This document shows positions 1-64,000 of a DNA stretch of 64,000 bases, in pieces. The translations under genes were made by a program, and so were the position numbers. Positions within the stretch are counted from its first letter, which is position 1. The number at the start of each line of letters is the position of its first letter. Origin of the DNA: Pseudomonas phage BRkr. The stretch lies in the sequence record LC765218.1; one strand, written 5' to 3'. A model generated the notes under the pieces. It was given only the letters and a program-made list of their open reading frames with translations. It did no database searches and was not told the origin of the DNA.

Positions 1-78
1 GATAGTGCCCATGAGTTAATTTATAACACTCTCCAATTTATCGTTCATCGATCGTTTGAAAAGACAGTCGTAGATCGG

Positions 79-330
79 GTGTCTAAACTTCCACGTCAAG
101 CGTGGAATGATAGCGTGCATAATAACCTAGAGTTCTACAGTTCTCCTATCGACAAAGATATACTGTGGATCCGTCACACTGCCGCCAGATGGCGTCAATG
201 GCCCGTAGAGGTCAATCTTTCAGAAAAGACCGTGACGTTTGATTACTCTACTGAAGAACCTATCCCTACCCGTGCTGGTATCATGCTAGCAATTGAAGCG
301 ATGGAGAAAGTTAATGCAAAGTCCAAATGA
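79..330 (+). CDS. hypothetical protein (GTG start)
   Basis: 83-aa ORF in the + strand gene run; no motif recognised; start codon is GTG, which is less certain. Confidence 0.35.
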   Translation: MSKLPRQAWNDSVHNNLEFYSSPIDKDILWIRHTAARWRQWPVEVNLSEKTVTFDYSTEEPIPTRAGIMLAIEAMEKVNAKSK

Positions 331-592
331 GCAACTCAAAGAAATGATCCGAGAATGGATCGAACTTGAACTCGATGAAACCTGCGTAGCTGGTGATAGC
401 TATACTCGTCTTGCTGTCAAAAAGAAGGGTAATGTAATTACCTTTTCTAGTCGTAGTCGCGGACATACAAAGGAATATCTCACCGCCACTTTGACGGGCG
501 ATGAAATTGAACTCTCGTCTACGCAAGGTGAAGTCCGCCAGTGGATCAGTACGGCACAGTTTTGTATTGGAAAGACACTCCAAAACTACTGA
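293..592 (+). CDS. hypothetical protein
   Basis: 99-aa ORF overlapping the previous gene end out of frame; no motif. Confidence 0.35.
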   Translation: MKRWRKLMQSPNEQLKEMIREWIELELDETCVAGDSYTRLAVKKKGNVITFSSRSRGHTKEYLTATLTGDEIELSSTQGEVRQWISTAQFCIGKTLQNY

Positions 593-618
593 TATGTAAT
601 CACTATAGAGTACTTAGC

Positions 619-1047
619 ATGTCGCAACGTGAACACATCATCGAGATCATGAAAACTTGGGCTACTACCAATAAGTGCCCACCTGAAGAAATGGCCCTAG
701 GTCATCTCAGTGCAATGGTTATTTACAATCTGCGTAAAGAAGTGAATACCATTGATATCTTTCTGACACCTGCTCAATACAATCGCTGGATTGAAGCTGG
801 TAACGAAGAGACAGAAGACGATCAAGGTAAGTTCATTGTCTTCTATGATTTCACCCGTTTGCGCAAAATGACAAAGGAGCAACAAGGACAACTTGTTAAT
901 AGTTACGAGGTCCAAGTTCTCCATCCCCTTCACCTGAAAGAAACGTTTGAAGCCCTTGAGAAGATAGAATCGAGAGACCCTAAAGTACGAGCTAAGGATC
1001 ATCGTGCTGTACAAGATCTCGATGTATTCCTTAGACGTTATTGGTGA
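619..1047 (+). CDS. hypothetical protein
   Basis: ORF 541-1047 trimmed to the in-frame ATG at 619, just after the stop of the upstream ORF. Confidence 0.45.
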   Translation: MSQREHIIEIMKTWATTNKCPPEEMALGHLSAMVIYNLRKEVNTIDIFLTPAQYNRWIEAGNEETEDDQGKFIVFYDFTRLRKMTKEQQGQLVNSYEVQVLHPLHLKETFEALEKIESRDPKVRAKDHRAVQDLDVFLRRYW

Positions 1048-1053
1048 GATAAA

Positions 1054-1461
1054 ATGATAAGTTTGTTTGCGATATTTTTGTCTTTCTTCATCGGTCTTGG
1101 TATTTCCTTTACTATCATTGCGATAGATAAAAAGAAATATAGAGACGATAACAATAACCGTCATCCTGAACTGGAGCTACGTGTTAATCAGTTAGCTAAT
1201 TGGTTGATAACCACGGTTGTTGTATTCATAGCAAGCGTGACGGTTGGCTTCCTTAATAAGAATGTTGATAGCATGTGGATTGGTGCAGGTATTGTTACGC
1301 TTGTAGCGATAATTGCTATTATAGGTAAACTATATTCGATACATGTATTCAACTTAATGGAAGATGTAAAACAGAAATATAAGCCTGCTGCTGTTGAAGC
1401 ATACTTATTTTCTTTCTGGGTTATCTTGTTGTTGGATAAAGCTCTTTTAGTAAACATTTAG
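1054..1461 (+). CDS. small membrane protein (2-3 predicted TM helices)
   Basis: 135 aa, long hydrophobic stretches (MISLFAIFLSFFIGLGISFTIIAI...); followed by terminator 1469-1507. Confidence 0.5.
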   Translation: MISLFAIFLSFFIGLGISFTIIAIDKKKYRDDNNNRHPELELRVNQLANWLITTVVVFIASVTVGFLNKNVDSMWIGAGIVTLVAIIAIIGKLYSIHVFNLMEDVKQKYKPAAVEAYLFSFWVILLLDKALLVNI

Positions 1462-1468
1462 ATACAGG

Positions 1469-1507
1469 CCCACCCTTCGGGGTGGGTTTATTTTGTTTTT
1501 CTTTTTT
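1469..1507 (+). terminator. rho-independent terminator
   Basis: cccaccc-ttcg-gggtggg hairpin, then tttattttgtttttctttttt. Confidence 0.75.
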
Positions 1508-1528
1508 ACATTCAAACCAATTTAAAGG

Positions 1529-1537
1529 CTATATTAC
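1529..1537 (+). promoter_or_regulatory. early-promoter-like motif CTATATTAC
   Basis: ggCTATATTACaaa 34 nt upstream of ATG 1571; the same core recurs upstream of at least six other genes. Confidence 0.5.
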
Positions 1538-1570
1538 AAACGTGATAATAAACCTTAGAGGTATCACGAC

Positions 1571-1795
1571 ATGAATAGCCATGCGTACAAAACCGTAAAG
1601 GTTCTCGGTCGTGATTACCGAGTAACCAGCAATAGTAAATTTGTAACCATTCTTGATGCACGTGGTAACATGTGCTTTAACTTGAATGTAGTTGAACGTA
1701 AAGCTACACAGCCATGCGAATCTTTCCGTCGTTATTGTGCCGGTGTTGGCGTTACTCCGAAAGCAATGATCCTGTCTATTCTTAATAACGTGTAA
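1571..1795 (+). CDS. hypothetical protein
   Basis: 74 aa; preceded by CTATATTAC promoter-like motif at 1529-1537. Confidence 0.5.
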   Translation: MNSHAYKTVKVLGRDYRVTSNSKFVTILDARGNMCFNLNVVERKATQPCESFRRYCAGVGVTPKAMILSILNNV

Positions 1796-1806
1796 GGAGA
1801 TTGATT

Positions 1807-2037
1807 ATGCAAGCTTTCTTTGATAAGGTCCAAGCTGAAGCCAAACGTGTTGTCGAAACTAATCCTCAGGGCCGTTGGACTTATGGGGATTGGGATGTCT
1901 TCGTTCAGGAAGATAAAGTCATCATTAATGATAGTAATCTAGAGCTTGTTGCTGAAGCATCGGCATCGAAACCTGATTTGGTTTGCATGAAATGTGATCC
2001 TGATGACGTTCTGGAATGCTTGGAGCGTTTGTCATAA
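1807..2037 (+). CDS. hypothetical protein
   Basis: ATG at 1807 with AAGGAGA RBS 6 nt upstream; ends at bidirectional terminator. Confidence 0.5.
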   Translation: MQAFFDKVQAEAKRVVETNPQGRWTYGDWDVFVQEDKVIINDSNLELVAEASASKPDLVCMKCDPDDVLECLERLS

Positions 2038-2045
2038 TGGCATAA

Positions 2046-2090
2046 AGCCCCTACCTTCGGGTAGGGGCTATGCTTATTTTTTTTTTATTT
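2046..2090. terminator. bidirectional terminator between convergent genes (CATAAAG + hairpin + T-run)
   Basis: agcccctacc-ttcg-ggtaggggct (24 nt, identical to 12820-12843) followed by tatgcttattttttttt; ggcataaag on the left gives gctttatgcc on the other strand. Confidence 0.75.
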
Positions 2091-3002
2091 TAGATAATAC
2101 ATGGCATTACTAGCAGCGTTGACTGAACTGTTACCAGAACCACCGAAACAATACAACCGTTTTCCATCGGATACAATACTCGAATTGAATACGATATTAG
2201 CTATATTCTTGAACAATACCCATTTATTTTCATCGGGTAAATATTCGTAGATATTTTTATTCGCGTTGTTATTGATTAAGGGTGCACCAGGCATCAGGAA
2301 TATCCGACCATCCATGGTGAAGCCACTACCAACCCAAGTAGTAATTGGGAAATTACTTAGCTGTACCCACGTATTTGTGGATAAAGTATATTCCCAGAAA
2401 TCATTACGATTGCTAACGCCACCGATTAAATAGAATTTACCATTTAGATAAACACTAGCAGACGATGTTCTAGCTGGCGGACGAAGTGTTGGTTGGGTTA
2501 CAGTTTCCCAAGTGTCGGTAGCGATATTATATTTCATTAACACGTCGTTTGACGGCGTGCCACCGTAAGTATAAATAAAGCCCGACTCATAGAACATATG
2601 GAAATCGTAACGAGCCACAGGTGGGGATTTCAAAACCAGTTTTTCTTTTGTTAATGGATCAATCCTAACAAAAGTGCTATTAACAGCATTACCTGGAAAT
2701 GTAGCGCCGCCGAGGTGGTACAGATATGTTCCATCGTTAACGATACCAGAGAAATATACAGACGACGGAACAGTACTGAAGTTTTGATCATACACACCAG
2801 TGGCAAGATCATACGTCATTAACGTCGAAGTGGATACACCATTTGTTCCACCTTGCGTGCCGCCACCAGCAATATATACTTTACCATTGAGTAGGGTTGC
2901 AGATGCACCTACCCTAGTAACAGGCATGTTAGGACCCTGTACAGGGATTCCTTGCCATCCAAGATTAGTTCTGACTAATGTAGCGAGTAAAGACTCGAAC
3001 AT
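2085..3002 (-). CDS. Kelch-repeat beta-propeller protein (6 blades)
   Basis: Six repeats with the Kelch signature hydrophobic-GG ... Y ... W (LNGKVYIAGG, GTYLYHLGG, GFIYTYGG, NGKFYLIGG, DGRIFLMPG, GKRLYCFGG); start chosen at ATG 3002 (MFESLL) with AGGTG RBS, 16 nt after the upstream stop. Confidence 0.65.
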   Translation of the reverse strand: MFESLLATLVRTNLGWQGIPVQGPNMPVTRVGASATLLNGKVYIAGGGTQGGTNGVSTSTLMTYDLATGVYDQNFSTVPSSVYFSGIVNDGTYLYHLGGATFPGNAVNSTFVRIDPLTKEKLVLKSPPVARYDFHMFYESGFIYTYGGTPSNDVLMKYNIATDTWETVTQPTLRPPARTSSASVYLNGKFYLIGGVSNRNDFWEYTLSTNTWVQLSNFPITTWVGSGFTMDGRIFLMPGAPLINNNANKNIYEYLPDENKWVLFKNIANIVFNSSIVSDGKRLYCFGGSGNSSVNAASNAMYYLK

Positions 3003-3018
3003 ATAAACACCTACGCCC

Positions 3019-3831
3019 TTACGGCGCCGCCATGATAGTACGAATATGGTGTCGGTTACCTTCAGGGTCATTGAAGTTCCGGGATACCTTCCGCCACTTC
3101 TTCAGTTGCTCATCATAGAGATCGTTCGCTTCAGACCATTCGTAAACTTTGTCACGGAATACACCAAGCTCTTGACCGCCAGATAACTGAGCTTCACCCA
3201 TATTGATGTAAAGTTCATTATAACAGTAGGCTTTAACAGCATATTCAACTAGTTTAGAGAATACAGGGATAGCCTGAGGACGAATATTAAGTAACTCGTC
3301 ATCATTACCCAAGCGACACGATAAATACGCGGCATGTGAAGGCAAGTAAATAAATCTAACCATTACAGTGTTATGGTTAATCAAGTTAATGTATGCAGTC
3401 TGTGCAACAGGTAGTCTTCGCGCAGAGTCTAATACTTTACGTGATTCAGCACCAATAGTCGATTCATTATAGTGCATTGCATATCCAGAGTTCTGATAAC
3501 CTAGGATACCGAAGTGAATACTAAATACCTGGACGATGGGACGCTGTTGGGTGTATTCATCCGGGATATAGTAAATAACAGTGTACGGATCGACATATTC
3601 AGACTTAACAGGAAAGTCCAGTGGAATATAAGTTTTAGTTCCACCGATCAAGTTCATGTCTGCAAAGACACGTGGTTCTAATACCGCCTCTCGAATTCTA
3701 GTTTCAAGAGAAATGACTTCACCGCAAATAGCTGCATTAGATGCAGCTTCTTGTCCAATGAAAACAGACTCTAGAATCTGACGGGGAATTCGGAAAGGTA
3801 AATCTCGAAGTGCATATTGAATAGCATTCAT
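3019..3831 (-). CDS. hypothetical protein
   Basis: 270-aa ORF; no motif recognised. Confidence 0.55.
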
Positions 3832-3941
3832 GTTTAAACGCCCCTAGGAAGCTCACCAGCGAACGAACACCCATGGAGATAATACCCAGGTGGGGTATCA
3901 TATACAACGGGGGTTCTGTGACGATTTTAAAAGATTTCAAA

Positions 3942-3951
3942 TCTATATCAT
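3942..3951 (+). promoter_or_regulatory. early-promoter-like motif TCTATATCAT
   Basis: atttcaaaTCTATATCATag, identical 20-mer to 13954-13973; 30 nt upstream of ATG 3981. Confidence 0.45.
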
Positions 3952-3980
3952 AGCTCTGAGTGATTTCCGGAATACTAACT

Positions 3981-4373
3981 ATGATTCCTCAAAGACAAGT
4001 TCAACTTCATGCCTTCGAGTTGGCTGGAGTCATAAAGGCCATTACTCAACCACCCTTCATGGCTTTAGTTAAATCTAAAGCAATTGAATCGGTTGACATG
4101 GATACTACTGACTTCTCAGGACTCCTGGTAAAAGCTAAGGAACAGTTAATAGATGATTTCATCCAGAACGCAATAAATTCGTTTCAATGTTGTTTTGTAA
4201 TGGGTTACGCACCATATCGTAACACACAGGCCGAACTGGAATGGATGGCATTTCATAATGAGGCGCGTTCATTACTTTACGACACTCTCAATCTTCCAGT
4301 GGAAGCTTCCGGGATGCATGTTGGTTACAGACGTATTGGTTCTGTTATCTACTTAGCAATACCTATCAATTAA
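3981..4373 (+). CDS. hypothetical protein
   Basis: ORF 3960-4373 trimmed to ATG 3981, downstream of promoter-like motif at 3942-3951. Confidence 0.45.
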   Translation: MIPQRQVQLHAFELAGVIKAITQPPFMALVKSKAIESVDMDTTDFSGLLVKAKEQLIDDFIQNAINSFQCCFVMGYAPYRNTQAELEWMAFHNEARSLLYDTLNLPVEASGMHVGYRRIGSVIYLAIPIN

Positions 4374-4389
4374 TAAATGGAGCAATGCA

Positions 4390-5409
4390 ATGTCGTCCAA
4401 ACGGTTTGTAGTGCTTGAGATTAACCCACAGGTAGATGTCCTGTATACATATCTCGAACACTTTACCAAAAGCAATCCGCATTTGGGTCTACCGCGCCCG
4501 ACTCGTAACACCGCGATTCAACTGGTGTTCCTTACAGTCAAAGAAATCTTGACTAGTCGAAGTGCATTCGAAACAGAGATTGACTATGAGGTACATAAAG
4601 CAGGTGCCCTATTTAATTCTCCTCCAGGCAAATTAGATGAAAAACAACTGGAGGTTTATAAGATCTTTGCTAGTGATGTTATCTGGGAAGGCGTTACGAT
4701 TGAAATCGATAATCAATTGGAACACCACATTGATCGACGCACCTATACCGAATGGAAACCAGTCTGCATTGGTAACCTTATTGGGCTTGCTGAAGGTGAA
4801 GATCATAGAATCCAAGAATACTATCGCCTGACCGATCAGCATAATGATGACAGCCATGCCGAGATTGCATTGAACTGCACTTCTCTAGTGTCGTATCTGC
4901 ATGGTGAATTCATGCGTACATTTGGAGCCGTAATGCGAGATCCAAATACGTTGACCCGTGCAATTGCAATGATGGGTAAACATCGTACACCTGAACGAGT
5001 TCAGAAAGTAATTGATTTCCTGAATAATCCCAACAGGGCCATGGCAGCAGTGTTCTTGGATACACTGACAACTATGTATCCAATGATAACCCTTGATCCC
5101 ATTTGTCCTCAAGTGAACGATGATTTGTTCGCACTTGTTGGTATTGCTAACATGGAGGAATTCAAACAAAATTACGTGCGTAAAGTTATCACGGCTTTCG
5201 GCCTGAGTTACTTCTCGTCGTATGTTAAACGGGATAAGAAATACACGCTTGAATACAGTTCTAGCCACATTCTCGCCATATACGAAATGAAAGGGATCAG
5301 TCGTACGGAGAAAGAAATGATGGAGCTTGTTGCATCGTTCCTTCGTAACGATTATCTTCCCCCAGAACAACGGGCTATTGCAGAACGTTGGTATTTGGAA
5401 AATAACTAA
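4390..5409 (+). CDS. hypothetical protein
   Basis: 339 aa, GGAG RBS 7 nt upstream; ends at hairpin 5416-5431. Confidence 0.6.
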   Translation: MSSKRFVVLEINPQVDVLYTYLEHFTKSNPHLGLPRPTRNTAIQLVFLTVKEILTSRSAFETEIDYEVHKAGALFNSPPGKLDEKQLEVYKIFASDVIWEGVTIEIDNQLEHHIDRRTYTEWKPVCIGNLIGLAEGEDHRIQEYYRLTDQHNDDSHAEIALNCTSLVSYLHGEFMRTFGAVMRDPNTLTRAIAMMGKHRTPERVQKVIDFLNNPNRAMAAVFLDTLTTMYPMITLDPICPQVNDDLFALVGIANMEEFKQNYVRKVITAFGLSYFSSYVKRDKKYTLEYSSSHILAIYEMKGISRTEKEMMELVASFLRNDYLPPEQRAIAERWYLENN

Positions 5410-5415
5410 CATAGG

Positions 5416-5440
5416 GCCTCCGAAAGGAGGCTTTATGCCG
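5416..5440 (+). terminator. hairpin + CTTTATGCCG element
   Basis: gcctcc-gaaa-ggaggc then tttatgccgg; short U-tract. Confidence 0.5.
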
Positions 5441-5451
5441 GAGAGATAAAT

Positions 5452-5844
5452 GTGAAAGAACAATTATTGATAACATTCAAGGCGTCGGATTTCATCGGTA
5501 TGGTCGATGATAAATATTACGATGTAATGCGTAATATCGGACGAGAAGGTCTTGTCGATCTAATTGCCACATCTATTTGCTGGCAGCTTGACTTTGATAA
5601 TGAAGAACATATTGAGCTCTTTGAGAAATCAGTTCTTTTAATCTGCGGATACAAGAAAGAGTCAAATAAATCTAAACCCAAAGACACTCATGACAAGATA
5701 CTCATTGAGTTCGTCATGAATAGGGTTAAGGCACTGGGATATCTTATCCCAGATTGTATCCATCTTGACTACGTAAATAGAAAAGTTTACTTAGACGAGA
5801 AATCAGATACAGTCTACTTAATCGTGGGGTATTACGTTGCGTGA
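5452..5844 (+). CDS. hypothetical protein (GTG start)
   Basis: 130 aa; GGAGAG RBS; first of a chain of short overlapping genes 5452-8184. Confidence 0.5.
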   Translation: MKEQLLITFKASDFIGMVDDKYYDVMRNIGREGLVDLIATSICWQLDFDNEEHIELFEKSVLLICGYKKESNKSKPKDTHDKILIEFVMNRVKALGYLIPDCIHLDYVNRKVYLDEKSDTVYLIVGYYVA

Positions 5845-5866
5845 GACGATATTCGTGAGGCTATCC

Positions 5867-6211
5867 ATGGATGTTCTTTATGGACCTCGTAGTTGGCAAA
5901 TAGAAGCATGGGCAGATTTGGTTGGCTTCACGGTATCCGATATCAACTCATTAGCTATATTGATGGCTGAGGCTGATATAGGTCACGGAACTGATCTCGA
6001 TGACGATGCAATTATCACTGAAGTTTTTATGGATTCAGATATTGGTAAATGTATCGTTAGGACAATCCGACGACAAATAAAAGAGATAATATCATACCTT
6101 CCAACCGACACCATTGAACTTCGTTACTTAAGAACTTATGGAGATGCAGTGTATGTTATCGCCACCCGCGTCCCTAGTCTTCTCAATGGACCTGGGAATA
6201 TTCTTCCCTAA
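5867..6211 (+). CDS. hypothetical protein
   Basis: ORF 5837-6211 trimmed to first ATG (MDVLYG). Confidence 0.4.
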   Translation: MDVLYGPRSWQIEAWADLVGFTVSDINSLAILMAEADIGHGTDLDDDAIITEVFMDSDIGKCIVRTIRRQIKEIISYLPTDTIELRYLRTYGDAVYVIATRVPSLLNGPGNILP

Positions 6212-6623
6212 TTACAACGAGCTTGAAAGATTACATCGAGTGATCTACAAGAAGAAAGAGTTCAAGGGCTACGGTCCAGGAGGAGTATGGGATGACGTTA
6301 TAACTTGGGTACTTAGTGTATCTAAGGCGTTAAATGAAAATCCAGAGGTAATACCAAAGGATGTTACCATACCAAATTTTAGTTATAATGGTAAACTAGC
6401 GGAACGATATCAGGAGTTGTTTCTAGAGCACGCGATCATATTTCTGAAAGCATTACCACGAGGAATTGTTAGTATATTCCCGATAATGTTTAAAGGAACA
6501 GCTGCTAGATTTCTGCTAGAGTACTATGGGAGTAAGTGGCAACAGCATGCGATCGTTACTGGTTTTCGAATCGAAGACTTTAACCGACCAGTTGGTAAAG
6601 GAAGAAAACGCGCTTCTAGTTAA
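6186..6623 (+). CDS. hypothetical protein
   Basis: ORF 6138-6623 trimmed to ATG 6186; overlaps upstream gene end by 26 nt. Confidence 0.4.
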   Translation: MDLGIFFPNYNELERLHRVIYKKKEFKGYGPGGVWDDVITWVLSVSKALNENPEVIPKDVTIPNFSYNGKLAERYQELFLEHAIIFLKALPRGIVSIFPIMFKGTAARFLLEYYGSKWQQHAIVTGFRIEDFNRPVGKGRKRASS

Positions 6624-6978
6624 GCGTGTGCTGGCTTACTTTGCCGACTGTGTTCGGCAGTACATCGGGCACTTAAACCTACCGAGCTGGGATGGCTATT
6701 ATGAGCTCTATCTGGAGGATTCTTATTTATCTCTTATTAGTGAAGATTTTGATGGTCAGGACATCATAAAGACAATTAGCGACGATGGTGAAGCTGTCGA
6801 TTGGCGCCTCCGTTTTCGAGAATTGATGGATGTCTGTGTAAATGCCTATAAGGACGATATGGTATCTACCCTACGTTCGTTCCAGTCAAAATCAGAGATA
6901 ATTTCTACTGTGAACATAGTAGGTTATGACAAATACAAACTCTCAATAATGGTGATCTCCATGGAGGCCCCTAAATGA
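6547..6978 (+). CDS. hypothetical protein
   Basis: ORF 6526-6978; the start is uncertain (large overlap with upstream gene). Confidence 0.4.
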   Translation: MRSLLVFESKTLTDQLVKEENALLVKRVLAYFADCVRQYIGHLNLPSWDGYYELYLEDSYLSLISEDFDGQDIIKTISDDGEAVDWRLRFRELMDVCVNAYKDDMVSTLRSFQSKSEIISTVNIVGYDKYKLSIMVISMEAPK

Positions 6979-7769
6979 ATGTCCAAGAAATGCAACATGT
7001 GATACACGGTGTCTTCAATTCGGATGGCACCGTTGATCTAATTGGTGTTGCTAATAGAACCCATTACATCGCCCCAACCCAGATTCAAGAATCTGCTGGT
7101 CCCCGTACTTGCGGGATCATGATCAACTCTAAAGTGATTGATCGTCAGATTGTTCAGATGACAGATGTTGTCCGGAACAAGATGTTACAGACACATGTAC
7201 CAAAAAACGAAGACGATCATGTAGCAGAAGAAGATTCTGTTATTGCACTCATGCAAGACTGTGTTAACAAACACGTCGAATATATCCTAACTGCCCCAGC
7301 TAAGGAAAACGTAGGTTTTGTACACTACGTAGAAGAATATTTCCCGAGCATTAAGAATGATCTTATTAATGACTCTACAACTATGCTTTATCTTGAAGCT
7401 AAGTTTGCAGAGACAACGGGAATGCTCGGAGAATGTCTTCAACCAGCGATCGCTGATTTGGAAAATAATGGTTGTTTAATCGATAAGATAGAGAACTTTG
7501 CTGTTGGTCAGTACGACAGCTATTATGTTCTGGTCGGTGACAATCCTGACGCTCCATACACAGATGATCCGGCCGATGGTCCACATGTACGTGAACCTTA
7601 CAATCCTAATGACAATCCGTATCGCGAACAAGCTCGTCTTGAACGTGAACAGGAGCTACAGCTTGCAATGCTGCCGCCAGAGGATCGTGAGTCATATTTG
7701 CGTACAATTAATTCACCCCTTAGCGTAACTAAAGAACAAATCGGGTTGGGATTGAACGATGATACATGA
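6975..7769 (+). CDS. hypothetical protein
   Basis: 264 aa; ATGA start/stop overlap with the upstream gene suggests translational coupling. Confidence 0.55.
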   Translation: MNVQEMQHVIHGVFNSDGTVDLIGVANRTHYIAPTQIQESAGPRTCGIMINSKVIDRQIVQMTDVVRNKMLQTHVPKNEDDHVAEEDSVIALMQDCVNKHVEYILTAPAKENVGFVHYVEEYFPSIKNDLINDSTTMLYLEAKFAETTGMLGECLQPAIADLENNGCLIDKIENFAVGQYDSYYVLVGDNPDAPYTDDPADGPHVREPYNPNDNPYREQARLEREQELQLAMLPPEDRESYLRTINSPLSVTKEQIGLGLNDDT

Positions 7770-8184
7770 TCTTGTCATAGCTGGTACAATTGCAGGAGCT
7801 CAGTATGCAGAGAGATTCGGATTGCGGTTCTATCAGGATCGTTGGATGGACGAGCGGGATAAAAAGGAAGTAGATGATTCCCTGGAAGACGAATTAGCTG
7901 CAACTGTAGGTAAAGATATTAAGTTGCCGGTTGATCAAATCCGTAAGCGCGTTCTGTTCTATTTTCAACGAGAAGTAATGAACAATTTCGGGATACATAT
8001 TCTCGAATCAGCCGGCGCTACGGACGATCTGTTAGACGACGATGATATCAACGTGGTTGAGATGTATAAAGTCTTTAAAGAGTTTACACTGAATAACCCG
8101 TTATTAGACGTTCTGTCAATGTGGCCGATTGATATGAATGGATCGTTTGCATTCGTGGTTTCACGCAAACCTATGAGTGCTTAA
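7759..8184 (+). CDS. hypothetical protein
   Basis: 141 aa; 11-nt overlap with upstream gene. Confidence 0.5.
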   Translation: MIHDLVIAGTIAGAQYAERFGLRFYQDRWMDERDKKEVDDSLEDELAATVGKDIKLPVDQIRKRVLFYFQREVMNNFGIHILESAGATDDLLDDDDINVVEMYKVFKEFTLNNPLLDVLSMWPIDMNGSFAFVVSRKPMSA

Positions 8185-8207
8185 CAATCAGTTCAACGGA
8201 GTCAATC

Positions 8208-8615
8208 ATGCCATCCATTCGTGACGTAGCAATTGGCCAGAAAATCAGTTTTGAAGTTTATCCGTCTGCACAATACGGAAACAACTTTAAGAATGTAACA
8301 CTGGCCGCATTCCTAGACGCAAATCTTGTACGTATCCTGGGTTTCGATTTAATCGCCGCTCACCAAAACGTGTATCCGACTCTCCCAGCGGGTACACCAA
8401 ACGATCCATCGCAGTACAGTTATGTACGCGTTGAATTTGAAGGTGGGCAGCACCAGTATATTGGTATTCCATGGATTCGTGAAGGAAGCGTGGTCGTCAA
8501 CAACGGTCAGAAAGCTACCTTAGTATTCCAGAATATCGATCAACGACGTTTGGAACGAATCATCGAAGCTTGCAAGATGAATAACGAAGTTCCAGATTCA
8601 GTTGTCTTGGAATAA
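8208..8615 (+). CDS. hypothetical protein
   Basis: 135 aa; followed by hairpin 8623-8640. Confidence 0.55.
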   Translation: MPSIRDVAIGQKISFEVYPSAQYGNNFKNVTLAAFLDANLVRILGFDLIAAHQNVYPTLPAGTPNDPSQYSYVRVEFEGGQHQYIGIPWIREGSVVVNNGQKATLVFQNIDQRRLERIIEACKMNNEVPDSVVLE

Positions 8616-8622
8616 ACATAGT

Positions 8623-8650
8623 GCCCTCCACTCGGAGGGCATATATGTCG
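8623..8650 (+). terminator. hairpin + ATATATGTCG element
   Basis: gccctcc-actc-ggagggc then atatatgtcg (variant of CTTTATGTCG). Confidence 0.45.
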
Positions 8651-8717
8651 TCGCGAACTTTTACCTTGTGGCACATCAATATGTGAAAGTAATTTGATGT
8701 GCTACCGCTCAATCTTT

Positions 8718-8746
8718 GGACATCCATTGGGTGTCCTAATTTTTTT
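8718..8746 (+). terminator. rho-independent terminator
   Basis: ggacatcc-att-gggtgtcc hairpin followed by taattttttt. Confidence 0.65.
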
Positions 8747-8796
8747 CCGTTTTAGCGTAGCCATCTCTTGAAAGATCAAATTTTAAGAGAGGAAAT

Positions 8797-10947
8797 ATGA
8801 ACCAGTGCAGTATGCCTAACCCGTTCATTCTCCCGGTCGATGAATATGCCCGTGACTTGAACATCATTGAAGGATACCTCAATGATCAGGCTCTTTATAT
8901 CTCGGCAATGACGGGAGATGATTTTGAAACCTGTCTGGAGTTTGTAAAAGAACAATCTCGTCCTCAAGGTCAATTTGCCTTGAATAATCCAAAAACCCTG
9001 GTGGTTGATAAAAACCCCCATGGTGACCGTAGTCTTAAAGAAACCACTTTTATGGGTTTTCTTGGACGCGTAAAAAAACAGAATCTTTTGCTGTCGCCGA
9101 GTATGACTGTGTATCTCCCAGAATCACAGCGACAGTCTACACACTCGCAGTATATTGCTGAAGGTGTTGCTAACCGTAAACGTGTAAAGAAAGAACAAAT
9201 GCGGCTGGAAGGTGAAGGTACTCCTGAAGCAGCAGAACTTGCCCAGGTTCGTAAAGGCGAACAAGAGAACTTCAAAATTAACAATAACTCCTATAGTGGA
9301 GCAACCGTATCAGCTGCAACAATTCTGTATTACAAGTCGACTCACTCCAGTTTGACATCGACCTGCCGTACAGCAACCTCGTATGCTAACGCTAACAACG
9401 AGAAGTTCATCACCGGTAACCGTCACTATTATAGTCCGGAAATCACCAAGGCTAATCTTCTGTCGATTGCTAACAACACCGACATGAAGAAGCTGAAAGA
9501 TTGCATCGAACATTTCAACATGCACTATCCGACTCCGGAAGAAGTGGTTGAGATGGTTCTGTATTCGACTGCGCACTATTGGCAGAACCGTGACTACACC
9601 GAACAGATTCGGATGTTGGTTACTGGCTTCACACCACTACAACGTGCTGCTGTTATGTACGTAGGTGATCTGTATCATACTTACAAACATAACAAAACTT
9701 TGATTCGCGGTTTCCTGACTGAGCTTGCTAAAGTAGGTACCGATGAACAAAAGGTTACCAAAGAAGTTTACAACACTTACGATGGTGACCTCCAACTGTT
9801 GGCTAACTTCATCTGCTTTGACTTGGTTAAAGGTCGTAACTACGACAAGCTGAGTAAAGAGTCTCCTGAAGTATTCGACAAGATCTATGCAACAGGTAAG
9901 AACATCTCTGATACGCTGTGGAAATACAAGCGTCTTATTGATGCACTATTGCTGACCAAGAACGTTCCTTCCAGCATTCATGCTTTCCCAACTGCTTATC
10001 GTCGTGCAGCTGTTATTTCCGATACAGACTCGACCATGTTCACGATGCAGTATTGGGTAGAAGAGTTCTTTGGTAAGATCACTTTCACTGACGAAGCCAA
10101 GCGTCTAGTGTTTGCGTTGGTATTCTTGGTGTCGTGTGTTGTAGCACACATTCTAGCGATTCAATCGGCTAACATGGGCGTATCGAAAGAGAAGCTCCGC
10201 CTGCTCGCTATGAAGAACGAATATTACTTCGCGGTACTTTCCCTGACCACACGTTCAAAACACTATTACGCGTCTCAAGATGCACAAGAGGGTGTTATGT
10301 TTGCTAAAGCACGTATGGAAGTTAAAGGTGTCGGCCTTCGAGATTCTAAAGTTCCACCGAAGATTAACAAGACCGCTAAGCGAATGATGGATGATATTAT
10401 TAAATCCATTAAAGCTGAAACACCTTTAGATCTACCAGCAATGTTGAAAGAAGTAGCAGATCTGGAAAGAGACATTATCGCATCTGTACGTTCTGGTAAA
10501 GCTGAATATCTTACCACTGGTAAGTGTAAGAAAATAGATGCATACAAATCTGAAGATAATGCCACTTATGCCAAACATACTTTCTGGAAAGAAGTATGCA
10601 GTCCATCCTTTGGTGAGATTGAAGAACCACCTTATAGTTTCGTAAAGATTTCTGTAACGGTGGACAACAGAACCCGTTTTAACGAATGGGTTGAATCCAT
10701 CGAAGATAAAGGCTTGGCCATGCGTCTAAAACGCTGGGCTATGGAAAATAAGAAGACTGGTATTACCAACTTCCATGTTCCAATGTCTGTTGTAGAAAAC
10801 CGTGGTATCCCAGATGAGATCACACGTGTAGCGGATGTTCGTACGATCATCTCCAACACGATGGGTGTCTTCTATCTGATCTTTGAATCTTTGGGTATCT
10901 TCCTGATCGATAAAGGTAACACTCGTTTGATTTCCGATTTCTATTAA
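8797..10947 (+). CDS. family B DNA polymerase, palm/thumb part (motif B-like KINNNSYSG, motif C ISDTDS); proposed C-terminal half of a split PolB
   Basis: Diverged KxxxNSxYG-like motif near residue 160; DTDS catalytic motif (AAVISDTDSTMF) near residue 410; possible KKRY-like GKCKKIDAY further on. The N-terminal exonuclease/motif A half is proposed to be the gene at 45929-47872 (-). Codon usage is moderately host-optimised. Confidence 0.5.
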   Translation: MNQCSMPNPFILPVDEYARDLNIIEGYLNDQALYISAMTGDDFETCLEFVKEQSRPQGQFALNNPKTLVVDKNPHGDRSLKETTFMGFLGRVKKQNLLLSPSMTVYLPESQRQSTHSQYIAEGVANRKRVKKEQMRLEGEGTPEAAELAQVRKGEQENFKINNNSYSGATVSAATILYYKSTHSSLTSTCRTATSYANANNEKFITGNRHYYSPEITKANLLSIANNTDMKKLKDCIEHFNMHYPTPEEVVEMVLYSTAHYWQNRDYTEQIRMLVTGFTPLQRAAVMYVGDLYHTYKHNKTLIRGFLTELAKVGTDEQKVTKEVYNTYDGDLQLLANFICFDLVKGRNYDKLSKESPEVFDKIYATGKNISDTLWKYKRLIDALLLTKNVPSSIHAFPTAYRRAAVISDTDSTMFTMQYWVEEFFGKITFTDEAKRLVFALVFLVSCVVAHILAIQSANMGVSKEKLRLLAMKNEYYFAVLSLTTRSKHYYASQDAQEGVMFAKARMEVKGVGLRDSKVPPKINKTAKRMMDDIIKSIKAETPLDLPAMLKEVADLERDIIASVRSGKAEYLTTGKCKKIDAYKSEDNATYAKHTFWKEVCSPSFGEIEEPPYSFVKISVTVDNRTRFNEWVESIEDKGLAMRLKRWAMENKKTGITNFHVPMSVVENRGIPDEITRVADVRTIISNTMGVFYLIFESLGIFLIDKGNTRLISDFY

Positions 10948-10957
10948 GAGGTGAATA

Positions 10958-11122
10958 ATGAGCGATCCTGAATTGAAAATGATCTATGAACGTATGCGTA
11001 AATTCACGTTTAATAAAGATGTGGTTATCGTTACAGCCAAGCAACCATGTAACGACCGCATAGTCCGTAGTGGTATTGAGTTCAAGGGACCGATCATTAT
11101 TGATTACATCGGAAAACTTTAA
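10958..11122 (+). CDS. small hypothetical protein (54 aa; below the ORF-track cutoff)
   Basis: ATG at 10958 with GAGGTG RBS 4 nt upstream; fills the gap between the PolB-part stop and hairpin 11129-11146. Confidence 0.35.
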   Translation: MSDPELKMIYERMRKFTFNKDVVIVTAKQPCNDRIVRSGIEFKGPIIIDYIGKL

Positions 11123-11128
11123 ACCAGA

Positions 11129-11155
11129 GGAGTCCTTCGGGACTCCTTTATGTCG
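11129..11155 (+). terminator. hairpin + CTTTATGTCG element
   Basis: ggagtcc-ttcg-ggactcc then tttatgtcg. Confidence 0.5.
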
Positions 11156-11176
11156 TAAATCCACAGATGAGAAAAT

Positions 11177-12346
11177 ATGATGTATAATTCCAATCCAACG
11201 CAAAATAAAGAAGTTGTATCTTTTCCTTTCGGTACTTACAATGTACTGGATGGTAATCTATGTGGTGAGATTGCTCAACCTGGAGCTAGCCGTTTCGCAA
11301 AGATCTGTACACTTGGCTTAGACTACCCCTATATGGAACAAGCATTACTGTTGGATTACAACATGTACTGCCATTTTGATGTTGCTCTACGTCAGGCATT
11401 CGCTCCGGAAGGCAAACTGATTACAGATTCTTACTCGGGTTATACACTTGCAGGATATCTACCGGATGAACTCCAAGAATTAGATGATCTTATCGCTAAC
11501 TTCATGAAAGAACATGAAGAACTCTCTAAGGATCAACTAGAAACTCTTTGGGCTGGTATGACCCTGGTTCGTCGTAGCTGGGTATTGCATGGTACAAGAT
11601 CGACAACTTCGCAAAGCCAAAGACTATGGACCCAGTACAATAACCTGATCAGCAAAAACGGTGAACTACCTGGTACACGACATGAGGTACTTATGAAAAA
11701 GATACCCACCTACGATACCGAATGTAATGAAATGCCAAAGTTCGATGGTATCGTTACTCCTCCTGAATGGTTGAGTATAAACGACGTTTTCACCAAGGGT
11801 TTCAAACCGGGCGAACTCCAAATCATTTCCTCTCCTGTATTGGACGACATTCCCAAAACGAATAGCCGTCTCTACATGTACAATAAACTTCGTGAACTAG
11901 GACATAACAACATCATGTTGGAATCTACTGATACTGAATCTGAAATGTCTACTGACCTTCTGGAACAACACCTGAGCAAAATGGAAACTGTTGAAGCTGA
12001 GCCGACCGAAATCGATTCGATCGAATCCCGCATGCGCACCCGCCGTAAGAAAAAGAAAGGTGCCAAGCGTTCCAAGCATATCACCAACTGTAAGTCCGGT
12101 ATGGTGAAAGCTTTGATGGGTGGATCTATTTTGGCTAAGCTGAGTCAGATTCAAACTCAGACCCAAGATGGTATTAAACGTGAGATCCTCAAGAACCATA
12201 CCTTGAGTTCTTTCGTTGAAACTGTTTCCGGCGAGGCTATCCCTGAGTATCAGAAACGTCTCCTGGATAAGTTCCAAGAGCGTGCTGATAGTAAACCCCT
12301 GAAACCTGTTGAGGAAGTCTCTGTACAGGACGGTGAACAGGTTTAA
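11177..12346 (+). CDS. hypothetical protein with a basic patch (RTRRKKKKGAKRSKH)
   Basis: 389-aa ORF; lies between a terminator/TTTATG element upstream and another downstream. Confidence 0.55.
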   Translation: MMYNSNPTQNKEVVSFPFGTYNVLDGNLCGEIAQPGASRFAKICTLGLDYPYMEQALLLDYNMYCHFDVALRQAFAPEGKLITDSYSGYTLAGYLPDELQELDDLIANFMKEHEELSKDQLETLWAGMTLVRRSWVLHGTRSTTSQSQRLWTQYNNLISKNGELPGTRHEVLMKKIPTYDTECNEMPKFDGIVTPPEWLSINDVFTKGFKPGELQIISSPVLDDIPKTNSRLYMYNKLRELGHNNIMLESTDTESEMSTDLLEQHLSKMETVEAEPTEIDSIESRMRTRRKKKKGAKRSKHITNCKSGMVKALMGGSILAKLSQIQTQTQDGIKREILKNHTLSSFVETVSGEAIPEYQKRLLDKFQERADSKPLKPVEEVSVQDGEQV

Positions 12347-12353
12347 CTTAAAC

Positions 12354-12380
12354 GCCCAGCTTAAGCTGGGCTTTATGTCG
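12354..12380 (+). terminator. hairpin + CTTTATGTCG element
   Basis: gcccagc-ttaa-gctgggc then tttatgtcg; 9 nt before ATG 12389. Confidence 0.5.
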
Positions 12381-12388
12381 AGGTTAAT

Positions 12389-12811
12389 ATGATCCATAAC
12401 CCAAAAGTTCATGGTCCACTACTCAGGGTTAAGAGTCATTACAATTTATCTTCTAATGACTTCGTTGTGACTGGTATGGCTGCACTAGCTGTATCAGTTA
12501 GACGGCAGATCGACCCACAACACATCTCTATTTCGATAAAGAAAGATGTATGGGATAAGCTGATCGCTAAGTACCCTAACCTAAAAGCCGAAACTGTAAA
12601 GAACAGTATTCGTAATCAGCGTTACATTCGTTTGTTGTCGGATGTATATGCTGAGTGTGAAGACGTTCCATCTAAAGATATCAATTGGTATTCTGGTTAT
12701 CAGTTCCTCAAGGCTAATGTACTGAAGAAAGAACTGATCGGTCTTCGCGCTGAGGCAACTAAGAAGAAGAATCAAGAGTTCTACGATAAACTCTTGGAAC
12801 AATTCAAATAA
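12389..12811 (+). CDS. hypothetical protein
   Basis: 140 aa; GAGGT RBS; ends at bidirectional terminator 12820-12843. Confidence 0.5.
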   Translation: MIHNPKVHGPLLRVKSHYNLSSNDFVVTGMAALAVSVRRQIDPQHISISIKKDVWDKLIAKYPNLKAETVKNSIRNQRYIRLLSDVYAECEDVPSKDINWYSGYQFLKANVLKKELIGLRAEATKKKNQEFYDKLLEQFK

Positions 12812-12819
12812 CGACATAA

Positions 12820-12860
12820 AGCCCCTACCTTCGGGTAGGGGCTGTTTATTATGTTTTTTT
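12820..12860. terminator. bidirectional terminator between convergent genes
   Basis: cgacataaagcccctaccttcgggtaggggctgtttattatgttttttt; same 24-nt hairpin as 2046-2069. Confidence 0.75.
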
Positions 12861-13934
12861 CATTTCTTCAATTAGGATAGCTACATCACGACGTAGCGCT
12901 TTAACCATTTCGGTATTACCAGCGGTTTTGAAGACTTGGTCGTTGGTAGCGTCAATCAGATCGATTAATACTTCGTTCATCTGGGAACGGTCGTAACCTG
13001 GGTTCTTCTTAAGCATGGTTACTAGATACTTAATGTACGGTAGACGTGCTAAAGTGTAAGCCCATTCGTTTTGATACGTGATAGGTTCCCGAGGAATCTC
13101 CATAACTTCGAAAAGATTAGTCTTAACAATAGCAGGAGTAATCCAAGCTAGACCTTCCAGCTCTATGCCTTTAATAGAGTTCTCAAAGTTTACATTCTCT
13201 ACGAGCTTATCAACCCGTGGAGTCATATCGGTTAGATAGAAAGGATGAGATACAGGGAAATTCAAACATTTGATACCCTGTGCTTGTCGAGATAACCTAT
13301 TGAAGTAAGCAACATCTAAATAGCTCTCTACCATGTTGGGGAGGACGATACTCCCAACGAAGCGATAGGCATTCTCTAGTTGTTCTACACCACGTTGTTG
13401 TTGCCAACGTAACCAATAGCGATATTGAACTAACAGCATTGGAATGTTAACTGTGATAACACCGTAACCTTTACCAGCTGTAGTATTATTCATCATTGGA
13501 AGATTCACGTCTGTCCGGGTATGATAAAGATATTTAACTGGAGTCAGATCTCTCCAGCGCTTTCCGAGACCCTCCTTCTCGAACTTCTCATAACTGGCTA
13601 TAGCGACTTCTTCACAGTTGGGACCTAGTGTAATCCCCTTCTCATGAATCTTCCCTCTATTAATAGCTGAGGTAAGACCAAATACGCGTGATAAACCTTT
13701 AGCCTGATCTTCAACCTTCTTTGCCCAAGCGGCATCATCAATCTTCCAGTCGATGATAAAATGTTGAATCATGTTGGCGAAAATATTAGCCGAGCCAACC
13801 GCTTTGGGGGCTCGACGGTAATACGTTTTTACATCATTGATCAGTTCCCGATACGTCCTACGGAGATAGACGATCTTTGGGTCAACTGCTTGCCCTAAGC
13901 GCCGCGCTGGGGCGTCCCGGAATAGCATGTACAT
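12849..13934 (-). CDS. hypothetical protein
   Basis: 361-aa ORF convergent with 12389-12811 across a shared hairpin. Confidence 0.55.
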   Translation of the reverse strand: MYMLFRDAPARRLGQAVDPKIVYLRRTYRELINDVKTYYRRAPKAVGSANIFANMIQHFIIDWKIDDAAWAKKVEDQAKGLSRVFGLTSAINRGKIHEKGITLGPNCEEVAIASYEKFEKEGLGKRWRDLTPVKYLYHTRTDVNLPMMNNTTAGKGYGVITVNIPMLLVQYRYWLRWQQQRGVEQLENAYRFVGSIVLPNMVESYLDVAYFNRLSRQAQGIKCLNFPVSHPFYLTDMTPRVDKLVENVNFENSIKGIELEGLAWITPAIVKTNLFEVMEIPREPITYQNEWAYTLARLPYIKYLVTMLKKNPGYDRSQMNEVLIDLIDATNDQVFKTAGNTEMVKALRRDVAILIEEMKKT

Positions 13935-13963
13935 GGTTTTCGTCCATTAGAAATTATTTCAAA

Positions 13964-13973
13964 TCTATATCAT
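13964..13973 (+). promoter_or_regulatory. early-promoter-like motif TCTATATCAT
   Basis: atttcaaaTCTATATCATag, identical to 3934-3953; 43 nt upstream of ATG 14016. Confidence 0.45.
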
Positions 13974-14015
13974 AGTTTTGATATATTCACCCTAATCAAA
14001 GAAAAGGAAATTGTA

Positions 14016-15641
14016 ATGATAAATAAAGCATTGAACAGCACGTCTTCTTATAAACTTGCTGTTGTCAATAATTCGCTCAGACGTTTCTTCGAGGAAACGA
14101 TGGGTCGAATTAACACGGATCTTTTCGTGATACATAACCCGAAATTTGTTAAAGCCATGTTCGATGAGATTTTGAAAACCCTTCCGGATTTTCATGCACC
14201 CACGGACGTTATTAATAATCACATCCGTATTCAGTTCCTTAATACTGTTTCTGATCGCGTTAAAGCGATGTCTGAAAATTTCAGTATATTTAAAGAAACA
14301 TATCAGAAAAGTAATACTGGTATTCTTTTTGAAGACTGGTATTACGAGAGACAACGCGAAGGTATCATGTTGGCTCAGTCCGGTAAATACGACGAACTTA
14401 TTGACAAAGTGGAGAATAGTGAGATGCAATCCAAAGACAAGAATATTGACATTAATCTTGCCGAAGCCATTACTGACTTCATCGCCAGCGTTATACCTAC
14501 AGAACATCGCATGGATTTCATTGGGTACAACGGCAAGTTCGTTAAAGAACTGGCAGTTAAAGTAGCTATTGATCTGGATATTCGAAACCTGCCTTCGGAC
14601 AAGATCCCAACTGTTGGGGAAGTACTGAACTTCCTTAATTCCAATTATAGCAAAGCTCTCGATGAACGAGCTATCGTTTATGGGAAATATATTAACTTCT
14701 ATAAACGTTGCTGTGAAGCCGGCCAGATGAATGGGATGCTGTTTGAAGATTGGTTGATCTCTACTGGTCGAATGGAGAAAAAGGAAATCAAACACGATAA
14801 CCCGTACATCGTTGGTCAGTATACTTCGAAAGGTCCGATTAGTTACGCGCCCTCCCAGAAAACGAACCAACTCGGTGATGATTTCATTGCTGAAACTCGC
14901 CTTCGTTCCGTGCCTTCTATTTTCCGTGGTGGTAATCGGATCAATACTGGGTTCGAACATGAAACAGTGAAAAGTTCGTCATACCTGCAAAACCCAGGTC
15001 TCACTGATCTCTACTATGCAGAGAGTGATAATAACGATAATGACAAACATGTAGAAGAGAATACGCATACACTTGATCGGATCTCTACTGCTTTCACGAG
15101 TGGTAAACTTTCCCCAGAGGAAGAAGCGCGTGCTGCTATCCATCGTGAATTTTCTGGTCCTTCTATTGCACAACTTCTTGTTGAAGAGGCTCAGCGTATT
15201 AGTGAAACCGCAAATAAAATTAATAAGGAAGGAGGCAATGTAAAATCGATGAAGATTGCGGCACTTTCGGCAGATAGTATTCGCCGGGGTGAGTATTTCC
15301 GTTCTCCGCTGACTATTGTTTTCTCTTCTATCAAAGATAAGAAGGAACGAGACTGGGTATTCTCTATCGTCAAGGCGCATGTTCGGGATTGTGTTAAAAA
15401 CAACACCATCGATCCAGTGACGGCCATTCAAGGTCTTCGCAATTTGCATTCTTCCTTTATTGAAGATGACAATCGTTTTGATGACACGATGCTCACTCAC
15501 ATGAAAGAGTATTCTTCGGCGATTGCGCAATACGCTGATCAACTCAGTAAAGTTGTGAACATTAAGAGTGCGAAGGAAATCTACAGTAAGTTGAAAGACC
15601 ACTTGGATGATCTTGAAGACCTCTTGTCTGACGAGAAATAA
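14016..15641 (+). CDS. hypothetical protein
   Basis: 541 aa; AAAAGGA RBS; promoter-like motif at 13964-13973. Confidence 0.6.
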   Translation: MINKALNSTSSYKLAVVNNSLRRFFEETMGRINTDLFVIHNPKFVKAMFDEILKTLPDFHAPTDVINNHIRIQFLNTVSDRVKAMSENFSIFKETYQKSNTGILFEDWYYERQREGIMLAQSGKYDELIDKVENSEMQSKDKNIDINLAEAITDFIASVIPTEHRMDFIGYNGKFVKELAVKVAIDLDIRNLPSDKIPTVGEVLNFLNSNYSKALDERAIVYGKYINFYKRCCEAGQMNGMLFEDWLISTGRMEKKEIKHDNPYIVGQYTSKGPISYAPSQKTNQLGDDFIAETRLRSVPSIFRGGNRINTGFEHETVKSSSYLQNPGLTDLYYAESDNNDNDKHVEENTHTLDRISTAFTSGKLSPEEEARAAIHREFSGPSIAQLLVEEAQRISETANKINKEGGNVKSMKIAALSADSIRRGEYFRSPLTIVFSSIKDKKERDWVFSIVKAHVRDCVKNNTIDPVTAIQGLRNLHSSFIEDDNRFDDTMLTHMKEYSSAIAQYADQLSKVVNIKSAKEIYSKLKDHLDDLEDLLSDEK

Positions 15642-15824
15642 GAAAAGAAATACTGGGGCTAGTTATTTAATACAGGAAATGACCGTGAGGTCCTGACCTG
15701 CTATTTGAGCTATGCCCCAGATCACTGCATACTGAAGTTTGAATCTTAAGGAAACAAATATGTAATACAGTATGTGAAGACTGAATGTCCTCAAATGACC
15801 TTGCTTTTATAGCGGGTCCTCCGG

Positions 15825-15863
15825 TCTATATTGTATTAAAAAAAATCTGAGATCTATATAACA
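15825..15863 (+). promoter_or_regulatory. tandem early-promoter-like motifs (TCTATATTGT at 15825-15834 and TCTATATAAC at 15854-15863)
   Basis: ggTCTATATTGTattaaaaaaaatctgagaTCTATATAACag ahead of the chmA candidate; the second copy shares the flank aaaaaat(at)ctgagatctatat with 25295-25320. Confidence 0.5.
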
Positions 15864-15931
15864 GTTTTGAATCCAATACACTGTTGGATCTCATTCTTGA
15901 TCAAGAAACGTTACAAACATAGGAACAAATC

Positions 15932-17797
15932 ATGATTCGTGATACCGAAACTCAAAACACTCAAGCTCAAGCCAACAACGCTCCGGCTCAAGCTGCTCCG
16001 CGCGCACAACAGGAAGCTCCTCGTATGCAACAAGCTGCACCTCAAGCTCTGCAAGGCGGTATTTCCGGCCTGCCGAACATGTTTAAACGTTCCGGTCGTA
16101 CTGATGGCGGCGACGCCCGTGCGAGCGAAGCGCTGCAAGTAATGACCCGCGTTGGCAAAGATGCCATCGACCATCAAGACCTGGAAAACGATTTCCAGAT
16201 TCTGCGTTTCGACCGTGATGCCAACCGTGTTGGCTACTCCGCGCTGCTGATCGTCAAGCACGCTGCTGGTGGTAACGGTATCATCGTAGTTCGTCCGCTG
16301 ATCATGCCGAACCCGGCAATCACCCTGCCTCCGCGTCAGGTTACCATTCAGAACGGCATGAGCCACGATCGCTTCGATGTAGACGTCGAAGTACAAGACG
16401 TATTCACCGTTCAGTACTGGAACCGCATCTGCGAATTCGTTCGTCAGACCACCGGTCGTCCGAAGGCTGAAGTACACCCGGCTGGACCGCTGCCGATCCC
16501 GGCTGAATTCGATCTGAAAGACGAAGTCCTGCTGAAAGACATTCTGATCCGTTCCGTCAACCTGTGTGACGACGTTCTGGCTAAGAAAGCTGGCGAGACT
16601 CCGTTCCAGATCGCAATGCTGCGCGGCCAAGATGAAACCCTGGCTGCCAAGATGGACTTCTCCGGTCGTCCGGTAATGGACAGCGTCGGTAACCCGATCA
16701 AGTCCGACATCGTGATCAGCCTGAACCGTACCAAGAAACAAGGTCAACAAGAGAACGAGTTCTACGAAGCAGACACCATGCTTAACCAGGTGTCGGTACA
16801 AGTAACCCTGGAGTACACCCCCACTCCGCAAGCCCAGATGTTCGGTCAACAGACCCAACCGCTGCCGCCGTTCTCCCCGGCGATCCTGGTAACCGACATT
16901 CGTCAGGCCAACTGGATCAAGGCAAACACTCTGGAACTGTACCTCTTCGCTCTGTCGAACGCCTTCCGCGTAACCGCTGGCCAGGCTTGGGCTCGTAAGT
17001 TCCTGCCTCAAGTTGGTAAAGTTAAAGACCTGGGTGACATCGGTGCTCTGGGTTGGCTGTCCAACCTGGGTAAGAAGATCGATACCAAGTCCGATACCTT
17101 CACCGATCAGAACTTCGCTGATCTGATGCTGAGCATGGTTCGTCCGAACCCGTCCTTCCTGATCGATCTGGATCGCATGGGCGACAACGCAGCACTGGAC
17201 GTAATCTTCCTGGATGCCATGGGTGGCCCGAACCAACAGAAAGCTACTGCCGCGATCATTCGCGCTGTACAGAACCTGGTTGGTGGTGGCTTCGAGCGCT
17301 TCTTCGACTTCAACACTCAGCCGATCATTGCATCGACTGGCACTGAAGTGAACAAGGGCTACTACTGGGATGGCGACGAGAAACGTGACCGTCGTGACCT
17401 GGATGCACTGGGTGCACTGAACGCTGCTGAGGGCAACCAACAAGAGTGGATGTCCTGGTACGGTACTCAATGCAACCCGAACATCCATCCGGAACTGCGT
17501 AACAAGCAATCCAAGAACTACGACCGTGCGTTCCTGGGTGCTGTAACCTACACCACTCGTGCACATCGTGGTATCTTCAACCCGAAGTTCATCGAGGGTC
17601 TGGATAAGGCGATTGCTGCTGCTGGTCTGACTGTAGCAATGGACAACGTTGCACAGGTCTTCGGTGCTCAGCGCTTCGTTGGCAACACCATGATCCAAGA
17701 CTTCGCTGTCGGTTCTACCGCACAGGTTGTCAACGGCATGGGCGTTGGTGGCGGCTACCAGATGAACATGGTAGGTTCGGTTGGTACTCTGTACTAA
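15932..17797 (+). CDS. chmA: abundant early protein; candidate chimallin (ChmA) phage-nucleus shell protein; a major capsid protein is the alternative
   Basis: 621 aa with Q/A-rich disordered N-terminus. Codon usage is strikingly different from neighbours (GC-rich third positions: CTG, CGT, AAC, GGT), typical of a very highly expressed gene. Sits directly upstream of the RNAP beta-prime N-terminal gene, which I recall (from memory) as the phiKZ gp54-gp55 arrangement. Tandem early-promoter motifs upstream. Identity rests on size, context and expression signature, not on a recognised motif. Confidence 0.5.
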   Translation: MIRDTETQNTQAQANNAPAQAAPRAQQEAPRMQQAAPQALQGGISGLPNMFKRSGRTDGGDARASEALQVMTRVGKDAIDHQDLENDFQILRFDRDANRVGYSALLIVKHAAGGNGIIVVRPLIMPNPAITLPPRQVTIQNGMSHDRFDVDVEVQDVFTVQYWNRICEFVRQTTGRPKAEVHPAGPLPIPAEFDLKDEVLLKDILIRSVNLCDDVLAKKAGETPFQIAMLRGQDETLAAKMDFSGRPVMDSVGNPIKSDIVISLNRTKKQGQQENEFYEADTMLNQVSVQVTLEYTPTPQAQMFGQQTQPLPPFSPAILVTDIRQANWIKANTLELYLFALSNAFRVTAGQAWARKFLPQVGKVKDLGDIGALGWLSNLGKKIDTKSDTFTDQNFADLMLSMVRPNPSFLIDLDRMGDNAALDVIFLDAMGGPNQQKATAAIIRAVQNLVGGGFERFFDFNTQPIIASTGTEVNKGYYWDGDEKRDRRDLDALGALNAAEGNQQEWMSWYGTQCNPNIHPELRNKQSKNYDRAFLGAVTYTTRAHRGIFNPKFIEGLDKAIAAAGLTVAMDNVAQVFGAQRFVGNTMIQDFAVGSTAQVVNGMGVGGGYQMNMVGSVGTLY

Positions 17798-18128
17798 GAA
17801 ACAACTCCCCCGGTTGATAGGGGTGTCAGAAGGCTGGCATCCCGATTCAAATACTGCGACCCTGGTTCACTTCGGTGATAACGGTTAGGAGTAGGTTCCG
17901 CGAAGTAATCGACTAGTGGGCGTAAAGTCTAGGTCGACCTCTCGCTACACGGGCCGTGAGTGATCACTTAACCGAAAGGAGTTACTCTTGGGTAACGTGT
18001 GATCAAACAACGATGGATGGTAAAAGGTCCTAGTGCCAGAGTGCTACAGAGAAGAGCGGAGGTTAAGCTTTGTAGACGACGCTAGGATCGTGCCAGGCTC
18101 CGTTGGTGGTCCATCGATAGTAGATAAG

Positions 18129-18165
18129 GCGGCTCCTTCGGGAGCCGCTTCTATCTCCTTTTTTT
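18129..18165 (+). terminator. hairpin followed by a T7 run, upstream of the RNAP beta-prime N gene
   Basis: gcggctcc-ttcg-ggagccgc, then ttctatctcc, then ttttttt; the T-run is 10 nt from the stem, so not canonical. Confidence 0.45.
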
Positions 18166-18189
18166 GTCGAGACATAATAGGAAGTAGGT

Positions 18190-19656
18190 ATGGGTCTATA
18201 TGCTCAGGTTGTCAATCATGACGAGATGCTCGCTAACCAAAGAGGTAAAGTAGTATTCGCTAATGACTTTAATACCAGCAATGCTGAACAAAAGGAGGAA
18301 TTCCAACGTTATCTGTTCTCCCATTATCAGGATGCAGATGCGATCGAGAACTCAGCTTCGTGTGACTGTGAGCATATCACAGAAGCATACAAGCTTGGGG
18401 TAATCTGCGATAACTGCGGTACACCAGTAGTAAGCACGAGCAACCGACCCATCGTTCCATCGATGTGGATTCGGGCACCGGAAGGGGTGGATCGTCTGGT
18501 GAGTCCCGAGTTGTGGATTATGCTTTCAGGTTATATGTCGATGAAAGAATTCGACTTCCTGGAGTATCTGACCAACACCCAGTATCAGTACGATTACGAT
18601 ACGATCAGTTCGAAGGAAACAAAACGGAAACTTGACAAGTTGCTGGCTCGCCAGTTCCCGCGTGGACTGAACAACTTCGTTCAGAACTTCGATACGATCT
18701 TCCAGTTCTTGCTCGATAGCAGTATCATCAATACCAACAAAGGTGAGATGGCTGCATTCGTTAACCAGAATAAAGAACATCTGTTCCCGAAGAACATTCC
18801 GATCCCAACTAAACTCTGCTTCGTTGTAGAGTCTACGACCTCGGGTGTTTACATCGATAAGCCGATCGGCGCAGCAATCGATGCGGTACTGACTATTAGT
18901 AGTATCGGTAGTTCGGCAATTCCGCTGAAACCAATCACTGTACAAAACCGTGTAGCTCGTGCATTGAAGCTTCTAGCTATCTTCCACGAGAACTACGACA
19001 AACAACGAATTGCACAGAAACCCGGTTTGGTTCGTCGACATGTACTAGGTGGTCGTCTTAACCTGACTGCACGTGCAGTAATTACTTCTATCAGTGATCC
19101 GCATGATTACGATGAACTTCACATTCCGTGGGGTGTTGGTTGTCAGCTGTTGAAGTATCATCTGATCAACAAGCTCAAACGCAAATTCCGTATGACGACT
19201 CGCCAAGCGAACTCGTTCATTTACGAGAACGTTCTGAAGTACAACGAAGTCATCGATCAACTGTTCAAAGAGATCATCGCGGAATCGAAGTATAAGGGTC
19301 TTCCTTGTGTATTCCACCGCAACCCGACTCTGCAACGTGGTTCGACTCAACAGTTCTTCATCACCGTTATCAAGAATGACATTCGCGATAACTCAATCAG
19401 CATGTCGGTCCTCTGTCTTAAAGCTCCTAATGCTGATTTCGACGGCGATCAGTTGAATTTGACGTTGATGCCCGATAACTATCTGGCTGATGCAACTGAG
19501 CGAATCGCTCCGCATACTTGGGTACTAAGTCCTGATGATCCGCACGAGATCTCGGGTAACTTGGAACTACAAGGTCCGGTAGTAGAGACCATCATCAACT
19601 ATGCTCACGAGGACTATCTTCCGTCCTTGGAAGAATGGTTGGCGAAAGCAGCTTAA
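18190..19656 (+). CDS. multisubunit RNA polymerase beta-prime, N-terminal fragment
   Basis: N-terminal zinc finger (CDCEH...CDNCG), GGRLNLTARAVITS region resembling beta-prime RFSGRSVI, and the catalytic NADFDGD motif (KAPNADFDGDQLNL); 488 aa, ending shortly after the active site, as in split phage RNAPs. Confidence 0.85.
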   Translation: MGLYAQVVNHDEMLANQRGKVVFANDFNTSNAEQKEEFQRYLFSHYQDADAIENSASCDCEHITEAYKLGVICDNCGTPVVSTSNRPIVPSMWIRAPEGVDRLVSPELWIMLSGYMSMKEFDFLEYLTNTQYQYDYDTISSKETKRKLDKLLARQFPRGLNNFVQNFDTIFQFLLDSSIINTNKGEMAAFVNQNKEHLFPKNIPIPTKLCFVVESTTSGVYIDKPIGAAIDAVLTISSIGSSAIPLKPITVQNRVARALKLLAIFHENYDKQRIAQKPGLVRRHVLGGRLNLTARAVITSISDPHDYDELHIPWGVGCQLLKYHLINKLKRKFRMTTRQANSFIYENVLKYNEVIDQLFKEIIAESKYKGLPCVFHRNPTLQRGSTQQFFITVIKNDIRDNSISMSVLCLKAPNADFDGDQLNLTLMPDNYLADATERIAPHTWVLSPDDPHEISGNLELQGPVVETIINYAHEDYLPSLEEWLAKAA

Positions 19657-19676
19657 CGATCCAAGAGGAGTAATCC

Positions 19677-20291
19677 ATGTTACAACAGGCATACGGCGTC
19701 GATCTGATGGACATCGTCGCTGGTGGCCATCTGGATCAAAATACCACGAACTGGTTGGGTGAACGTTCTCAGACACTTCGTAGTAACCTGAGTTCGATGG
19801 CAACTTCGTTCTTCGATCAAGCACAAAATCTTTACCAGATGATCAGTACCAGCACAGCGGTACAGGCGATGCGGAACATTGTTGCTAAAACGGATAACAG
19901 TTGGATGTCTAACAACATTCATGGACTGTATACGTTAGAGCAATTGCAAACCGCAAATCCGATCATGCAACGATACATCATGGCACAAGAACGCCTGCGT
20001 GGTATGTATCTGAACAACATGGTTGAAGGTTATGCTGATTCGTATGTAAACCATCATGGTGATCGTGTTGGCGAACGCCATTACGATTATCGTCGTGTGA
20101 TGGACGAAGTACTGGTTGTCAATGATGACCACACCGTAGTCAAGCAGTTCTACGAAGAAATCCCAGAAGGTGATAAAGAGCTTTCTCTCTACGAGAAGGT
20201 TGATATTCTCCGTTCATGGAATCTTGTGAATGTTGCTCTAGATGAAAACGAAATGGATCCAACCAGTCCTGTAGGGAACTTGTTGGGTTAA
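19677..20291 (+). CDS. hypothetical protein
   Basis: 204 aa; AGAGGAG RBS; ends at a hairpin+TTTATAACG element. Confidence 0.55.
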   Translation: MLQQAYGVDLMDIVAGGHLDQNTTNWLGERSQTLRSNLSSMATSFFDQAQNLYQMISTSTAVQAMRNIVAKTDNSWMSNNIHGLYTLEQLQTANPIMQRYIMAQERLRGMYLNNMVEGYADSYVNHHGDRVGERHYDYRRVMDEVLVVNDDHTVVKQFYEEIPEGDKELSLYEKVDILRSWNLVNVALDENEMDPTSPVGNLLG

Positions 20292-20301
20292 CAACATAAA
20301 C

Positions 20302-20330
20302 GGAGTCCCTTAGGGGACTCCTTTATAACG
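20302..20330 (+). terminator. hairpin + CTTTATAACG element (aacataaa left flank)
   Basis: acaacataaac-ggagtccc-ttag-gggactcc-tttataacg. Confidence 0.5.
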
Positions 20331-20349
20331 AGGATATAAGGAATTTAGT

Positions 20350-20772
20350 ATGATCGAACCGGTGTCGTTTAAGGCCGATCCTAATAAAGCACGTCGCCCT
20401 ATTCTCGATAGTTACGCTCAAAAAATACAAGCTCAAAAAGGGCGTATGAATGTAGTAACTTACTGTGCCAATAACCCCGATAAGATGGTTAAGATACATC
20501 GCGACGGTAATAAATGGTATTGTTGTATTGAACGTGATGGCGTCGAAGTAATTGACAAAAATGAAATAATTGTCATGGGTCCCCCTGGATTCCCAGATAC
20601 GATTCAATTACAGATTTCCAATGACCCTAATGATAAAGTACATTTCGTGGAAATTCATGATGGTCGTATTTGGGAAGCAATCAACGCTATCGGTGGCGGC
20701 TATACCCGAAAAAGGATTGAGTTGCCATTCGGACATCCTTTCTTAGACTTCCTTTTCGTGGAGTCCGATTGA
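20350..20772 (+). CDS. hypothetical protein
   Basis: 140 aa; AAGGAA RBS. Confidence 0.5.
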   Translation: MIEPVSFKADPNKARRPILDSYAQKIQAQKGRMNVVTYCANNPDKMVKIHRDGNKWYCCIERDGVEVIDKNEIIVMGPPGFPDTIQLQISNDPNDKVHFVEIHDGRIWEAINAIGGGYTRKRIELPFGHPFLDFLFVESD

Positions 20773-20789
20773 GTCCAATGATGTAGTTA

Positions 20790-20832
20790 GCGGAGTCTTA
20801 GGACTCCGCATACTTTCCTATTATTTTTTTTT
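20790..20832 (+). terminator. rho-independent terminator
   Basis: gcggagtc-ttag-gactccgc, 11-nt spacer, then ttatttttttttt. Confidence 0.55.
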
Positions 20833-20841
20833 GGAGTTGCC

Positions 20842-21246
20842 ATGACAGTCTCTCTCCCAACACTAGGTACTGATGGTTGGATTACCTCAATGGAATCCAA
20901 AGCAGACTACATCATCTCTACTTTCCTTACAACAAATAGGTCCATGTCAACGTTACATAGGACACAAAATACTTCGCTTCAATATCTACTGAAGGAATAT
21001 GCTAACGATATCCTTAATCTGGAAATTCAGCTTCGTGATGTACTAACAAATAAACTACGAACCGTGTTTGGTGAATCAGCTCAGGCTTTGGTTAGTATTG
21101 TTCCAGCGAGTCCAGATAATCCGGATGCATTCTCCATTCAGTTTACAGGTATAGTCACTGATGGTACTAAAGAGTATACAGTGGGTAAACTGGTTCAATT
21201 CCAAAATTCACACATTGTGAATATTGCTAATATCAACAACGGGTAA
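20842..21246 (+). CDS. hypothetical protein
   Basis: 134 aa; GGAG RBS. Confidence 0.5.
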   Translation: MTVSLPTLGTDGWITSMESKADYIISTFLTTNRSMSTLHRTQNTSLQYLLKEYANDILNLEIQLRDVLTNKLRTVFGESAQALVSIVPASPDNPDAFSIQFTGIVTDGTKEYTVGKLVQFQNSHIVNIANINNG

Positions 21247-21250
21247 ATAT

Positions 21251-21841
21251 ATGTCGAATCTTGATTCTCAAATGGAAGAAGCACAGGTACTGGTCGATGG
21301 GGAATCAGATGTTAAATCTGCTCCTGACCTTAATGAAACAGATGCACTCATTCAACGAGTGGAACATCTTAATCGCACGGTAGAACGGCTGAGCGAAAGG
21401 CTTCATGTTTCTGAAAAGGCTATTAAACAAATTTTGGAAGCACTGACCCAATCGGAAGATCTACATGAACTCCGTGTCATTAAGATTCTCTCTAGTTTCT
21501 TTGGTGGGTTGAATAATAGCCTTCGTGAAAGTCTTGAGCATATGACTCAAGAAGTATCCACACGTCGTTATGGTTTTACTATTGAAGTTGTTGATGGTGT
21601 TAACGTAACGGCACACGAGAATAGTGTAATTGCAACCAAACGAGAAGATGGTGGTATTGATTTCGCATCTATTAATACCCCCGATCAAATCCAAAACCAT
21701 GGAACCGAACCATTCGTTCAATACCTGAAGCAACATGATGAACTGTTTGAAGGTCAGAATGCAATCGTCATTAATATCCTTGCTTCTAAAGATGCACTTG
21801 AAAAAGTACAAGGAGAATTGAATGAGCCAGTATCAAACTGA
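21251..21841 (+). CDS. hypothetical protein
   Basis: ORF 21224-21841 trimmed to ATG 21251, just after the upstream stop. Confidence 0.5.
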   Translation: MSNLDSQMEEAQVLVDGESDVKSAPDLNETDALIQRVEHLNRTVERLSERLHVSEKAIKQILEALTQSEDLHELRVIKILSSFFGGLNNSLRESLEHMTQEVSTRRYGFTIEVVDGVNVTAHENSVIATKREDGGIDFASINTPDQIQNHGTEPFVQYLKQHDELFEGQNAIVINILASKDALEKVQGELNEPVSN

Positions 21842-22433
21842 TACAGCTGAAGAAATCCGCGCACGTCATGTAACGCGTGGAATCGATGATTGTCTGAATA
21901 CAATCATCGCAAACGACGAGATGCAGTTGCCCATTATCCTGGAAGACAGGTTTGTGAAAGAGGTCTTACCCCTACTAGTAAGACCATGGGATACTGATAA
22001 CTTAACCCGTTATCGGAAATACGTACTAGAATTGACAAATCCTCTGCGTGTAGCTTCTAATGAAGCAGAGCCGAAGATTCTTTTTACGGTACCAGCTTTG
22101 TATCCCAGGCCAGCTACCTCATGGGCAGCCGATGCTACAACTGCATCTATTTCACATGTAGTAGATTACATTGCTATTGAACGTGAACGGTCTCTGCAAG
22201 ATCTTGAACCGTATATCACGGAATTCTTAAGTAGTGTATCTATTACTACAACCGTGGACAAAAGTGTTCTCATTCCTTTAGCTAACATCCTGGCGATGTA
22301 CAACCGCACTTTCGAAGATGAAAGTGGGAATCCATTGTACACCCTCGCCGGGGGTGTTCCCGTTAAAGGGTCTAATGGTAGTGTACGTCAACAGGCTGAT
22401 ACAAGCTCATTTGACGACGATTATGAAGACTGA
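21822..22433 (+). CDS. hypothetical protein
   Basis: 203 aa; AAGGAGAA RBS. Confidence 0.5.
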   Translation: MSQYQTDTAEEIRARHVTRGIDDCLNTIIANDEMQLPIILEDRFVKEVLPLLVRPWDTDNLTRYRKYVLELTNPLRVASNEAEPKILFTVPALYPRPATSWAADATTASISHVVDYIAIERERSLQDLEPYITEFLSSVSITTTVDKSVLIPLANILAMYNRTFEDESGNPLYTLAGGVPVKGSNGSVRQQADTSSFDDDYED

Positions 22434-23568
22434 TAAAACAAAGTTCCCCGGTACATTTCGATATATAAGCCTAGGTGATATTCACCTAGGTCATCGGACA
22501 ACTCCTACCTCTCATATTCTGTTAAACTTAGATAAAGTTATTACAGATAAGATGTTAAAGGAACTCGATATGGTCATTATTACTGGTGACCTATTCGACC
22601 GACAGCTTAACTACGGTGATGAATCTGTACATCAGATAAACCGTTGGGCAACAACGTTCATGATGCGCTGCGCTGCAAATAACGTGATGCTCAGAATAGT
22701 TGAAGGTACACCTAGCCATGATAGGGAACAAACCCAGTTCTTTGTAGAGCAAAAAGTAAACGTAAATATTCCAGTCGATCTCCATTACTCTAAGACACTG
22801 TCAATTGAGTATATTGAGAAGCTCGATGCACATTTTCTTTATGTCCCAGATAAATGGCATCCATCAACAGCTGTTACTTTATCGCAGGTAAAAGAACAGA
22901 TGGCTTCACTGGGCATAGAGAAGGTTGACTTTGCTATTATGCATGGTGCATTTAGTTATCAGCTACCTTCCATTGTAGAAGAACCAACTCACGATGAAGA
23001 AGAATACTTAGCTTTAGTAAAACATCAGATCTTAATTGGTCATGTCCACAACATGACTATTAATGATAGAATTTACGCAGCTGGTTCTTTCGATCGAATC
23101 TGTCATGGCGATGAGATCGATAAAGGGTTGTTTCATTTTATCGTTCGTGAGGATGGTAATTTCACGGCGACATTTATAAAGAACAAGAATGCTAAGAAGT
23201 ATGTTACTTTAGAAGTTCACGGTTATGATACTAAACAACTTCTTAATAAAGTAAAAGAAACCTTAGCAGAACTACCCAAGTATTCTGCTATACGACTGCG
23301 TTGTGACCCAATGGACGTAGCTAACGGCGATATCGAAACATTTCGAGTTGAGTATCCTAACTACGAATGGTCTGTCTTGGTGGAAAAAGCTACTAAGAAA
23401 AAGAATAGTGTAGCGACAAGTCTAAAAGAATTTGACATGTCTAAGTTTATCGCTATTACACCAGAGACAATTAGTGATCTTCTTAAAGAAGAGATTTCAA
23501 AAGTCACTGATGATCAGACCATACAAGTCCGTTGTCTTGAAAGGTTGGCACAGTTCGTTAGGAATTAA
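22423..23568 (+). CDS. Mre11/SbcD-like calcineurin-family metallophosphoesterase (putative recombination nuclease)
   Basis: Phosphoesterase motifs in order: GDIHLG (I), ITGDLFD (II), GTPSHD (III), AIMHGAF (IV), IGHVHN (V); start taken at ATG 22423 (MKTDKTK), overlapping the upstream stop. Confidence 0.65.
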   Translation: MKTDKTKFPGTFRYISLGDIHLGHRTTPTSHILLNLDKVITDKMLKELDMVIITGDLFDRQLNYGDESVHQINRWATTFMMRCAANNVMLRIVEGTPSHDREQTQFFVEQKVNVNIPVDLHYSKTLSIEYIEKLDAHFLYVPDKWHPSTAVTLSQVKEQMASLGIEKVDFAIMHGAFSYQLPSIVEEPTHDEEEYLALVKHQILIGHVHNMTINDRIYAAGSFDRICHGDEIDKGLFHFIVREDGNFTATFIKNKNAKKYVTLEVHGYDTKQLLNKVKETLAELPKYSAIRLRCDPMDVANGDIETFRVEYPNYEWSVLVEKATKKKNSVATSLKEFDMSKFIAITPETISDLLKEEISKVTDDQTIQVRCLERLAQFVRN

Positions 23569-23570
23569 AT

Positions 23571-24398
23571 ATGGAACTCATTGAAAGAGATGTCGGACAG
23601 CTTCCAGTTAGTATCGGTACTTCTCTTGCCTTTGAGGGATTCTTAGGAATTCACCCGAATCAACCTAAGCATCCGATTGACGTTAAATCGGTAAAAGAGA
23701 TATGGGTCAATCTTCGAACATTGGCCCGTAATCTTAATTCAGCTGTAGCTACGGATAAAGTCCATGGCATTAATCCAGCTGATGCTGTTACAATCCTAAT
23801 GCAGGAAATACAGACAATTCCGGTTGCACTGGGGCAACATGGATCGAAAGTCAAGGTGCGTTGGTATATCGCATCTAAAGACGCGGTCAAGTGGGAATAC
23901 CCCAAGGCTATTTATAAAGAAGCCAAAACGCCAAAACAAATGGCATATGAAGTATACGAACGTTACGCGGCAATTGAACTTCTGCATCAAATGAAAGATG
24001 CAGGAATAGAAGTGATGGAGATCGATAAAGCTCCAGTAAGGACCCAAGGTACGATCGCTTTGGTTACCCATTTTCCACATGAGCTATTGTGGAAACAATA
24101 TTTCGATCGTCTTCTTTTGTTGGAATCCCACACTGGGAAAATAAAACCGTACAACTTGTGGTACACCAAGCTTAACGGCATAAAAGAGGATACGCCCATC
24201 CCATTCACTAAATTCACTCTACAAGTGTTTGGCGATAGCGTTGTTTTCGATGCACAACCAAAAGCTATTAAGGCCCAACTGAAACAGTTAGCTGCTTCGA
24301 GACGTTGGTCGCCTGTAACTACACAAGACAAAATCTATCATGACATTACAACTCATGGCAGTAAAGAACTTAAAGAATGTTACGCGCTATTACGCTGA
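23571..24398 (+). CDS. hypothetical protein
   Basis: 275 aa; AGGAA RBS; no Rad50/SbcC Walker A motif seen. Confidence 0.55.
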   Translation: MELIERDVGQLPVSIGTSLAFEGFLGIHPNQPKHPIDVKSVKEIWVNLRTLARNLNSAVATDKVHGINPADAVTILMQEIQTIPVALGQHGSKVKVRWYIASKDAVKWEYPKAIYKEAKTPKQMAYEVYERYAAIELLHQMKDAGIEVMEIDKAPVRTQGTIALVTHFPHELLWKQYFDRLLLLESHTGKIKPYNLWYTKLNGIKEDTPIPFTKFTLQVFGDSVVFDAQPKAIKAQLKQLAASRRWSPVTTQDKIYHDITTHGSKELKECYALLR

Positions 24399-24483
24399 TT
24401 AGAAAGAATACTCTTCATCGATATAGTACGTAGAAACACTTTCGCGAAGTGTAAAAAATTAATCCAATTGGAGCTAACACATC

Positions 24484-25230
24484 ATGTCTCAACAATCCCA
24501 AGGCCCTGCCCTCTCTCCGTTCTCTGTAATGTCCACTTGGCTACATGCTGATCCGGTAGAAGGTTCTCAGAAACGTCCTAACCTGCGTTTCGGTGTCTTT
24601 GGTAACGTACCTCGCCTGACCGTACGTACTAACGTTCAAGGTGATCTGAATAACGGTAAGATTGAATTCAAAACTGACCTGGCTACTTTTGCAGCTGCAA
24701 TGAAGTATGCACGGGATCTTGTCGATGGTAAAGATGTTCCTCAAGAACGTAAGTTTGTTCACCAAGATGACTTTGTTGGCGGTAAAAAGATCGATAAGAT
24801 CATTCCGATCACCACACTGGTAATCGGCCGCGAACAGAACTCTGGTCGTATTTACATTGCTCTTATCTCTTCTCAGCAACAGCGCCCGCGTATTCGGTTC
24901 TTCTTCGGTCCGTCGAAATATCACACCATCCTGAATGGTGATGGTTCCCCCATCTCTCCGAAAGAGATGTCCGAAGCTTACGCTACCGGTTTCCTGGAAC
25001 CGGCCACTGCAATCATTTACCAGATGATGGTAAGCAGTTTTGACCAGAACGCTAAGAACGTAGCCAACCCAGCTAACTTTGGTAACGGTGGCGGCGGTGG
25101 TCAACGTCAAGGTGGCTATAATGGCGGCAACCGTGGTGGTAATAGCGGTGGTGCTCCTCAAGGTTACAATCGTCCGTCCTCCGGTGGTTTCCAGGACAAT
25201 GGCTTTGACGATTCCATTCCTGACTTCTAA
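24484..25230 (+). CDS. single-stranded DNA-binding-like protein (Gly/Asn/Gln-rich linker, acidic C-terminal tip DDSIPDF)
   Basis: C-terminus GGGGGQRQGGYNGGNRGG...FDDSIPDF mirrors the SSB tail (E. coli ends DFDDDIPF); N-terminal 170 aa not recognisably a classical OB fold by eye; host-like codon usage; followed by a 12-bp stem-loop. Confidence 0.5.
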   Translation: MSQQSQGPALSPFSVMSTWLHADPVEGSQKRPNLRFGVFGNVPRLTVRTNVQGDLNNGKIEFKTDLATFAAAMKYARDLVDGKDVPQERKFVHQDDFVGGKKIDKIIPITTLVIGREQNSGRIYIALISSQQQRPRIRFFFGPSKYHTILNGDGSPISPKEMSEAYATGFLEPATAIIYQMMVSSFDQNAKNVANPANFGNGGGGGQRQGGYNGGNRGGNSGGAPQGYNRPSSGGFQDNGFDDSIPDF

Positions 25231-25237
25231 ATAAATC

Positions 25238-25274
25238 TACAGCATCTCTTTGGTAAACACCGAGAGATGCTGTA
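25238..25274 (+). terminator. 12-bp stem-loop after the SSB-like gene
   Basis: tacagcatctct / agagatgctgta with a 13-nt loop; no strong U-tract. Confidence 0.35.
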
Positions 25275-25310
25275 TGCCCTCTATTTCCTGACATTAAAAA
25301 ATATCTCAGA

Positions 25311-25320
25311 TCTATATTAC
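25311..25320 (+). promoter_or_regulatory. early-promoter-like motif TCTATATTAC
   Basis: aaaaaatatctcagaTCTATATTACaactgtg, 33 nt upstream of ATG 25353. Confidence 0.5.
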
Positions 25321-25352
25321 AACTGTGCATCACCAGAACTAAAGAGGTATAA

Positions 25353-26930
25353 ATGCGCATCGACGTTACTGGGGTACAAGGCAACGGCTTTGTGGAAGTA
25401 ACCACTAGCCATAAAGGAAACGAAATCAAGTGGAGTACAAGGGCTTATAGCAAAGTAAAACTCAATGATCCAACTCGTGTTTTCAAGGAATTTAATGATT
25501 ACCTAGAAAGCTGCGATGAGGCTGATCAAGATCGTATCTGGAACAGCTATGTCAAAATCAACGATCTGTTCAAGATGGACTTCGAACCGGCGCACATCTC
25601 CAGTACGCTGATCCATTACATCCATGAACTGTACTCAGCTCTGCCAATGAACAAACTCCGTCGTTGGCTGTTGACTATTGGTAATCTGCATATTCCACCA
25701 GAGATCCAGAAAACGATCACTGATGAATCGCGCTACACCAAGCGTGAGCAGACTTATCTTCAACATGACTACATCAACCTCGCTACTGTGGCACTTGGTC
25801 TTCGACCGATGGTTCCGATTTGGGGAGAATACATTGATTCGGGTACGGATCAAGAACTCCACAAAGAAAACGAAGTTGTTGGTTTGATTAGCCGTTGTGA
25901 AATTGCTAACTGGCCGCTACTTGAAAAAGATGAAGTGGGTGAAGATGTAGATACTGCATTTGACAAACTGGAAGGGTACGTCAAATTCTGCGTTGAAGAT
26001 GAACCGACTACTTTGGGTAGCCTTTGGCGTGGTATGAGTTCAGTTGAAATTCCAGTACATCTTCGTTCGAAGGTTCTGGTTCGCCGACTGACAATCGTTC
26101 CTCTGAACGATCCAATGTCCCACTCTATCGTAGCTAACACGTTCCGTTACGTACGTAGCAATCTCAATCCTGCCGAGCGTAGTCCAACTGATCGCGTTAA
26201 TGAAAAGCGTCCAGAAGGCGGCGGTGGTGACGACGAAGATAAAACTTCGTTTATTGAGGCACACAAGACGAAAGGTCGAGTTAGCCCAGGTGACATTGAG
26301 GCATACAACATCGATGCGATGGATTATGAGCTACTGGCACAAACGGTAGATCCTACTATCGACATGGAGAAACTGAGAAAATGTATTAGTTGCGTGAGTC
26401 AGGTCGCGAACTTTGAGATCCGTCCTCACCAAGTACTACTGGCACAATGGGTAATGGCAAAAGCTTTCCCGGCGCGTGCTTTCTATCATATCTCCAAACT
26501 GCCAGTCAATACACTGTTGGCAACTACCCAGGCTCTACTGTGGCATTGGGGTTACCTTGATGTAGCTGTGTTCCTACAAGTCGAACCTGTTTATCACGGT
26601 GAACATGGATCGACTAATCAGCTTAGTAATACCCGAAGTGGTTCGAGAATTGCTCAGAAGTATAAGGCACAGCTCGATGAACTCTATCCGCATATGAAAC
26701 TCGCTAAGGTCCCCCAATCGGGAGAGATTCCTAAGCCAGATAACATGGCGGGTATTGCAGTGAATAACTGTAACCAGTCCATCCGCTCCTCTACTTGGAT
26801 CTATCATGGTCCACCTGAGCTGTTCAAGCTTTCTGGACAGATTGCTCAGAACAACATTCTGATTCCACCTCCAAATATCAAGCACACGATCACCGAAGTG
26901 GTTCTACACCTCGCTCAGATCAACCAGTAA
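25353..26930 (+). CDS. hypothetical protein
   Basis: 525 aa; AGAGG RBS; promoter-like motif 25311-25320; first gene of a block ending with the RNAP beta and beta-prime parts. Confidence 0.6.
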   Translation: MRIDVTGVQGNGFVEVTTSHKGNEIKWSTRAYSKVKLNDPTRVFKEFNDYLESCDEADQDRIWNSYVKINDLFKMDFEPAHISSTLIHYIHELYSALPMNKLRRWLLTIGNLHIPPEIQKTITDESRYTKREQTYLQHDYINLATVALGLRPMVPIWGEYIDSGTDQELHKENEVVGLISRCEIANWPLLEKDEVGEDVDTAFDKLEGYVKFCVEDEPTTLGSLWRGMSSVEIPVHLRSKVLVRRLTIVPLNDPMSHSIVANTFRYVRSNLNPAERSPTDRVNEKRPEGGGGDDEDKTSFIEAHKTKGRVSPGDIEAYNIDAMDYELLAQTVDPTIDMEKLRKCISCVSQVANFEIRPHQVLLAQWVMAKAFPARAFYHISKLPVNTLLATTQALLWHWGYLDVAVFLQVEPVYHGEHGSTNQLSNTRSGSRIAQKYKAQLDELYPHMKLAKVPQSGEIPKPDNMAGIAVNNCNQSIRSSTWIYHGPPELFKLSGQIAQNNILIPPPNIKHTITEVVLHLAQINQ

Positions 26931-26949
26931 AATTCAAGAGGTAAATTAC

Positions 26950-28584
26950 ATGCACGGAATCAACATGGGCATTTCCGCTGGTGCAGCTGTCAACTCGAAG
27001 TTGTCCGTACAGAACTTTGTTCTGGTGGAAACCGGCACCTATCAAGAACAGCACATTCGACCTTTCTCGATTAATGCTAACCAAGAAGTAGCTCGTCAAC
27101 TGGAACAAGCTACAAATGGTGGCATGAACCTTCGGGTAAGTGCTGTACAAGAAGTAGCTTCTTCGGTTATCACTCCCCAAGCATCGGTAGAAGGTAGTGT
27201 CGGTATTGCACATGGCTGGCGTTCTCGCCGGTTCCGCTTCTTGATGAAAGTGAATGAGCAACATCCATTCATTGCGGGAACGCTGACTCAACGTATCTTC
27301 TTTGGCTATAGTGACCACGCTGATGCATCTCAGAATTATCTGCCGGATGACATGCGTATCTACTTCAACTCCGAAACTATCATTGCTCAAGCTATTCAAC
27401 AAACCATTCATGGTCCCCAACACGTTGCATCGATCGTAGGTTCCAACCAGATCGTTTCTCCTGTTGACATGATGGGTGGAATGAATGGAATGTTCTCTCG
27501 TGCAACTGCTCACCTGATCCGTCCTGAAGATATCTTTAGTATTGGTCAAACAGCGCATGTGGCACAGAAACTGCAAAGCTCTGGTTTGTTTGACGGAATG
27601 ATCAATCGGTCCATCGACCATCGCACGATGGTTGGTGAAGGAGGAGCATACAAGTATAGCCAACGTCGAGATACCTCTCCAACTCGTTATCTGTCGAATA
27701 CTCTTGGCGCATACCAACATGCTGTCAAAGAGAATGCAATGGAGAACCAAGGGGATGATCTGTTCGGGGCTCCTGATAAAGATGTAATGTTTGGTGAAGC
27801 TGCTGCCCAGTGCAGGAATCAGCAGATCCATACTAACACCTTCTTGGCTGTTCTTAAAGATCATGCCGGGTATATGGAGAATGGCTATATCACTTTCCGT
27901 GATCTCAAGCGGCTCTTCCCTGAATGCGGCACCCAACAGGTTACTCAGTTCTCCATGAACGATGGCCGTTCAATCCGTCGTATTTCTCAGGCAGAAGACT
28001 CCGAAGTTTGGAGCGGTGCAGACTATACCTCCATTGGTGCAAGTCTGTTGGCACAGACCATTCCGTCGATCATGATGGATACCTTCCTCCGCACTTGCTC
28101 GTTTGCTGTAACTAATGGTACTGGTCCGAATAACTATTCGTTCGAGTTCCATCCGCAGAACTCTAAGGCTATCATTGATAACCTGGACATGCGTCAATAC
28201 ATTCTGGAATTCGAACGCCGCCTGGCTATCGATATCCTGAACAACATCACCCGTGGTAACCAGCTGCCGTTCCGTATCTCGATGCATTCGGACTTGGCTG
28301 GTGACTCGATCATCGATATTGCCATCGGTGGTCAGTCGCTGACTCGTTTCATTGCACCGACCTTTACGGATAGTCTGTTCTCCCCGATGATTACCCGTAA
28401 CGAGCAACACCCGACTAACCTGTCTGGTGATATGCTGTGGCTGGTACAAGAAGTAATTCCCAATCCGACTCAACATCAGGCTCTTCAGTCTGTCGGTTAC
28501 CAACATCCGGTAGCTGCACCCATCATGATGCCTAACGCTATTAACCAAGGAGCAAGCAATGTCGTTGATCTTGGACTCGTATAA
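26950..28584 (+). CDS. hypothetical protein
   Basis: 544 aa; AGAGGT RBS; host-like codon usage. Confidence 0.6.
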   Translation: MHGINMGISAGAAVNSKLSVQNFVLVETGTYQEQHIRPFSINANQEVARQLEQATNGGMNLRVSAVQEVASSVITPQASVEGSVGIAHGWRSRRFRFLMKVNEQHPFIAGTLTQRIFFGYSDHADASQNYLPDDMRIYFNSETIIAQAIQQTIHGPQHVASIVGSNQIVSPVDMMGGMNGMFSRATAHLIRPEDIFSIGQTAHVAQKLQSSGLFDGMINRSIDHRTMVGEGGAYKYSQRRDTSPTRYLSNTLGAYQHAVKENAMENQGDDLFGAPDKDVMFGEAAAQCRNQQIHTNTFLAVLKDHAGYMENGYITFRDLKRLFPECGTQQVTQFSMNDGRSIRRISQAEDSEVWSGADYTSIGASLLAQTIPSIMMDTFLRTCSFAVTNGTGPNNYSFEFHPQNSKAIIDNLDMRQYILEFERRLAIDILNNITRGNQLPFRISMHSDLAGDSIIDIAIGGQSLTRFIAPTFTDSLFSPMITRNEQHPTNLSGDMLWLVQEVIPNPTQHQALQSVGYQHPVAAPIMMPNAINQGASNVVDLGLV

Positions 28585-29878
28585 GTCTGTACTCCCCTCG
28601 TTCGCCTGCGAGTTCGATGAAGAAGGTTATATCAGCCTCCGCAATCCGGTAGGTACTGCTTCTCCTTCGACCGTAGACGGTAAACGTCTTGTAATCCCAA
28701 CCGATAAGTTCCTTCGCAAGGGATTCGGTGAAGACTTCCAGCCGTTCCACCCGCTGAGTGAAGCATTGAGTCGCCGGGGTACTTCCCCGGTGATTCAGTA
28801 TCTGCAACGCGCAGCAAAAGCACACATTAGTTTCGTCGTCCACAAAATGGCCGAACAACTTCTGACCATCGCAGCGGACAAGTCGTCCCACAAGGACCTG
28901 CCACCGGATGCAACTGACTTCCTGAAGAAACTGGCAGATGCGGATAAAGCAACTGTCGGTCTGTTCGAGAAACTGATGCCTGCTGCTACTAAGAAGAACC
29001 GACTGGTTGCAGTTTACTTGAAGAATGGCGGTACTTTCGATGGTAAGAAAGTAAACCGTATGGCGATCATTCGCTTCCCGATCCTGGAAGATCTTCAGGC
29101 TGAAACTGATGATGTTCTTGGTATCAAGATGGCGAAGAAACAACGTAAGGTTCTCACTGCGCTGTTCAAACTGATCGTTCCGTTTGGTGACAATCCGGAA
29201 GAGTATGCCTTTGGTACTACCAGCCGTGTTGCACCTTATTACACCAGTCTTCTGACAGCGTATCACAAAGTAATCGTGATGCTCAATCAGCTGATTAACC
29301 GGTACGCGATCCCACTGCAAATCCCCGTCAATCTTATTCCTGTGTTTGATCTGGATCTGATCGACGAGTTCCCGAAGATCTATAACCTTATCCCTCCGCT
29401 GAATGGCAACCTCGGTGGTCGTGATGAGGATACTCCGGAAACTGCCGAAGCTGTACAAACCCAGCAACAAGCACCGAGCGTTACTGCTCCACAAGCCAGT
29501 ACTCCTCAGCTGACTCGTCCCGCCGCAGTTGTTAGCAAACCTGTAGAAAAAGATACTGTCTCCATGAGCGAATTCATGGCCGCACAGAATCCCCAACCGC
29601 AGATGATGCAGCAGCAAATGGGAATGATGATGCCGATGAATAACGGCATGATGATGCCAGGCAATGGCATGATGCAGATGAATGGCATGGGTGGGATGAT
29701 GCAACCTATGCAAATGGGTAACATGCAGCCCCAGGGTATCCAAGCGAACGCACCCATTCCCGCGTGGATGGGTGGCCAACAACAGGGCACGATGATGATG
29801 GGTAACGGTCAACCGGCTAACCCGTACATGCAGGCTGTGGCTGGCATGCGTCAAACCAATGGTCTTGGATTGGTGTAA
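28559..29878 (+). CDS. hypothetical protein with a C-terminal Met/Gln/Gly/Asn-rich low-complexity tail
   Basis: 439 aa; AAGGAG RBS; last ~110 aa are MMQQQMGMMMPMNNGMMMPGNGMMQMNGMGGMMQPMQMGNMQPQG... Confidence 0.6.
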   Translation: MSLILDSYKSVLPSFACEFDEEGYISLRNPVGTASPSTVDGKRLVIPTDKFLRKGFGEDFQPFHPLSEALSRRGTSPVIQYLQRAAKAHISFVVHKMAEQLLTIAADKSSHKDLPPDATDFLKKLADADKATVGLFEKLMPAATKKNRLVAVYLKNGGTFDGKKVNRMAIIRFPILEDLQAETDDVLGIKMAKKQRKVLTALFKLIVPFGDNPEEYAFGTTSRVAPYYTSLLTAYHKVIVMLNQLINRYAIPLQIPVNLIPVFDLDLIDEFPKIYNLIPPLNGNLGGRDEDTPETAEAVQTQQQAPSVTAPQASTPQLTRPAAVVSKPVEKDTVSMSEFMAAQNPQPQMMQQQMGMMMPMNNGMMMPGNGMMQMNGMGGMMQPMQMGNMQPQGIQANAPIPAWMGGQQQGTMMMGNGQPANPYMQAVAGMRQTNGLGLV

Positions 29879-29888
29879 GACGGCATAA

Positions 29889-29914
29889 AGCAGGGGGCCT
29901 TAGGGTCCCCTGCT
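29889..29914. terminator. bidirectional hairpin between convergent genes (gacggcataaag flank)
   Basis: gacggcataaa-gcaggggg-ccttagggt-cccctgc-tgttgctttaaaatttt. Confidence 0.6.
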
Positions 29915-29920
29915 GTTGCT

Positions 29921-30283
29921 TTAAAATTTTCGACTAGTGTAGAACTGTTGTAATGCACCGATCTCGTTGTTAGATGGCTTGATCAAGATATTGTTGTACA
30001 CTTTGTCTAAAGGGTTACGGACATCTGCTGCAAACTGGTTTGGATTTTCCATGCCATTAACACGCAAATAAATCCAATGGAGTTCAGGCTCAATACCGAT
30101 CTCTGTTAAATACCCATAAAAGTTTCCTTCGTATTGCCAGTACAACTCATTCGGAATCTCTACTCTAACCGAGTTGATATTACGGAGAATGTTGATATGT
30201 GTTTCGACAATTAAACGGAAAGCTGGATCATAAAACATTGATGCTCCACCGTCACCGGTTTGTTCCATAATTGTAAATGCCAT
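29921..30283 (-). CDS. hypothetical protein
   Basis: 120-aa ORF convergent with the upstream + genes across hairpin 29889-29914; weak RBS. Confidence 0.45.
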   Translation of the reverse strand: MAFTIMEQTGDGGASMFYDPAFRLIVETHINILRNINSVRVEIPNELYWQYEGNFYGYLTEIGIEPELHWIYLRVNGMENPNQFAADVRNPLDKVYNNILIKPSNNEIGALQQFYTSRKF

Positions 30284-30314
30284 AGAGGAATCCTACAAAA
30301 AAATAATTTTCACA

Positions 30315-30324
30315 TCTATATAAT
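30315..30324 (+). promoter_or_regulatory. early-promoter-like motif TCTATATAAT
   Basis: aaaaaaataattttcacaTCTATATAATcattctg, 33 nt upstream of the RNAP beta gene (30357). Confidence 0.5.
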
Positions 30325-30356
30325 CATTCTGCACCAACGATCAACAGGAGTTATAG

Positions 30357-32468
30357 ATGCAAAGTCTACCAAATGCCATCCGTGAAATTAACCTGCGTTT
30401 GCTCGGTCACGCGGCAATTGATCCATATTACGGAACAACCTCCGCGGCACGCGGTGCCATGTTGCTGTCACATATTGGACAATCGCCAGTAGTGGAAGGG
30501 AACGAGCCACGTCGGGTAATGGCGGGTATCGAAATGCGTTATGCTGAACATACCTTCGATATTCGTTTCCCAACGGATTGCGTTGTTCTGAATATTATCC
30601 GTAAGTATCCCACTGGTGTGGGTCGTGGATCTATTCGACATAACCCCGTAACTACGATCGTGTATGAGGAGTATTACGACGAGTTTAAACGAATCGGTGT
30701 TATCCATGTACCAGAGTACCTAAGCTTTCACCAGGACTTTGGATTCAAACTTGAGAAGCAGAAAGATGTATGGAATAACCTTGCCGTTGGTGAGATGTTT
30801 GCCAAAGATACGGTTATTGCACAATCCACAACTGTAAAAGAAAATGGTCTTCTGGGCATGGGCGTTAACGCCACCGTGATGTTCGGTTCTATGCCTGGTA
30901 CTATTGAGGATGGTTTCGTATTCTGCGATGAGTTCCTTCGGGAGAAGATGGCTCCTCGTACTTATACAACCGCTACTGGCGGAGCTGGTAAGAAAGCATT
31001 CTTCCTCAATATGTACGGTGACGATAAAAACATCAAGCTCTTCCCTGATATCGGTGAACGTATTCGTGATGATGGTGTTATCTTCGCTGTTCGAGACCTT
31101 GATGACGATCTCTCGCCAGCTGAAATGACTCCACGTGCATTGCGCACCCTCGATCGTACGTTTGACCGTGCCGTAATTGGTGATCCGGGCGCAATCATTA
31201 AAGACATCAAAGTGTATTGGGATGATCGTCAAAATCCATCTTATACTCCGAGTGGTATGGATGGACAACTGCGGAAGTACTATGACGCACTGGCGTCGTA
31301 TTACCGTGAGATCATCAAGGTATATAAAGGTCTGTCTGCCCGCCGTAAAGATCGCCTCCATATGACCGAGGAATTTCGTCAACTTGTAGTAGAAGCGATG
31401 ATCTATCTGCCTCAAGCCGAAGGTCAACGTAAGCTGACCCGTATGTATCGACTGGATCAACTTGATGAATGGCGTGTTGAAATCACCTATGAATCGATTA
31501 AAGAACCGGGCGGTGCATATAAAGCCACTGATTTCCATGGCGGCAAAGGTGTCGTTTGTAAGATCATGAAGCGAGCAGATATGCCTCGTGACGTGAATGG
31601 TAACGTTGCAGATGTTGTTATCTTTGGCGGCTCGACTATGCGTCGTTCTAACTATGGTCGTATCTATGAACATGGTTTCGGTGCAGCATCTCGCGATCTG
31701 GCTCAACGTCTCCGAGTTGAATGTGGGCTAGAGCGTCATGGTTCCTATGAACTTGACGACGTTGTAAACCATATCAGAAACAATCCTGACTTTATCAAGT
31801 ATGCCTTTAATGAGCTGCTTGATTTCTATGCAATCGTTACTCCGACAATGCATGGAATGGTTAAGGATCACCCGAATCCGATTCAACATGTATCGCATGT
31901 ATTGAGAGATGGTTTTGCGTACTTGTATTCCCCGGTTGATGACCCCGTACATTTGCCGACAGCAAGTAACCAAATCCTTAATTCTCGCTTCTGTCCAACA
32001 TATGCACCGGTGACATATCGAGATCAAACAGGTAAAGAAGTAACGACAAAAGACCCAATGTTGCTTGGCCCGCTATACATGATGCTGCTCGAAAAGATCG
32101 GTGAAGACTGGTCGGCCGTAGCATCGGTGAAGACTCAACAGTTTGGTCTACCATCGAAACTGAATAACTCCGATCGGTCCAGTACACCTGGTCGAGAAAG
32201 CGCTATTCGTTCGTTTGGTGAATCTGAGACTCGATCTTACAACTGTACGGTCGGTGCACTACCCACGGTAGAACTGTTGGATCAAACCAATAACCCCGAA
32301 GCACACATTGCTGTGATCAACTCTATCCTCACTGCGGATAAACCGTCCAACATTGAGAAAGCAGTTGATCGTTCCAAAATCCCATTCGGTAACTCCCGAC
32401 CAGTTGGACTTCTGTCGCACTTGTTGGAATGCCGTGGATTGCAGTTCAAGTACGCGCCCGGTGTTTAA
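30357..32468 (+). CDS. multisubunit RNA polymerase beta, C-terminal fragment
   Basis: DFHGGKGVVCKI...ADMPRDVNGNVADVVIFGGSTMRRSNYGRIYEHGFGAAS aligns with E. coli beta RHGNKGVISKI...EDMPY...[29 protein letters not shown]; later GRESAIRSFGESETRSYNCTVGA resembles GGQRFGEMEVWALEAYGA; AGGAG RBS; promoter-like motif 30315-30324. Confidence 0.85.
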   Translation: MQSLPNAIREINLRLLGHAAIDPYYGTTSAARGAMLLSHIGQSPVVEGNEPRRVMAGIEMRYAEHTFDIRFPTDCVVLNIIRKYPTGVGRGSIRHNPVTTIVYEEYYDEFKRIGVIHVPEYLSFHQDFGFKLEKQKDVWNNLAVGEMFAKDTVIAQSTTVKENGLLGMGVNATVMFGSMPGTIEDGFVFCDEFLREKMAPRTYTTATGGAGKKAFFLNMYGDDKNIKLFPDIGERIRDDGVIFAVRDLDDDLSPAEMTPRALRTLDRTFDRAVIGDPGAIIKDIKVYWDDRQNPSYTPSGMDGQLRKYYDALASYYREIIKVYKGLSARRKDRLHMTEEFRQLVVEAMIYLPQAEGQRKLTRMYRLDQLDEWRVEITYESIKEPGGAYKATDFHGGKGVVCKIMKRADMPRDVNGNVADVVIFGGSTMRRSNYGRIYEHGFGAASRDLAQRLRVECGLERHGSYELDDVVNHIRNNPDFIKYAFNELLDFYAIVTPTMHGMVKDHPNPIQHVSHVLRDGFAYLYSPVDDPVHLPTASNQILNSRFCPTYAPVTYRDQTGKEVTTKDPMLLGPLYMMLLEKIGEDWSAVASVKTQQFGLPSKLNNSDRSSTPGRESAIRSFGESETRSYNCTVGALPTVELLDQTNNPEAHIAVINSILTADKPSNIEKAVDRSKIPFGNSRPVGLLSHLLECRGLQFKYAPGV

Positions 32469-32494
32469 CCGGGCTGCATGCCAAGAGGTAAATA

Positions 32495-34468
32495 ATGAAT
32501 CAGTATAAAGCACGTGATCTTCTCAATATGAGTTACGATGAACTCTGGGCGATTCCAAGTGAATGGCATGAGATCATCTTTGATGACGGGGAGAAACTCT
32601 ATGCAAAAGATCGGATCACCAAGCTGTCGGTTCTGCTCTGGTATCCACTGAAAGCTTTCCCTGATGCCCCGGTTCTGAAAGATTACCATCTGGCATCTAC
32701 TCGGGTTACCTCTAAATCTCTTGTGAAATACCTTAACAAAGTTATTTGGGGTATTCATGCATGGAGTGGTGAACAGATCGATCCAGAGGTTTTGGCTAAA
32801 CTGGCTATTGAAGGAAAGAATTGGCTTTATAATGAAACCACGACTCGACTGAGTGCTTACATTGCAACCCTGTCGATCTTTGACATTATGGAAGTGTACA
32901 ATCACCCGGCAGTTAGAAAGGCTAACCAAGATGTACAACCTACTACGTACGGGATTGAAAACATTTCTTACGGGATGATCAAAGAAGCATTCAACGACGA
33001 AACACAGTTCCGTGGTAACAGCATCATTGAGGGCCTGCGCTCGGGTACGCAGAAAATGGAGCAATTGCTTCAGGCATACGGACCACGTGGTTTCCCGACA
33101 GACATTAACTCTGATATTTTCAGTGAGCCGTGTACCACTGGTTACATTGATGGTATTTGGGGTTTGTATGAAAACATGATCGAATCCCGATCGGGTACCA
33201 AAGCTCTGTTGTATAACAAAGAGCTACTGCGTGTAACCGAGTATTTCAACCGGAAGTCTCAGTTGATTGCTCAGTATGTACAGAACCTACACACTGGTGA
33301 TTGTAATGGTCACTTGATCGACTTCCCTGTAATGCAGGGTACGTTGAAAGCTCTTCGTGGCAAGTACTATCTGAACGAACAGACAGGTCAACTGGACTGG
33401 CTGAAAGGGGATGAGAAACATCTTATCGGTAAAAAGATTAAGATGCGTTCTATTTTGGGATGTGTGCATCCGGATCCTCAGGGTGTATGTTCGCGGTGTT
33501 ATGGGCGACTAAGTTTCTCTATTCCAAAAGGAACTGTCATTGGTCAGGTATCGGCTGTATCCATGGGTGACAAAATCACTTCTGCGGTATTGTCGACAAA
33601 ACACACTGATGCAACCTCGGCTGTAGAACAGTATCAGATTGGTGGCGTCGAAGCTAAGTACCTGCGAACTGGATCTGCGGCTGAAACTCTTTATCTGAAG
33701 AAAGAACTCTCGGGTAAAGGTTTCCGCTTGATGATCGGTCGTAACGAAGCCCAGAACCTGGCTGATATTCTGATGATCGATGACCTTAGTGCATATCCAG
33801 CACCGAGTGCTTCTGAACTGACCCGTATTGGTTTGGTACGGACGGTTGATGGAGTAGACGAAGGCGATGTATTGACGGTGTCGCTGTATAACCGTCGAGC
33901 TAGTCTATCGACTGAAATGCTGCAACATATCAAACGTGTACGTTGGGAACTTGACGCTCGTGATAATATCGTGATCGATATGGCCGGGTTTGACTTTGCC
34001 CTGCCGTTCCTGACGTTGCCTAATAAGCACGTAAACATGTACGAAGTGATGAAGCGTATTCAGTCATTCCTGCACTCTGGTAGTGATACTGAAGGGTCTA
34101 AACTGAGCTCAGATAAGGTAGGTTTTACTAGCAAGACTTATCTTAAGAACTACAAAGACCCAGTTGATGCTTTGGCAGCCACTGTGTCGCTGTTGAATGA
34201 GAAGTTCTCTTTGAATGCCGTTCACTGTGAGGTTCTGGTTTATGCTATGATGGTGCGCTCTATCGCTGAACGCGATTATCGTCTGCCTAAGCCGGGTATT
34301 ACGGGTCAGTTTGAAAAATACAACAAACTGATGATGTCCCGTTCTCTTGCTGGTGCGATGTCGTTTGAGAAGCAACATGAGCCGTTGAACAATCCTGGCA
34401 GTTTCCTCTACACACTGAGGAATGACCATCCCTACGATCTTGCGGTCATGGGAGGTAAGCTGCTCTAA
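32495..34468 (+). CDS. multisubunit RNA polymerase beta-prime, C-terminal fragment
   Basis: GCVHPDPQGVCSRCYGRLSF...GTVIGQVSAVSMGDKITSAVLSTKH resembles the E. coli beta-prime Zn-II/trigger-loop region GVCAHCYGRDLARG...[31 protein letters not shown] RBS; immediately follows the beta part. Confidence 0.7.
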   Translation: MNQYKARDLLNMSYDELWAIPSEWHEIIFDDGEKLYAKDRITKLSVLLWYPLKAFPDAPVLKDYHLASTRVTSKSLVKYLNKVIWGIHAWSGEQIDPEVLAKLAIEGKNWLYNETTTRLSAYIATLSIFDIMEVYNHPAVRKANQDVQPTTYGIENISYGMIKEAFNDETQFRGNSIIEGLRSGTQKMEQLLQAYGPRGFPTDINSDIFSEPCTTGYIDGIWGLYENMIESRSGTKALLYNKELLRVTEYFNRKSQLIAQYVQNLHTGDCNGHLIDFPVMQGTLKALRGKYYLNEQTGQLDWLKGDEKHLIGKKIKMRSILGCVHPDPQGVCSRCYGRLSFSIPKGTVIGQVSAVSMGDKITSAVLSTKHTDATSAVEQYQIGGVEAKYLRTGSAAETLYLKKELSGKGFRLMIGRNEAQNLADILMIDDLSAYPAPSASELTRIGLVRTVDGVDEGDVLTVSLYNRRASLSTEMLQHIKRVRWELDARDNIVIDMAGFDFALPFLTLPNKHVNMYEVMKRIQSFLHSGSDTEGSKLSSDKVGFTSKTYLKNYKDPVDALAATVSLLNEKFSLNAVHCEVLVYAMMVRSIAERDYRLPKPGITGQFEKYNKLMMSRSLAGAMSFEKQHEPLNNPGSFLYTLRNDHPYDLAVMGGKLL

Positions 34469-34483
34469 GATGGAGGTCGAGGT

Positions 34484-34524
34484 AGGGAGGGCTTTGGCTC
34501 TCCCTTTCCCCTCGTTAATTTTTT
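34484..34524 (+). terminator. imperfect hairpin + T-run after the RNAP beta-prime C gene
   Basis: agggagggc-tttg-gctctccct then ttcccctcgttaattttttATG. Confidence 0.5.
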
Positions 34525-36059
34525 ATGCTACCGATACTCAAGGCTGAGCGCTATACGCATGGTGTCCGACTATCTGGGTATACTCGGGAAACGTTCGCTA
34601 AGATGCAGGGGTTTCTTGAAGGGCTTTCTTTGAAAGAACCTAAGAAAATCCCTGGTAATCGAATCATCATGGAACTCAAGAAAAAGTACTATGGTTGTTT
34701 CGAAGATCTATCAGAGACTTATATCCACCGAAATTCACTAGAAGACCTGATCGGTTATCTGGAGAACAAAGGTATCCCAAGAGAACGAGTCGAGATTGAG
34801 GATATCCCTGTCCCTAAAGCAGCAACTGCTGTTTACGAAATGTACGAGAAATACGTACTCCGGGATTATCAGGAAATCATCCGTGAAGATATTTTGCGTG
34901 ATTGGTTACATTCTGCACGGGTAGACTTGCAAACGGGAAAGGGAAAACCCTCACGAGCCTAGCGTCCTTGGCTTCGATGGGGGTAAGATGTGTTGTGATG
35001 GTTCCTCCCAAGTATTTTGGTATTTGGATTGAGGCTCTTCAGAACACTTACAAGGACATTGCCCAGAGATACATTACCATCTCGGGTTCCGCAGAACTCC
35101 AAAAACTAATAGATCGCGGCGTCGAAAACGATCTTGAAGGGATTGACGTTATTGTAATCTCTTCTACTACCTACCGGGCATATCTAGATAACTTTGAGAA
35201 GTATGGTAACCGACTCCATGAGCTCGGATACAATGTACCTCCACCCCGGTTCCACGAAGCAATACAAGCAGGACTGCAAATTAACGACGAGATTCAAGAA
35301 GATCCAGGACTAACCTTCCGTATCGATATTTACTCTAACATTAATAAGCAGATCTATTTGTCGGCTACTCCCTACACAGGGAACGCCTACGTGACGAAGA
35401 TGATTGACAAGATGTTGCCAGCAGAGACCATGTGTCGCCTGCCCAACTACGATGTCTACATCAACTGCATGGGGCTACTCTACACTGAACCAAAGATCAA
35501 ACCGAAGGATTATCTTACACCGTTTAAGAATACGTATAACCATGCGCGTTACGAAACGGTAATGATGAAAGATCCTAAACGGATGGATGACTATTTCAGG
35601 ATGGTCGGTCGTATTGCTGAGGGCGTGTATGTGAAAGATCGGTTACCTGGTCAGAAACTACTCCTCCTTTGTGCAACGGTCGCCTTTATTGAAAAACTGG
35701 TTAAATATCTGAAGACTAAGTTCCCTGACCTTGTGGTTAACGGACATGTCTCAGGTTGCAGTTATGAACAGTTACTTAAGAACGACATTACGGTGTCCAC
35801 TATTAAGTCATCTGGTACAGGTGTAGACATCCCTAATCTTCGTGAGGTAGTATTGTTACAAGCTACCGATTCCAAGAAAGATAACATTCAAATTCTGGGT
35901 CGTCTCCGTAAACTGAAAGACTTCCAAGATGTGGTACCTAGGTTGACCTACCTAGTGTGTGAAAACATACCGCACCACGTGAGATATGCTCGGAATAAAA
36001 GTGAGCATTTCGCCGGTAAAACTCTTTCAATGGTACTCAGACGGATAGCCATGCACTAA
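34525..36059 (+). CDS. SF2 (UvsW/DEAD-like) helicase, interrupted by a -1 frame change inside Walker A (ORFs 34525-34962 and 34902-36059)
   Basis: Frame 1 gives ...LRDYQEIIREDILRDWLHSARVDLQTGKGK then stops; the -1 frame continues TLTSLASLA..., restoring a textbook motif I (TGKGKT). Downstream motifs: SAT (YLSATPYTG), QxxGRxxR (IQILGRLRK). The second ORF has no ATG/RBS of its own (TTG artefact start). The junction is at G_GGA_AAA_C (34941-34948). Confidence 0.6.
34941..34948 (+). other. frame-change site inside the helicase gene: slippery-type heptamer G_GGA_AAA in an A4 run
   Basis: 0-frame codons aag gga aaa ccc; a -1 shift (or a fifth A) continues as acc ctc acg = TLT and restores Walker A. 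Confidence 0.55.
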
Positions 36060-36063
36060 TAAC

Positions 36064-36091
36064 AGCCCACCTTCGGGTGGGCTTTATACCG
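36064..36091 (+). terminator. hairpin + CTTTATACCG element
   Basis: agcccacc-ttcg-ggtgggct then ttataccg. Confidence 0.55.
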
Positions 36092-36106
36092 TTAAGAGGA
36101 ATAGAA

Positions 36107-36379
36107 ATGTCACCTGTGATCCTACTTATTGTTTCACCGATATTAACCGTCGTGATGTATGTATTGGAACTGAAGCTCCGTGAGGAGTACAGAACGGCGC
36201 ACTATAAACACTTGTTACGTTTAGCCGGACAGAACATCAAACCGAAGTTAATAAAGCAGTCTATAGAGTATTCTGAGATTGCATTGACCCGATTGATCCA
36301 TACGTTCGTAAAGAAATGTTACTTGGTATTAGCTTACTTTACGCTGACCATGTTCGTAATCGCTGCATCCCACATCTAA
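36107..36379 (+). CDS. small membrane protein 1 of 6 (TM at N- and C-terminus)
   Basis: ORF 36077-36379 trimmed to ATG 36107 with AAGAGGA RBS; hydrophobic N- and C-terminal stretches. Confidence 0.5.
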   Translation: MSPVILLIVSPILTVVMYVLELKLREEYRTAHYKHLLRLAGQNIKPKLIKQSIEYSEIALTRLIHTFVKKCYLVLAYFTLTMFVIAASHI

Positions 36380-36389
36380 GGAAATACAA

Positions 36390-36692
36390 ATGAAAACATC
36401 TCCCTCTGCTCTCCCTTTCCCCAACCTAATGTTCCTCCTTCTGGTAATTGTTATAGCAATTCCCGTTGTGGCATACATCTATCTACCTTATGCTGCACTG
36501 GCTATTTCAACAGGTGTACTAGCTGCATGTACCTGTGTTTTAGGTATCGGTAATGCACTAGTTGATCCAAATGCCTACGATACACCTAAACACTGGAGAG
36601 AGTATCGTTATTATCTAATCACTGGATTTGGGTTCTTCACTGTTGCTATGTTCGCAGCAGCTAATCTCAAATATGCATTTAAGTTCATTTAA
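36390..36692 (+). CDS. small membrane protein 2 of 6 (about 3 TM)
   Basis: 100 aa; AAGGAAA RBS; MFLLLVIVIAIPVVAYIYL..., GVLAACTCVLGIG..., ITGFGFFTVAMFAAA. Confidence 0.55.
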   Translation: MKTSPSALPFPNLMFLLLVIVIAIPVVAYIYLPYAALAISTGVLAACTCVLGIGNALVDPNAYDTPKHWREYRYYLITGFGFFTVAMFAAANLKYAFKFI

Positions 36693-36695
36693 AGC

Positions 36696-36704
36696 CTATA
36701 TTAC
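36696..36704 (+). promoter_or_regulatory. early-promoter-like motif CTATATTAC
   Basis: aaagcCTATATTACaactgtg (the same acaactgtg tail as at 25321), inside the small-membrane-protein array, 36 nt upstream of ATG 36740. Confidence 0.5.
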
Positions 36705-36739
36705 AACTGTGAATATACACCCACATAAAGGACAATGTA

Positions 36740-36949
36740 ATGGCTATTATCACCAATGTATTTGCTTTCGCTATCATCACTCTGTTCATCGTCTTTTTCC
36801 TGAAACAGGGACTTGCGGTCATGGGTGTCAAAACGAACCACCTGCCGATTAAACTGGCTAAAGCTTTCAATGCATCTGGTCCTTTGGCAGCAATCCTTCT
36901 TGCCGTATACTTGATCATGGCAACCTTTTATAACATCTTTCTGAGTTGA
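36740..36949 (+). CDS. small membrane protein 3 of 6 (2 TM)
   Basis: 69 aa; AAAGGA RBS; preceded by CTATATTAC motif at 36696-36704. Confidence 0.5.
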   Translation: MAIITNVFAFAIITLFIVFFLKQGLAVMGVKTNHLPIKLAKAFNASGPLAAILLAVYLIMATFYNIFLS

Positions 36950-36953
36950 TACC

Positions 36954-37142
36954 ATGGGATGGATTGTACTGATACTCACCTTCTTCGCTTCTCTTACGGT
37001 TGGAGGTGTAATGACTTTCTATGGCTTGGTAGCTAGCAGTAAAACCTTTTCAGATAGAATCTCTATGGTTCTATTTGGTGTAGTTATTATTGCTATCACC
37101 GGCTATAGTGGATATCATTTATTCGACATGCTTCCAAAATAG
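36954..37142 (+). CDS. small membrane protein 4 of 6 (2 TM)
   Basis: 62 aa; weak RBS; hydrophobic throughout. Confidence 0.45.
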   Translation: MGWIVLILTFFASLTVGGVMTFYGLVASSKTFSDRISMVLFGVVIIAITGYSGYHLFDMLPK

Positions 37143-37150
37143 GAGTTAAC

Positions 37151-37411
37151 ATGGATTTGATGTTTACTAACCCAATAGCGTTTATTTACGGGACACTTAG
37201 CCTTCCTGGACTATTGATCATGACTGGCTATGCTGTATCGTGGTTGTTCGTAATGGGTGTATGCAAGTGGCTTCCTAATTGGAAGTACCTCTGCATGTTC
37301 CTCTGCGTCAGTTGGGCAATTAGCTTTGCGATTTATCTAGTAATGATCATTACGGCCCTGGTTAGCGTGTATACCCCTCTCCAGTTACCGCCGTGGACGC
37401 TCATGAACTAA
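37151..37411 (+). CDS. small membrane protein 5 of 6 (about 3 TM)
   Basis: 86 aa; AGGAG RBS. Confidence 0.55.
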   Translation: MDLMFTNPIAFIYGTLSLPGLLIMTGYAVSWLFVMGVCKWLPNWKYLCMFLCVSWAISFAIYLVMIITALVSVYTPLQLPPWTLMN

Positions 37412-37424
37412 CAAGGAGTTAATC

Positions 37425-37664
37425 ATGGAAACCATCATGCTGATCTGGTGGATCTCTATTTCGATTATCGCTGGGTCCCTGTTCGTAGCAAAACTGGTAA
37501 AAGATAACGATGATGTTCGTCGAACTCGTTTACCAAAGAAAGATATCATCATGCTCGACCGCATTAATATGATTTGCACTGCTCTCATATGGGGAGCTGC
37601 TATCGTAGCGCTGATCACTCTCTTCTTGGGTGGTCTTTTCATGATGATTGAAGCACAAGTGTAA
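37425..37664 (+). CDS. small membrane protein 6 of 6 (2 TM)
   Basis: 79 aa; AAGGAG RBS; followed by bidirectional terminator. Confidence 0.55.
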   Translation: METIMLIWWISISIIAGSLFVAKLVKDNDDVRRTRLPKKDIIMLDRINMICTALIWGAAIVALITLFLGGLFMMIEAQV

Positions 37665-37674
37665 GACGGCATAA

Positions 37675-37720
37675 AGCTCCTACCTTCGGGTAGGAGCTAT
37701 GCTTTATTTTTTTTTATTTT
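37675..37720. terminator. bidirectional terminator between convergent genes (gacggcataaag flank)
   Basis: agctcctacc-ttcg-ggtaggagct (2 nt different from the 2046 and 12820 hairpins) then atgctttatttttttttatttt. Confidence 0.75.
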
Positions 37721-38136
37721 AATCCAAGATCTTTCTCGATTTGTCTAGCTTGCGATGTACTTTGAATAGCCTTCGACTCTGCAAGTTCAATCATGAACAA
37801 ACAATCATTAAAGGGTAGTTCAAAGAACTCTAGTAAAGATAAACCATAAATGTCATTGATCTTGTAATTGACAAACTTCCGTATCCAAGTTCTTTCAGGT
37901 CCACCTTCTACGACGTTTTCCTTAGGATGCATTCTAACCAGATCTAAAGGATCAGCCTCTGGTGAATCATGATCGAAAATACCGTAGTCTTTATGGTAGG
38001 CCTTCCTGGTCAACATTTCGGCAATAGCTGGCCTTACGGCATCTAGCGTTCGCACGAGTTCATCGAATGCACTCTTACCATTAACAGTCTTGCGACCGAA
38101 AGAGTTCATTGTAACGTGCCCGTTGTCGTCCTCCAA
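37714..38136 (-). CDS. hypothetical protein
   Basis: 140-aa ORF, last gene of a leftward three-gene operon. Confidence 0.55.
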   Translation of the reverse strand: MEDDNGHVTMNSFGRKTVNGKSAFDELVRTLDAVRPAIAEMLTRKAYHKDYGIFDHDSPEADPLDLVRMHPKENVVEGGPERTWIRKFVNYKINDIYGLSLLEFFELPFNDCLFMIELAESKAIQSTSQARQIEKDLGLK

Positions 38137-38174
38137 ATTAATTGTTAGACGACTATGCCGGGGGTCCTCGTTGA

Positions 38175-39776
38175 TTACTCCAGGTGCTTGGCTTTCTGGC
38201 CCGCCAACGTGAAAAATATTGCCATCATGTCTAGCGGTACAAGGTGCGGGAAACGTTCGTTGAATGCTTGGCCCTGAGGACCTTTACATTCTTTGCAGTT
38301 ATGCGATGGAAGAGCTACCACAGCCAGTACACAAGAGTTAGTATACTCATGTACGGTATCAAAGAACTGCTCCGCGTACTGCGGATCACTCAGAGTGTTC
38401 GCCAGATAATCACTAATGATTTCCTGATCGTCGGAAAGCAGTTGATCTTCGAAGTCTTCTACATCGTCGTCCTTTTCATAGATACCATCTACCCAATGAG
38501 CATACTGCATGGCGATAGTAGCTTTACTCAGTTTATCAATGTACGCTGAACGTTGAACACCATGTGGCGGTTCGTTAAATGTACCTTGAGACATTTCGAT
38601 CAATGTCTGAGACCACTGAGAAGCAGCCATCTTACGTTGAGCGATAGTCGGGATAGCAAGACGAACACCAATATCACCAAACCAGAATACTTTCTTACCG
38701 CCAATACCGAAACCTTCACGGTAAGCTTTGAAGTCTTCATCCGTAGCAGGTGCAAATTTCTTAGCGATAAATTTACGCTGATCATTACTGAATACAGTGT
38801 TGTCAAACCAAACGATAGACGACATGTTAAGTTTTGCAGTGATACGAGCCGTACAGTTGTCCGGGTCTGCAATACATGGAACGTCGTAGTTGAATCCATC
38901 AATGTACATTGTAGAAGCTAGGGCATGATGCAGGATAGCTTCATCAAAGATCGATAGTTCATGTTCCAGGTCACTTGGAGTAATGAAGGACTTGTTCGAT
39001 GCAATAACACAAGACAGAGCCAGGTCAGTCATCGCGTTCATCATTACGGAACCAGCGTTAGAGAACGACATACCTTTGGTTTGCATTCCCAGCCGTAGCT
39101 TGATCTGCTGCATTTCTGTTTGCAATGCGACTACTTCAGTAAGTGTCGGAGCACGCAGGCGAAGCCAGATACCCGAACGAGGCATAAACGTTTCGTATGT
39201 CGCACCAAGACCAGATTTCTTGGAGAGGTATGCCAACAGTTCTTCTTTACTGTGTCGTTTATTACGATCGATCTTTTGAGAAGGGCGGCCTGGTCGAATA
39301 AGGTTACCGTTATCATGACCAGTAATACCTTGTTGCCATACAGAACCTTCACGTTCCGTCCCACCGATAGGAGTGGGGTCAAGGTTAGTATGGTTCATAC
39401 CAGCTACTAGAGAAATCAACCAATCTCGGTCACTGCTAGTAGTAGTGAGATCACCTTGGTGCATTCCATTCAATAGCGCCGAGTGACGTTCCAATACCTG
39501 GTTAAAGGTCTTGGGGTTTTCTAGAATGAAACTCATCAAAGAGGTCATACCAGGAATAGCTTCACTAGAACAAGAACGTGTCTCAGTGAAGTTAACTGGT
39601 TTCTGGTCAATTACCAGAGGAGGTAGTTCAGCAGCAGGCGAAGAAGATACTTCTTCCGCAGGTGCGTCCGGTAGAGTGGGACCCGTGGGCCCCTGTTCTA
39701 CTTCTGCATCAGCTTGCTGTTCCCAATTACCCTCAGCAGGATAATTGTCTTCTTTATCCATATCAAGCTCTTGCAT
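38175..39776 (-). CDS. hypothetical protein with an acidic, Pro/Ala-rich disordered N-terminus
   Basis: 533-aa ORF; no Walker or nuclease motif recognised. Confidence 0.6.
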   Translation of the reverse strand: MQELDMDKEDNYPAEGNWEQQADAEVEQGPTGPTLPDAPAEEVSSSPAAELPPLVIDQKPVNFTETRSCSSEAIPGMTSLMSFILENPKTFNQVLERHSALLNGMHQGDLTTTSSDRDWLISLVAGMNHTNLDPTPIGGTEREGSVWQQGITGHDNGNLIRPGRPSQKIDRNKRHSKEELLAYLSKKSGLGATYETFMPRSGIWLRLRAPTLTEVVALQTEMQQIKLRLGMQTKGMSFSNAGSVMMNAMTDLALSCVIASNKSFITPSDLEHELSIFDEAILHHALASTMYIDGFNYDVPCIADPDNCTARITAKLNMSSIVWFDNTVFSNDQRKFIAKKFAPATDEDFKAYREGFGIGGKKVFWFGDIGVRLAIPTIAQRKMAASQWSQTLIEMSQGTFNEPPHGVQRSAYIDKLSKATIAMQYAHWVDGIYEKDDDVEDFEDQLLSDDQEIISDYLANTLSDPQYAEQFFDTVHEYTNSCVLAVVALPSHNCKECKGPQGQAFNERFPHLVPLDMMAIFFTLAGQKAKHLE

Positions 39777-39787
39777 TTTGTATTACC

Positions 39788-40384
39788 TTATTTCACGAAG
39801 GAAACAGTATCAACACCAGCTTCTTGCATCTTAGCAATGAGACCCATCAGCAGTGGTTGAACAGCTGTTTCTACTTTATGTTGGAGATTTGCGTAACCCA
39901 AAGTCAGCTTACCGATTTGATCGAGATCAGCCAGATCAGGTGTACCAGTTTTGTTTACGTGAAGAATACTAAGAGCTTCCAGAGCACTGATCATCTGTTC
40001 AATATCAGACATGCAGTTTTGCAGATCTTTAGAGAAACCTTCAGGATCACTGAGTTTACTCAGAATTTCTTCACGACGCTCCAGCGCCGGAATGATAACA
40101 ATGGAAGTAGCATTAAGAGCAGCAGCTGTAGTGCGATACAATTCGCGAAGAATGGCCCAGCCATCTTCTTTAATGAGTTGTTGTGCTGCTACAGCAGAAA
40201 CTTCTACAGCTTGGTCCAGTTGTTCTTTCGGGGACAGTGCGGTCATTTGATTGTGCTCCAATTTTGGATTATGGGGGAATATTTTATCAAGGGCTTCAGA
40301 GAGCCGTTTTTCATCTTCAGGAGTTGGTTTTGGATGGTGTATTGTATCCATCAAATTAAACGGCAGCTCACTAAACTTACTCAT
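39788..40384 (-). CDS. hypothetical protein
   Basis: 198 aa; GGAG RBS on the minus strand; first gene of the leftward operon. Confidence 0.55.
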   Translation of the reverse strand: MSKFSELPFNLMDTIHHPKPTPEDEKRLSEALDKIFPHNPKLEHNQMTALSPKEQLDQAVEVSAVAAQQLIKEDGWAILRELYRTTAAALNATSIVIIPALERREEILSKLSDPEGFSKDLQNCMSDIEQMISALEALSILHVNKTGTPDLADLDQIGKLTLGYANLQHKVETAVQPLLMGLIAKMQEAGVDTVSFVK

Positions 40385-40408
40385 TGAAGCTCCTAATGGA
40401 ATAGTGTA

Positions 40409-40450
40409 GTAACATAGATGTTACAGGAAACGTAACTTTTCACATATTAC
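40409..40450. promoter_or_regulatory. divergent promoter region: palindrome gtaacatagatgttac (minus strand reads atctatgttac) plus CACATATTAC on the + strand
   Basis: Lies between the minus operon starting at 40384 and the + gene at 40509; both are one-mismatch variants of the TCTATATTAC core, in the correct orientation for each gene. Confidence 0.35.
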
Positions 40451-40508
40451 GAAGACATACCTGCAACATAACCGTATGTTAGATATTCATTTATACAGGA
40501 TAATTCCA

Positions 40509-41360
40509 ATGAAAGAAATGCTAGATAGTATCCTCACTCCCCTAGTGATGGAAGAACGAAAAGAAATCATGCTTGAATGCGTAGCTTCCCTAGAGGAAAT
40601 GGATTACTCGGCAGCTCTTGATGAACTGCATACCGTTTGCTCTATTGCTGATGACAATGCAGACACTATGATGTTGCTTGGCCGTATCGACGATATTATC
40701 CGTGTGGCCCATGATCAGGTTCTAGCTGCACACGAAGTTAAAGTATCGGATGAGGCGACACAAGAGCAACGGCTTGCAATTGTCCATACTATTTTAGGTT
40801 TGCCAAATTATATTCTTCCTGACCAGATTGAGTTGATTCTACAAGGCGATTTCGATAATGAGGAAATTCTTGCTCATCTGGTACCTATGTTTGAACGCCT
40901 TTCTTTCGACGAAGTGTGGCCTTTAATTAATGAAGTATCTGTTTCTTTCATCGATGCTTTAAAAGCGATGGTGCAAGACACTATGATGACGCGTGGTCAC
41001 ATCGACGAATACATCGCTCCTGTATCCCGTATCCGTGTTCTTAATCGATTGATGAATACCATAGGTCGAGATAAGTTTAGTATGGTTCTCGAACTGTCTA
41101 ATTCTGGTATGCGAGTCGGACATGACTGGTTAGAACTCCTTTCTAATAGTCTTGAAAGCCTGGACAATAAGAACGCTCAAGATGCGGCTTATGAAATGGT
41201 AGGTCTTGCATTCTTCTCTAATCTTCACCTCGATAGTATCTATAGCACTGTTAAAGTTTCTATCGATGAATACACAGAGAACGAGATGGAACGTAATATC
41301 ATGGAACGGGTGATCGACGAGATCAAGCGTAAAATGGGAAAGCTCTATGAAACTGCGTGA
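40509..41360 (+). CDS. hypothetical protein
   Basis: ORF 40476-41360 trimmed to ATG 40509 (AGGA RBS). Upstream CACATATTAC motif at 40441-40450. Confidence 0.5.
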   Translation: MKEMLDSILTPLVMEERKEIMLECVASLEEMDYSAALDELHTVCSIADDNADTMMLLGRIDDIIRVAHDQVLAAHEVKVSDEATQEQRLAIVHTILGLPNYILPDQIELILQGDFDNEEILAHLVPMFERLSFDEVWPLINEVSVSFIDALKAMVQDTMMTRGHIDEYIAPVSRIRVLNRLMNTIGRDKFSMVLELSNSGMRVGHDWLELLSNSLESLDNKNAQDAAYEMVGLAFFSNLHLDSIYSTVKVSIDEYTENEMERNIMERVIDEIKRKMGKLYETA

Positions 41361-42690
41361 TTATTTCCTTTTAGGAATTAAAGCTGGTCTATGTAAAAAA
41401 CGTGCATGGATGAACAGTCTGTTCAACATCGTTTATAATAACGATGATATTCCTAACATGCCTTATAAGCCACATTTTGGTGAAGGCCGAATGTGGTTCT
41501 ACATGCCGAATGGCGATGAGAAAATTTTCATCGATGATTACATCGAAGGTCGAGCTCCTTTACACTTCCGTGATGAATTCATTTTACAACCGGGTGAAAT
41601 AGAAAACTACAAAGGTACTGAACCGTTACGTACTACGTATGGTAATGTATTCGTTAACTACCTCTGTCTGGTCCTTCCGTTCGGGGATATCTTCCCATTT
41701 CAGACAGGATATTTCTCACCTGCTAAAATTGAGAATGAGCTGCTAGATAGACTGATTGACGACCGTGAAGATGGTAACGTCACTGAACGAGCACCGGATG
41801 GTAAGATCTACGTTTGGCAATATCTAATGTTTGCGGATCATTGTCTAGCTATTCCCGCTTACGCAGATAGCCTTGTTACTTCTGTTACACGTAAATCGAT
41901 GACTGCTCACCCAGACAGAGATAAAGTACGTACAGCTCTTTTGGAACAATATAAAGATCAATTAACTGACCCAGCTATTGTTGCAAAAATAGGTAACGAA
42001 CTTATTAAGATGGATGAAGAGTATCTATCTGACGATGAGTCGTATGAGTTCTATGATGCAAAACATGCTAAGCTATTCGGCGGTGTTCGTAAGAAAGTTC
42101 ACTATCTATTTGGTGGTGAATCTCCGTTCTCGGATGGTACGTCGGTTGAACTTATCTCTAAGTCACTTGAAGAAGGCATTGATACAGATCACATGCCTGT
42201 GATGAACAACTCTCTTCGTTATGGTTCTTATAACCGTGGTGCTCAGACTGCATTGGGTGGCGAGTCCACCAAGACTATTTATCGAATGGTCGGTACAGTC
42301 CGAATTATAGAACCTGACTGTAAAACACATATTGGTGTTCCAACGCGAGTAGATAAGTTTAATGCTAAAGAACTCGTTGGTTACACTATGGTTAAGGATG
42401 GAGAATCCATTCTTATTACCTCTGAAAACATTGATGGACTCATGGGTCAAATTATCGATGTACGCGGTCCAATGACGTGTAAGTCTGGACGTGACATTGA
42501 AAAGGGTATCCTTGGACGAGATAAGAATATCTGTGCTACTTGTGCGGGTAAAGCTCTTGCTGAGAACCCCAACGGTATTCCTGCTGCGGCAGCTGGTGTG
42601 GGTGGACGCTTCTTGAGTATCTTCATGTCGAAGATGCACAGTGCTACTCTGAAGACTGTTAAATGGGACCCGGTCCGTCGTCTTTCTTAA
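41347..42690 (+). CDS. second RNA polymerase beta-prime-like segment (bridge helix + Zn-II, ending at the start of the trigger loop)
   Basis: [24 protein letters not shown] resembles the bridge helix [86 protein letters not shown] parallels VRSVVSC...GVCAHCYGRDLARG...[25 protein letters not shown]. Distinct from 32495-34468, implying a second RNAP set. Confidence 0.6.
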   Translation: [447 protein letters not shown]

Positions 42691-42695
42691 GACAA

Positions 42696-42718
42696 AGGGG
42701 AATCTTACCAATTCCCCT
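42696..42718 (+). terminator. stem-loop after the second beta-prime-like gene
   Basis: aggggaat-cttacca-attcccct; weak U-tract. Confidence 0.4.
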
Positions 42719-42752
42719 AATTCTTTGACTATTCACAAACTAGGAAATCCCC

Positions 42753-44183
42753 ATGGCTAAAAATCGAAATCGTGGTTTCTCTATTCCTACCGTAGCTAAA
42801 CTGGTAGAACCTGTTACTCCCGTTATTCCGGAAACTCCCCAAGAGACACCGGTTGAATACGGTCCCCTTTCTATTGAAGAACTACAAGCTGCTTTCGAAG
42901 GTCATGATGACAACGAAGTAGCAGCACTCGTAGCTCCTGTTCTAGCTGCACTTCATCGTGATGCGTTCTATGATGACGATGGTCGGATGCTGACTTGCGG
43001 TGAAGTTGTTGATAAGTTCGATACCGATGTTGAATCTGAAGCCGAAGCTGAAGACAGTGGTGACCCTAAAGGAGAAGAAGAAAGTGATCTCGAAGAGACT
43101 ACTGATCTTCCTCCGGAAGGTGAAACCGAAGAAGAGCTGGCTGATCCAGAACCTACCCCCGCTCTGGTCGATCTGCTTCGAGAAGAAGCTACCGCAGCTA
43201 TTTCTGAACCTGAAGTAGTTGAGGAAGTCAAGCCTCTCGTTGATACTCCTGTATCGGGTTGGACTAAAGAAGAACTCGAACTGTATATCAAAGGCGAGCT
43301 TGTTGAAGATGTTCGTTACAATGTTCTGAAGGAAGCTATTGTTGAACATCAACGCCGTGAAGCTACTCTTGATCTAGCCTGGAATCCACAGCAATGTAAA
43401 GAGTTCCTTGTCAGTGGTATTGTTCCTGACAAAACTTCTAAAGGTGCTTGGAAATCCGACATCACTCGTTTTGCACGTAAAGCAACTCAATGGACCACAC
43501 AAGAACTTGAAAGCTGGGCTCTTGGTGAGATTCGCCCAGAGGGTTCTACCAGTGAACCCGCACTGGCCGTTGAACTGAAAGAACGTTTGATGTTGGTTAG
43601 TAAGAGCAATGCTCCTGAAGATGTCATCCTGGCTTATAAAGCTCAAACCGGACAGACAACTCAGACTACCCATTTGACCGGAACTATTCCGACTGCGGCT
43701 GCTCCGAAAGTAGATGTCGAAGCTGTTCGTATCCAACTCTCCTACGAAGGACTTACCGAAGTGAACCAAACTTACATTGAAGAAACTCTCAAGAAATACA
43801 AAGAAATTTGTGCTCCGGGTAAACCACTGACTCCGCAAACTGGTGTCATGGCGCAGAAACAACTGGATAACGTTATTCGTTATGTTATCAATCTCGAAGA
43901 TCCAGTTGGCTTTAAGAACGGTATGGAAATTATTCGGAAATTCATCACCGAAAACCGTAAGTCTCCTGGCCTGTTCGATGATAGCCATGCATTCCGTTTC
44001 ACTGATGGTTTGAGTGTTCAAGGTGGTGTACAAGAATCGCACATTCAGATCCTGACTCTGTTCTTCATCTTCGCCGATGAGAACAAAGAAGCGCGGACCC
44101 AGTACGATGTTCCTAGTCTGGTATCCCTCTTCCCGACTAAGCGTCAACCTCTCCTGCTTCAGTACTTCCAACAAGTACAGTAA
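42753..44183 (+). CDS. hypothetical protein with an acidic low-complexity N-terminal region
   Basis: 476 aa; AGGAAA RBS; acidic Glu/Asp/Pro-rich region (residues ~75-130). Confidence 0.6.
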   Translation: MAKNRNRGFSIPTVAKLVEPVTPVIPETPQETPVEYGPLSIEELQAAFEGHDDNEVAALVAPVLAALHRDAFYDDDGRMLTCGEVVDKFDTDVESEAEAEDSGDPKGEEESDLEETTDLPPEGETEEELADPEPTPALVDLLREEATAAISEPEVVEEVKPLVDTPVSGWTKEELELYIKGELVEDVRYNVLKEAIVEHQRREATLDLAWNPQQCKEFLVSGIVPDKTSKGAWKSDITRFARKATQWTTQELESWALGEIRPEGSTSEPALAVELKERLMLVSKSNAPEDVILAYKAQTGQTTQTTHLTGTIPTAAAPKVDVEAVRIQLSYEGLTEVNQTYIEETLKKYKEICAPGKPLTPQTGVMAQKQLDNVIRYVINLEDPVGFKNGMEIIRKFITENRKSPGLFDDSHAFRFTDGLSVQGGVQESHIQILTLFFIFADENKEARTQYDVPSLVSLFPTKRQPLLLQYFQQVQ

Positions 44184-44190
44184 ACATAAC

Positions 44191-44220
44191 GCCCTCCCTT
44201 CAGGGAGGGCTTTATGCCGG
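44191..44220 (+). terminator. hairpin + CTTTATGCCGG element
   Basis: gccctccc-ttca-gggagggc then tttatgccgg. Confidence 0.5.
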
Positions 44221-44256
44221 CAATGGTATAGGTTTTAAGAAAGAACAGGATTACAT

Positions 44257-45525
44257 ATGTTCGAATCATTATTAGCAGTTCTTAATAAGTACGATGATAC
44301 ATTTCCACCAGGATCACAAATTCCAATTGCTGGTAGTGATTACTTTAGTTATTTCGGTGGGTTTAAAGCAGGCCTACCACAACCTGAAGCATTCTCTAAT
44401 CTAGTTGGTTTCACAGAGGGTACATTACACACTAGTGAAACAACTTGGTTTAAATACAAAGAGAATAACAGACTTATTTATTTACCGAAAACACCTTTTA
44501 GACGAGGCGCTGCTAGATCGATTATAGAGAACCATGGACTCATCGATGGTAAGGAAATACAGATCGGTAGACATAAGTTCCTATGTCGTGTTATGACGGG
44601 TATTGATAACCCTGGTGCCAGTGCAACTGGTGGCGGCGAATATAACCGTTTGGTTTATTCGATGGTAATACCCAGACAATCTGGTGCAGCGGCATTTGAG
44701 TCATTCTCAACAAGTGACTTTGGTTTAGCTAGTACCGGTGGGGCTAATTGGGTACGTGAAGTCCAAACTACTGGTACTGACGTAGGTAAAGGCTTCTATC
44801 GTGGTTTTAATTCAATCAGCTATGTGGGTAGAGAAGTAGCTGGTTCAAATATGAATAACTACGGATGGCGTCCAATTCTAATTTGGATTGACCCGGACAT
44901 TATTCCATCGAAAGGACCTGGTACTGAATCACTTATAGCCGGTAATGACGATATAGGTTACTTTGGTCGTGTCCCATCTAGTGAATTAATTACAGCATCT
45001 GCGTTAGCTACCTTAGTTGGTTTGAGCGAGGGGACTGTTCTTAATGAGGCACCGGACTGGTTTAAGTTCTCTCACAGAAGTACCATTCTTTATATCCCAC
45101 AAAAACCACTCAAAAACAACATGACATGGAATTCTCTGGCAAGTGCTGGATTGAATGGTAGGGGTAAACGAATCACTATCGGTGACAACGTATACCAGTG
45201 TCGATTGATGTATATTGGCGCTACCGATACAGGTATAACCAATAACGCTGCTCCAGGAAGAGAATGGCGTGATCTAATGTATAACGTCCATGGAACTGTA
45301 ACCGGTACAAAGGCATGGGAAAACTTAACCAACGCTGATCTCGGGGTAGGTGGACAAGGAGCCGGTAGTTATAGCTGGGGTCAGGAAACTGGCTTAGTCG
45401 ATGGTAAAACAGCATATGCCGGTATCGGTTATAGTAACATGTCCCAGTTGAATATTAACGTACCCACCAATACGGGTGCACATATGGGTTGGCGTCCTGT
45501 TCTAGAGTTGATTGGTAAAGCTTAA
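44257..45525 (+). CDS. hypothetical protein built from two tandem ~210-aa repeats (possible fibre/receptor-binding or other structural protein)
   Basis: Halves align: EAFSNLVGFTEGTLHTSETTWFKYKENNRLIYLPKTPF...GWRPILIWIDPD versus ASALATLVGLSEGTVLNEAPDWFKFSHRSTILYIPQKPL...GWRPVLELIGKA. Confidence 0.6.
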   Translation: MFESLLAVLNKYDDTFPPGSQIPIAGSDYFSYFGGFKAGLPQPEAFSNLVGFTEGTLHTSETTWFKYKENNRLIYLPKTPFRRGAARSIIENHGLIDGKEIQIGRHKFLCRVMTGIDNPGASATGGGEYNRLVYSMVIPRQSGAAAFESFSTSDFGLASTGGANWVREVQTTGTDVGKGFYRGFNSISYVGREVAGSNMNNYGWRPILIWIDPDIIPSKGPGTESLIAGNDDIGYFGRVPSSELITASALATLVGLSEGTVLNEAPDWFKFSHRSTILYIPQKPLKNNMTWNSLASAGLNGRGKRITIGDNVYQCRLMYIGATDTGITNNAAPGREWRDLMYNVHGTVTGTKAWENLTNADLGVGGQGAGSYSWGQETGLVDGKTAYAGIGYSNMSQLNINVPTNTGAHMGWRPVLELIGKA

Positions 45526-45534
45526 CGGCATAAA

Positions 45535-45554
45535 GCCACACCTAATGGTGGGGC
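45535..45554. terminator. bidirectional imperfect hairpin between convergent genes (aacggcataaag flank)
   Basis: gccacacc-taat-ggtggggc with one mismatch. Confidence 0.4.
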
Positions 45555-45563
45555 AATATGTTG

Positions 45564-45932
45564 TCAATACCCTTTATTCAAGAGTTCTGCTAAAGCGCGT
45601 GCTTGTGAGATATTAGTCGATGCAAAGACATCAGAAAGATATCCTTCGTTTGCTTCAGCTCCTTTACGAAGTTCTTTCATCAGGTCAGGATTCGCCTTTG
45701 CCCATGTTTCCCATAGAGCTAAATATGCATCCCATGAGTTTATAGGACTCAACGGAGGCTTGCCTTTACCGAGCTTCCAATTAGTACCACCAACATCATA
45801 ACCTTTAACATCGCATTGGTAGTGCATCTCAATAGTTCGGCCATCGGGCATTACAGCATTTAAGGCGGAGAACCTTTTATCGCCAACGGAGGAACATTCG
45901 TATCCTCCGCGACGTTTCCATCGATATATCAC
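45564..45932 (-). CDS. hypothetical protein
   Basis: 122-aa ORF; 4-nt overlap with the upstream minus gene. Confidence 0.5.
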   Translation of the reverse strand: MIYRWKRRGGYECSSVGDKRFSALNAVMPDGRTIEMHYQCDVKGYDVGGTNWKLGKGKPPLSPINSWDAYLALWETWAKANPDLMKELRKGAEANEGYLSDVFASTNISQARALAELLNKGY

Positions 45933-47872
45933 TTTGGGGAGTTAGCCTTCTTATCCAAATAAAGCTTCAGCATCTCATCCAGCTTCGGAGCCTTCATGAT
46001 TTTCTGACAGATCTCAATGGCATTAACACGTCCACCTGTCAAGTTCACACCTACTTCTCGACGATGATGTTCGGAGATATCTTTCATCATGGAGAATTCC
46101 ATGACAGTTGTTTCCCGAGCGATATTGAGAATCTGACTAACGTTCGGATAAGTCGAAACGATGTCAAGGTCAGCTACGTGACTAAAGATCAAAGTCTTGT
46201 AATCAGGTAAGTCCTTAACACACTTCAACCCATTTGGACCAGCCATATAGGACGGCAGTGTAACAATCCAGCTATCATGACCTACAACGTATTGATCTAG
46301 CTCGTGAACCATCTGGTCGGAGCTAGTGCCAATTACGCATGGCTCAGGACGGTTCAGATACCAGAAGTGCATGTCATCACAGAGACGCTTCGGGTTAGAG
46401 CTGAAGTTCTTATAGTCAGAAGACTTAGAGAACAGAGTAATCGAACTAGCAAGGTCGTTGATCTTTTCATCCAGTTGTTCCAGACGAATGGAGTCAATGA
46501 TGTTGTAAAGACCATAACGAACCTTGTGGTTCTTCTGCATCTCAATGTGCCATTCGATACCACCAAGGTGATCAGTTTCAGCAAACTTAAGTTTACCAAA
46601 GTTCATTGTGTAACGAACATGGTTACCTAGGTGCACAGTTTCACCCCAAGTGAAATGCTCTACCGGTGTCCAATCATCCTCTTTACCGCTATAGTTAACA
46701 AACAGATACGGATAACTACCAGGACGTTCTACCAGAAGTTTATCAAGACTCTTCTTGAATTTAATCAGATCTTCTTCACCAAGAATCTCTGTCTCTTCAT
46801 CAACGTTTAGCTCCTTCTTAAGAATATAGTCGAGAGCATACGAAGGCTCTTTACCTTTAGCAAGACGAGTTACCCGATACGTAGACATCGCATCAATGGG
46901 TTGGAAAGAGGCAGGACATGTAATCCAATGCCACTGATCTTCAGGTCCCTTAGATTTAGTAACACCAGAAGCGGTAGTTGTCATCGCCTGGTCTTGGCGG
47001 AAATGGAAATACTTGTAATTATTAGGAACAGACGGATCGCTAAATACAAGTGCCGGATCAACTCCTGCATCTTCCAGGGTCTTCAAGATTCGACTCATGT
47101 CGAAGCTGATGTTCCAGAAAGAGAAGAAGTCTGGTTTCCATTCGTGTAGCCGCTTAATACAGTTAATGACAATGTGAACTGGTTGATCAACCACTTCGAT
47201 TTCTATTTTAAGATTACGGCCATTACGAAGTGCAACCAATTCAGGAATACGTTCTAGTTCCTCGAACGTTTCTTTCACGGGGTCTTTAAGATCACTAACC
47301 CAATGTTTAAGATAGGCAAGATAAACGTTTTCTTTATGGCTTACGGACATACAGATAATCTGTCCGTCTTTTCCATCTTCGTAAACGTTGGTCTCAATAT
47401 CACCACCTGCTACCGTGTTACGAGAAATGAGATCAGGTGCAGCAGTTCGATAATCGTTCTTCAAGCAGCATACAGAACTAACGTCCGCACCATACAGGTA
47501 AGGACTTCGACTCAGTTGACGAAGCCTAGGGTTAGGTCCCATGCTGTAATCACCCAGAGCTTTAGCAATCGCATGCGGCATGTTAATCTGGGTAGACTTA
47601 CGTTTAATAAGCTTACTAGCGTACTCATAGTCTTTCTTCTCATGATAAGTACGCTGGCTTTCTTTTTTATTTGCTTCAGGATCCAGCCACCATGGCCGTT
47701 CATAATCCTCAATAAACCTCAGTCGTGGAATCCTGCGTTTATCTTTAAGATGCACGACTTCTTTAACAACATGTAAGTCATGCTTACGGTGATTCCTATC
47801 GGTGACGTATGTAATATGTTTAGCCTCGACACCGATTACATCTTCTTTACTGAAAGAAATATTATCACTCAT
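45929..47872 (-). CDS. family B DNA polymerase, N-terminal part (3'-5' exonuclease motifs I-III plus polymerase motif A)
   Basis: Exo I VAGGDIETNV, Exo II WNISFDMSRIL (YxxxFD type), Exo III YGLYNIIDSI, and motif A HVADLDIVSTYPNV (DxxSxYPS); the protein ends ~100 aa after motif A with no motif B/C, which are found in 8797-10947 (+). Confidence 0.65.
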   Translation of the reverse strand: MSDNISFSKEDVIGVEAKHITYVTDRNHRKHDLHVVKEVVHLKDKRRIPRLRFIEDYERPWWLDPEANKKESQRTYHEKKDYEYASKLIKRKSTQINMPHAIAKALGDYSMGPNPRLRQLSRSPYLYGADVSSVCCLKNDYRTAAPDLISRNTVAGGDIETNVYEDGKDGQIICMSVSHKENVYLAYLKHWVSDLKDPVKETFEELERIPELVALRNGRNLKIEIEVVDQPVHIVINCIKRLHEWKPDFFSFWNISFDMSRILKTLEDAGVDPALVFSDPSVPNNYKYFHFRQDQAMTTTASGVTKSKGPEDQWHWITCPASFQPIDAMSTYRVTRLAKGKEPSYALDYILKKELNVDEETEILGEEDLIKFKKSLDKLLVERPGSYPYLFVNYSGKEDDWTPVEHFTWGETVHLGNHVRYTMNFGKLKFAETDHLGGIEWHIEMQKNHKVRYGLYNIIDSIRLEQLDEKINDLASSITLFSKSSDYKNFSSNPKRLCDDMHFWYLNRPEPCVIGTSSDQMVHELDQYVVGHDSWIVTLPSYMAGPNGLKCVKDLPDYKTLIFSHVADLDIVSTYPNVSQILNIARETTVMEFSMMKDISEHHRREVGVNLTGGRVNAIEICQKIMKAPKLDEMLKLYLDKKANSPK

Positions 47873-47980
47873 TTTTGAGCTTCCTTTTTAAAACTTAAAT
47901 CACGTAGTATTAATCACCAGAGTAATCTCTCATTCGAGCTTTACTTTATGATTAATAAAACTGACGAGTAGGCCACTCTC

Positions 47981-49228
47981 ATGTATAACCGATACACTAT
48001 CTCTCAAGAGATGTTAGTAGTTGGAGCTAAATCCAACATTGGACCGATCACTGAAAAATACGTTACTCTTATCAGAGAAGCGTATAAAAAGGACAAGATC
48101 ATTCCCGTTAGTTTGTTTACTGATTTTGCAAAAGAATTAAAAGTTGAAACCGGTATTAATTACGAGTTTACTGTCAGTGGTGACTCCGGATTAGACGCCG
48201 GCGTTAGCCTAGAAATGATGGCGTTGGGTCATAGCGGTACTTGGTATAATGCACATAAGTGGCTTCGAGCAGAGAACAGCTATAACGATCCGCGGAAACT
48301 TGAAACCATTATCGATGTTAAGAACGTTCGTGTTAAAGGTGGTCTCGCCGATGAACTGAAGTTTAAGATGTATATCTCTCTTGGGTTCATTAGTGAGAAA
48401 CTAGGTTTCACCATTCGTGAAGTAACTGCTGCTCTTGTTCACGAAATAGGACACACCTTTAACGTCTTTATGTACATGGGCGACTACGTATGGCTTAACT
48501 ATTATCTTACAGATGGAATTGAAATTCTACAAGGTAAGAAAAACAACGTATTCAAGCTTGAGGTTCTCACCGATAAATGGTTGAAGGAAAACCTTAAAGA
48601 AGAAGAATACCAGGCCTACATTAATGACCGCTCTGATATCGGTAACGTTCGCCGTGCTATTCTATCTGCTTATAAAAAGGCACCACGACACCATTTGATG
48701 AATAACCCCGTTACAGCAATGCGACGTGAAGAGCAGATGGCAGATATGTTTGCCTCTCGTTTGGGTTATGGTCGTGATCTAGCGACATGCCTCCATAAGT
48801 TCGATAAATACTACGGAATGGAGTACCAAGAGTCTGGGTACATCATGTTGATTATCCATGCCTTGGCCATGCTTTGGTTCTCACCATTAGTCATGTTGGT
48901 TATTCTTACAAATAGCGAAGTAGATGAATTCAATTTCTCTGCACGTTACGATGACCCACGTGAACGAATCATGAAAGTCCGTCGAGATCTTATTGCTCAA
49001 CTACGTAGAACTGATACAGTTAAAGATAAAGCTTCGATGAGTGATGATGTTAAAGCTATCGATGACATTATTCGAGACTTTTCTAATAACCGTAATTTGT
49101 TCGATACCGTCCTAGAATTCTTCCGTCCAGCTCGTCGTAAAGAAACTCAGTATAAACGAACTGAAGAGAATCTTGAGACATTGCTGAACAATGATTTGTT
49201 CTTACAAGCTTTCCGCTTAACTCAATAA
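47981..49228 (+). CDS. putative zinc metallopeptidase (HExxH)
   Basis: LVHEIGHTFNV contains the HExxH zinc-binding motif; 415 aa; otherwise unrecognised. Confidence 0.5.
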   Translation: MYNRYTISQEMLVVGAKSNIGPITEKYVTLIREAYKKDKIIPVSLFTDFAKELKVETGINYEFTVSGDSGLDAGVSLEMMALGHSGTWYNAHKWLRAENSYNDPRKLETIIDVKNVRVKGGLADELKFKMYISLGFISEKLGFTIREVTAALVHEIGHTFNVFMYMGDYVWLNYYLTDGIEILQGKKNNVFKLEVLTDKWLKENLKEEEYQAYINDRSDIGNVRRAILSAYKKAPRHHLMNNPVTAMRREEQMADMFASRLGYGRDLATCLHKFDKYYGMEYQESGYIMLIIHALAMLWFSPLVMLVILTNSEVDEFNFSARYDDPRERIMKVRRDLIAQLRRTDTVKDKASMSDDVKAIDDIIRDFSNNRNLFDTVLEFFRPARRKETQYKRTEENLETLLNNDLFLQAFRLTQ

Positions 49229-49243
49229 ACAAGGTAGACCGAA

Positions 49244-49684
49244 ATGCGTACTGGTTTTGAAATTGCCCGTATCCTGAAAGAAATTAAATCCCCGACCAAC
49301 AATGATCGTCAAGCTCGCGCCATGTTTGTAGCTAACGCTGTTGGTTTCTTTGTCCAGCTTGATCCATCTCTTTCTTGTGAAGAGTTGATTGATGCACACA
49401 TGCCTATGTTGAAGAAGGTAGCTGGCCAGGTTAACGAGAATATTGCTCTCGACCTGAATCTGACTCGTGAACTCTTTAAACAAGTCATCCGTATCCGATT
49501 GGAACTGATTAACTGTGTTAGCGATCCAGCTATCATTGAAGCTGCAATGAAATCCGTTACAGCAGAAGATTATCAGACAATCGATGAAACCGCTACCGCT
49601 AACATGCTTGCCAGTCGTTTTGATTTCGCTAAGAGTCAAAATGCTATAGCCAGTGTTCTGCGTCAGCTTGAAGTAGAAGGCTAA
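49244..49684 (+). CDS. hypothetical protein
   Basis: 146-aa ORF. Confidence 0.5.
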   Translation: MRTGFEIARILKEIKSPTNNDRQARAMFVANAVGFFVQLDPSLSCEELIDAHMPMLKKVAGQVNENIALDLNLTRELFKQVIRIRLELINCVSDPAIIEAAMKSVTAEDYQTIDETATANMLASRFDFAKSQNAIASVLRQLEVEG

Positions 49685-49701
49685 TTCAGGGAGGGGTCGT
49701 C

Positions 49702-50004
49702 ATGATCGACCATACCCATGATGACTTAGTTCACCCGCGTATTACAAAAGCATACGCAAAGTCATTAATCGTAAAAGAGAAGATCATCTCTGACCCTGAA
49801 ATGTTGGTGACAGTCTGCATTACTAAATTACGTAATGGCCATCGGATTGTCACCGATGCAATTGTAGCGAATAAAGCAGCATTTGATTCTAAGCGTGGAG
49901 TTGTAGTAGCCAGGCGAAAAGCAATTGAAGAAATTATTCGTTTAGAATTGTACCTCTTACGTGACAAGCTTTACGAGCATTCTAAAGGTAATGAAAATGC
50001 ATGA
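49702..50004 (+). CDS. hypothetical protein
   Basis: 100-aa ORF; GAGGGG RBS. Confidence 0.45.
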   Translation: MIDHTHDDLVHPRITKAYAKSLIVKEKIISDPEMLVTVCITKLRNGHRIVTDAIVANKAAFDSKRGVVVARRKAIEEIIRLELYLLRDKLYEHSKGNENA

Positions 50005-51235
50005 ACACGATAACGTTCTTATTGAAGGACAACGACAGTTAGGTGAAGAGCTTGAAGCAGCTCCCGTCCGTGGAGTTCAGCTCGATCCAAATCTGCAAGA
50101 AAAGCTACATGCTGCATTGGAGCATATTAGCACGCTAGACGATCTACGTTCTACTATCCGTGCCGAAGGTGTTAGTTCGCATGATATCACAGCTCTTCGT
50201 GGTATCCATAGTTCCATGGAAGCTATTGGTTTGAATGTGCCAGTACTACCATCTCTGGAAAACTATAACGCTCTATTCACGCCCACACGTACTAGCTTGA
50301 ATCTAAAGGTTTCTAATGAAGCTATTGGTTCGGCTATTATGGCTACCATTAAAGAATGGTTCCATGTACTGGTTGACTTTATTGTAAAGACAATCCGTTG
50401 GGTTAAGTCAGTTGAGATGAATGACGAAGTGATCCAAGGTAGGATCGTTTCTATTAACGAAAAAATCGTTAAATTAGAATCCAACTGGAAAGAGATGCAA
50501 GCTTTGAACCGTTTGGGTAATCGTAATCTTGATCGTAAGTATTACGAAGCTGCCGAAGTGGTTCTACTTGATCCTAAGCTACCCCGCTCCGATATCGGCC
50601 TGTTGGCTTTTGGTGTAGATGATGATCTTCGTCGAATCCGAAATATCCAACAAGAAGCACAAAAATTTGGTGCACAACTGCTGGAGCAAATTCGACAGCT
50701 TCGTCAAGTAATGGACCGCTCTCGTTTAGAACTTGGCTTTGAATCTCATATTGGACCACGACTACAGTCTCTGGCAGAAACGCTGAAGAACATGGATAGT
50801 CAGTCTGACGATCCTAACTTCTATATCAAACACAAACGAGTTGGTATTCGTTTCTTTGAAGATACTAAACGCATGTTAAAGCGTGAGCCAATTACATATA
50901 AGTTCATCTATGAGCTCTATGGTAAATGTGCAGACGAACTGCGTAAAGTGAATCGATTTGATCTAGAAGAATCTGTTGTACCACTTCCTAAACTTCAGGC
51001 TGTTATTGCCAACGTTAACGCTGGTATTGAAGCACTGAATGACATGGTTAAGGTATTCAGCCGTATTCCTCTTTATCAGTACAAAGCTGGTGCAACATAT
51101 GCCAACTTCTTCATCAAGGCGCACGACATCGTTCGTGAGGATTTCTATGCTCATGTCGCAAGTGACGTAGCTAATGCCGCCTGGGATAAACTGATTAAGC
51201 GTTTTGAAGATATCAAACGTGAGCTTGGTATTTGA
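49991..51235 (+). CDS. member of a paralogous protein family (inner-body-like), see 59296 and 62010
   Basis: ORF 49961-51235 trimmed to ATG 49991; RTSLNLKVSNEAIGSAIMATIKEWFHVLVDFIVKTIRWV block resembles RTFNLKVKATGLEAF...AVYKKIQELLAKLIEYIKNF of 59296. Confidence 0.5.
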   Translation: MKMHEHDNVLIEGQRQLGEELEAAPVRGVQLDPNLQEKLHAALEHISTLDDLRSTIRAEGVSSHDITALRGIHSSMEAIGLNVPVLPSLENYNALFTPTRTSLNLKVSNEAIGSAIMATIKEWFHVLVDFIVKTIRWVKSVEMNDEVIQGRIVSINEKIVKLESNWKEMQALNRLGNRNLDRKYYEAAEVVLLDPKLPRSDIGLLAFGVDDDLRRIRNIQQEAQKFGAQLLEQIRQLRQVMDRSRLELGFESHIGPRLQSLAETLKNMDSQSDDPNFYIKHKRVGIRFFEDTKRMLKREPITYKFIYELYGKCADELRKVNRFDLEESVVPLPKLQAVIANVNAGIEALNDMVKVFSRIPLYQYKAGATYANFFIKAHDIVREDFYAHVASDVANAAWDKLIKRFEDIKRELGI

Positions 51236-51237
51236 CA

Positions 51238-51270
51238 ACATAAAGCCCGGCATTGAGCCGGGCTTTATGT
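51238..51270. terminator. perfect palindromic bidirectional element acataaagcccggc-attga-gccgggctttatgt
   Basis: 14-bp stem including the CATAAAG/CTTTATG arms, between convergent genes 49991-51235 and 51274-54189. Confidence 0.65.
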
Positions 51271-51273
51271 CGT

Positions 51274-54189
51274 TTAGTTATTCAGTACTTCGTGTTTAAG
51301 GAAGTTGAATTGAACGTCGTCTTCTACAGTTAACTCTTGGTTAGCAAGAACAACAAGCTTCTTACGAATCGCGAGGCGAACAGCATCATCTTCAACTGTA
51401 AGAATGGCGTAGTTATTAGTGCCACCCAAACCGAATACCTCAAGTGCCTGTACCCCGTCACCAGACGTCGCTTCAAGTTGAGCAACTGTATCAGACATCG
51501 ATACAGTCTTACGACTGATGTATTCATTAAGTACAGACTTACCGTTAGCCATAAGGCTAGGTCGAATTGTAGTATTGGTATATTCAGCTGGTTTCAGATA
51601 GAAACTAAGAGTGAATGCTTGATCGACGGAGATGGTAGCTTTCTGACCTTCACGTACGGTAACAGTAGTATCACCATAAGTGGTAGTCGGATAGAGATAC
51701 ATCTCACACATTTCAAGTAACTGTGCATCGAGGATACTGATGTCATTCTCAAGCCATGTAACGAATTCCATCGGAATTTCGACTTTGTAGTCAAGTGCCG
51801 ATTTTTCATTGGCAAAGTAGAATAGTCCATCAACCATCATTAAAGTAATTTCACGTAGACGCTTACGCGGTGCAACCAAAATAGGTTTACCGTTTGAGTC
51901 TAACATTACATCGCCTTTCTGGTGCTTGCGAACCTGATTACCTTGTGCATCCAATACCGGATCACCTTTACGATGAAGTATCTCATAATCGAGAGTACCA
52001 TCAGGTTTAATCGTTACAATGATGTTACCTGCTTCATCGCGTTTATATTCGTTTTCCTCATAGAACCACATTACATCATGTTCCCAGTGCTGATAAGACT
52101 CATCACCAAGTACAGTACGACTACGTCGCCACATTTTGGTCATGTCATAACCAAGTGTTGTAACTAGACGTTCACGGTTGACAACCATGAATTGTTGTGG
52201 CAATAGGTGGGCTTGAACCATTTCATCGATCTGGTTAGGTTGATAACCAGGTGTACTCGTATTAACAACAAGGATAGTGATATCAAACATGTTATTTAGA
52301 GTACTCGCGAAATTGTTTTGCACCTCGGAGAACATCGACATGTTAGTCGTGTAGAGCTCGTTCTTGGAATTGATGTCATGATTAGTTTTGATATCAAAAG
52401 TAAATACGCGCTCACCGTCTTCGATACCAATGAACTTACCATTAACAGAAGCCCAGCGTACTTCACCAGCTGGCTGATAGCCAATTTGAAGTACAACTTG
52501 TTCATCAGCTAGTTTCTTGAACTGCTCACCAGATTCTAAACGAACTGTAATTCGATAACCTTCATCCGTTTTAACTATATCAAAGACATCGATAGCAGCT
52601 TGTAAATTAGCTGTGTCGTTCTCACCAACAAAAATCTTTTCGGTGATTGTTGGATTGTCTAAATAGTAGGGACGAACCTCAAAATTCTCACGCGATGCAT
52701 CTAGTACGTTATGGAAAGGAGAATACACGTAACGGCCATTGTTCATCTCACGTGCAATCTGTTCGGCAGTGCTGCCTTTTAGACGAGCAATCTCAGCATC
52801 AGCAACGGTGTTAACACGACCATTATTGAACGTGTAGAGCATACTAGGTTTGATCGTTAATCGATCACCATTGTCCGCTACATGTATAGAGCCCGCCAAA
52901 GACTCCATATCGACTTTAAGTTGCGACATGGCTACACCAGCACCAGAAATAACATCAAGCGACCTCGGAGCTCCTAGACGCCTTGAAGCGAGGAACTGTC
53001 TATTCGTAATGTTATCGATATTGGATACGAGTGTATAACCACGCCGATTAACAGCGTCAGTAATTTGAACGTTAGTAATAGGTACTTGGTTTGCACCGAG
53101 TGTATTATTAATAACCTGATTACGGAGTACGTTAAAATCAACCGAATTCGCACCTCCTTCTACTCGACCACGTGCCAGAGATTGAATGAGGTTAAACGTT
53201 GTCAATGGAGACACATACGAGCTATCGTCATCAATAGAGTTCAGATAGAACTTAAACTGGTTTGCTTTATAAGCACCTAGATCGCGATCCATCTTTCCTT
53301 GGGTAGTATAGATATCGATACGGATATCACCCTGTGCCATTCGTGTGTTTGTATAGATAGTTGGAATACTCACTTGGAGTTTATTACCAATAACTTTAAA
53401 CACAACGGTCAGTTCCATTGGGTCATAGACTAAAGCCGAGTGAGTCGTTTTAAGTTCCACCCAATTATCATCTTCAGTACGGCTGATGTACGCCCGCGCA
53501 TAGAAGAACTGATCGGTGAATGTATACGATTCTTGGAAAAGACTAGATGGGTTAAGAGATTCGGTATGTGTCTTTACTGCGAACTGATAGACCGGGATGC
53601 TAAGAGAAATAACCTTACGTCGATCAATGACGAGCATAGACCATGGTACAATGTTCGTCGATAGGGTTTCCACAGGTGACTTTTTATCGAGGACATATTC
53701 GATAGTAATACCACCGTGACGCATAACCCGAATTTCAATTGGGTACTGCATCGTGAATTTAATACCAGCTGCATCAAATTCCGTTAAGCGCGGTATAACT
53801 AGTTTCTTGATACCTGTATCTCCGACGGCCACTGCTTTAGCAATAACTTCATCGTAGGCAATCAAGAAATTGAAGGTTGTTCTAGCAGGAGAAGCAAAGC
53901 GTCCAATATAGTCATCATCTGACATGTGTTTATAGAGCTCTTCACTACCCAGCGAAAGACGTGGATACAGCTGACGTCCCAATGCCTCCATTTCACCAAT
54001 TGCCATCGCGGTTTCCATGGAACCGATCTCAAGCGAGAATACAAAAGGGATAGATGCATCTGGAATATCAGCAATGACGGCTCCATTACTAGAGCCGTTC
54101 ATTTGTGTATCCAGTTCATTAAGAGCGATGGTTTGCATCAACGCTGGATTACGTCGAGCACTATACATCCGTTCTTTAAACTGACTCAT
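51274..54189 (-). CDS. large hypothetical protein (971 aa; possibly virion structural)
   Basis: Long uninterrupted ORF, translationally coupled to the upstream minus gene (10-nt spacer with GGAAA); no Walker A or polymerase motifs. Confidence 0.6.
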   Translation of the reverse strand: MSQFKERMYSARRNPALMQTIALNELDTQMNGSSNGAVIADIPDASIPFVFSLEIGSMETAMAIGEMEALGRQLYPRLSLGSEELYKHMSDDDYIGRFASPARTTFNFLIAYDEVIAKAVAVGDTGIKKLVIPRLTEFDAAGIKFTMQYPIEIRVMRHGGITIEYVLDKKSPVETLSTNIVPWSMLVIDRRKVISLSIPVYQFAVKTHTESLNPSSLFQESYTFTDQFFYARAYISRTEDDNWVELKTTHSALVYDPMELTVVFKVIGNKLQVSIPTIYTNTRMAQGDIRIDIYTTQGKMDRDLGAYKANQFKFYLNSIDDDSSYVSPLTTFNLIQSLARGRVEGGANSVDFNVLRNQVINNTLGANQVPITNVQITDAVNRRGYTLVSNIDNITNRQFLASRRLGAPRSLDVISGAGVAMSQLKVDMESLAGSIHVADNGDRLTIKPSMLYTFNNGRVNTVADAEIARLKGSTAEQIAREMNNGRYVYSPFHNVLDASRENFEVRPYYLDNPTITEKIFVGENDTANLQAAIDVFDIVKTDEGYRITVRLESGEQFKKLADEQVVLQIGYQPAGEVRWASVNGKFIGIEDGERVFTFDIKTNHDINSKNELYTTNMSMFSEVQNNFASTLNNMFDITILVVNTSTPGYQPNQIDEMVQAHLLPQQFMVVNRERLVTTLGYDMTKMWRRSRTVLGDESYQHWEHDVMWFYEENEYKRDEAGNIIVTIKPDGTLDYEILHRKGDPVLDAQGNQVRKHQKGDVMLDSNGKPILVAPRKRLREITLMMVDGLFYFANEKSALDYKVEIPMEFVTWLENDISILDAQLLEMCEMYLYPTTTYGDTTVTVREGQKATISVDQAFTLSFYLKPAEYTNTTIRPSLMANGKSVLNEYISRKTVSMSDTVAQLEATSGDGVQALEVFGLGGTNNYAILTVEDDAVRLAIRKKLVVLANQELTVEDDVQFNFLKHEVLNN

Positions 54190-54199
54190 TAAAATTTCC

Positions 54200-55243
54200 T
54201 CAACTTGGATTGTATCCGCGTGTTAGGTTACCGCCGGCCATTTGGTCGTAGATAGACTTAGGTACGTGCCATTCTAATTCCATATTCGCACTATTAATGT
54301 ACGGGTAGGCCTGGAAGTTAAACCATTTCTTTTCATGCTGTCGTAACTTTTGTGTCAAACGCCCACGGTTGTTATCTCGCATCAGCGGGTTAAATGTTTC
54401 AACAAGATCATTAAACTCATAGATCAAGATATGATCGTAAATTGTCATTCCCATGCAACGGAAACTAAAGTTGAGTTGATCACTTGCAGTTTGGAACGGT
54501 GTCTCTGCTCCATCACCAGTAAAGTTAATAATTTGACCAGTTGGAGCATTCATTGGTAAAGCAGCACCACATGCAGCAATACGGGTTACAAATGTTTTAG
54601 TGGAGTCCATTACCAGGCGATAGATACGCGTGTTGGCATCGTATTCATTAAGCATCAATAAATCGGGATAGGGTAGGATACGACCTTCTCTATTAAGTCC
54701 CATATAGACTAGCCAGATCTTGAACATCCATGTTATAGGATCTCCAGCAATATTGCGGAATGTCGCCTGTAAATCGTAGGTGTTGTACTGATATGGCACG
54801 TCGTCCACATAGGACATTACGTCACGGTAAACACCGGGTGTTGTGGTACCGAGATTAATAGTAAAATCTTCCCAACCAGTAAGACTAATCAAGTTGTTAC
54901 TAAGAAGGGGGATAAACGGGTTAAGAGGATCTACTCCACCGCACCATGCTGTGCCACCTTCACTATGTGCTCTCGGATCCAAATATGCCCTAACCATACG
55001 CTCGATACTCTGTGGGTTAGGATTCAGGATCATGGACAGTCGCCTGTCCACCATGCAGTTATCTTCAGCCAGGTTCAGTAATGGACGGGTAAAGAAAGTA
55101 TAACCATGGTTTTCTGTATTTAACGAAATCGCATTGTTACGACCTGTGATGTTCAGGCCTTTGAATGAATCTTCAATGGAACGATCACGCGGCGACATCC
55201 CAATGTTTTGTGTAATTTGCGTTAGATAATCACTTAATGCCAT
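54200..55243 (-). CDS. hypothetical protein
   Basis: 347 aa; first gene of a leftward two-gene operon. Confidence 0.55.
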   Translation of the reverse strand: MALSDYLTQITQNIGMSPRDRSIEDSFKGLNITGRNNAISLNTENHGYTFFTRPLLNLAEDNCMVDRRLSMILNPNPQSIERMVRAYLDPRAHSEGGTAWCGGVDPLNPFIPLLSNNLISLTGWEDFTINLGTTTPGVYRDVMSYVDDVPYQYNTYDLQATFRNIAGDPITWMFKIWLVYMGLNREGRILPYPDLLMLNEYDANTRIYRLVMDSTKTFVTRIAACGAALPMNAPTGQIINFTGDGAETPFQTASDQLNFSFRCMGMTIYDHILIYEFNDLVETFNPLMRDNNRGRLTQKLRQHEKKWFNFQAYPYINSANMELEWHVPKSIYDQMAGGNLTRGYNPS

Positions 55244-55245
55244 TT

Positions 55246-55260
55246 TTCAAATCTCTGTGA
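55246..55260 (+). promoter_or_regulatory. possible promoter variant ttcaaatctctgtga
   Basis: Resembles the ttcaaatctatatcat flank of the 3934 and 13954 motifs; 20 nt upstream of ATG 55281 in a divergent intergenic region. Confidence 0.25.
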
Positions 55261-55280
55261 ACAAATGAAGGAAGAGAACG

Positions 55281-56465
55281 ATGCCACTACCAATCGTAGC
55301 TAGTGCTATGGCTGGCGCAGCAGGCGCTGCTGCCGGTAGCCAAGCTTTTAAAGGTCTTATGACCACAGTCCTTAATGCGACCAAAAATAGCATGGAGATT
55401 AACTCCCTTGCAGATTTGACTCGCCCATGTCGAGTTGAACCACTTGCTATTATTGATAGCGTTCTGGTCGACCAACCTTACATGCAAGATATCCTTAAAA
55501 TGGCACTTAGCCAATTCGCCGGATATTATCTGCAAGCTGTTAATATGGTTCTTGGTGTAGGCAAAATCGATACTCTCAAAGTATTCGATAGCCTGAACCC
55601 GTACCGTTCTATTGGTGCTGATGTTAGTGGCGCTGTCTTCTCGAAAGAAAATTACATGAACGGTTTCCCGTCCCTCGAAGCGTTCAACCAAAAGATCCGT
55701 CCTGAACTGATTGCTGAATACTCTCAAGAAGCGTATGAGCAATCAAAAGACGATGATCGTAAGAAGGGTGATAGGGAAAAGAAAGAAGCTGCACCACGGA
55801 TGTCTTCGGGTGATACTCAGAAAGTATACGAAACCGAAAACCTCGCTGTGGGTAAACTACTGAACGTTGAAATTACCGATGGTGATGCTAAGGCTAAACT
55901 GCCTGTACTCATCCGTCTCATTCCGGCAGCAGTTCCGTCGCAGACTCTTACTCATATCTTTAGTGCCGGCGGACGTGATACTTGGAGCCATCGTCTGTTC
56001 CTGGTTAAAACTGGACAGATTCGTTTCTGGCGCGACTTCGTTCTTGGACAGGATATGATTGATGCACACTTTGCAGCTCTGATTTCCGATAAGTCCGGCG
56101 TTTACAAAGAGATCACTGATCGTCGTCGTAATAACCTGAGCAAGTCTGTTCAGACTGGTCGTGTTTCTATGGCAGATGCTTCTAACATTGCTGTCGTTTC
56201 GTCTACCACGATGAAAACAACTGCCAATGCTCTTTACGGTAAACTAGAAGATCCGAATACCCGTCGTAAGATCTTCGATAATAGCTATCTACTCATGTTG
56301 ATCGTTGTTGATGAACGTTGGCAGCGTGTTACTATTTATCACCGTGGTGTGGATATTGCATCTAGCTTCCGCATCGATGAAGTGAAGATGGCTGAGAAAT
56401 CTAAAGGTCAAGACATCACTGAAATCTTTAAGATGTTCAGCAAACAGATGCAAACCAACATTTAA
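55281..56465 (+). CDS. hypothetical protein
   Basis: 394 aa; GAAGGAAG RBS. Confidence 0.55.
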   Translation: MPLPIVASAMAGAAGAAAGSQAFKGLMTTVLNATKNSMEINSLADLTRPCRVEPLAIIDSVLVDQPYMQDILKMALSQFAGYYLQAVNMVLGVGKIDTLKVFDSLNPYRSIGADVSGAVFSKENYMNGFPSLEAFNQKIRPELIAEYSQEAYEQSKDDDRKKGDREKKEAAPRMSSGDTQKVYETENLAVGKLLNVEITDGDAKAKLPVLIRLIPAAVPSQTLTHIFSAGGRDTWSHRLFLVKTGQIRFWRDFVLGQDMIDAHFAALISDKSGVYKEITDRRRNNLSKSVQTGRVSMADASNIAVVSSTTMKTTANALYGKLEDPNTRRKIFDNSYLLMLIVVDERWQRVTIYHRGVDIASSFRIDEVKMAEKSKGQDITEIFKMFSKQMQTNI

Positions 56466-56480
56466 CCAAGGACATGACCA

Positions 56481-57374
56481 ATGAGTATTCTTAACTATGT
56501 CCAGCAGCTTGCACCTGTAATGGAGCGCCGTCAACTGCTGAACGTTCTGGATCAACTCCAGACCGAATATGACGATACCCTTGCCCCGATTGTTTCTGAT
56601 GTTCGGGAAGCTTTCCAAGGTATCCCGCTGAAGTCTAACCTCGCCAAACGAATGGAAAACGTTCTTCGTCGTGGTATTACTTTTAACCAGCCGGCTATCG
56701 ATCTGATGCTGGGTTCTCTCGATAACATCCGTGGTAACTTCGAAGTTATTCGTAAAGAAATCCGTAGTCTATTCTCGATCCAATTCACTAATACAAACCT
56801 GACATTCGATCGAGCTAACATGCTCAAGTTCATCGAAGGTCTGGCTTTCTATATTCGATTTGGCCGTAAATATCTACTGTTCCTTGTTGCCCAAGAAGCT
56901 GCCCTACATGGGAAGGCTACCCGCGCTGCATGGACGTCGGCTGAGTCCGATTGGATCGATACCAACATGGAACAGTTCGCTGCACTGTATCCGGCGATGA
57001 CTCTTCAACCTCAAGCACTGAAGCAAAAGCTTAATGCTGCTTCTAATGCTACAGTTGACGAATCGACTTTCCAAGTTGCACAGCAGAATCTTGGACTTAC
57101 CAAAACTGATCCTCTGGGTATGGCTGGTTTCTCTCCTCGTCAGAATCCCTTCTTGATCATCGGTAAGCTGATTGCAGAGATGCAGGCTGAGCGATATAAC
57201 GTGGCACAAGAAGAGTACTATGGTCTTCAACTTCGGTTGGAAGAACTACGTGCACTTCTAGCTAAAGAACCGACCAGCCCTGTTCTGCAAAAACAGATCG
57301 AAGCTTACGAGCGTCGTATCTCCGCGTATGAATACGAGATCAATAAGATCGAAGAACGCGCTGGCGTACAATAA
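56481..57374 (+). CDS. hypothetical protein
   Basis: 297 aa; AAGGA RBS. Confidence 0.55.
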   Translation: MSILNYVQQLAPVMERRQLLNVLDQLQTEYDDTLAPIVSDVREAFQGIPLKSNLAKRMENVLRRGITFNQPAIDLMLGSLDNIRGNFEVIRKEIRSLFSIQFTNTNLTFDRANMLKFIEGLAFYIRFGRKYLLFLVAQEAALHGKATRAAWTSAESDWIDTNMEQFAALYPAMTLQPQALKQKLNAASNATVDESTFQVAQQNLGLTKTDPLGMAGFSPRQNPFLIIGKLIAEMQAERYNVAQEEYYGLQLRLEELRALLAKEPTSPVLQKQIEAYERRISAYEYEINKIEERAGVQ

Positions 57375-57384
57375 GGAGTTGACA

Positions 57385-57918
57385 ATGCCTACTAATGCAG
57401 TCAAACCTTTCGATGCTAATCGTGAGTATTCTGGCGGTCAAGCTAAAGCTCAACAACGTTTCACTATGCGCCAAGGTGATCCGCGTGTTGTTGAACTTAT
57501 GGTTGAATATACCAACTTTCCTCGCCGCGCTGTGTATTGGGAATTCCGTAAACGTGTAATTGATCTCGCTCTTATTAAATTCTCGGGTAACTATAACTGG
57601 TTTATCCGTCAAGATAATAATGCCATGATTGCTGATCACAATTACGCATTCCTGCAAGATACTGTACGGTTTATTGCCACAGGTAAACGTCGAGTGAATA
57701 TCCATGCATGGCCAATGCTACTTACAGCAGAACCGCCAGCGGGTGTTCAACTAATCGAAGATCGTCGGGATATCGCTGAACTTTTCTTAAGCTACAATCT
57801 TTCTCCGAACGAGAACGACATGCTTCAGGAATGGCTCAAGAAGAAAGGTGGCTTCGATGATCTCATGTACACAATGAACATGTTGTTTGGTAGTGTACCT
57901 GAAAAAATCAATAAGTAA
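57385..57918 (+). CDS. hypothetical protein
   Basis: ORF 57328-57918 trimmed to ATG 57385 with AAGGAG RBS. Confidence 0.5.
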   Translation: MPTNAVKPFDANREYSGGQAKAQQRFTMRQGDPRVVELMVEYTNFPRRAVYWEFRKRVIDLALIKFSGNYNWFIRQDNNAMIADHNYAFLQDTVRFIATGKRRVNIHAWPMLLTAEPPAGVQLIEDRRDIAELFLSYNLSPNENDMLQEWLKKKGGFDDLMYTMNMLFGSVPEKINK

Positions 57919-57928
57919 GGAGGGGTCC

Positions 57929-59227
57929 ATGGTTGACTCAGTTAACCATTCCCAACCTAACGCAGTCGACGGGGTAACACCCGTCGATCTGTCCGTCTCG
58001 ATTGAAGATGAATTCAACGAGTTCGATGCTTGTGCTGAAAAACTTGATAAGTTAATGATGGGGATGGAAACCATAGAGCGACTCGATACATTTATCCAGT
58101 CTAACTATGACACAGCCAGTCCTGAGATGTTAGCTTATGCTGTTGAGAAATTCGGTCTCACTGACGTTGTCTCTACAGAAGACATTAGTGATTCGAGCAT
58201 GCAGGTTTGGGAACGTACTAAGTTAGAAATAAAGAGAGCGAATAGTGACCTATATGGCTACGCTAAAGTACTGATGGCTGGTATAGATCGTACTGTAGAA
58301 CGAATCACTATGCTTTATGAGATGGCTTCGAACTTAAATGGAACTAAACCATTTAAATCGGAGATTGAACTGAGAAAGGCAAAAAAGTTTAATATCAATG
58401 GCGAGTTTAAACCATTGGATATTCGACCTGTTCTGGAACAAACACAAAACACCATTGATTTCTATGATAAGGTGTTCATGCCTTATCTCACTGCGATCGA
58501 CAAAACATTCAATAATCTTACCCTTGATCAAGAGTGGACAGATGACTCCACTATTCGGTTTGAAATATTCAATGCGAAACGTTGGATGAAGGGGGCTATT
58601 GAAGTCGACCAAGACGACAGGTTTAGAGTCAATGCTACTTTGTTCCGTTCTGAGTTAACTCAGGGTAATAAGGCTCTTTATTTCTCTGGTCCGAGTGAAA
58701 CTAAGACTGAGCAACTTAAAGATTGGCAGTTTATGGTAAACTCCATTCGGGACTTCCGTTTTAAGTATTACACTGTACCAGAACAGAAACCATTAAATGA
58801 GCAAGATAACAAAGTTGAAGTGTCGAATATAAACGCTGTTCGTCAGCGTTTAGGAGTACTACTTGGGTTAGCTAAACGCTTACAATCGCGCAAAGGCTAT
58901 GACCAAAAGATCTCTGCTCAACTTCGTAAACTTGAACAATCCGCTGAAAAGATTAGAGTAAAAGCTGGACAACTTCGCCAAAGTCAAGGTCGTAAAAAAC
59001 CTGGCGCTGAGGAAAGAGATGAAGCCCGGCCATCCGTATCTAATGTCGTTAACGATCTAACAATGATCCTTAATAATGTCATGCGGATGATCATTGACTA
59101 TAACAACACTCTCGCTGGTATGATTCGCTTAATTGCAGGTTTGGCTATGGTAGCCGACCTTGAACTTAAGGCGTATCAGGCTCCTCTTCGCAAACCTACG
59201 GAAGAAGAACAGAAGCGTTTGGGTTGA
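57929..59227 (+). CDS. hypothetical protein, possible distant member of the paralogous family
   Basis: ORF 57887-59227 trimmed to ATG 57929 with AAGGAGGGG RBS; acidic N-terminal segment. Confidence 0.5.
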   Translation: MVDSVNHSQPNAVDGVTPVDLSVSIEDEFNEFDACAEKLDKLMMGMETIERLDTFIQSNYDTASPEMLAYAVEKFGLTDVVSTEDISDSSMQVWERTKLEIKRANSDLYGYAKVLMAGIDRTVERITMLYEMASNLNGTKPFKSEIELRKAKKFNINGEFKPLDIRPVLEQTQNTIDFYDKVFMPYLTAIDKTFNNLTLDQEWTDDSTIRFEIFNAKRWMKGAIEVDQDDRFRVNATLFRSELTQGNKALYFSGPSETKTEQLKDWQFMVNSIRDFRFKYYTVPEQKPLNEQDNKVEVSNINAVRQRLGVLLGLAKRLQSRKGYDQKISAQLRKLEQSAEKIRVKAGQLRQSQGRKKPGAEERDEARPSVSNVVNDLTMILNNVMRMIIDYNNTLAGMIRLIAGLAMVADLELKAYQAPLRKPTEEEQKRLG

Positions 59228-59236
59228 TGACATATT

Positions 59237-59267
59237 GGGGAACCACACGGTTCCCCTTTATGCTATG
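59237..59267 (+). terminator. hairpin + CTTTATGCTATG element
   Basis: ggggaacc-acac-ggttcccc then tttatgctatg; the same 13-mer ccctttatgctatgt recurs at 61970. Confidence 0.5.
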
Positions 59268-59295
59268 TTATCTATTCACATGTCAGAGAATCGAA

Positions 59296-61950
59296 ATGAC
59301 TATTCACAATCTGAACAAACATCTTGGTGGTGGTAAAGCCACCTCCTCAAACGAAGCTATTGCTGATGGCGTAGCTCGCGAAGTACCAGTTGATACAGTT
59401 GATACTTCTGTAAAAGCCTTGGCCACTACCAAAGATCTACCAGAAAATCCAGAAGAAGGTGCTGTTTATCACGTTAACGGTGTTGACTGGGTATTCGTTA
59501 AAGGTGAATGGGTCACGCGTCAAGGTATTTATGGCCACGAAGATTTTGGCGATGCGCATGAACCTCTGTGGGATGGTACTGGTGAGAAACCTAATATCGA
59601 AACACAGAGAGCAGAATCTGAAGTTGTCCGAGAAAATAGTGATGAACCTGCAATCACTCCTGAGGGTACCAATGAGTCCACGGAACAGGTTGTAAGTGAA
59701 ACTGAACAAGTTGAAGAAGTAGTTGAAGAAAACGTTACTCCTGAACCTATCGTTAATCCAGCCTCTCCTAGTGAGACTATGGAAGAAGCTACTTCTGAAA
59801 CGGAAGCCGAGAGTGAGTCAGTGGTTGAACCCACCGTACATGAACAGGTAGAAGCCCATGAAGCAGCAGCTAACCCCATCGAAGAGATTGAGGAAAGCGA
59901 GACCCAGGAAGAAGAGAAACCCTCGACAGAAAACGTTGACGGGGAACCTCTAGCTCATCCCGTTGAAGAAGATAAGCCTGTTGAAGTAATGGAACCTTCT
60001 GATGTGGGTATGTGTGAAGAAACTATGTTGGCACATGATCGCATCGGTCAAGTGGCGAATAGTATCGATCAGTTGCATACAGCACAGACTGCTCTAGAAG
60101 CTTATCACGATGTCGTTAAGACTGGTCGTGTATCTAAGCAATCTGCCGCAGTACTTCATAAAGGTCTTGTTCATATTGATCGGACTTTTAATCTCAAGGT
60201 CAAAGCAACAGGACTTGAGGCATTCGATACTACTCCTCGTTCGGCAATGGAATCTGTCGATATTGATGGTGAGACTATCACTGGACGAATGAAGCAGATC
60301 GGTGGGGCAGTCTACAAAAAGATTCAAGAACTTCTCGCCAAGCTGATCGAATACATTAAGAACTTTGATCTAAAGCGTAAACAATCTGAAGCTAAAGTAG
60401 ACAAGCTGCTTTCTCAGATCAGTGATGTACCGCGCAACGCGATTCCTGAAAACGAAAAGATTAAAGTATCGAAAGCTAAGTTCTTCTATGCTGGCGGTAA
60501 ATTCGTTGGCACTGATACAAGTGCAGAAGTAGCTGTTATTGATCTAGCTGTATCTGCTGCCATGGCAATGCAGTCTAACGTTGTATTCCTTGGTCAACAA
60601 CTTGCTAAGATGGAAGCGACTAGTGATGGTGTGAACGAGTTCAGAAATGTTATTGAAACACGGCTGAGTCAGAACCGTGATCACGTTGAGAAAGATCTTC
60701 CAGGTGGTGGTAAAATCATTCGAGAAGGCCATGCCCTTATTCTTGAGCGTGGTGAAGATGAACATGCAGGTGAAGAACTAGATGCTCTTTCTCGTACTGA
60801 TATCGAGAAAGCTTTGAAGTCACTTCAGAAGTTCTATCAGAATGCAGGTAAGTCTGACCGTATTTCTCGAATTGTAGATTCTGCTCGTACTAAGTCACAA
60901 GAAGCAATTAAAGCTGCACGTACTGGTGGTGATGAACGTTATGTTCAAGAGCTACAACAACTTTACGTTACAGCTGTAGCAGATATGATCAAAGAGATGA
61001 ATCTCCAGATGGTAACTGCTCTTGTTACTTATACGTCTTCTGGTAAAGCCATGTATCTTGAAGCATGCCTTGAGAACCTTAAAGTGCAAGGTGCTGGCAT
61101 GGAGTCTCACGATCCGTTCGTATTCTCTAATGAAGGCCTCTTTACCGAAATCGGTCACTTCTTCAACGCTATGATTCATGGGCGTAAAGAAGATCTTAAG
61201 CCAGAGCAGTACAATGCGGTTAAGAGCAAGATCTCTAAAACGTTTGGTGATCCGAATTGGCTGAAGAATCGTCGTTTCATTGAAGGCGATATTAAGTTCA
61301 AAGGAGATCCTTCTCTTGGGGATAACTTCAAACAAGTAATCGCTAAGGCAGTTGGTCAACTTAACCAGGCTGCCCGTGGTAACGCAGCTGTGTTTACCCG
61401 AGCTGCTAACTCCGTTAAGCCATATACTGACTTCCTAATCAAGATGGAATATCGTAACCATCCTGAGAAGACTCAGAAAATGTACGACGGCATGCCAAGC
61501 TTTGATAAGAATAAGTTCAAACCCGTTAAATATAACAGTGGTATGGCACATTCTTACGTAGACGTTACTCTTCCTGCAATGACTCCAGAACAGGTAGCCT
61601 CAGCCGCAGATGAGATCATTAAAGCTATTGATTATATCACTGGCTATTGGAAAACATCTATGGGCAAAGAGTGGTGGGATACTTTCAACGTTGAGAATGA
61701 GTACGGTCTATTTGGTCGATTTATTCCAGCGCACATGGAAGGTTCCGGTAAGTACACGGATGTTATCCGTAACATTGCTACGTACACTAAAGGTGAAGAC
61801 CAGAAATGGTGTGTTAAGCTTGCCAGTAAGATTGCTGAATTCGCTGATGATGGCGAAGCCACATTCTTCAAAGAAGGCGGTGGTCAGTGGGAATTCTATT
61901 TCACTTACATCCGCGGTCTAATCAACTGGATGGATGCTTCCACCCGTTAA
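59296..61950 (+). CDS. paralogous-family protein with a long acidic Glu/Thr/Pro-rich N-terminal region (inner-body-like)
   Basis: In-frame ATG 59296 chosen over 59224 because a terminator hairpin and TTTATG element lie between them; residues ~130-260 are about 35 percent Glu; conserved block SAAVLHKGLVHIDRTFNLKVKATGLEAF. Confidence 0.55.
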   Translation: MTIHNLNKHLGGGKATSSNEAIADGVAREVPVDTVDTSVKALATTKDLPENPEEGAVYHVNGVDWVFVKGEWVTRQGIYGHEDFGDAHEPLWDGTGEKPNIETQRAESEVVRENSDEPAITPEGTNESTEQVVSETEQVEEVVEENVTPEPIVNPASPSETMEEATSETEAESESVVEPTVHEQVEAHEAAANPIEEIEESETQEEEKPSTENVDGEPLAHPVEEDKPVEVMEPSDVGMCEETMLAHDRIGQVANSIDQLHTAQTALEAYHDVVKTGRVSKQSAAVLHKGLVHIDRTFNLKVKATGLEAFDTTPRSAMESVDIDGETITGRMKQIGGAVYKKIQELLAKLIEYIKNFDLKRKQSEAKVDKLLSQISDVPRNAIPENEKIKVSKAKFFYAGGKFVGTDTSAEVAVIDLAVSAAMAMQSNVVFLGQQLAKMEATSDGVNEFRNVIETRLSQNRDHVEKDLPGGGKIIREGHALILERGEDEHAGEELDALSRTDIEKALKSLQKFYQNAGKSDRISRIVDSARTKSQEAIKAARTGGDERYVQELQQLYVTAVADMIKEMNLQMVTALVTYTSSGKAMYLEACLENLKVQGAGMESHDPFVFSNEGLFTEIGHFFNAMIHGRKEDLKPEQYNAVKSKISKTFGDPNWLKNRRFIEGDIKFKGDPSLGDNFKQVIAKAVGQLNQAARGNAAVFTRAANSVKPYTDFLIKMEYRNHPEKTQKMYDGMPSFDKNKFKPVKYNSGMAHSYVDVTLPAMTPEQVASAADEIIKAIDYITGYWKTSMGKEWWDTFNVENEYGLFGRFIPAHMEGSGKYTDVIRNIATYTKGEDQKWCVKLASKIAEFADDGEATFFKEGGGQWEFYFTYIRGLINWMDASTR

Positions 61951-61955
61951 AGCAT

Positions 61956-61983
61956 GGGGAGCTTCGGCTCCCTTTATGCTATG
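61956..61983 (+). terminator. hairpin + CTTTATGCTATG element
   Basis: ggggagc-ttcg-gctcccc (6 bp plus one G:T wobble) then tttatgctatg. Confidence 0.5.
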
Positions 61984-62009
61984 TAAACTAATTCTATTTC
62001 GAGGCTAAC

Positions 62010-63272
62010 ATGCTTGACACTGAAATGCCCTGTACTGTAAATACAGAACCTGCTGAAACAATCATCGAACCAGCGGAAGATATCCAGGTAGAGATTGAAG
62101 ACGTATCTGATTTCCAAAACGATGTAGCTGAACAAGAAGTTGTAGAATCCGAAGACCTCGAAGGTGTCGCTGAATCTCTAGAAGCTTATTCTCAACTCCT
62201 TAAACAAGCTGGTGACAAAGGTATCACTAAACAATCTGCTGCAATGATGCGAATTGGCATGAAACAGATTGATGCGCGGCTCAATATCAAACGAGAAGCA
62301 CTTAGCCTGGAAGGCTTTAAAACGTGCACTATGCGCGATGGACTACAAACCACTACTGTTTCCATGGAAGATGTCAAAGAGCGCGTTAAAGAGCTTGGTA
62401 AGCGCATTGTAGAGTTCATTGCTAGGCTGATTGAACGAGCGAAGGCGATTTACCAAAAACTGGCTGGTCCTAAAGTTAAAACACAAAAGGCAGCACAACA
62501 ACTAATTGCTGCTTCTCGTGCCTTCCCTGCTTATCCTGGCGGTAAGATGCGTGGCTCTGTTCCAGAAAATGTTTCGGAAGATCTTAAGAAGAAAGCTGCT
62601 GAGATTAAAGAGCGTAAAGGTGATATCGACGAAGAATCTAAGAAGATTCGTATTGAAGATACCACTAACATTGTTGCCGATGGAGAGAACACTTACGACA
62701 CCATCGCAACTGAAAAGGCTTACGCTGTATTCCTCTACGATCGTCTTCCCAAAGCACTAATGTCCGTGATGAAATTTGCCAAAGATAATGTTGGTAAAGG
62801 CGATGCTTCTGAATATATTGAAAGTGTTCTAGATCACACCCACAGTGAAATGACAAAAGTTGTTCAAGCCTCTATCGGTCAAGATTTCCTACCCGGTAGT
62901 ATCCGTCTTTCGTGGGATATGGAAAACCTAGGCTTTAAGATTATTCATGGTACTGACTCGAATGGACCTATTGAGGTTGATCTCCGTCCAGCAAGTGCTA
63001 TCACTAAATTTGCTCAGGAATGTGAAACTGTTCTAGCTGTCATGACCGATGATGCATCTGTAAATCGGCACAATGGTGAACTTCAACAGCTATCGGACTC
63101 CCTCGGTGCAAAACTAGTGACTGAGCTGGACGACCCAGCTGTATTTGGTGCCATCACAAGTCTAATCACTAAGATCCGTTCTCTCGATGTTCTTGCTCAA
63201 GTTGAACGTCAGATTGTTACCTCTGTTTTTGCGAAACTAGCTATCGCTAAACACGAGCTAACTAAGTACTAA
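62010..63272 (+). CDS. paralogous-family protein (inner-body-like)
   Basis: GAGG RBS; acidic N-terminus; SAAMMRIGMKQIDARLNIKREALSLEGF...RVKELGKRIVEFIARLIERAK parallels the 59296 block. Confidence 0.55.
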   Translation: MLDTEMPCTVNTEPAETIIEPAEDIQVEIEDVSDFQNDVAEQEVVESEDLEGVAESLEAYSQLLKQAGDKGITKQSAAMMRIGMKQIDARLNIKREALSLEGFKTCTMRDGLQTTTVSMEDVKERVKELGKRIVEFIARLIERAKAIYQKLAGPKVKTQKAAQQLIAASRAFPAYPGGKMRGSVPENVSEDLKKKAAEIKERKGDIDEESKKIRIEDTTNIVADGENTYDTIATEKAYAVFLYDRLPKALMSVMKFAKDNVGKGDASEYIESVLDHTHSEMTKVVQASIGQDFLPGSIRLSWDMENLGFKIIHGTDSNGPIEVDLRPASAITKFAQECETVLAVMTDDASVNRHNGELQQLSDSLGAKLVTELDDPAVFGAITSLITKIRSLDVLAQVERQIVTSVFAKLAIAKHELTKY

Positions 63273-63279
63273 CATAAAT

Positions 63280-63312
63280 GCCCTCCCTATGGAGGGCTTT
63301 ATGACTGCTATG
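63280..63312 (+). terminator. hairpin + CTTTATGACTGCTATG element (aacataaa left flank)
   Basis: aacataaat-gccctcc-ctat-ggagggc-tttatgactgctatg. Confidence 0.5.
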
Positions 63313-63346
63313 CCAAATTCTATGTTTAACATAACGAGAAATCAAA

Positions 63347-64000
63347 ATGGACACTCGTCAGAATCCAGCAAATCGCCCGCAATTAAAAGATAGTCCTCAG
63401 GAAGAACTTCCGGATATGATCGTCAATGATCATGAACAAGAATTCAAAGATTTGTTTGAAGCCCATATCGCTATTGAAGCTTATCTTGATCAATTAACTG
63501 ATGCAGGTCGAGATGGCCTAAGTTTACAAACTCGTAAGTTCATGGCTATTGGTCTTGAGCATATAGACCGTATTCTTGGTAAACAAGAACGTGTATCGAT
63601 TGAAGCACTTCTTACTGATCCAACTATTTCACAAGAGTCACTAGTTGATCGTTTAAAAGAGGTGGGTAGAAAAATCCTTGAGCTCATCGAAAAGATAATC
63701 GATGAAGCTAAACTACTCGCGCAACGTGTTATCTCTGGTATCAGCTCAACTGAAAAGAAAACAGAAGAGCTTCTTAAGTTAGCTCAACAGAGCAGCAATA
63801 AGAAAGCCAGTATGGAATTCCATGACAACGGTACAACTATCACTGTTAATGGAGCTTCCAAGCTTTTTGCAGGCTCTGAGTTCTGCCTGGATGATTTCAA
63901 AGCTGAAACCACTGTAATGAAGTTCTTCATTAATACTTACCCGAAGTACCTTGTCGATAATATTAATCGGCTATGTAAGTCCATTAAGAGTTACGATGTA
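63347..64000 (+). CDS. paralogous-family protein, 5' partial (runs off the window end)
   Basis: ATG 63347; FKDLFEAHIAIEAYLDQL...LQTRKFMAIGLEHIDRILGKQERVSIEAL...RLKEVGRKILELIEKIIDEAK parallels the blocks of 62010 and 59296; no stop within the window. Confidence 0.45.
   Translation, partial: MDTRQNPANRPQLKDSPQEELPDMIVNDHEQEFKDLFEAHIAIEAYLDQLTDAGRDGLSLQTRKFMAIGLEHIDRILGKQERVSIEALLTDPTISQESLVDRLKEVGRKILELIEKIIDEAKLLAQRVISGISSTEKKTEELLKLAQQSSNKKASMEFHDNGTTITVNGASKLFAGSEFCLDDFKAETTVMKFFINTYPKYLVDNINRLCKSIKSYDV

Follow-up and report, generated by a model that had tools for sequence, protein, structure and literature searches.

In phage phiKZ, the motif BCCYCCCCHWWDGGGRRGGBYTTATKYYGT was reported at 61 RNA 3' ends that ONT-cappable-seq yielded (Putzeys et al. 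2024, Microlife, PMC10914365). In the 201phi2-1 study (PMC11512511), a motif A (n=59) is described by its authors as strongly resembling the phiKZ motif, a motif B co-occurs with motif A to give an elongated hairpin, eight terminators picked so as to cover the motif classes showed activity in a reporter assay, and terminators with both motifs were stronger in that assay. Reporter termination and 3' ends at such elements have been shown only in these two phages. The four bases TATG, with G as +1, are also the necessary core of the phiKZ late promoters used by nvRNAP (Yakunina et al. 2015, PMC4666361), as an earlier note on the present sequence had correctly stated.

The window analysed here is a stretch of 64,000 nucleotides from Pseudomonas phage BRkr (LC765218.1). 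It shares 99.5–99.7% identity with the Pseudomonas jumbo phages PA1C, PS119XW, phiLBG22 and HHBS36_1 (99.5% with PA1C and PS119XW) and contains nuclear-shell and RNAP beta-subunit genes. Judged by sequence identity, the source is a phiKZ-like jumbo phage, as the earlier note had assigned it, and a relative of PS119XW, type species of the genus Pawinskivirus (Chimalliviridae). In the region tested, phiKZ shows hardly any megablast-level DNA identity to this genome.

The typical element of the window is a GC-rich stem-loop of 6–10 bp, with a loop usually of 4 nt, followed by (C)TTTATG-Y-Y-G-T. It shares with the phiKZ terminators the GC-rich stem-loop, the short loop, the tail ((Y)TTATK-YYGT in phiKZ, TTTATG-Y-Y-G-T in the window), the intergenic placement and the two-way copies at convergent genes. 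We found the same elements in phiKZ and PhiPA3 DNA read directly, including the same 5' mirror, ACRRCATAA, in phiKZ; the tail was also seen in HPP-Temi. This class of element is already known from phiKZ-like jumbo phages, and the present set is that of a relative of PS119XW. The window phage differs from phiKZ in its genus, in its stems, which are more varied than the phiKZ CCYCCCC (GCCCAGC, GGAGTCC, GCCCCTACC, GGGGAACC), and in its tail, which is more often TTTATG-YCG than TTATG-YTG. Phage 201phi2-1 differs in host and genus (P. chlororaphis, Serwervirus), but its elongation of motif A by motif B, as described by the authors, parallels the CATAAAG...CTTTATG extension of the window. Canonical bacterial bidirectional intrinsic terminators likewise consist of a GC hairpin between an A-rich 5' flank and a U-rich 3' flank and are found at convergent genes and, like them, the 201phi2-1 elements work with the host polymerase (PMC11512511). 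The window elements depart from them in a U-tract of only UUUAU and in a flank of fixed sequence, where A and G are invariant and four further bases semi-conserved, in place of a generic U-run.

Placement, number and conservation of the tailed hairpins

All GC-core hairpins fall in gaps between well-supported genes, and the hairpin starts 5–17 nt after the stop codon in 20 of 23 cases. Each of the well-supported convergent gene pairs carries a GC hairpin (6/6), with TATG at most 5 nt from the stem on both strands in five of the six. The elements at these pairs, together with the one at 20291, are listed below (no single strand assigned).

2038–2084: predicted two-way terminator between 1807–2037 (+) and 2085–3071 (−); core hairpin 2047–2068 (dG −18.5 kcal/mol); tails CTTTATGCC on the minus strand and CTATGC, then a T-run, on the plus strand
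12811–12853: predicted two-way terminator between 12389–12811 (+) and 12849–13934 (−); core 12821–12842; tails TTTATGTCGT on the minus strand and TGTTTATTATG, then a T-run, on the plus strand
20291–20330: predicted terminator after gene 19677–20291; core 20302–20321; plus-strand variant tail TTTATAACG, antisense side GTTTATGTTGT
29880–29913: predicted terminator between convergent 28559–29878 (+) and 29921–30283 (−); core 29890–29913 with one mismatch; tail TTTATGCCGT on the minus strand, plus strand without the motif
37666–37710: predicted two-way terminator between 37425–37664 (+) and 37714–38109 (−); core 37676–37697; near-copy of 2038–2084 with one compensated stem change
45525–45564: predicted two-way terminator between 44257–45525 (+) and 45564–45851 (−); core 45535–45554; tails TTTATGCCGT on the minus strand and AATATGTTGT on the plus strand; whole stem replaced and flanks retained in HPP-Temi
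51235–51273: predicted two-way terminator between 49991–51235 (+) and 51274–54189 (−); 39-nt nearly perfect palindrome laid out as ACAACATAAAG, GCCCGGC, attga, GCCGGGC, CTTTATGTCGT

The co-directional elements with a TATG tail are as follows.

5410–5440, plus strand: predicted terminator after gene 4390–5409; CATAGG, hairpin 5416–5431, then TTTATGCCG
8617–8650, plus strand: predicted terminator after gene 8208–8615; CATAG, hairpin 8622–8641, then TATATGTCG; falls within a doubtful annotated ORF of 31 aa
11129–11155, plus strand: predicted terminator; hairpin 11129–11146, then TTTATGTCG; gene 11177 begins 30 nt on
12354–12380, plus strand: predicted terminator after gene 11177–12346; hairpin 12354–12371, then TTTATGTCG; gene 12389 begins 17 nt on
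25241–25276, plus strand: long-loop hairpin after gene 24484–25230; AGCATCTCT...AGAGATGCT, then GTATG; early-promoter-like site 38 nt downstream
36065–36091, plus strand: predicted terminator after gene 34977–36059; hairpin 36065–36082, then variant tail TTTATACCG (HPP-Temi counterpart TTTATGCC)
44185–44219, plus strand: predicted terminator flanked by two virion-protein genes; hairpin 44191–44210, preceded by CATAAC and followed by TTTATGCCG
59231–59262, plus strand: predicted terminator that follows the gp92-like internal head protein gene; hairpin 59237–59256, preceded by CATATT and followed by TTTATG
61957–61978, plus strand: predicted terminator after gene 59296–61950; hairpin 61957–61972, then TTTATG
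63273–63303, plus strand: predicted terminator after gene 62010–63272; CATAAAT, hairpin 63280–63297, then TTTATG

The sequence CTTTATG occurs in 28 copies in the window, compared to 10.05 ± 2.81 in dinucleotide shuffles (0 of 100 shuffles reach 28), and 14 of the 28 are directly preceded by an intergenic GC hairpin. A strict scan (mismatch-free GC stem of 5 bp or more, loop of 3–8 nt, TT(T)ATG at most 2 nt away) recovered 15 distinct strand-specific copies with a perfect stem, corresponding to 29 overlapping pattern hits, whereas 100 shuffles gave 0.26 hits on average and never more than 3; two further copies, at 29884 and 45529 on the minus strand, have one stem mismatch. This enumeration confirms the repeated hairpin and TTTATG elements of the earlier note, whose coordinates were all correct to within 1 nt, at a frequency above the base-composition expectation given by the shuffles. 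In 16 of the 23 intergenic GC-core hairpins, one strand or both have a TATG that starts at most 5 nt from the stem (background probability of TATG per random 12-mer, 0.017), and in nine of them both strands do. The claim that almost every intergenic hairpin carries this flank was overstated, as six hairpins are without the tail. Over 17 copies, the tail consensus is TATG, then Y (C8/T8/A1), C11/T6, G11 and T11.

We also tested the strand and position bias of the tail. Among the 23 window hairpins, a strict tail, with TT(T)ATG immediately past the stem, was found only on the strand of an ending gene: in 14 of 29 orientations with a gene ending upstream on that strand, and in 0 of 17 orientations without one. 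The distance to the next start codon, given before as 17–50 nt, is 17–68 nt at most co-directional tailed sites (about 39 nt from the hairpin at 59237, if the start is 59296). It is 155 nt from the hairpin at 8622, and at the six convergent-gene sites there is no next gene.

HPP-Temi has different, fully compensated stem sequences at 45535 and 37676, with CATAAAG and TATG unchanged, and at 51238 AAAG is altered there and CATA retained. Compensated stems with fixed flanks point to selection on structure plus flank.

Predicted late-promoter cores beyond the tails

The proposal that the terminator is immediately followed by a late promoter held at a few sites only (59262 and 61978), where a separate GCTATGT comes after the tail. 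The predicted cores are the following.

59262–59268, plus strand: predicted late-promoter core GCTATGT; second TATG at 59264–59267, directly after the terminator tail
61978–61984, plus strand: predicted late-promoter core GCTATGT; TATG at 61980–61983, 27 nt before start codon 62010
63318–63327, plus strand: predicted late-promoter core TTCTATGTTT of gene 63347; TATG at 63321–63324, 23 nt before the ATG

The layout at 59262 and 61978 matches the phiKZ late promoters P049 and P075, whose mapped starts are the second TATG; PhiPA3 shares this layout and HPP-Temi conserves the core at 59262. The 61978 site has TTATGCTATGTAA in common with phiKZ P049. The 63318 core matches phiKZ P050 (...TAATTCTATG) as well as PhiPA3 (...CCTATGTTTAAC); HPP-Temi conserves it but has lost the nearer TATG, at 63309. 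Cores of this late-promoter-like kind (GCTATGT, TTCTATGT) adjoin three window terminators and match phiKZ P049, P075, P063 (P119L) and P050. At the internal-head-protein paralogues, the putative late core (either form) lies 0–18 nt past the tail, and TATG occurs twice or more there because this separate core follows the tail. The promoters of the next unit would be separate sequences downstream of the terminator.

Termination and alternative readings

Very probably, the elements terminate transcription without a factor and belong to the conserved phiKZ type of terminator. Their anatomy, placement, orientation and conservation, and their identity to the published motif, were read directly in the window; homology and anatomy suggest that the copies of this phage terminate transcription. 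The terminator half of the earlier note stands, since position after stops, strand orientation, compensated stems and the match to the phiKZ and 201phi2-1 motifs agree. The nascent RNA would fold into the hairpin, the short UUUAU stretch would weaken the RNA-DNA hybrid, and the phage polymerases would let the transcript go within a few nucleotides of the tail G. For 12 phiKZ terminators that were assigned a genome position, reported 3' ends fall −3 to +3 nt from the tail G; ONT 3' ends may reflect exonuclease trimming to a stable hairpin and not the true release site. A phiKZ hairpin of the same layout, upstream of P049, has no nearby termination site in the part of the published table that was covered. 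At convergent pairs, the 5' mirror ACRRCATAAAG would give the opposite strand the same tail, so that one hairpin would stop transcription both ways; in co-directional gaps the mirror is often retained, where it would lengthen the stem and block antisense transcripts. The short U-tract (UUUAU) counts against an intrinsic terminator, and the conserved A, G and Y-Y-G-T are not accounted for by the textbook model of hairpin plus U-tract. In phiKZ, part of the tail lies at or past the RNA 3' ends that were mapped, so it must be read by something other than the RNA hairpin, and we infer a role for its G-Y-Y-G-T part.

The earlier note fused terminator and late promoter: the tail TATG itself would be the nvRNAP promoter, and two-way copies would fire on both strands. 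The necessity of TATG in phiKZ late promoters speaks for this, as do the binding of gp123 to late-promoter TATG on the non-template strand (PMC12809450), the seven strict-tail co-directional elements with a start codon 17–68 nt downstream and the three that precede virion or internal-head genes. However, of 149 mapped start sites in phiKZ, a genome with at least 61 such terminators, none coincides with a hairpin-proximal TATG, and no GC hairpin ends 11 nt or less from any of them. The nearest starts, P049 and P075, use the second TATG, 12 and 14 nt past the stem end, and in 13 start regions of phiKZ (four early, one middle, seven late and one without a type) the terminator tail is visible 6–40 nt upstream of the start, unused. 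In the window, TATG tails are at least as frequent in orientations where a convergent gene presents its 3' end (10/12) as in those with a gene downstream (9/17). The window terminator TATG has a GC hairpin before it and Y-Y-G-T after it, whereas phiKZ late promoters are A+T-rich upstream (with no hairpin in the reference promoter P119L) and have nothing conserved past the G (PMC4666361). We regard the fusion as highly improbable. Alternatively, the tail could be a polymerase-specific pause or release signal: the TATG pocket of the gp123 homologue would catch the non-template TATG during elongation, the enzyme would stall where the short U-tract ends and the hairpin would be made effective, in which case the same four bases would mark starts and stops. 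TATG is indeed retained despite an altered T-run (AATATG at 45555 and at 59231 on the minus strand, CTATGC at 2068 and 37697) and despite the AAAG-to-ATTG change at 51238 in HPP-Temi, phiKZ 3' ends group within 3 nt of the tail G, and the conservation of Y-Y-G-T at or past the RNA end points to a DNA- or polymerase-level signal. We nevertheless regard such a signal as unlikely, given that phiKZ T011 and T015 have the same tail just before early promoters, probably ending transcripts of the virion polymerase, whose promoter differs from the TATG late promoter, that 201phi2-1 terminators drawn from across the motif classes functioned with the host polymerase in the absence of infection (PMC11512511), and that the 3' ends have no fixed register to the G (−3 to +3), within method precision.

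There is little probability that the main role of the hairpins lies in RNA stability or processing, as exonuclease-blocking 3' stem-loops or nuclease sites. In general, mRNAs are protected by stable 3' hairpins, which counts for such a role, and ONT 3' ends do not distinguish termination from trimming. Against it, downstream expression was lower in the 201phi2-1 reporter assays, meaning termination (PMC11512511), and termination fits both the mirrored pairs of tails found at convergent genes and the strict orientation to the ending gene; the two roles are not mutually exclusive. Least credible of all are DNA palindromes (dimeric phage protein sites, cruciforms or small mobile intergenic repeats), although the flanks are symmetric (ACRRCATAAAG ... 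CTTTATGYYGT) and the copies at 2038, 12811 and 37666 are near-duplicates of one another. The stems differ among copies and change with compensation, so it is structure and not sequence that is selected; variable flank positions are non-complementary between the two sides (e.g. 51235 and 2038), the 3' tail stands alone in many co-directional copies, and placement is always just 3' of stop codons.

Hairpins without the tail

The six tail-less hairpins, in most of which a T-run lies further downstream, are the following.

1469–1500, plus strand: predicted terminator hairpin without the TATG tail; tail TTTATTTTGTTTTT
8718–8746, plus strand: predicted terminator hairpin without the motif; tail TAATTTTTTT
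18129–18165, plus strand: predicted terminator hairpin without the motif; tail TTCTATCTCC, then T7; nearly identical to phiKZ terminator T025
20790–20830, plus strand: predicted terminator hairpin without the motif; T-run further downstream
34484–34524, plus strand: predicted terminator hairpin without the motif; T-run further downstream
42697–42730, plus strand: hairpin richer in A+T and lacking the motif, upstream of virion-protein gene 42753

Finally, a structured non-coding element of about 370 nt lies 3' of the nuclear-shell gene, with a conservation that exceeds that of the flanking genes, and the hairpin at 18129–18165 closes it.

Phage identity and anatomy of the hairpin elements

We compared positions 40000–52000 of the window with other phage genomes and found 99.5–99.7% identity over the full length to phiLBG22, phiHQ, PS119XW, PA1C and HHBS36_1, 83% identity to HPP-Temi, and matches of only a few hundred bases to PhiPA3 and Noxifer. 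PS119XW is the type species of the genus Pawinskivirus, family Chimalliviridae. The annotation of HHBS36_1 was carried over, and 72 out of 72 complete genes fit open frames of the window exactly. It places the nuclear-shell protein (chimallin) gene at 15932–17797, together with several RNA polymerase beta-subunit fragments, two DNA polymerase genes, virion proteins and a row of internal-head-protein paralogues syntenic with phiKZ gp87–gp97. The carrier is thus a nucleus-forming jumbo phage with its own multisubunit polymerases, and the earlier note had guessed correctly that it was phiKZ-like.

The sequences CATAAAG/CTTTATG were present in 28 copies in the window (10.05 ± 2.81 expected), and 14 of the 28 CTTTATG copies lay directly 3' of an intergenic GC hairpin. 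A strict scan (perfect GC stem, loop of 3–8 nt, TT(T)ATG at most 2 nt away), controlled with 100 dinucleotide shuffles, recovered 15 distinct strand-specific copies, corresponding to 29 overlapping matches, against a mean of 0.26 per shuffle; two further copies had one stem mismatch. The repetition of the element is therefore real and far beyond chance, and all the positions quoted for it in the earlier note were right within 1 nt.

We then curated 23 intergenic GC-core hairpins, all from the window part of the 300-kb genome. They comprised a GC stem of about 6–10 bp and, with one exception, a short loop, in most cases of 4 nt. Core ΔG values lay between −8.5 and −21.3 kcal/mol among the 22 with a short loop; the 23rd, at 25241–25271, has a long loop. 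Twenty of the 23 started 5–17 nt past a stop codon. An orientation is called sense here when a gene ends upstream on that strand. In 16 out of 23 hairpins, TATG began no more than 5 nt from the stem on one strand or both, compared to a random 12-mer background of 0.017; in 9 out of 23 it did so on both. Six hairpins had no such tail, so the claim that almost every intergenic hairpin is tailed was too strong; most of these six have a T-run 3–14 nt further downstream. Among the 17 copies with TT(T)ATG, the tail consensus was TTTATG, Y, C/T, G, T. Exact matches to TTATKYYGT were found at hairpins in 9 out of 11 cases in the window, and since this word is only marginally enriched by itself (11 versus 6.0 expected), the signal lies in its association with hairpins.

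The strict tail was detected in 14 out of 29 sense orientations and in 0 out of 17 antisense orientations. Weaker antisense TATG tails (CCTATG, GTTATG, AATATG, ATTTATG) were found at 6 out of 17 co-directional sites, so that the element as a whole approaches a complete palindrome, ACRRCATAAAG-stem-loop-stem-CTTTATGYYGT. All 6 well-supported convergent gene pairs held one hairpin, with TATG within 5 nt on both strands in 5 of them. We considered the 5' and 3' flanks as a covarying extended stem and rejected this, as the variable flank positions were not complementary between the two sides; each tail thus behaves as its own signal and not as half of a long stem.

Three two-way terminators (2038–2084, 12811–12853 and 37666–37710) were nearly alike in their stem (AGCCCCTACCttcgGGTAGGGGCT), and two of them had in common a flank of about 50 nt that includes a long A/T run. 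Copies 2038 and 37666 differ by one compensated pair. Judged from these sequences, the similarity suggests duplication or conversion between intergenic regions.

We also observed a second type of tail, in which the hairpin is followed by 8–14 nt of mixed sequence and then by 6–10 T. The same arrangement is found in the mapped phiKZ terminators T019, T025, T033 and T034.

Tails of the second type in the window
2069–2084
12843–12860
18149–18165
20810–20830
34506–34524
37698–37713

Correspondence with mapped terminators of related phages

In phiKZ, ONT-cappable-seq identified 61 intrinsic terminators sharing the motif BCCYCCCCHWWDGGGRRGGBYTTATKYYGT, a stem-loop followed by a TTAT region, as well as six bidirectional terminator regions between convergent genes (Putzeys et al. 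2024, PMC10914365). The elements of the window agree with this description, with TT(T)ATG, then Y, C/T, G and T, after the stem in 17 copies and two-way copies at convergent pairs. According to a study on phage 201phi2-1 (PMC11512511), its motif A (n=59) "strongly resembles" the phiKZ motif, and co-occurrence of motif B elongates the hairpin. In the same study, a reporter assay with eight terminators, picked to represent the range of motif classes, showed activity in uninfected P. chlororaphis cells, and the strongest were those combining the two motifs. Reading the phiKZ DNA directly, we found the same elements including the 5' mirror (e.g. acatagGCCCTCCCttcgGGGAGGGCTTTATGTTGT after the major head gene), and PhiPA3 carries them too, according to both a pattern search and direct reading of the sequence. 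The fixed tail is conserved in four genera or more: Phikzvirus, Serwervirus, Miltoncavirus and Pawinskivirus.

In the portion of the terminator table that covers T001–T076 of the 133 mapped phiKZ terminators (bioRxiv version of Putzeys et al.), the reported 3' ends of the 12 terminators that we placed on the genome lay from −3 to +3 nt around the tail G, and sequence-based estimates of the phiKZ 3'-end position agreed with that interval.

Comparison with HPP-Temi showed compensated changes in the stems. At 45535, the stem GCCACACC/GGTGGGGC of the window corresponds to GCCCGGCC/GCCGGGC in HPP-Temi, and at 37676, GCTCCTACC/GGTAGGAGC corresponds to GCCCTCTCC/GGAGAGGGC, with CATAAAG and the TATG tails unchanged at both sites. 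At 51238, the left AAAG is ATTG in HPP-Temi and CATA is retained. The orthologous elements are thus under selection for structure together with flank.

Taken with the placement after stop codons and the sense-strand tails, the compensated stems and the match to the phiKZ and 201phi2-1 motifs support the terminator part of the earlier reading, and the comparison supports identifying the window element as the known phiKZ-type terminator, now in a further genus. The hairpin is common to this element and to the canonical bacterial intrinsic terminator, whereas the U-tract is only UUUAU here, versus about 6–8 U. Despite this difference, related 201phi2-1 elements terminate in uninfected cells. A generic promoter and terminator scan demands a long T-run (at least 5 T in 8) and so missed part of the elements; the same scan found fewer sigma-70-like sites in the window than expected, a deficit that fits a phage not using the host polymerase. 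Rfam at the gathering threshold returned no family for any element in the whole window, and a tRNA scan found none. The element provides a reliable mark, readable from sequence, of transcription-unit ends in Pawinskivirus and in other Pseudomonas chimalliviruses.

The TATG of the tail and the late promoter

The late promoter of phiKZ is TATG with the G at +1, necessary and not sufficient for initiation (PMC4666361), and gp123 binds this TATG on the non-template strand (PMC12809450). The earlier note had named this core correctly for the non-virion RNA polymerase, and had proposed that the terminators are fused to, or overlap, such a promoter. If the terminator TATG were a promoter, phiKZ should show starts there. 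We examined every one of the 149 start sites of phiKZ together with the 50 nt that precede it (bioRxiv supplement of Putzeys et al.) and found that 50 out of 66 late starts end in TATG. Among the 149 sites, whatever their class, none had a GC hairpin whose end lay 11 nt or less from the start, and none was located at a terminator's own TATG. For 64 out of 66 late promoters, no hairpin end fell in the 15 nt next to the start. Terminator tails could be seen 6–40 nt ahead of 13 starts, with every class represented; phiKZ promoters follow terminators yet are separate from them.

Mapped phiKZ starts with a terminator tail upstream
Early: P001, P017, P028, P099
Middle: P023
Late: P006, P016, P049, P054, P075, P139, P143
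Untyped: P041

The closest cases were P049 (...GAGGAACCcttcGGGTTCCTCTTATGCTATGT) and P075 (...GGAAGGCTTTATAATGCTATGT), which start at a second TATG, 5–7 nt beyond the one of the terminator. P049 is flanked by gp93 and gp94, two genes for internal head proteins. Its start (94330) lies 1 nt away from the second TATG's G and 6 nt away from that of the first, the latter an offset that exceeds the 2-nt precision stated for the method. For P075, a distance of 10 nt separates the start (145659) from the 3' end of terminator T064 (145649).

In the window, the tails carry TATG on the non-template strand by definition, a feature that is insufficient alone. Of the 19 sense TATG tails, 10 point towards the 3' end of a convergent gene instead of a gene downstream on the same strand. 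TATG tails were present in 10 out of 12 orientations at convergent sites versus 9 out of 17 at co-directional sites. The tail also has a conserved Y-Y-G-T after the G and a GC hairpin before it, whereas phiKZ late promoters are not conserved beyond +1, and P119L, the reference among them, is preceded by A+T-rich DNA that forms no hairpin. With 0 out of 149 phiKZ starts at a terminator's TATG, and tails at least as frequent at convergent as at co-directional sites, a late promoter fused to or overlapping the terminator is not supported. The weaker wording, a terminator immediately followed by a promoter, holds at a few sites and is not general; there, a terminator followed by a separate promoter is the supported arrangement.

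These few sites include positions 59256 and 61972, where the layout of P049 and P075 recurs (hairpin-CTTTATGCTATGT) before two internal-head-protein paralogues; PhiPA3 has the layout of hairpin and second TATG twice. GCTATGT is not enriched in the window (6 versus 7.1 expected), so the late promoters at 59262 and 61978 are predicted from their position and from their homology with sites mapped in phiKZ. Before gene 63347, HPP-Temi has lost a TATG nearer to the terminator, at 63309, and the predicted core, which is conserved, lies further along.

Predicted late-promoter core before gene 63347
63318–63327, TTCTATGTTT, matching phiKZ P050 and PhiPA3 CCTATGTTTAAC

The best-supported reading, on the analyses presented here, is hairpin-driven termination with separate downstream promoters. 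Ordinary termination would be driven by the hairpin with a short UUUAU tract, the mirrored flank would make the terminator two-way, and promoters would be placed separately, downstream of the terminators. This textbook model leaves unexplained the fixed tail word, with its invariant A and G and then Y-Y-G-T, and also the conservation that extends up to, or past, the ends of the mapped RNAs. An alternative is that a gp123-type TATG pocket of the phage polymerase reads the terminator TATG, with Y-Y-G-T, as a pause-and-release signal, so that one four-base word would mean start in A+T-rich DNA and pause-and-release after a hairpin. Such a pocket would account for a fixed tail sequence in place of a U-run, for conservation to or past the RNA 3' end, and for TATG alone not sufficing for initiation. 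We nevertheless regard it as improbable: the same tail is found at phiKZ terminators just before early promoters, which probably stop transcripts of the virion polymerase, 201phi2-1 terminators function with the host polymerase, and the phiKZ 3' ends in the table portion used here lack a fixed register.

Under the preferred reading of hairpin-driven termination and separate promoters, the terminator and late-promoter signals share the word TATG yet are physically separate; we found no statement to this effect in the literature searched. The shared word bears on what makes TATG a promoter for the non-virion polymerase.

Probable early promoters, a conserved structured element and gene annotation

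Five intergenic copies on the + strand had an A-rich tract followed by ATCTATAT(C/A/T)A, the same word as in the phiKZ early (virion-polymerase) promoter ...GATCTATATTAC. They lie 29–73 nt upstream of genes and, by this likeness, are probably early promoters of phage BRkr.

Early-promoter-like sites and the genes downstream of them
3941–3948, + strand, gene 3981
13963–13970, + strand, gene 14016
15852–15859, + strand, gene 15932 (nuclear shell)
25310–25317, + strand, gene 25353
30314–30321, + strand, gene 30357 (RNA polymerase beta subunit)

Downstream of the nuclear-shell gene and ahead of the next gene for an RNA polymerase beta subunit, we observed a non-coding stretch of about 370 nt (17798–18165) with 84–87% identity to all Phikzvirus genomes, compared to only 65–75% for the flanking genes. 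It folded better than 200 out of 200 shuffles (z = −4.1), and a seven-sequence alignment including PhiPA3 showed 15 base pairs with compensatory double changes. The stretch closes in an almost invariant terminator (T025 in phiKZ), immediately ahead of the polymerase gene's ribosome-binding site. Conserved small ORFs within the stretch were ruled out by indels of 1–2 nt. Rfam gave no match for 17760–18200 at a permissive E-value, and we found no mention of the element in the phiKZ transcriptome and Grad-seq papers searched. It may act as a leader or attenuator, form a structured 3'UTR, or give rise to a stable non-coding RNA.

Stretches homologous to 17798–18165
phiKZ, 47529–47922 (positions 2130–2524 of the phiKZ sequence L007)
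PhiPA3, positions 288–803 of the PhiPA3 sequence L008

The terminators also allow the annotation to be corrected: in deposited relatives, they are overlapped by several small ORFs and by one start codon. In HHBS36_1, the gene of the 896-aa internal head protein begins at a terminator-tail ATG (59260). An alternative ATG in the same frame, at 59296, is served by a GAGA ribosome-binding site, as in the paralogues, and lies downstream of the predicted transcription start, and its equivalent is the annotated start in HPP-Temi; from these features, the deposited start is probably wrong. Small annotated ORFs (30–62 aa, mostly with GTG or TTG starts) overlap terminator hairpins or the conserved non-coding element; the phiKZ RefSeq has no counterpart of those at 17781–17888 and 18033–18221. 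They are probably spurious gene calls.

Doubtful small ORFs
1482–1574
8602–8697
15663–15794
17781–17888
18033–18221

Finally, two genes differed in organization between the window and HPP-Temi (sequence L004). A DNA polymerase gene that is intact in the window (45929–47872) is interrupted by an HNH endonuclease insertion in HPP-Temi (L004 23722–27387), and the helicase, annotated as two genes with 14 nt between them in the lineage of the window (34525–36059), is annotated as a single gene of 511 aa in HPP-Temi (L004 12898–14433).

Follow-up and report, generated by a model that had tools for sequence, protein, structure and literature searches.

The two genes and their neighbour

The window, i.e. 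the whole 64,000-nucleotide stretch of Pseudomonas phage BRkr DNA that was analysed (LC765218.1), is from a PhiPA3-like nucleus-forming jumbo phage and has 99.9% identity to Pseudomonas phage PS119XW. Two genes in it, on opposite strands and with 34,981 bp between them, each specify part of a family B DNA polymerase (PolB). Both open reading frames are real and lie exactly where the first-pass annotation had placed them (Table 1). The minus strand product has 647 amino acids and is termed here the N-part; the plus strand product, the C-part, has 716.

Table 1. Positions in the window of the polymerase genes, the motif A segment and the adjacent SH3-fold gene
Feature	Position	Strand	Evidence
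Probable N-terminal subunit of split PolB, 647 aa	45929..47872	-	ORF; PHROG 3011; hhalign, HMMER, Foldseek
Motif A and NIxxET helix, residues 568-589, DLDIVSTYPNVSQILNIARETT	46106..46171	-	Alignment to RB69 DLTSLYPSIIRQVNISPET and the T4 equivalent
Probable C-terminal subunit of split PolB, 716 aa	8797..10947	+	ORF; Pfam PF20286; PHROG 2927; PF00136; hhalign; Foldseek
Small SH3-fold protein gene, directly upstream of the 716-aa gene	8208..8615	+	Pfam PF20287, E 2.9e-45

The N-part matches PHROG 3011 'DNA polymerase' (E 1.7e-234). The order of its domains is an N-terminal domain, a 3′-5′ exonuclease, a first palm segment with motif A and a family-specific 55-aa C-terminal extension. The motif strings named in the first-pass annotation were all located in the two products, and invariance of their catalytic residues shows that they are not chance matches. 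Those of the N-part start at residues 156 (GGDIETNV), 253 (WNISFDMSRI), 453 (YGLYNIIDSI) and 568 (DLDIVSTYPNV). The three motifs of a DEDDy 3′-5′ exonuclease, Exo I (DxE), Exo II (NxxxFD) and Exo III (YxxxD), are all present, and D158/E160, N254/D258 and Y456/D460, respectively, are invariant in 36 homologues. Motif A (consensus DxxSLYPS) is D568-L-D570-I-V-S-T-Y575-P, where alignment assigns D570 as the metal-binding Asp and Y575 as the steric-gate Tyr. Called ORFs extend this far in 78 homologues; the motif is canonical in every one of them and reads exactly DLDIVSTYP in 68.

The family profile of the N-part aligns to T4 gp43 185-432, a stretch that takes in Exo II, Exo III and motif A (hhalign E 1.2e-5, with a probability of only 81%), and its HMMER profile matches RB69 gp43, the motif A region (RB69 404-432) included. 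In the AF2 model pLDDT exceeds 85 over most of residues 10-510, and the top Foldseek matches, which cover the N-terminal and exonuclease region, are all to RB69/T4 gp43 (E 9e-12). The tail, residues 518-647, is disordered when modelled alone (AF2 pLDDT 30-50).

The C-part matches PHROG 2927 and, over its full length, Pfam PF20286 (divDNApol, divergent PolB of group 1 jumbo phages), with residues 14-716 covering positions 3-705 of the 705 in the profile and a score of 1042.9 bits (gathering cut-off 25.7). It comprises a palm hairpin, fingers with motif B, a helical insert of ~200 aa, motif C, KNEYY, SKHY, the thumb and a C-terminal TRLISDFY. Motif B (KxxxNSxYG) is K160-I-N-N-N-S-Y-S-G168, of which K160, N163, N164, S167 and G168 are invariant in 122 sequences. 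In the same set D409, T410 and D411 of motif C are invariant, as are D77, D291 and D331, and S412 is S in all except one (121/122). The KKxxY that had been thought possible for this chain does not stand as such, there being no KK dipeptide that fits. There is, however, an equivalent of KKRY, S487-K488-H489-Y490, identified by its hhalign register to T4 gp43 (C-part 494-548 on T4 712-762; weak alone, E 0.054); it is invariant and is preceded by an invariant K473-N474-E475-Y-Y (473-477).

Searches of PDB sequences with the C-part, both single-sequence and HMMER-profile, gave no PolB match. Its PolB similarity came instead from Pfam and Foldseek. The top 50 Foldseek matches are all to T4/RB69 gp43, with low TM. 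In the general PolB model, PF00136, the match of the C-part, like that of its homologues, does not start until profile position 82, just past motif A; motif B falls within it (82-200).

The product of the small gene upstream contains PF20287, 'SH3 fold domain associated with phage DNA polymerases', which is present in 167 phage records. In PhiPA3, too, this gene immediately precedes the C-part gene, and in FBPa36 it adjoins it. The neighbourhood of SH3 and polymerase genes has been described (Iyer 2021, PMC7824862), and phiKZ049 has been called an interactor of the polymerase (Gerovac 2025, PMC12571901). The SH3-fold protein is a conserved partner gene product and a candidate accessory subunit.

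Where the chain breaks

Calibration on T4 gp43 places position 82 of PF00136 at about T4 residue 429, just after NISPET. The N-part alignment ends at T4 432 and the C-part match starts at about T4 429, so that the halves meet near T4 residue 430 and do not overlap. The proposal that the two products are complementary parts of a PolB is thus borne out by the profile alignments to T4 gp43 and PF00136. When N-part 535-593 was re-joined in silico to C-part 61-257, there was one continuous PF00136 match, positions 59-200, of 33.5 bits, in which the motif A segment of the 647-aa chain covers positions 59-81. The C-part piece 61-257 alone gives 23.0 bits from position 82 (re-joining adds 10.5 bits), and the native C-part 1-257 gives 22.1 bits with the same start. 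With the halves concatenated, every exonuclease and polymerase motif is present, and in the order found in T4/RB69 gp43.

A probable single enzyme from two chains

The two genes probably encode obligate halves of a single family B replicative DNA polymerase of the kind that characterizes the phiKZ-like nucleus-forming phages (Chimalliviridae). The break would be inside the palm domain, about 20 residues past the motif A Asp and near T4 gp43 residue 430. From the 647-aa chain would come the proofreading exonuclease, which is intact, together with the N-terminal domain and the strand and helix of the palm that bear D570 and Y575; the 716-aa chain would add what is left of the palm (DTDS, KNEYY, KHY) as well as the thumb and the fingers with motif B. 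Non-covalent assembly of the chains in the phage nucleus would create a composite active site, and the family-specific segments at the break (N-part ~590-647, C-part 1-65) may form the interface, possibly together with the SH3 protein encoded upstream. The assembled two-chain enzyme would be predicted to have both polymerase and exonuclease activity. Knockdown phenotypes of both phiKZ orthologues, PhiKZ050 and phiKZ082, show that both matter for growth (Gerovac 2025, PMC12571901).

It is likely that what is proposed for the window holds for all Chimalliviridae: the active site would be composite, with the motif A Asp and the steric-gate Tyr provided in trans by the 'exonuclease' chain; the published map, with both catalytic Asp (EL D229 included) on the polymerase chain, would be wrong; the 716-aa chain would be inactive alone; the extensions at the break would be an assembly interface; and group I introns would home repeatedly to the motif A region.

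Alternative explanations

The 716-aa protein could be self-sufficient, with its own equivalent of motif A, and the 647-aa protein a stand-alone proofreading exonuclease which joins the replisome and whose motif A-like tail is a relic. This is how Kazlauskas 2011 and Iyer 2021 (PMC7824862) saw it. Kazlauskas and Venclovas 2011 had both catalytic aspartates on the polymerase chain (EL D229 and D398), and the exonuclease is described in the literature as a possible stand-alone protein. Any one of the invariant D77, D291 and D331 of the C-part could in principle replace the motif A Asp. When the N-part tail was modelled by AlphaFold fused to the C-part, it did not dock (pLDDT 20-50) and the motif C region was poor, though the tail was without alignment depth. 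However, the position of EL D229, which is also D229 in the window protein, is occupied by D in 101 of the 122 homologues, by N in 12 and by P in 7. Such variation is incompatible with a metal ligand and rules out EL D229 as the motif A Asp; moreover, it comes after motif B, against the canonical motif order. Near the N-terminus of the C-part there is a short RDLDII..Y that resembles ADLDIVSTY, but as a second, degenerate motif A it is unsupported: its hhalign probability is 10% over 8 columns, its Asp and Tyr positions vary, and the N-terminal segment contributes nothing to the PF00136 score. Conservation in the 122 sequences, hhalign and PF00136 gave no supported motif A equivalent anywhere on the 716-aa chain. 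A relic would not have retained D-x-D-x-x-S-x-Y-P family-wide. Self-sufficiency of the 716-aa protein is considered unlikely.

PolB genes often carry inteins, split inteins among them, and the PA5oct-like jumbo phage MIJ3 offers an example. Post-translational ligation of the two products by protein trans-splicing, in the manner of Nanoarchaeum equitans PolB, is nevertheless highly improbable here, and is rejected since no splicing blocks were seen at the broken ends. The C-terminal ends of the N-part are variable (...KKANSPK in the window, ...DLAA and ...VEAV in others), the C-part begins MNQCSMPNPF, and inspection of the chain ends showed neither a Cys/Ser block A start nor a TxxH block nor a terminal HN followed by C/S/T. 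Neither protein has a match to a Pfam intein or Hint domain. That the separation of the genes is an artefact of assembly or annotation, or that one half is a pseudogene, has nothing in its favour and is scarcely credible given the intact ORF pair in six independent records and ~300 genomes and the strong purifying selection on catalytic residues.

Distribution and introns

The same split is present across ~300 phage genomes. The two genes share their phage genera (290 and 306 records) and their genus counts match; in six independent phage records both intact ORFs have 99.6-100% identity. A distance of 30-95 kb separates them in PhiPA3, 201phi2-1, SL2, CR5, Goslar and Rebecca, and it is at least 30 kb in every genome whose coordinates were compared. 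Neither the 240 homologues listed nor the best 150 of 1350 cluster representatives included a fusion of the two halves. [The sole long match in the fusion search, P0313, is joined to a 5′-nuclease and not to the exonuclease half.]

In relatives the motif A segment is a target of group I introns, at two recurrent sites, as expected of a conserved essential site. In PhiPA3 a group I intron interrupts motif A of the N-part gene, but the window's N-part gene lacks that intron.

What was known and what it means

The two-gene PolB of phiKZ-like phages is already known, with literature since 2011-2012 (Kazlauskas and Venclovas 2011; Iyer 2021, PMC7824862; also, for phage OBP, Cornelissen 2012, as cited by Thomas 2016). 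To call the arrangement unusual, and of consequence for annotation, was therefore an overstatement. The split is a published family-wide trait, and RefSeq and PHROGs already label both genes 'DNA polymerase', although one or both halves are labelled 'hypothetical protein' in several records (both in PS119XW). No second PolB was found in a scan of the 64-kb window, and that the rest of the ~300-kb genome has no further polymerase is taken from Kazlauskas 2011 and Iyer 2021. The detail added here is that one catalytic motif, motif A, appears from the alignments to be carried by the proofreading half. Such a placing, on the exonuclease chain, departs from the assignment published for EL D229.

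The names of both genes should mark them as subunits of a single DNA polymerase; 'DNA polymerase, exonuclease/motif A subunit' and 'DNA polymerase, fingers-palm-thumb subunit' are suggested. For expression of a phiKZ-family polymerase, the prediction is that the 716-aa protein by itself will be inactive and that activity will need co-expression with the 647-aa protein, and perhaps with the SH3 protein too. The general view of jumbo-phage replication, of which the split PolB is already part, is unchanged.

Comparison with other polymerases

The split PolBs of Chimalliviridae are direct orthologues: phiKZ gp050 and gp082, PhiPA3 gp047 and gp085 (84% and about 69% identical, respectively, to the window proteins), 201phi2-1 gp144 and its partner, and EL gp021 and gp051. 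They share with the window the two-gene layout, the distant and often opposite-strand placement, and the upstream SH3DP gene. There is no difference of substance beyond the missing motif A group I intron of PhiPA3.

Archaeal split PolBs, in Methanothermobacter and Nanoarchaeum, also come from two genes whose products must combine. Methanothermobacter PolB1 is reportedly a two-subunit enzyme, and the Nanoarchaeum halves are said to be ligated by a split intein. The archaeal breaks are at intein sites nearer motif C, so the break position differs from that in the window, whose proteins have no intein features.

The nearest solved structures for both halves, by Foldseek, are of T4/RB69 gp43. This differs in being a single chain, without the ~200-aa helical insert before motif C and without the extensions that flank the break. 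It works with the gp45 clamp, a counterpart of which was not found in phiKZ-like phages (Kazlauskas 2011).

Two T4-related Aeromonas phages, 44RR and 25, have a PolB (gp43A/gp43B) likewise broken in the polymerase domain. In these phages too, motif A goes with the exonuclease part, and the other half has motifs B and C. The Aeromonas halves form a complex, and the subunits co-purify (PMC2988022). They are broken at the tip of the fingers (T4 residues 500-512), whereas the break in the window is at ~430, after motif A, and their cistrons are adjacent and co-oriented with a short spacer or a homing endonuclease gene between them. The Aeromonas split is recent and sporadic, in two phages; that of Chimalliviridae is ancient and family-wide.

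The two genes and their products

The gene for the polymerase half of the family B DNA polymerase (PolB) has 99.9% DNA identity to its counterpart in Pseudomonas phage vB_PaeM_PS119XW, 99.6–99.8% to those of PA1C, HHBS36_1, phiHQ and phiLBG22, and 78% to that of PhiPA3. This near-identity to PS119XW and its kin assigns the window to a nucleus-forming jumbo phage that is related to phiKZ, resembles PhiPA3 and has a genome of about 300 kb. Both halves are encoded where the first-pass annotation had placed them, and all the motifs it quoted are present: Exo I, II, III and motif A in the 647-aa product (starting at residues 156, 253, 453 and 568), KINNNSYSG and DTDS in the 716-aa product (160 and 409).

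Features of the window and of two relatives: PhiPA3 and L004, a 226-kb contig of an uncultured relative
Feature	Record	Coordinates	Strand	Product or match
SH3 protein (counterpart of phiKZ049)	window	8208-8615	+	PF20287, E 2.9e-45
Polymerase half	window	8797-10947	+	716 aa
Flanking gene	window	44257-45525	+	
Small ORF	window	45564-45932	-	122 aa, phrog_9995
Exonuclease half	window	45929-47872	-	647 aa
Flanking gene	window	47981-49228	+	
Group I intron, gene 085	PhiPA3, NC_028999	8591-8896	-	RF00028, 71.7 bits, E 4.5e-18
Second intron site	L004, Logan SRR25046491	4573-5956		RF00028, 75.8 bits
Small gene	L004, Logan SRR25046491	6358-6654		

The 647-aa protein matches no Pfam family and is in PHROG 3011, 'DNA polymerase'. 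All 36 aligned homologues keep the exonuclease residues D158, E160, N254, D258, Y456 and D460. Against PDB sequences the family profile retrieves RB69 gp43, with a second short stretch, HVADLDIVSTYPNVSQILNIARET, aligned to RB69 404–432, which is motif A. Residues 225–594 are placed by hhalign on T4 gp43 185–432 in a single continuous alignment (E 1.2e-5, probability 81%) spanning Exo II, Exo III and motif A. Residues 1–517 of the AlphaFold model are confident, and Foldseek relates the model to RB69/T4 gp43 (E 9e-12; TM 0.63 to the T4 N-terminal fragment 1noy); residues 518–647, which hold motif A, are disordered when modelled alone (pLDDT 30–50). Many homologues end in ...DLAA, ...SSAA, ...DRAA or ...VEAV, reminiscent of ssrA-like degradation tags, unlike the ...ANSPK of the window protein.

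The flanking genes, on the opposite strand, encode a paralogue of a virion structural protein (PHROGs 1062 and 16120) and a conserved protein without known function (phrog_2767), so the exonuclease gene is outside any replication module. A 122-aa ORF with no Pfam match starts 4 nt before its stop codon. This small gene recurs 3′ of the exonuclease gene in PhiPA3, as gp084, and in L004, a distant relative; it is a candidate for a conserved partner coupled to the exonuclease gene in translation.

The 716-aa protein is a full-length match to PF20286, 'Divergent Family B DNA polymerase' (1042.9 bits), and is in PHROG 2927. K160, N163, N164, S167, G168, D409, T410 and D411 are invariant among 122 polymerase-half sequences. 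All the top 50 Foldseek matches of its model are T4/RB69 gp43; imperfections of the model keep the TM-score low (0.18). The 'possible KKxxY' of the first-pass annotation was misplaced: read off the hhalign alignment with T4 gp43 712–762, the KKRY equivalent is probably the invariant S487-K488-H489-Y490, which follows the invariant K473-N474-E475.

Complementarity of the halves and the position of motif A

Many homologues of the 716-aa protein exceed the gathering score of PF00136, the Pfam model for PolB in general (E 2e-5 to 7e-9), only from profile position 82 on, a match comprising fingers and motif B. Calibration of this profile on T4 gp43, of which residues 365–492 correspond to positions 18–144, puts motif A (T4 D408) near position 61 and NISPET at about 76–81; the polymerase chain therefore begins exactly at the end of motif A. 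When residues 535–593 of the 647-aa protein are fused to 61–257 of the 716-aa protein, PF00136 is matched in one stretch, positions 59–200 (33.5 bits, E 2.7e-8), with motif A contributed in register by the tail of the exonuclease chain. Residues 61–257 alone match positions 82–200 with 23.0 bits, and the native 1–257 the same positions with 22.1 bits, so that the N-terminus of the polymerase chain itself adds nothing. The hhalign match to T4 gp43 and these constructs agree that the two products cover complementary, abutting regions of PolB, with the junction at about T4 residue 430, within the palm. The re-joining score and the RB69/T4 alignments also bear out, at the level of sequence, the earlier assignment of motif A to the exonuclease gene.

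The published placement is different. Kazlauskas and Venclovas 2011 (PMC3201878), who first recognized these polymerases with exonuclease and polymerase on separate chains, marked both active-site aspartates in the phage EL polymerase chain, D229 and D398. On alignment of EL gp021 to the 716-aa protein, EL D398 is D411 and EL D229 is D229. Among 122 homologues, 101 have D at position 229, 12 have N and 7 have P, and the position lies downstream of motif B; because of this variability and location, D229 is unlikely to be a metal ligand. A second candidate is at the N-terminus of the polymerase chain, where residues 17–39 (Y17-x-R19-D-L-(D/N)-I-I...Y-I-S-A-M-T) loosely resemble motif A plus NISPET and were repeatedly put onto the real motif A by MAFFT. 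Its RDLDII..Y is rejected as motif A, as hhalign gives it a non-significant probability of 10% and its key positions vary; the stretch may be a relic of overlap from the gene split. D77, D291 and D331 of the polymerase chain are invariant with no role assigned, and there is a slight chance that a non-canonical motif A ligand is among them. In an AlphaFold fusion of tail and polymerase chain, run without alignment depth for the tail, the tail did not dock; pLDDT was itself below 50 for the strand of motif C, around KNEYY and immediately behind motif B. The profile evidence supports assigning motif A to the exonuclease chain; this assignment contradicts one published figure and is the only increment over the known split. 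With motif A there, the 716-aa protein is predicted to be inactive alone.

Distribution of the split and introns in relatives

The two-gene PolB interpretation stands, along with the observation on which the first-pass annotation based it, but the feature was already known and is family-wide. A passage of Thomas et al. 2016 (PMC5105663) refers to a phiKZ 'split subunit DNA polymerase', credited to Cornelissen et al. 2012. Iyer et al. 2021 (PMC7824862) described the divergent polymerase, which contains a long helical insert, together with the SH3 gene upstream and an exonuclease encoded at another locus. In RefSeq, PhiPA3 gp047 and gp085 are both annotated DNA polymerase. Both phiKZ050 and phiKZ082 were antisense-knockdown hits in Gerovac et al. 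2025 (PMC12571901), where phiKZ049 is called an SH3 interactor of the polymerase.

Searches by tblastn found the exonuclease half in 290 phage records and the polymerase half in 306, with counts matching by genus (Pseudomonas 80/80, Erwinia 62/62, Salmonella 24/24, Vibrio 23/23 and so on). In the genomes whose coordinates were compared (PhiPA3, 201phi2-1, SL2, CR5, Goslar and Rebecca) the genes are 30–95 kb apart. No homologue among the best 120 of each half exceeds 733 aa. An exhaustive profile search gave 1350 cluster representatives of the polymerase half, the best 150 of which share one start point with one exception and include no fusion to the exonuclease half. The matching counts, the wide spacing and the lack of such fusions among these homologues indicate that the split arose long ago and has become fixed in this large clade. 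The exception, a 967-aa metagenomic representative (P0313), has a 258-aa N-terminal extension that by eye looks like a T4 RNase H/FEN-type 5′-nuclease (GAEADD and SSDDDF motifs), or could be gene-calling read-through; in a true nuclease fusion, a PolB half would have its domains ordered as in PolA.

The palm-coding 3′ end of the exonuclease gene is a group I intron hot-spot in relatives; the window gene has no intron. Of 120 called homologues, 42 end at ...GHxxW(I/M) or within motif A at HVAD(LD), which suggests that interruptions are widespread. The 306-nt ORF-less intron of PhiPA3 gene 085 lies within motif A, between D570 and I571 (window equivalent, codons 570/571): exon 1 ends HVADLD, exon 2 starts IVSTYPNV, and the CDS given in RefSeq stops short at the intron. 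The site in L004 lies some 35 codons further 5′, following ...GHDDW(I/M); there the intron core is preceded by a 370-aa HNH endonuclease ORF, and exon 2 restarts at TLPSYMAG...HVADLDIVSTYPNV.

Proposed assembly and comparison with phage 44RR

A split intein joining the halves is ruled out because splicing blocks are absent. The proposal is that the two chains associate non-covalently as a single PolB whose active site is composite: the 647-aa chain would contribute D570 and Y575, and the 716-aa chain K160, D409/D411 and K488/Y490. The interface is likely to be formed by the family-specific segments beside the break: about 590–647 of the exonuclease chain, which holds a conserved R.E.GVNLTGG..NA.EI motif, and 1–65 of the polymerase chain, in which F10, Y17 and R19 are invariant.

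The closest analogue outside the phiKZ-like family is the split gp43 of Aeromonas phage 44RR, in which gp43A covers T4 residues 5–500 and gp43B 512–897. The halves of this type of split polymerase co-purify (PMC2988022). As in Chimalliviridae, motif A stays with the exonuclease half. However, 44RR gp43 is broken at the finger tip, with adjacent cistrons, whereas the Chimalliviridae genes are dispersed, and the Chimalliviridae break is a separate, much older event.

Follow-up and report, generated by a model that had tools for sequence, protein, structure and literature searches.

The stretch of DNA analysed here (the window: 64,000 nucleotides of Pseudomonas phage BRkr, record LC765218.1) is best explained as carrying the chimallin gene of a nucleus-forming Pawinskivirus, together with a model in which the neighbouring RNA polymerase gene would be expressed by transcriptional read-through; of this joint explanation we are close to certain. 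The chimallin finding itself is already known, as the gene is annotated in some near-identical genomes. Less ordinary than the known shell gene is a conserved structured non-coding RNA of ~350 nt, predicted between chmA and the RNA polymerase gene.

Identification of chimallin

As judged from sequence, the window comes from a nucleus-forming, phiKZ-like jumbo phage of Pseudomonas aeruginosa that belongs to the genus Pawinskivirus, and its DNA is 99.5-99.6% identical to that of PA1C, HHBS36_1 and PS119XW, P. aeruginosa jumbo phages of this genus. An earlier note on this DNA had singled out one open reading frame, present as claimed, as a candidate nuclear shell gene:

15932..17797, + strand: chmA, 621 aa, encoding chimallin, the main shell protein of the phage nucleus (Pfam, PHROG and PDB matches)

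The Pfam family, the PHROG family and solved chimallin structures all bear out this reading, and we assign the protein as the Pawinskivirus ortholog of chimallin (ChmA). Pfam PF25677 matches over the full length (residues 1-621) with 1101.8 bits against a cut-off of 27, and PHROG 4795, 'nuclear shell protein', matches with E 1e-198. Sequence matches to structures include phiPA3 PhuN (PDB 8fne, E 7e-261) and 201phi2-1 chimallin (PDB 7sqq, E 7e-204, residues 1-604). By tblastn, residues 40-621 are 100% identical to the nuclear shell protein of PS119XW and HHBS36_1, residues 1-39 being masked by the low-complexity filter, and RefSeq NC_070882 and PQ287642 already label the same protein a nuclear shell protein. 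Compared with the known chimallin/ChmA/PhuN set (Pfam PF25677; PDB 7SQQ, 8FNE, 8IGG), ChmA of the window is 66% identical to phiPA3 gp53, 53% to 201phi2-1 gp105 and 49% to phiKZ gp54. It shares with them an equal length, a low-complexity N-terminal arm, an early promoter and a site 5' of the non-virion RNA polymerase (nvRNAP) beta' gene, with no substantive difference. According to Laughlin et al. 2022 and related work on the family, synthesis of ChmA begins very early and is massive, and the protein self-assembles via N- and C-terminal extensions into a lattice that encloses replicating phage DNA and excludes host nucleases.

The alternative stated at the outset, an HK97-fold major capsid protein, is vanishingly improbable. 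Strong codon bias is generic for an abundant structural protein and the size fits jumbo-phage capsid proteins, but Pfam and PHROGs match the chimallin family only, all four PDB sequence matches are chimallin or PhuN, and in eight genera chimallin occupies just this place, beside nvRNAP genes and downstream of an early promoter. Searches of Pfam, PHROGs and PDB sequences returned no capsid or HK97 family for the 621-aa protein, and on these matches, all of them to chimallin, we ruled out a major capsid protein. Nothing in the Pfam, PHROG, PDB or gene-order comparisons counts against the chimallin assignment.

The gene neighbourhood is also that of a nucleus-forming phage. The adjacency of gp54 and gp55 in phiKZ had been described correctly, and this layout is common to eight Pseudomonas chimallivirus genera. 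Among the hallmarks of such phages, a PhuZ tubulin gene lies ~18 kb upstream of chmA in HHBS36_1 (a 99.5% identical genome), at a position corresponding to just beyond the window edge. Within the window are a divergent family-B DNA polymerase, a phiKZ-type internal head protein and, besides the beta' N-terminal subunit, three further nvRNAP subunit genes, listed here after a probable ChmC gene:

24484..25230, + strand: probable ChmC, nucleus-associated RNA-binding protein (gene order only)
25353..26930, + strand: nvRNAP fifth subunit, PHIKZ068 homolog (PDB 7ogp_B, E 4.4e-204; early-promoter motif at 25300)
30357..32468, + strand: nvRNAP beta subunit gene, uninterrupted (PHROG 3295; Pfam Rpb2 domain 6)
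32495..34468, + strand: further multisubunit RNAP subunit gene (PHROG 3015, 'RNA polymerase beta subunit', E 2.6e-230)

PHROGs 18919 and 23982 match one half each of the beta gene, which has an early-promoter motif upstream at 30304. From its position, we infer that the gene at 32495-34468 is the second beta' piece (phiKZ gp74-like). The open reading frame at 24484-25230 probably encodes ChmC because it lies directly 5' of the gp68 homolog, as do phiPA3 gp61 and 201phi2-1 gp123 (PMC11077065); it is kept in 83 chimallivirus records and has no match in PDB or Pfam. The chimallin match, the nvRNAP genes and these hallmarks support the proposed Chimalliviridae-type, nucleus-forming phage.

Expression signals of chmA

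Codon usage sets chmA apart from its surroundings, as had been noticed. Its GC3 of 0.62 is the highest of the 61 window ORFs (mean 0.40, sd 0.067; z = 3.2), and local GC is 0.56 compared with ~0.41 in the flanks. The pattern is one of translational selection and not plain GC enrichment, in keeping with the claim that chmA uses the codon set of abundant proteins: relative to other large ORFs, CTG provides 96% versus 29% of Leu codons, AAC 100% versus 59% of Asn codons and TTC 97% versus 66% of Phe codons, CGT and CGC together make up 100% of Arg codons, and GCT and GGT are retained. The same relative codon shift is found in chmA of phiKZ and 201phi2-1. The N-terminal arm is Q/A-rich as described, with 11 Ala and 10 Gln among residues 1-45 and a Q+A+P+N+T fraction of 0.69 there versus 0.32 elsewhere.

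Three elements lie upstream of the gene:

15825..15831, + strand: TCTATAT heptamer (core heptamer only)
15836..15862, + strand: early promoter motif of virion-RNAP type, AAAAAAAATCTGAGATCTATATAAC, kept upstream of chmA in seven genera
15896..15905, + strand: perfect palindrome CTTGATCAAG in the chmA 5'UTR, just 5' of the ribosome-binding site

The extended motif AWNWTYTSANATCTATAT occurs five times in the window with at most one mismatch, against 0.09 copies expected by chance (positions 3931, 13953, 15842, 25300 and 30304). All copies are intergenic, on the + strand and 35-75 nt 5' of start codons. Only one of them, at 15842-15859, precedes chmA, so the two tandem early-promoter copies proposed in the earlier note reduce to one conserved motif and an upstream heptamer that is not conserved. 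The latter, taken for the first copy, is probably not an independent early promoter: it is without the A-tract and TYTSANA context, the bare heptamer is not enriched in the window (12 found versus 10.9 expected), and it reads TCTATGT in phiKZ and is missing from five further genera, in contrast to the full motif, which seven genera share. In phiKZ, two start sites were mapped before gp54, one with an early and one with a middle motif, the primary site being that with the early motif (PMC8244752). By analogy, chmA may have a second promoter other than an early-motif copy. A single conserved early-promoter motif and the window's strongest optimal-codon bias are consistent with very high early expression of chmA. 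The palindrome CTTGATCAAG occupies the same position in all chimallin loci compared except that of Noxifer.

A predicted terminator and proposed read-through into the beta' gene

The beta' N-terminal fragment carrying NADFDGD had been described as immediately 3' of chmA. It is indeed the next gene, but a non-coding spacer of 392 bp intervenes:

18123..18165, + strand: intrinsic-terminator-like hairpin, GAUAAGGCGGCUCC-UUCG-GGAGCCGCUUCUAUC, followed by UCC and U7
18190..19656, + strand: nvRNAP beta' N-terminal subunit (phiKZ gp55 homolog), 488 aa, intron-less allele
19429..19449, + strand: catalytic NADFDGD codons (residues 414-420)
between 19449 and 19450: empty group I intron insertion site (by comparison with PS119XW)

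The beta' subunit matches phiKZ nvRNAP (PDB 7ogp_A) over residues 1-485 with E 1.8e-239, as well as Pfam Rpb1 domain 2 and PHROG 2987; as with phiKZ gp55, a gene of its own encodes the N-terminal part of beta' alone, NADFDGD catalytic motif included. A simple terminator scan missed the hairpin because three bases separate its stem from the U-run. All seven of the further Pseudomonas chimallivirus genera in the comparison have it. Its position in 201phi2-1 is ~700 nt 5' of beta', on the upstream side of ORF gp106, and the short spacers of Noxifer and RVTF4 consist largely of this hairpin. In the window, the beta' start codon follows the U-run after only 24 nt, and the ribosome-binding site lies 14-19 nt past the terminator. 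None of the five window copies of the 18-nt early-promoter motif falls within chmA or the spacer, and a sigma-70-type consensus scan of 15500-18300 gave no promoter-like site. In 201phi2-1, likewise, the beta' gene gp107 has no identified promoter of its own, the nearest early promoter being ~3 kb upstream, before chmA (PMC11512511).

We propose that chmA and beta' would both be transcribed from the chmA promoter(s). Most transcripts would end at the terminator, so that chmA mRNA would be abundant and carry a long structured 3' end, and the minority that pass the terminator would provide beta' in the much smaller amount needed. The arrangement resembles attenuators and partial operon terminators, with a hairpin and U-run, a highly expressed gene upstream, a low-need gene downstream and no promoter found between chmA and beta'. 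It differs from terminator-based attenuators, since no anti-terminator alternative fold was identified, and the response of the phage RNA polymerases to the terminator is putative: phiKZ-type enzymes may respond to intrinsic terminators unlike host RNAP. Some middle or late promoters, a poorly defined class in these phages, could also have been overlooked in the spacer or towards the 3' end of chmA.

A conserved structured RNA in the spacer

The chmA-beta' spacer is the most conserved DNA of the interval, 81-93% identical to phiKZ compared with 55-67% for flanking coding DNA and 49% for the ChmA protein. We predict that it holds an unannotated structured non-coding RNA of ~350 nt, with three multi-helix domains and the conserved terminator at its end:

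17809..17953, + strand: domain 1, multi-branch (RNAalifold consensus and compensatory pairs)
17962..18003, + strand: domain 2, three-way junction (recognisable in five genera)
18011..18113, + strand: domain 3, nested helices H11-H15 (RNAalifold consensus and compensatory pairs)

Folding is strand-specific: the + strand reaches -144 kcal/mol (z = -4.1), whereas the - strand has z = -1.3. The RNAalifold consensus has ~115 pairs, 14 of them with double compensatory changes, where shuffles give 6.0 +/- 1.4 and slid registers 1-3, and 95.8% of cells pair in the consensus versus 34-42% when slid. Domain 1 is closed by CCCG (17809-17812) pairing with CGGG (17950-17953) and contains a ~140-nt insertion in phiPA3. 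Domain 2, laid out as GAUCAC-UUAA-[CC GAAA GG]-[GUUAC..GUAAC]-GU-GUGAUC, is the most widely conserved part: in five genera every helix is paired while the sequences differ, with weak support in Phabio and 201phi2-1. At domain 3, covariance model R1 scores 181 bits in the window, against 200 in phiKZ and 69.7 in phiPA3. Conservation ends at ~17842 and ~18170, near the structural boundaries 17809 and 18165. The RNA is present once per genome, and searches of IMG/VR, GTDB genomes and JGI metagenomes gave no copy (in IMG/VR, none beyond known phages). No Rfam family, group I, riboswitch and leader families included, matched the spacer at E <= 10.

Several genome records annotate small proteins in the spacer, but that it encodes them is very unlikely. 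Automated 35-aa and 62-aa 'hypothetical proteins' appear in, for example, HHBS36_1 and HPP-Temi, and a 62-aa GTG ORF is present at 18033-18221. However, stop codons occupy every frame, with multiple stops in all three in the window and phiKZ alike, indels between the two are not multiples of three, the 62-aa ORF crosses the terminator and the beta' start, and substitutions compensate RNA pairing and are not codon-like.

Under the read-through model, the structured module (~320 nt) would act on RNA fate, through stability and/or ChmC binding, and not by coding. Noxifer and RVTF4, whose short spacers have the terminator without the structured module, indicate that the basic arrangement can do without the module, whose contribution must be a different one. 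The only published mention of this RNA that we found is a single sentence on eCLIP peaks of phiPA3 ChmC, reported between chmA and gp54 and uncharacterised (PMC11077065).

The RNA might serve mainly as a regulatory leader of the beta' gene, attenuator or riboswitch-like, a possibility that we regard as somewhat doubtful; so too is the version in which its domains sense a ligand or protein (ChmC, ChmA or nvRNAP) and set read-through into beta'. Its parts are ordered as in a classical attenuator, with a large folded and conserved region followed by a terminator and a ribosome-binding site, and no separate beta' promoter was found, in line with 201phi2-1. Unpaired positions are 79% identical to phiKZ, which suggests specific contacts, and the ChmC peaks of phiPA3 fall within the spacer, although ChmC showed little sequence specificity in that study (PMC11077065), so the peaks may reflect RNA abundance only. 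Against such a leader, no conserved anti-terminator pairing with the terminator arms was found, the sole candidate (GGCUCC in helix H15) being absent from phiPA3; riboswitch and leader families are unmatched even at the permissive Rfam threshold; two genera carry the terminator without the module; and the module exceeds typical aptamers 3-5-fold in size.

Tentatively, the module could instead be released from the chmA 3'UTR as a stable trans-acting RNA, and with similar reserve we suggest that it might, for example, titrate a host or phage RNA-binding protein or the degradosome. A very high output of the chmA promoter would place it among the most abundant RNAs of the infected cell, the conservation edges coincide with the ends of the RNA body, phiKZ makes 3'UTR-derived non-coding RNAs (PHIKZ298 3'UTR; PMC8545117), and the phiPA3 authors took their eCLIP peaks for small regulatory RNAs (PMC11077065). 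Yet it is missing from the candidates of the phiKZ Grad-seq and dRNA-seq studies, no processing site or separate promoter is evident, and neither another copy nor target complementarity was found. Known phiKZ-like non-coding RNAs (the PHIKZ298 3'UTR RNA and p40 5'UTR RNA, mBio 2021, and 201phi2-1 sRNA005) are likewise structured, have a terminator hairpin, lie beside a highly expressed gene and are conserved between related jumbo phages. They are, however, 100-180 nt long with two stems and occupy other loci, and the spacer RNA, at ~350 nt and ~115 base pairs, is unlike them in being far more conserved than its flanking genes.

Group I introns and the origin of the spacer RNA

The likeness of the spacer between Pawinskivirus and Phikzvirus could also mean that a selfish or mobile RNA (a degenerate intron, for instance) was recently transferred laterally, instead of being selected for a function useful to the phage, which we consider improbable. 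Protein and RNA disagree on the closer relative: for ChmA it is phiPA3 (66%, versus 49% for phiKZ), for the spacer RNA it is phiKZ (85%, versus ~59% for phiPA3). The element is accessory, missing in Noxifer and RVTF4; the Phikzvirus phages SL2 and PA7 have the Pawinskivirus version of helices H12/H13, suggesting recombination between co-infecting phages; and mobile group I introns are present in these genomes. Jumbo-phage group I introns (RF00028) resemble the spacer RNA in size and GC-rich multi-helix architecture, occur in the same genomes and may likewise be exchanged between co-infecting phages, and the spacer stretch CAGAGUGCUACA...UUGUAGAC resembles their R/S core. Nevertheless, the Rfam group I model scores true introns at the same loci ~75 bits and the spacer nothing at E <= 10. 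The spacer RNA lies outside any coding sequence and so, unlike group I introns, has no exons to join; it has no endonuclease ORF, it is single-copy, and databases hold no copy beyond known phages. The compensatory substitutions show that the structure has been under selection since the copies diverged. Lateral transfer and function are not mutually exclusive.

True introns occur in the adjacent gene. Close relatives have a group I intron directly after NADFDGD, and the window carries the uninterrupted beta' allele. In PS119XW, a 362-nt insertion lies exactly after codon 420 and is recognised by Rfam as a group I intron with 75.7 bits. A phiPA3 group I intron was reportedly studied by Birkholz et al. 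2024. The beta' gene of phiKZ is also interrupted at or next to the NADFDGD codons by a group I intron, with an HNH endonuclease gene.

Identity of the shell gene

The open reading frame (ORF) for which the earlier note had proposed a 621-aa chimallin is present at 15932-17797 on the + strand, and by sequence comparison its product is chimallin (ChmA). The Pfam family PF25677 (Chimallin_Phikzvirus) matched at 1101.8 bits (cut-off 27), with residues 1-621 aligned to profile positions 1-627 of 627, and PHROG 4795, "nuclear shell protein", matched with an E-value of 1e-198. All four PDB sequence matches were chimallin or PhuN: 8fne (phiPA3 PhuN; E = 7e-261, residues 26-612), 7sqq and 8igg (201phi2-1 chimallin; E = 7e-204, residues 1-604) and 7sqt, an entry also named chimallin (E = 4e-15). 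In sequence comparison, these solved structures take in the ChmA core and the N- and C-terminal extension regions, and identity to the phiPA3 protein, whose structure has been solved, is 66%. The alternative once offered for this gene, an HK97-fold major capsid protein, was ruled out by the same family and PDB searches, in which neither Pfam nor PHROGs yielded a capsid family and none of the PDB matches was a capsid chain.

Over a tested 4.1 kb, the window is 99.5-99.6% identical to the Pseudomonas phages PA1C, HHBS36_1, PS119XW (the type of genus Pawinskivirus) and phiLBG22. The label "nuclear shell protein" already stands on chmA in the PS119XW RefSeq record and in the HHBS36_1 record, and ChmA residues 40-621 are 100% identical to that annotated protein. 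Given the database matches and these annotations in near-identical phages, the chimallin reading is both correct and already known, a re-identification of an annotated gene in a sequenced phage lineage. As the chimallin, its adjacency to the beta' subunit gene of the non-virion RNA polymerase (nvRNAP) and the phage lineage are all described and annotated, the finding as posed adds no knowledge; its value is that of a validated call, in which a shell gene was named from raw sequence via codon bias, promoter and neighbourhood.

For phiPA3 (NC_028999), the RefSeq chimallin start apparently lies ~25 codons too far downstream (comparison locus L006, ~664-781): an upstream in-frame ATG (MSIRDSENNN...) lines up with the starts of the other phages and with their ribosome-binding-site context.

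Codon bias and upstream signals of chmA

Two 1-kb bins over chmA have GC contents of 0.56 and 0.54, with ~0.41 on either side, and the GC3 of the gene (0.62) is the highest among 61 non-overlapping window ORFs of at least 80 aa (mean 0.40, s.d. 0.067, z = 3.2). Leucine is encoded by CTG in 96% of cases compared to 29% in nine other large ORFs, and the same comparison gave 100% versus 59% for Asn AAC, 97% versus 66% for Phe TTC and 74% versus 43% for Ile ATC. Arginine codons are restricted to CGT and CGC, and chmA still prefers GCT and GGT. This is the pattern expected of translational selection rather than of plain GC enrichment, and the relative shift is common to the orthologs in phiKZ (GC3 0.42 versus 0.20-0.27 in adjoining genes) and 201phi2-1 (0.55 versus 0.40-0.46). 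Two traits first read from the sequence alone are thereby substantiated: the atypical codon usage, which is the strongest optimal-codon pattern in the window, and a Q/A-rich N-terminal arm, as the first 45 residues of ChmA hold 11 Ala and 10 Gln and the BLAST low-complexity filter masks residues 1-39.

We identified two kinds of putative regulatory element upstream of chmA, the first of which also precedes other genes:

3931, 13953, 15842, 25300 and 30304, + strand: copies of a promoter-like 18-nt motif, intergenic and 35-75 nt upstream of start codons
15896-15905, + strand: perfect palindrome CTTGATCAAG within TTCTTGATCAAGAA, in the chmA 5'UTR, ~26 nt before the start codon

The 18-nt pattern AWNWTYTSANATCTATAT, laid out as an A-rich tract, TYTSANA and TCTATAT, occurs five times at up to one mismatch where 0.09 copies are expected by chance. 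Only the copy at 15842-15859 precedes chmA, so the earlier claim of two tandem early promoters did not hold: the TCTATAT at 15825 is the heptamer without its upstream context, the heptamer itself is not enriched, and it reads TCTATGT in phiKZ and is missing from the other genera aligned. The full motif AAAAAAATCT(S)AGAT(Y)TATAT(N)AC is kept upstream of chimallin genes in an alignment of seven genera. Because differential RNA-seq (dRNA-seq) of phiKZ mapped two start sites before gp54, a primary one at an early motif and a secondary one at a middle-gene motif (PMC8244752), a second chmA promoter that is not a duplicate of the early motif is plausible by analogy. Two of the motif copies lie ahead of nvRNAP subunit genes, those for the gp68 homolog and for beta, as would be expected of early promoters dependent on the virion RNAP. 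Two indirect lines, the conserved early-promoter motif and the codon bias, which is the strongest in the window, are consistent with very early and very abundant expression of ChmA.

The palindrome CTTGATCAAG is found at the same position in seven genera, with phiKZ, phiPA3, 201phi2-1, Phabio, RVTF4 and Psa21 among its carriers; the window has two further exact copies within ORFs, at 29978 and 58523. The palindrome may serve as an operator or form a small hairpin in the 5'UTR.

The polymerase genes and other phage hallmarks

The gene following chmA (18190-19656, 488 aa) carries NADFDGD at residues 414-420. It matched 7ogp_A, from the solved phiKZ nvRNAP, with an E-value of 1.8e-239 over residues 1-485, and Pfam Rpb1 domain 2 at 40.1 bits (cut-off 25.3). 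Judged by these matches, which agree with the beta' N-terminal fragment proposed in the earlier note, it is the phiKZ-type nvRNAP beta' N-terminal subunit (gp55), a stand-alone gene with the NADFDGD Mg-binding motif. The order chmA-beta' is kept in Phikzvirus, Pawinskivirus, Miltoncavirus, Serwervirus, Phabiovirus, Tepukevirus, Noxifervirus and phage RVTF4.

The ORF at 25353-26930 matched 7ogp chain B (PHIKZ068; E = 4.4e-204), and ORFs 30357-32468 and 32495-34468 also encode RNAP subunits, giving four nvRNAP subunit genes in the window. We also identified a divergent family-B DNA polymerase (PF20286, 1042.9 bits) and a phiKZ-type internal head protein (PF12699), and found no tRNA or tmRNA in the window. 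In HHBS36_1, which is 99.5% identical, the PhuZ tubulin is annotated ~18 kb upstream of chmA, a position 1.6-2.5 kb past the left edge of the window. Chimalliviruses share a core set of two multisubunit RNAPs and, usually, PhuZ. The hallmarks of a nucleus-forming phage that the chimallin proposal had called for were thus located, as the four nvRNAP genes in the window and PhuZ in HHBS36_1.

One further gene in this region bears on the RNA described below:

24484-25230, + strand: putative ChmC, a nucleus-associated RNA-binding protein, 248 aa, directly upstream of the PHIKZ068 (gp68) homolog as in phiPA3 and 201phi2-1

This ORF is conserved in 83 chimallivirus records from several host genera. 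Because searches of Pfam, PHROGs and the PDB gave no named match, it is by gene order only that we take it to be a ChmC ortholog.

Among ORFs of at least 100 aa, the second-highest GC3 (0.55, z = 2.1) belongs to 28559-29878 (+ strand, 439 aa, PHROG 3520), which suggests another highly expressed gene of the nvRNAP cluster.

A conserved structured RNA between chmA and the beta' gene

In a first DNA search, phiKZ-type genomes matched only at query positions 2184-2625, corresponding to the 392-bp spacer between chmA and beta', and not at the genes. Spacer identity to phiKZ is 81-93%, in a block bounded near 17842 and 18170, while chmA and beta' reach only 55-67%; the corresponding protein identities are 49% for ChmA and 67% for beta'. 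The most conserved DNA of this interval is non-protein-coding. We rejected the spacer as coding sequence on the stops that break all three frames, both in the window and in phiKZ, and for the same reason the small "hypothetical proteins" annotated on it in some records are almost certainly artefacts.

The + strand of the spacer folds at -144 kcal/mol (z = -4.1 versus dinucleotide shuffles), compared to z = -1.3 for the - strand. We annotated the following features:

17809-18165, + strand: unannotated structured RNA of ~350 nt with three domains and a terminator-like hairpin
17809-17953, + strand: domain 1, multi-branch, with a long-range CCCG/CGGG closing helix
17962-18003, + strand: domain 2, a three-way junction
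18011-18113, + strand: domain 3, nested helices
18123-18165, + strand: terminator-like hairpin with an extended stem and UUCG loop, followed by UCC and U7

A conserved stretch, AAGAGCGGAGGUUAAGCUU (18052-18070), is unpaired. To evaluate the structure, we used an alignment of nine sequences from three genera, representing ~6 independent lineages, from which the consensus structure was also derived. RNAalifold predicted 17 consensus helices comprising 115 pairs, 14 of which are changed on both sides. Pairing was possible in 95.8% of alignment cells, versus 34-42% when the 3' partners were slid by 1-3 columns. Column shuffles (n = 500) gave 6.0 +/- 1.4 double-compensatory pairs and never as many as the observed 14; the slid registers gave 1-3. 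The spacer thus combines strand-specific stability, conservation, compensation and absence of coding capacity, the generic marks of a conserved structured RNA, within ~6 lineages and with a structure taken from the same alignment. In our judgement, the spacer RNA has very probably been selected for a function of some kind. We think a purely selfish mobile element less likely, as compensatory changes maintain the structure and no mobility machinery is present.

Covariance-model searches led us to reject membership of any Rfam family. No Rfam 15 family matched the window at gathering thresholds, and at E <= 10 the spacer gave four weak matches (14.6-20.9 bits), of which the two with alignments shown covered the terminator hairpin only. 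A group I intron was likewise rejected: the group I model (RF00028, P3-P9 core) had no match at E <= 10 in 17700-18300, while the positive controls from PS119XW and phiKZ scored 75.7 and 75.6 bits.

A core terminator-like hairpin and an accessory module

The putative terminator hairpin was missed by a simple terminator scan because three bases part the stem from the U7 run. By its sequence features it is kept across all compared genera, each with a GC-rich stem, a UUCG loop and a U-run tail of the form UUAU(N)UCUUUUUUU. It directly precedes the beta' ribosome-binding site, which lies 14-19 nt past it in the window, except in 201phi2-1, where it falls earlier in the spacer and is followed by the ORF gp106. 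Spacer length ranges from 84 nt in Noxifer and 102 nt in RVTF4, where the terminator makes up most of the spacer, through 392-394 nt in Pawinskivirus and Phikzvirus and 435 nt in Psa21, to 515 nt in phiPA3, 634 nt in Phabio and 874 nt in 201phi2-1.

The spacer sequence was found in 56 phage records, exclusively from Pseudomonas and with a single copy in each genome; the phiKZ copy lies at 47538-47899 (85% identity over 360 nt). With blastn, the RNA was confined to P. aeruginosa jumbo phages, and an nhmmer profile of the module matched the terminator alone in 201phi2-1, Psa21, Phabio and RVTF4. Since the terminator is universal among the compared genera and makes up most of the spacer in Noxifer and RVTF4, and since the module profile finds nothing but the terminator outside the P. 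aeruginosa phages, we conclude that the putative terminator forms the core of the spacer. The structured module is accessory, inserted downstream of the chmA stop codon and ahead of the terminator. In IMG/VR, exact-pattern scans with the conserved 5' hairpin recovered only PA7 and phiPA3, and they gave no match in 185,579 GTDB genomes or in JGI metagenomes; these scans demand an exact match to one signature, and diverged members would be missed.

We next asked how far the RNA extends with a covariance model of domains 2 and 3. It scored 181-200 bits on Pawinskivirus and Phikzvirus and 69.7 bits on phiPA3, found no second copy in the window and had no match on Psa21. Weak full-length matches, both on domain 2, occurred in the spacers of Phabio (12.6 bits; E = 0.31 over 153 kb, 0.0012 in the spacer alone) and 201phi2-1 (4.3 bits; E = 0.24 in the spacer). 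Parsed manually, domain 2 follows one layout in each of five genera: closing stem, CUU(A/U)A, two successive hairpins, (G/U)U, closing stem and AA-A-UAC. Every helix pairs in this parse although the hairpins have unrelated sequences, and covariation is seen in the closing stem at position 3 (U-A/C-G/U-G) and position 1 (G-C/A-U). A wider domain-2 family in five genera is probable but provisional, the Phabio and 201phi2-1 members being weak and partly manual in their parse. A descriptor scan for more such junctions gave four matches versus 1.85 expected, a chance-level count, and missed the window's own copy.

201phi2-1 and Phabio have in common a GGGAUC-GAAA-GGUCCC hairpin right past the chmA stop codon (comparison loci L012 4265-4460 and L013 4265-4548), and a provisional domain-2-like three-way junction downstream of chmA is also common to both. 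The Psa21 spacer (L015 4277-4711, 435 nt) is unusually stable (z = -3.3) with no detectable homology; an antisense ORF annotated there, PSA21_57, may be spurious.

In ChmA, the window is more similar to phiPA3 (66%) than to phiKZ (49%), and in the RNA it is more similar to phiKZ (85%) than to phiPA3 (~59% in aligned columns, plus a ~140-nt insertion). Within Phikzvirus, helices H12 and H13 (alignment columns 374-438, window ~18024-18088) occur as two alleles with coupled compensatory changes: SL2 and PA7 carry the Pawinskivirus version (GGUCC...GGAUC), and phiKZ, LC and PA02 carry GAGAC...GGCUC. The discordant ChmA and RNA phylogenies and the mixed alleles point to recombination between co-infecting P. 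aeruginosa phages, which would have acted alongside selection for structure; the H12/H13 alleles suggest that it took place within the RNA itself.

Possible roles of the spacer RNA

The spacer RNA is not described in the phiKZ dRNA-seq and Grad-seq papers or in the phiKZ and 201phi2-1 ONT-cappable-seq papers, and may be described elsewhere. The two ncRNA candidates named in the Grad-seq paper (PMC8545117) are different ones, phiKZ and jumbo phages go unmentioned in a survey of over ten thousand phage RNA motifs, and a phiKZ transposon-mutagenesis preprint reports chmA and orf55 as essential without discussing the spacer. Enustun et al. (PMC11077065) recorded eCLIP peaks of phiPA3 ChmC in the homologous chmA-gp54 spacer. 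These peaks provide independent experimental evidence for an abundant spacer RNA in contact with ChmC.

In 201phi2-1, no promoter was found for the beta' gene gp107, and the nearest early promoter lies ~3 kb upstream (PMC11512511), corresponding to the chimallin promoter. We likewise found no recognisable promoter between chmA and beta' in the window; the RNA sits 3' of the most highly expressed early gene and 5' of a beta' gene apparently without a promoter of its own. In the model we propose, transcription from the chmA promoter or promoters would mostly stop at the terminator, yielding chmA mRNA in very large amounts and with an extended, folded 3' end, and occasional read-through would supply nvRNAP beta', of which far less would be required.

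The folded module must contribute more than termination, since the terminator occurs without it in two genera. Our first preference is a cis-acting element governing stability or RNA fate, possibly through ChmC. Next we place a regulatory leader that tunes read-through into beta'; visual inspection of the alignment revealed no conserved anti-terminator, and no known aptamer family matched the RNA in Rfam 15 at E <= 10. Third is a processed, trans-acting RNA. An Rsm/CsrA sponge, suggested by the many GGA motifs, was dropped when the consensus structure, examined by eye, placed only one GGA in a hairpin loop.

It is conceivable, if on balance doubtful, that 17809-18165 represents a new class of jumbo-phage structured RNA acting as a ChmC-bound regulatory hub of early infection, which would control the stability, localisation or translation of chmA mRNA, read-through into beta', or both. 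If true, shell production would thereby be coupled to the change-over from virion-RNAP to nvRNAP transcription.

The by-product of this analysis that could matter is the RNA itself, an unannotated, covarying, multi-domain element between the shell gene and an essential polymerase subunit gene. phiKZ is the model nucleus-forming phage, and the spacer RNA may bear on how its mRNAs are stabilised, exported and apportioned. Antisense knockdown and deletion are now feasible in phiKZ, and the RNA is a well-defined, inexpensive target for them.

Introns in the polymerase genes

The beta' gene of the window is an intron-less allele. In PS119XW and phiLBG22, a 362-nt insertion lies exactly between codons 420 and 421, right after NADFDGD, and the PS119XW insertion is an Rfam group I intron (75.7 bits).

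19449|19450: window position of the insertion; the related positions in the comparison loci are 4328-4633 in L002 and 5231-5552 in L005

phiKZ beta' carries a different group I intron (75.6 bits) a few codons upstream of the PS119XW insertion site, and the HNH endonuclease gene gp56 sits between the two phiKZ beta' exons; the PDB chain name "PHIKZ055...PHIKZ056.1" reflects the spliced product. The RNAP beta gene (30357-32468, + strand) is also uninterrupted in the window. PHROGs divides it into two families, covering residues 8-396 (N-terminal) and 404-701 (C-terminal), and the gene is therefore split in other phages, presumably through an intron by analogy with phiPA3 gp65-66. The intron-less beta' and beta alleles may bear on intron-endonuclease competition among co-infecting jumbo phages.
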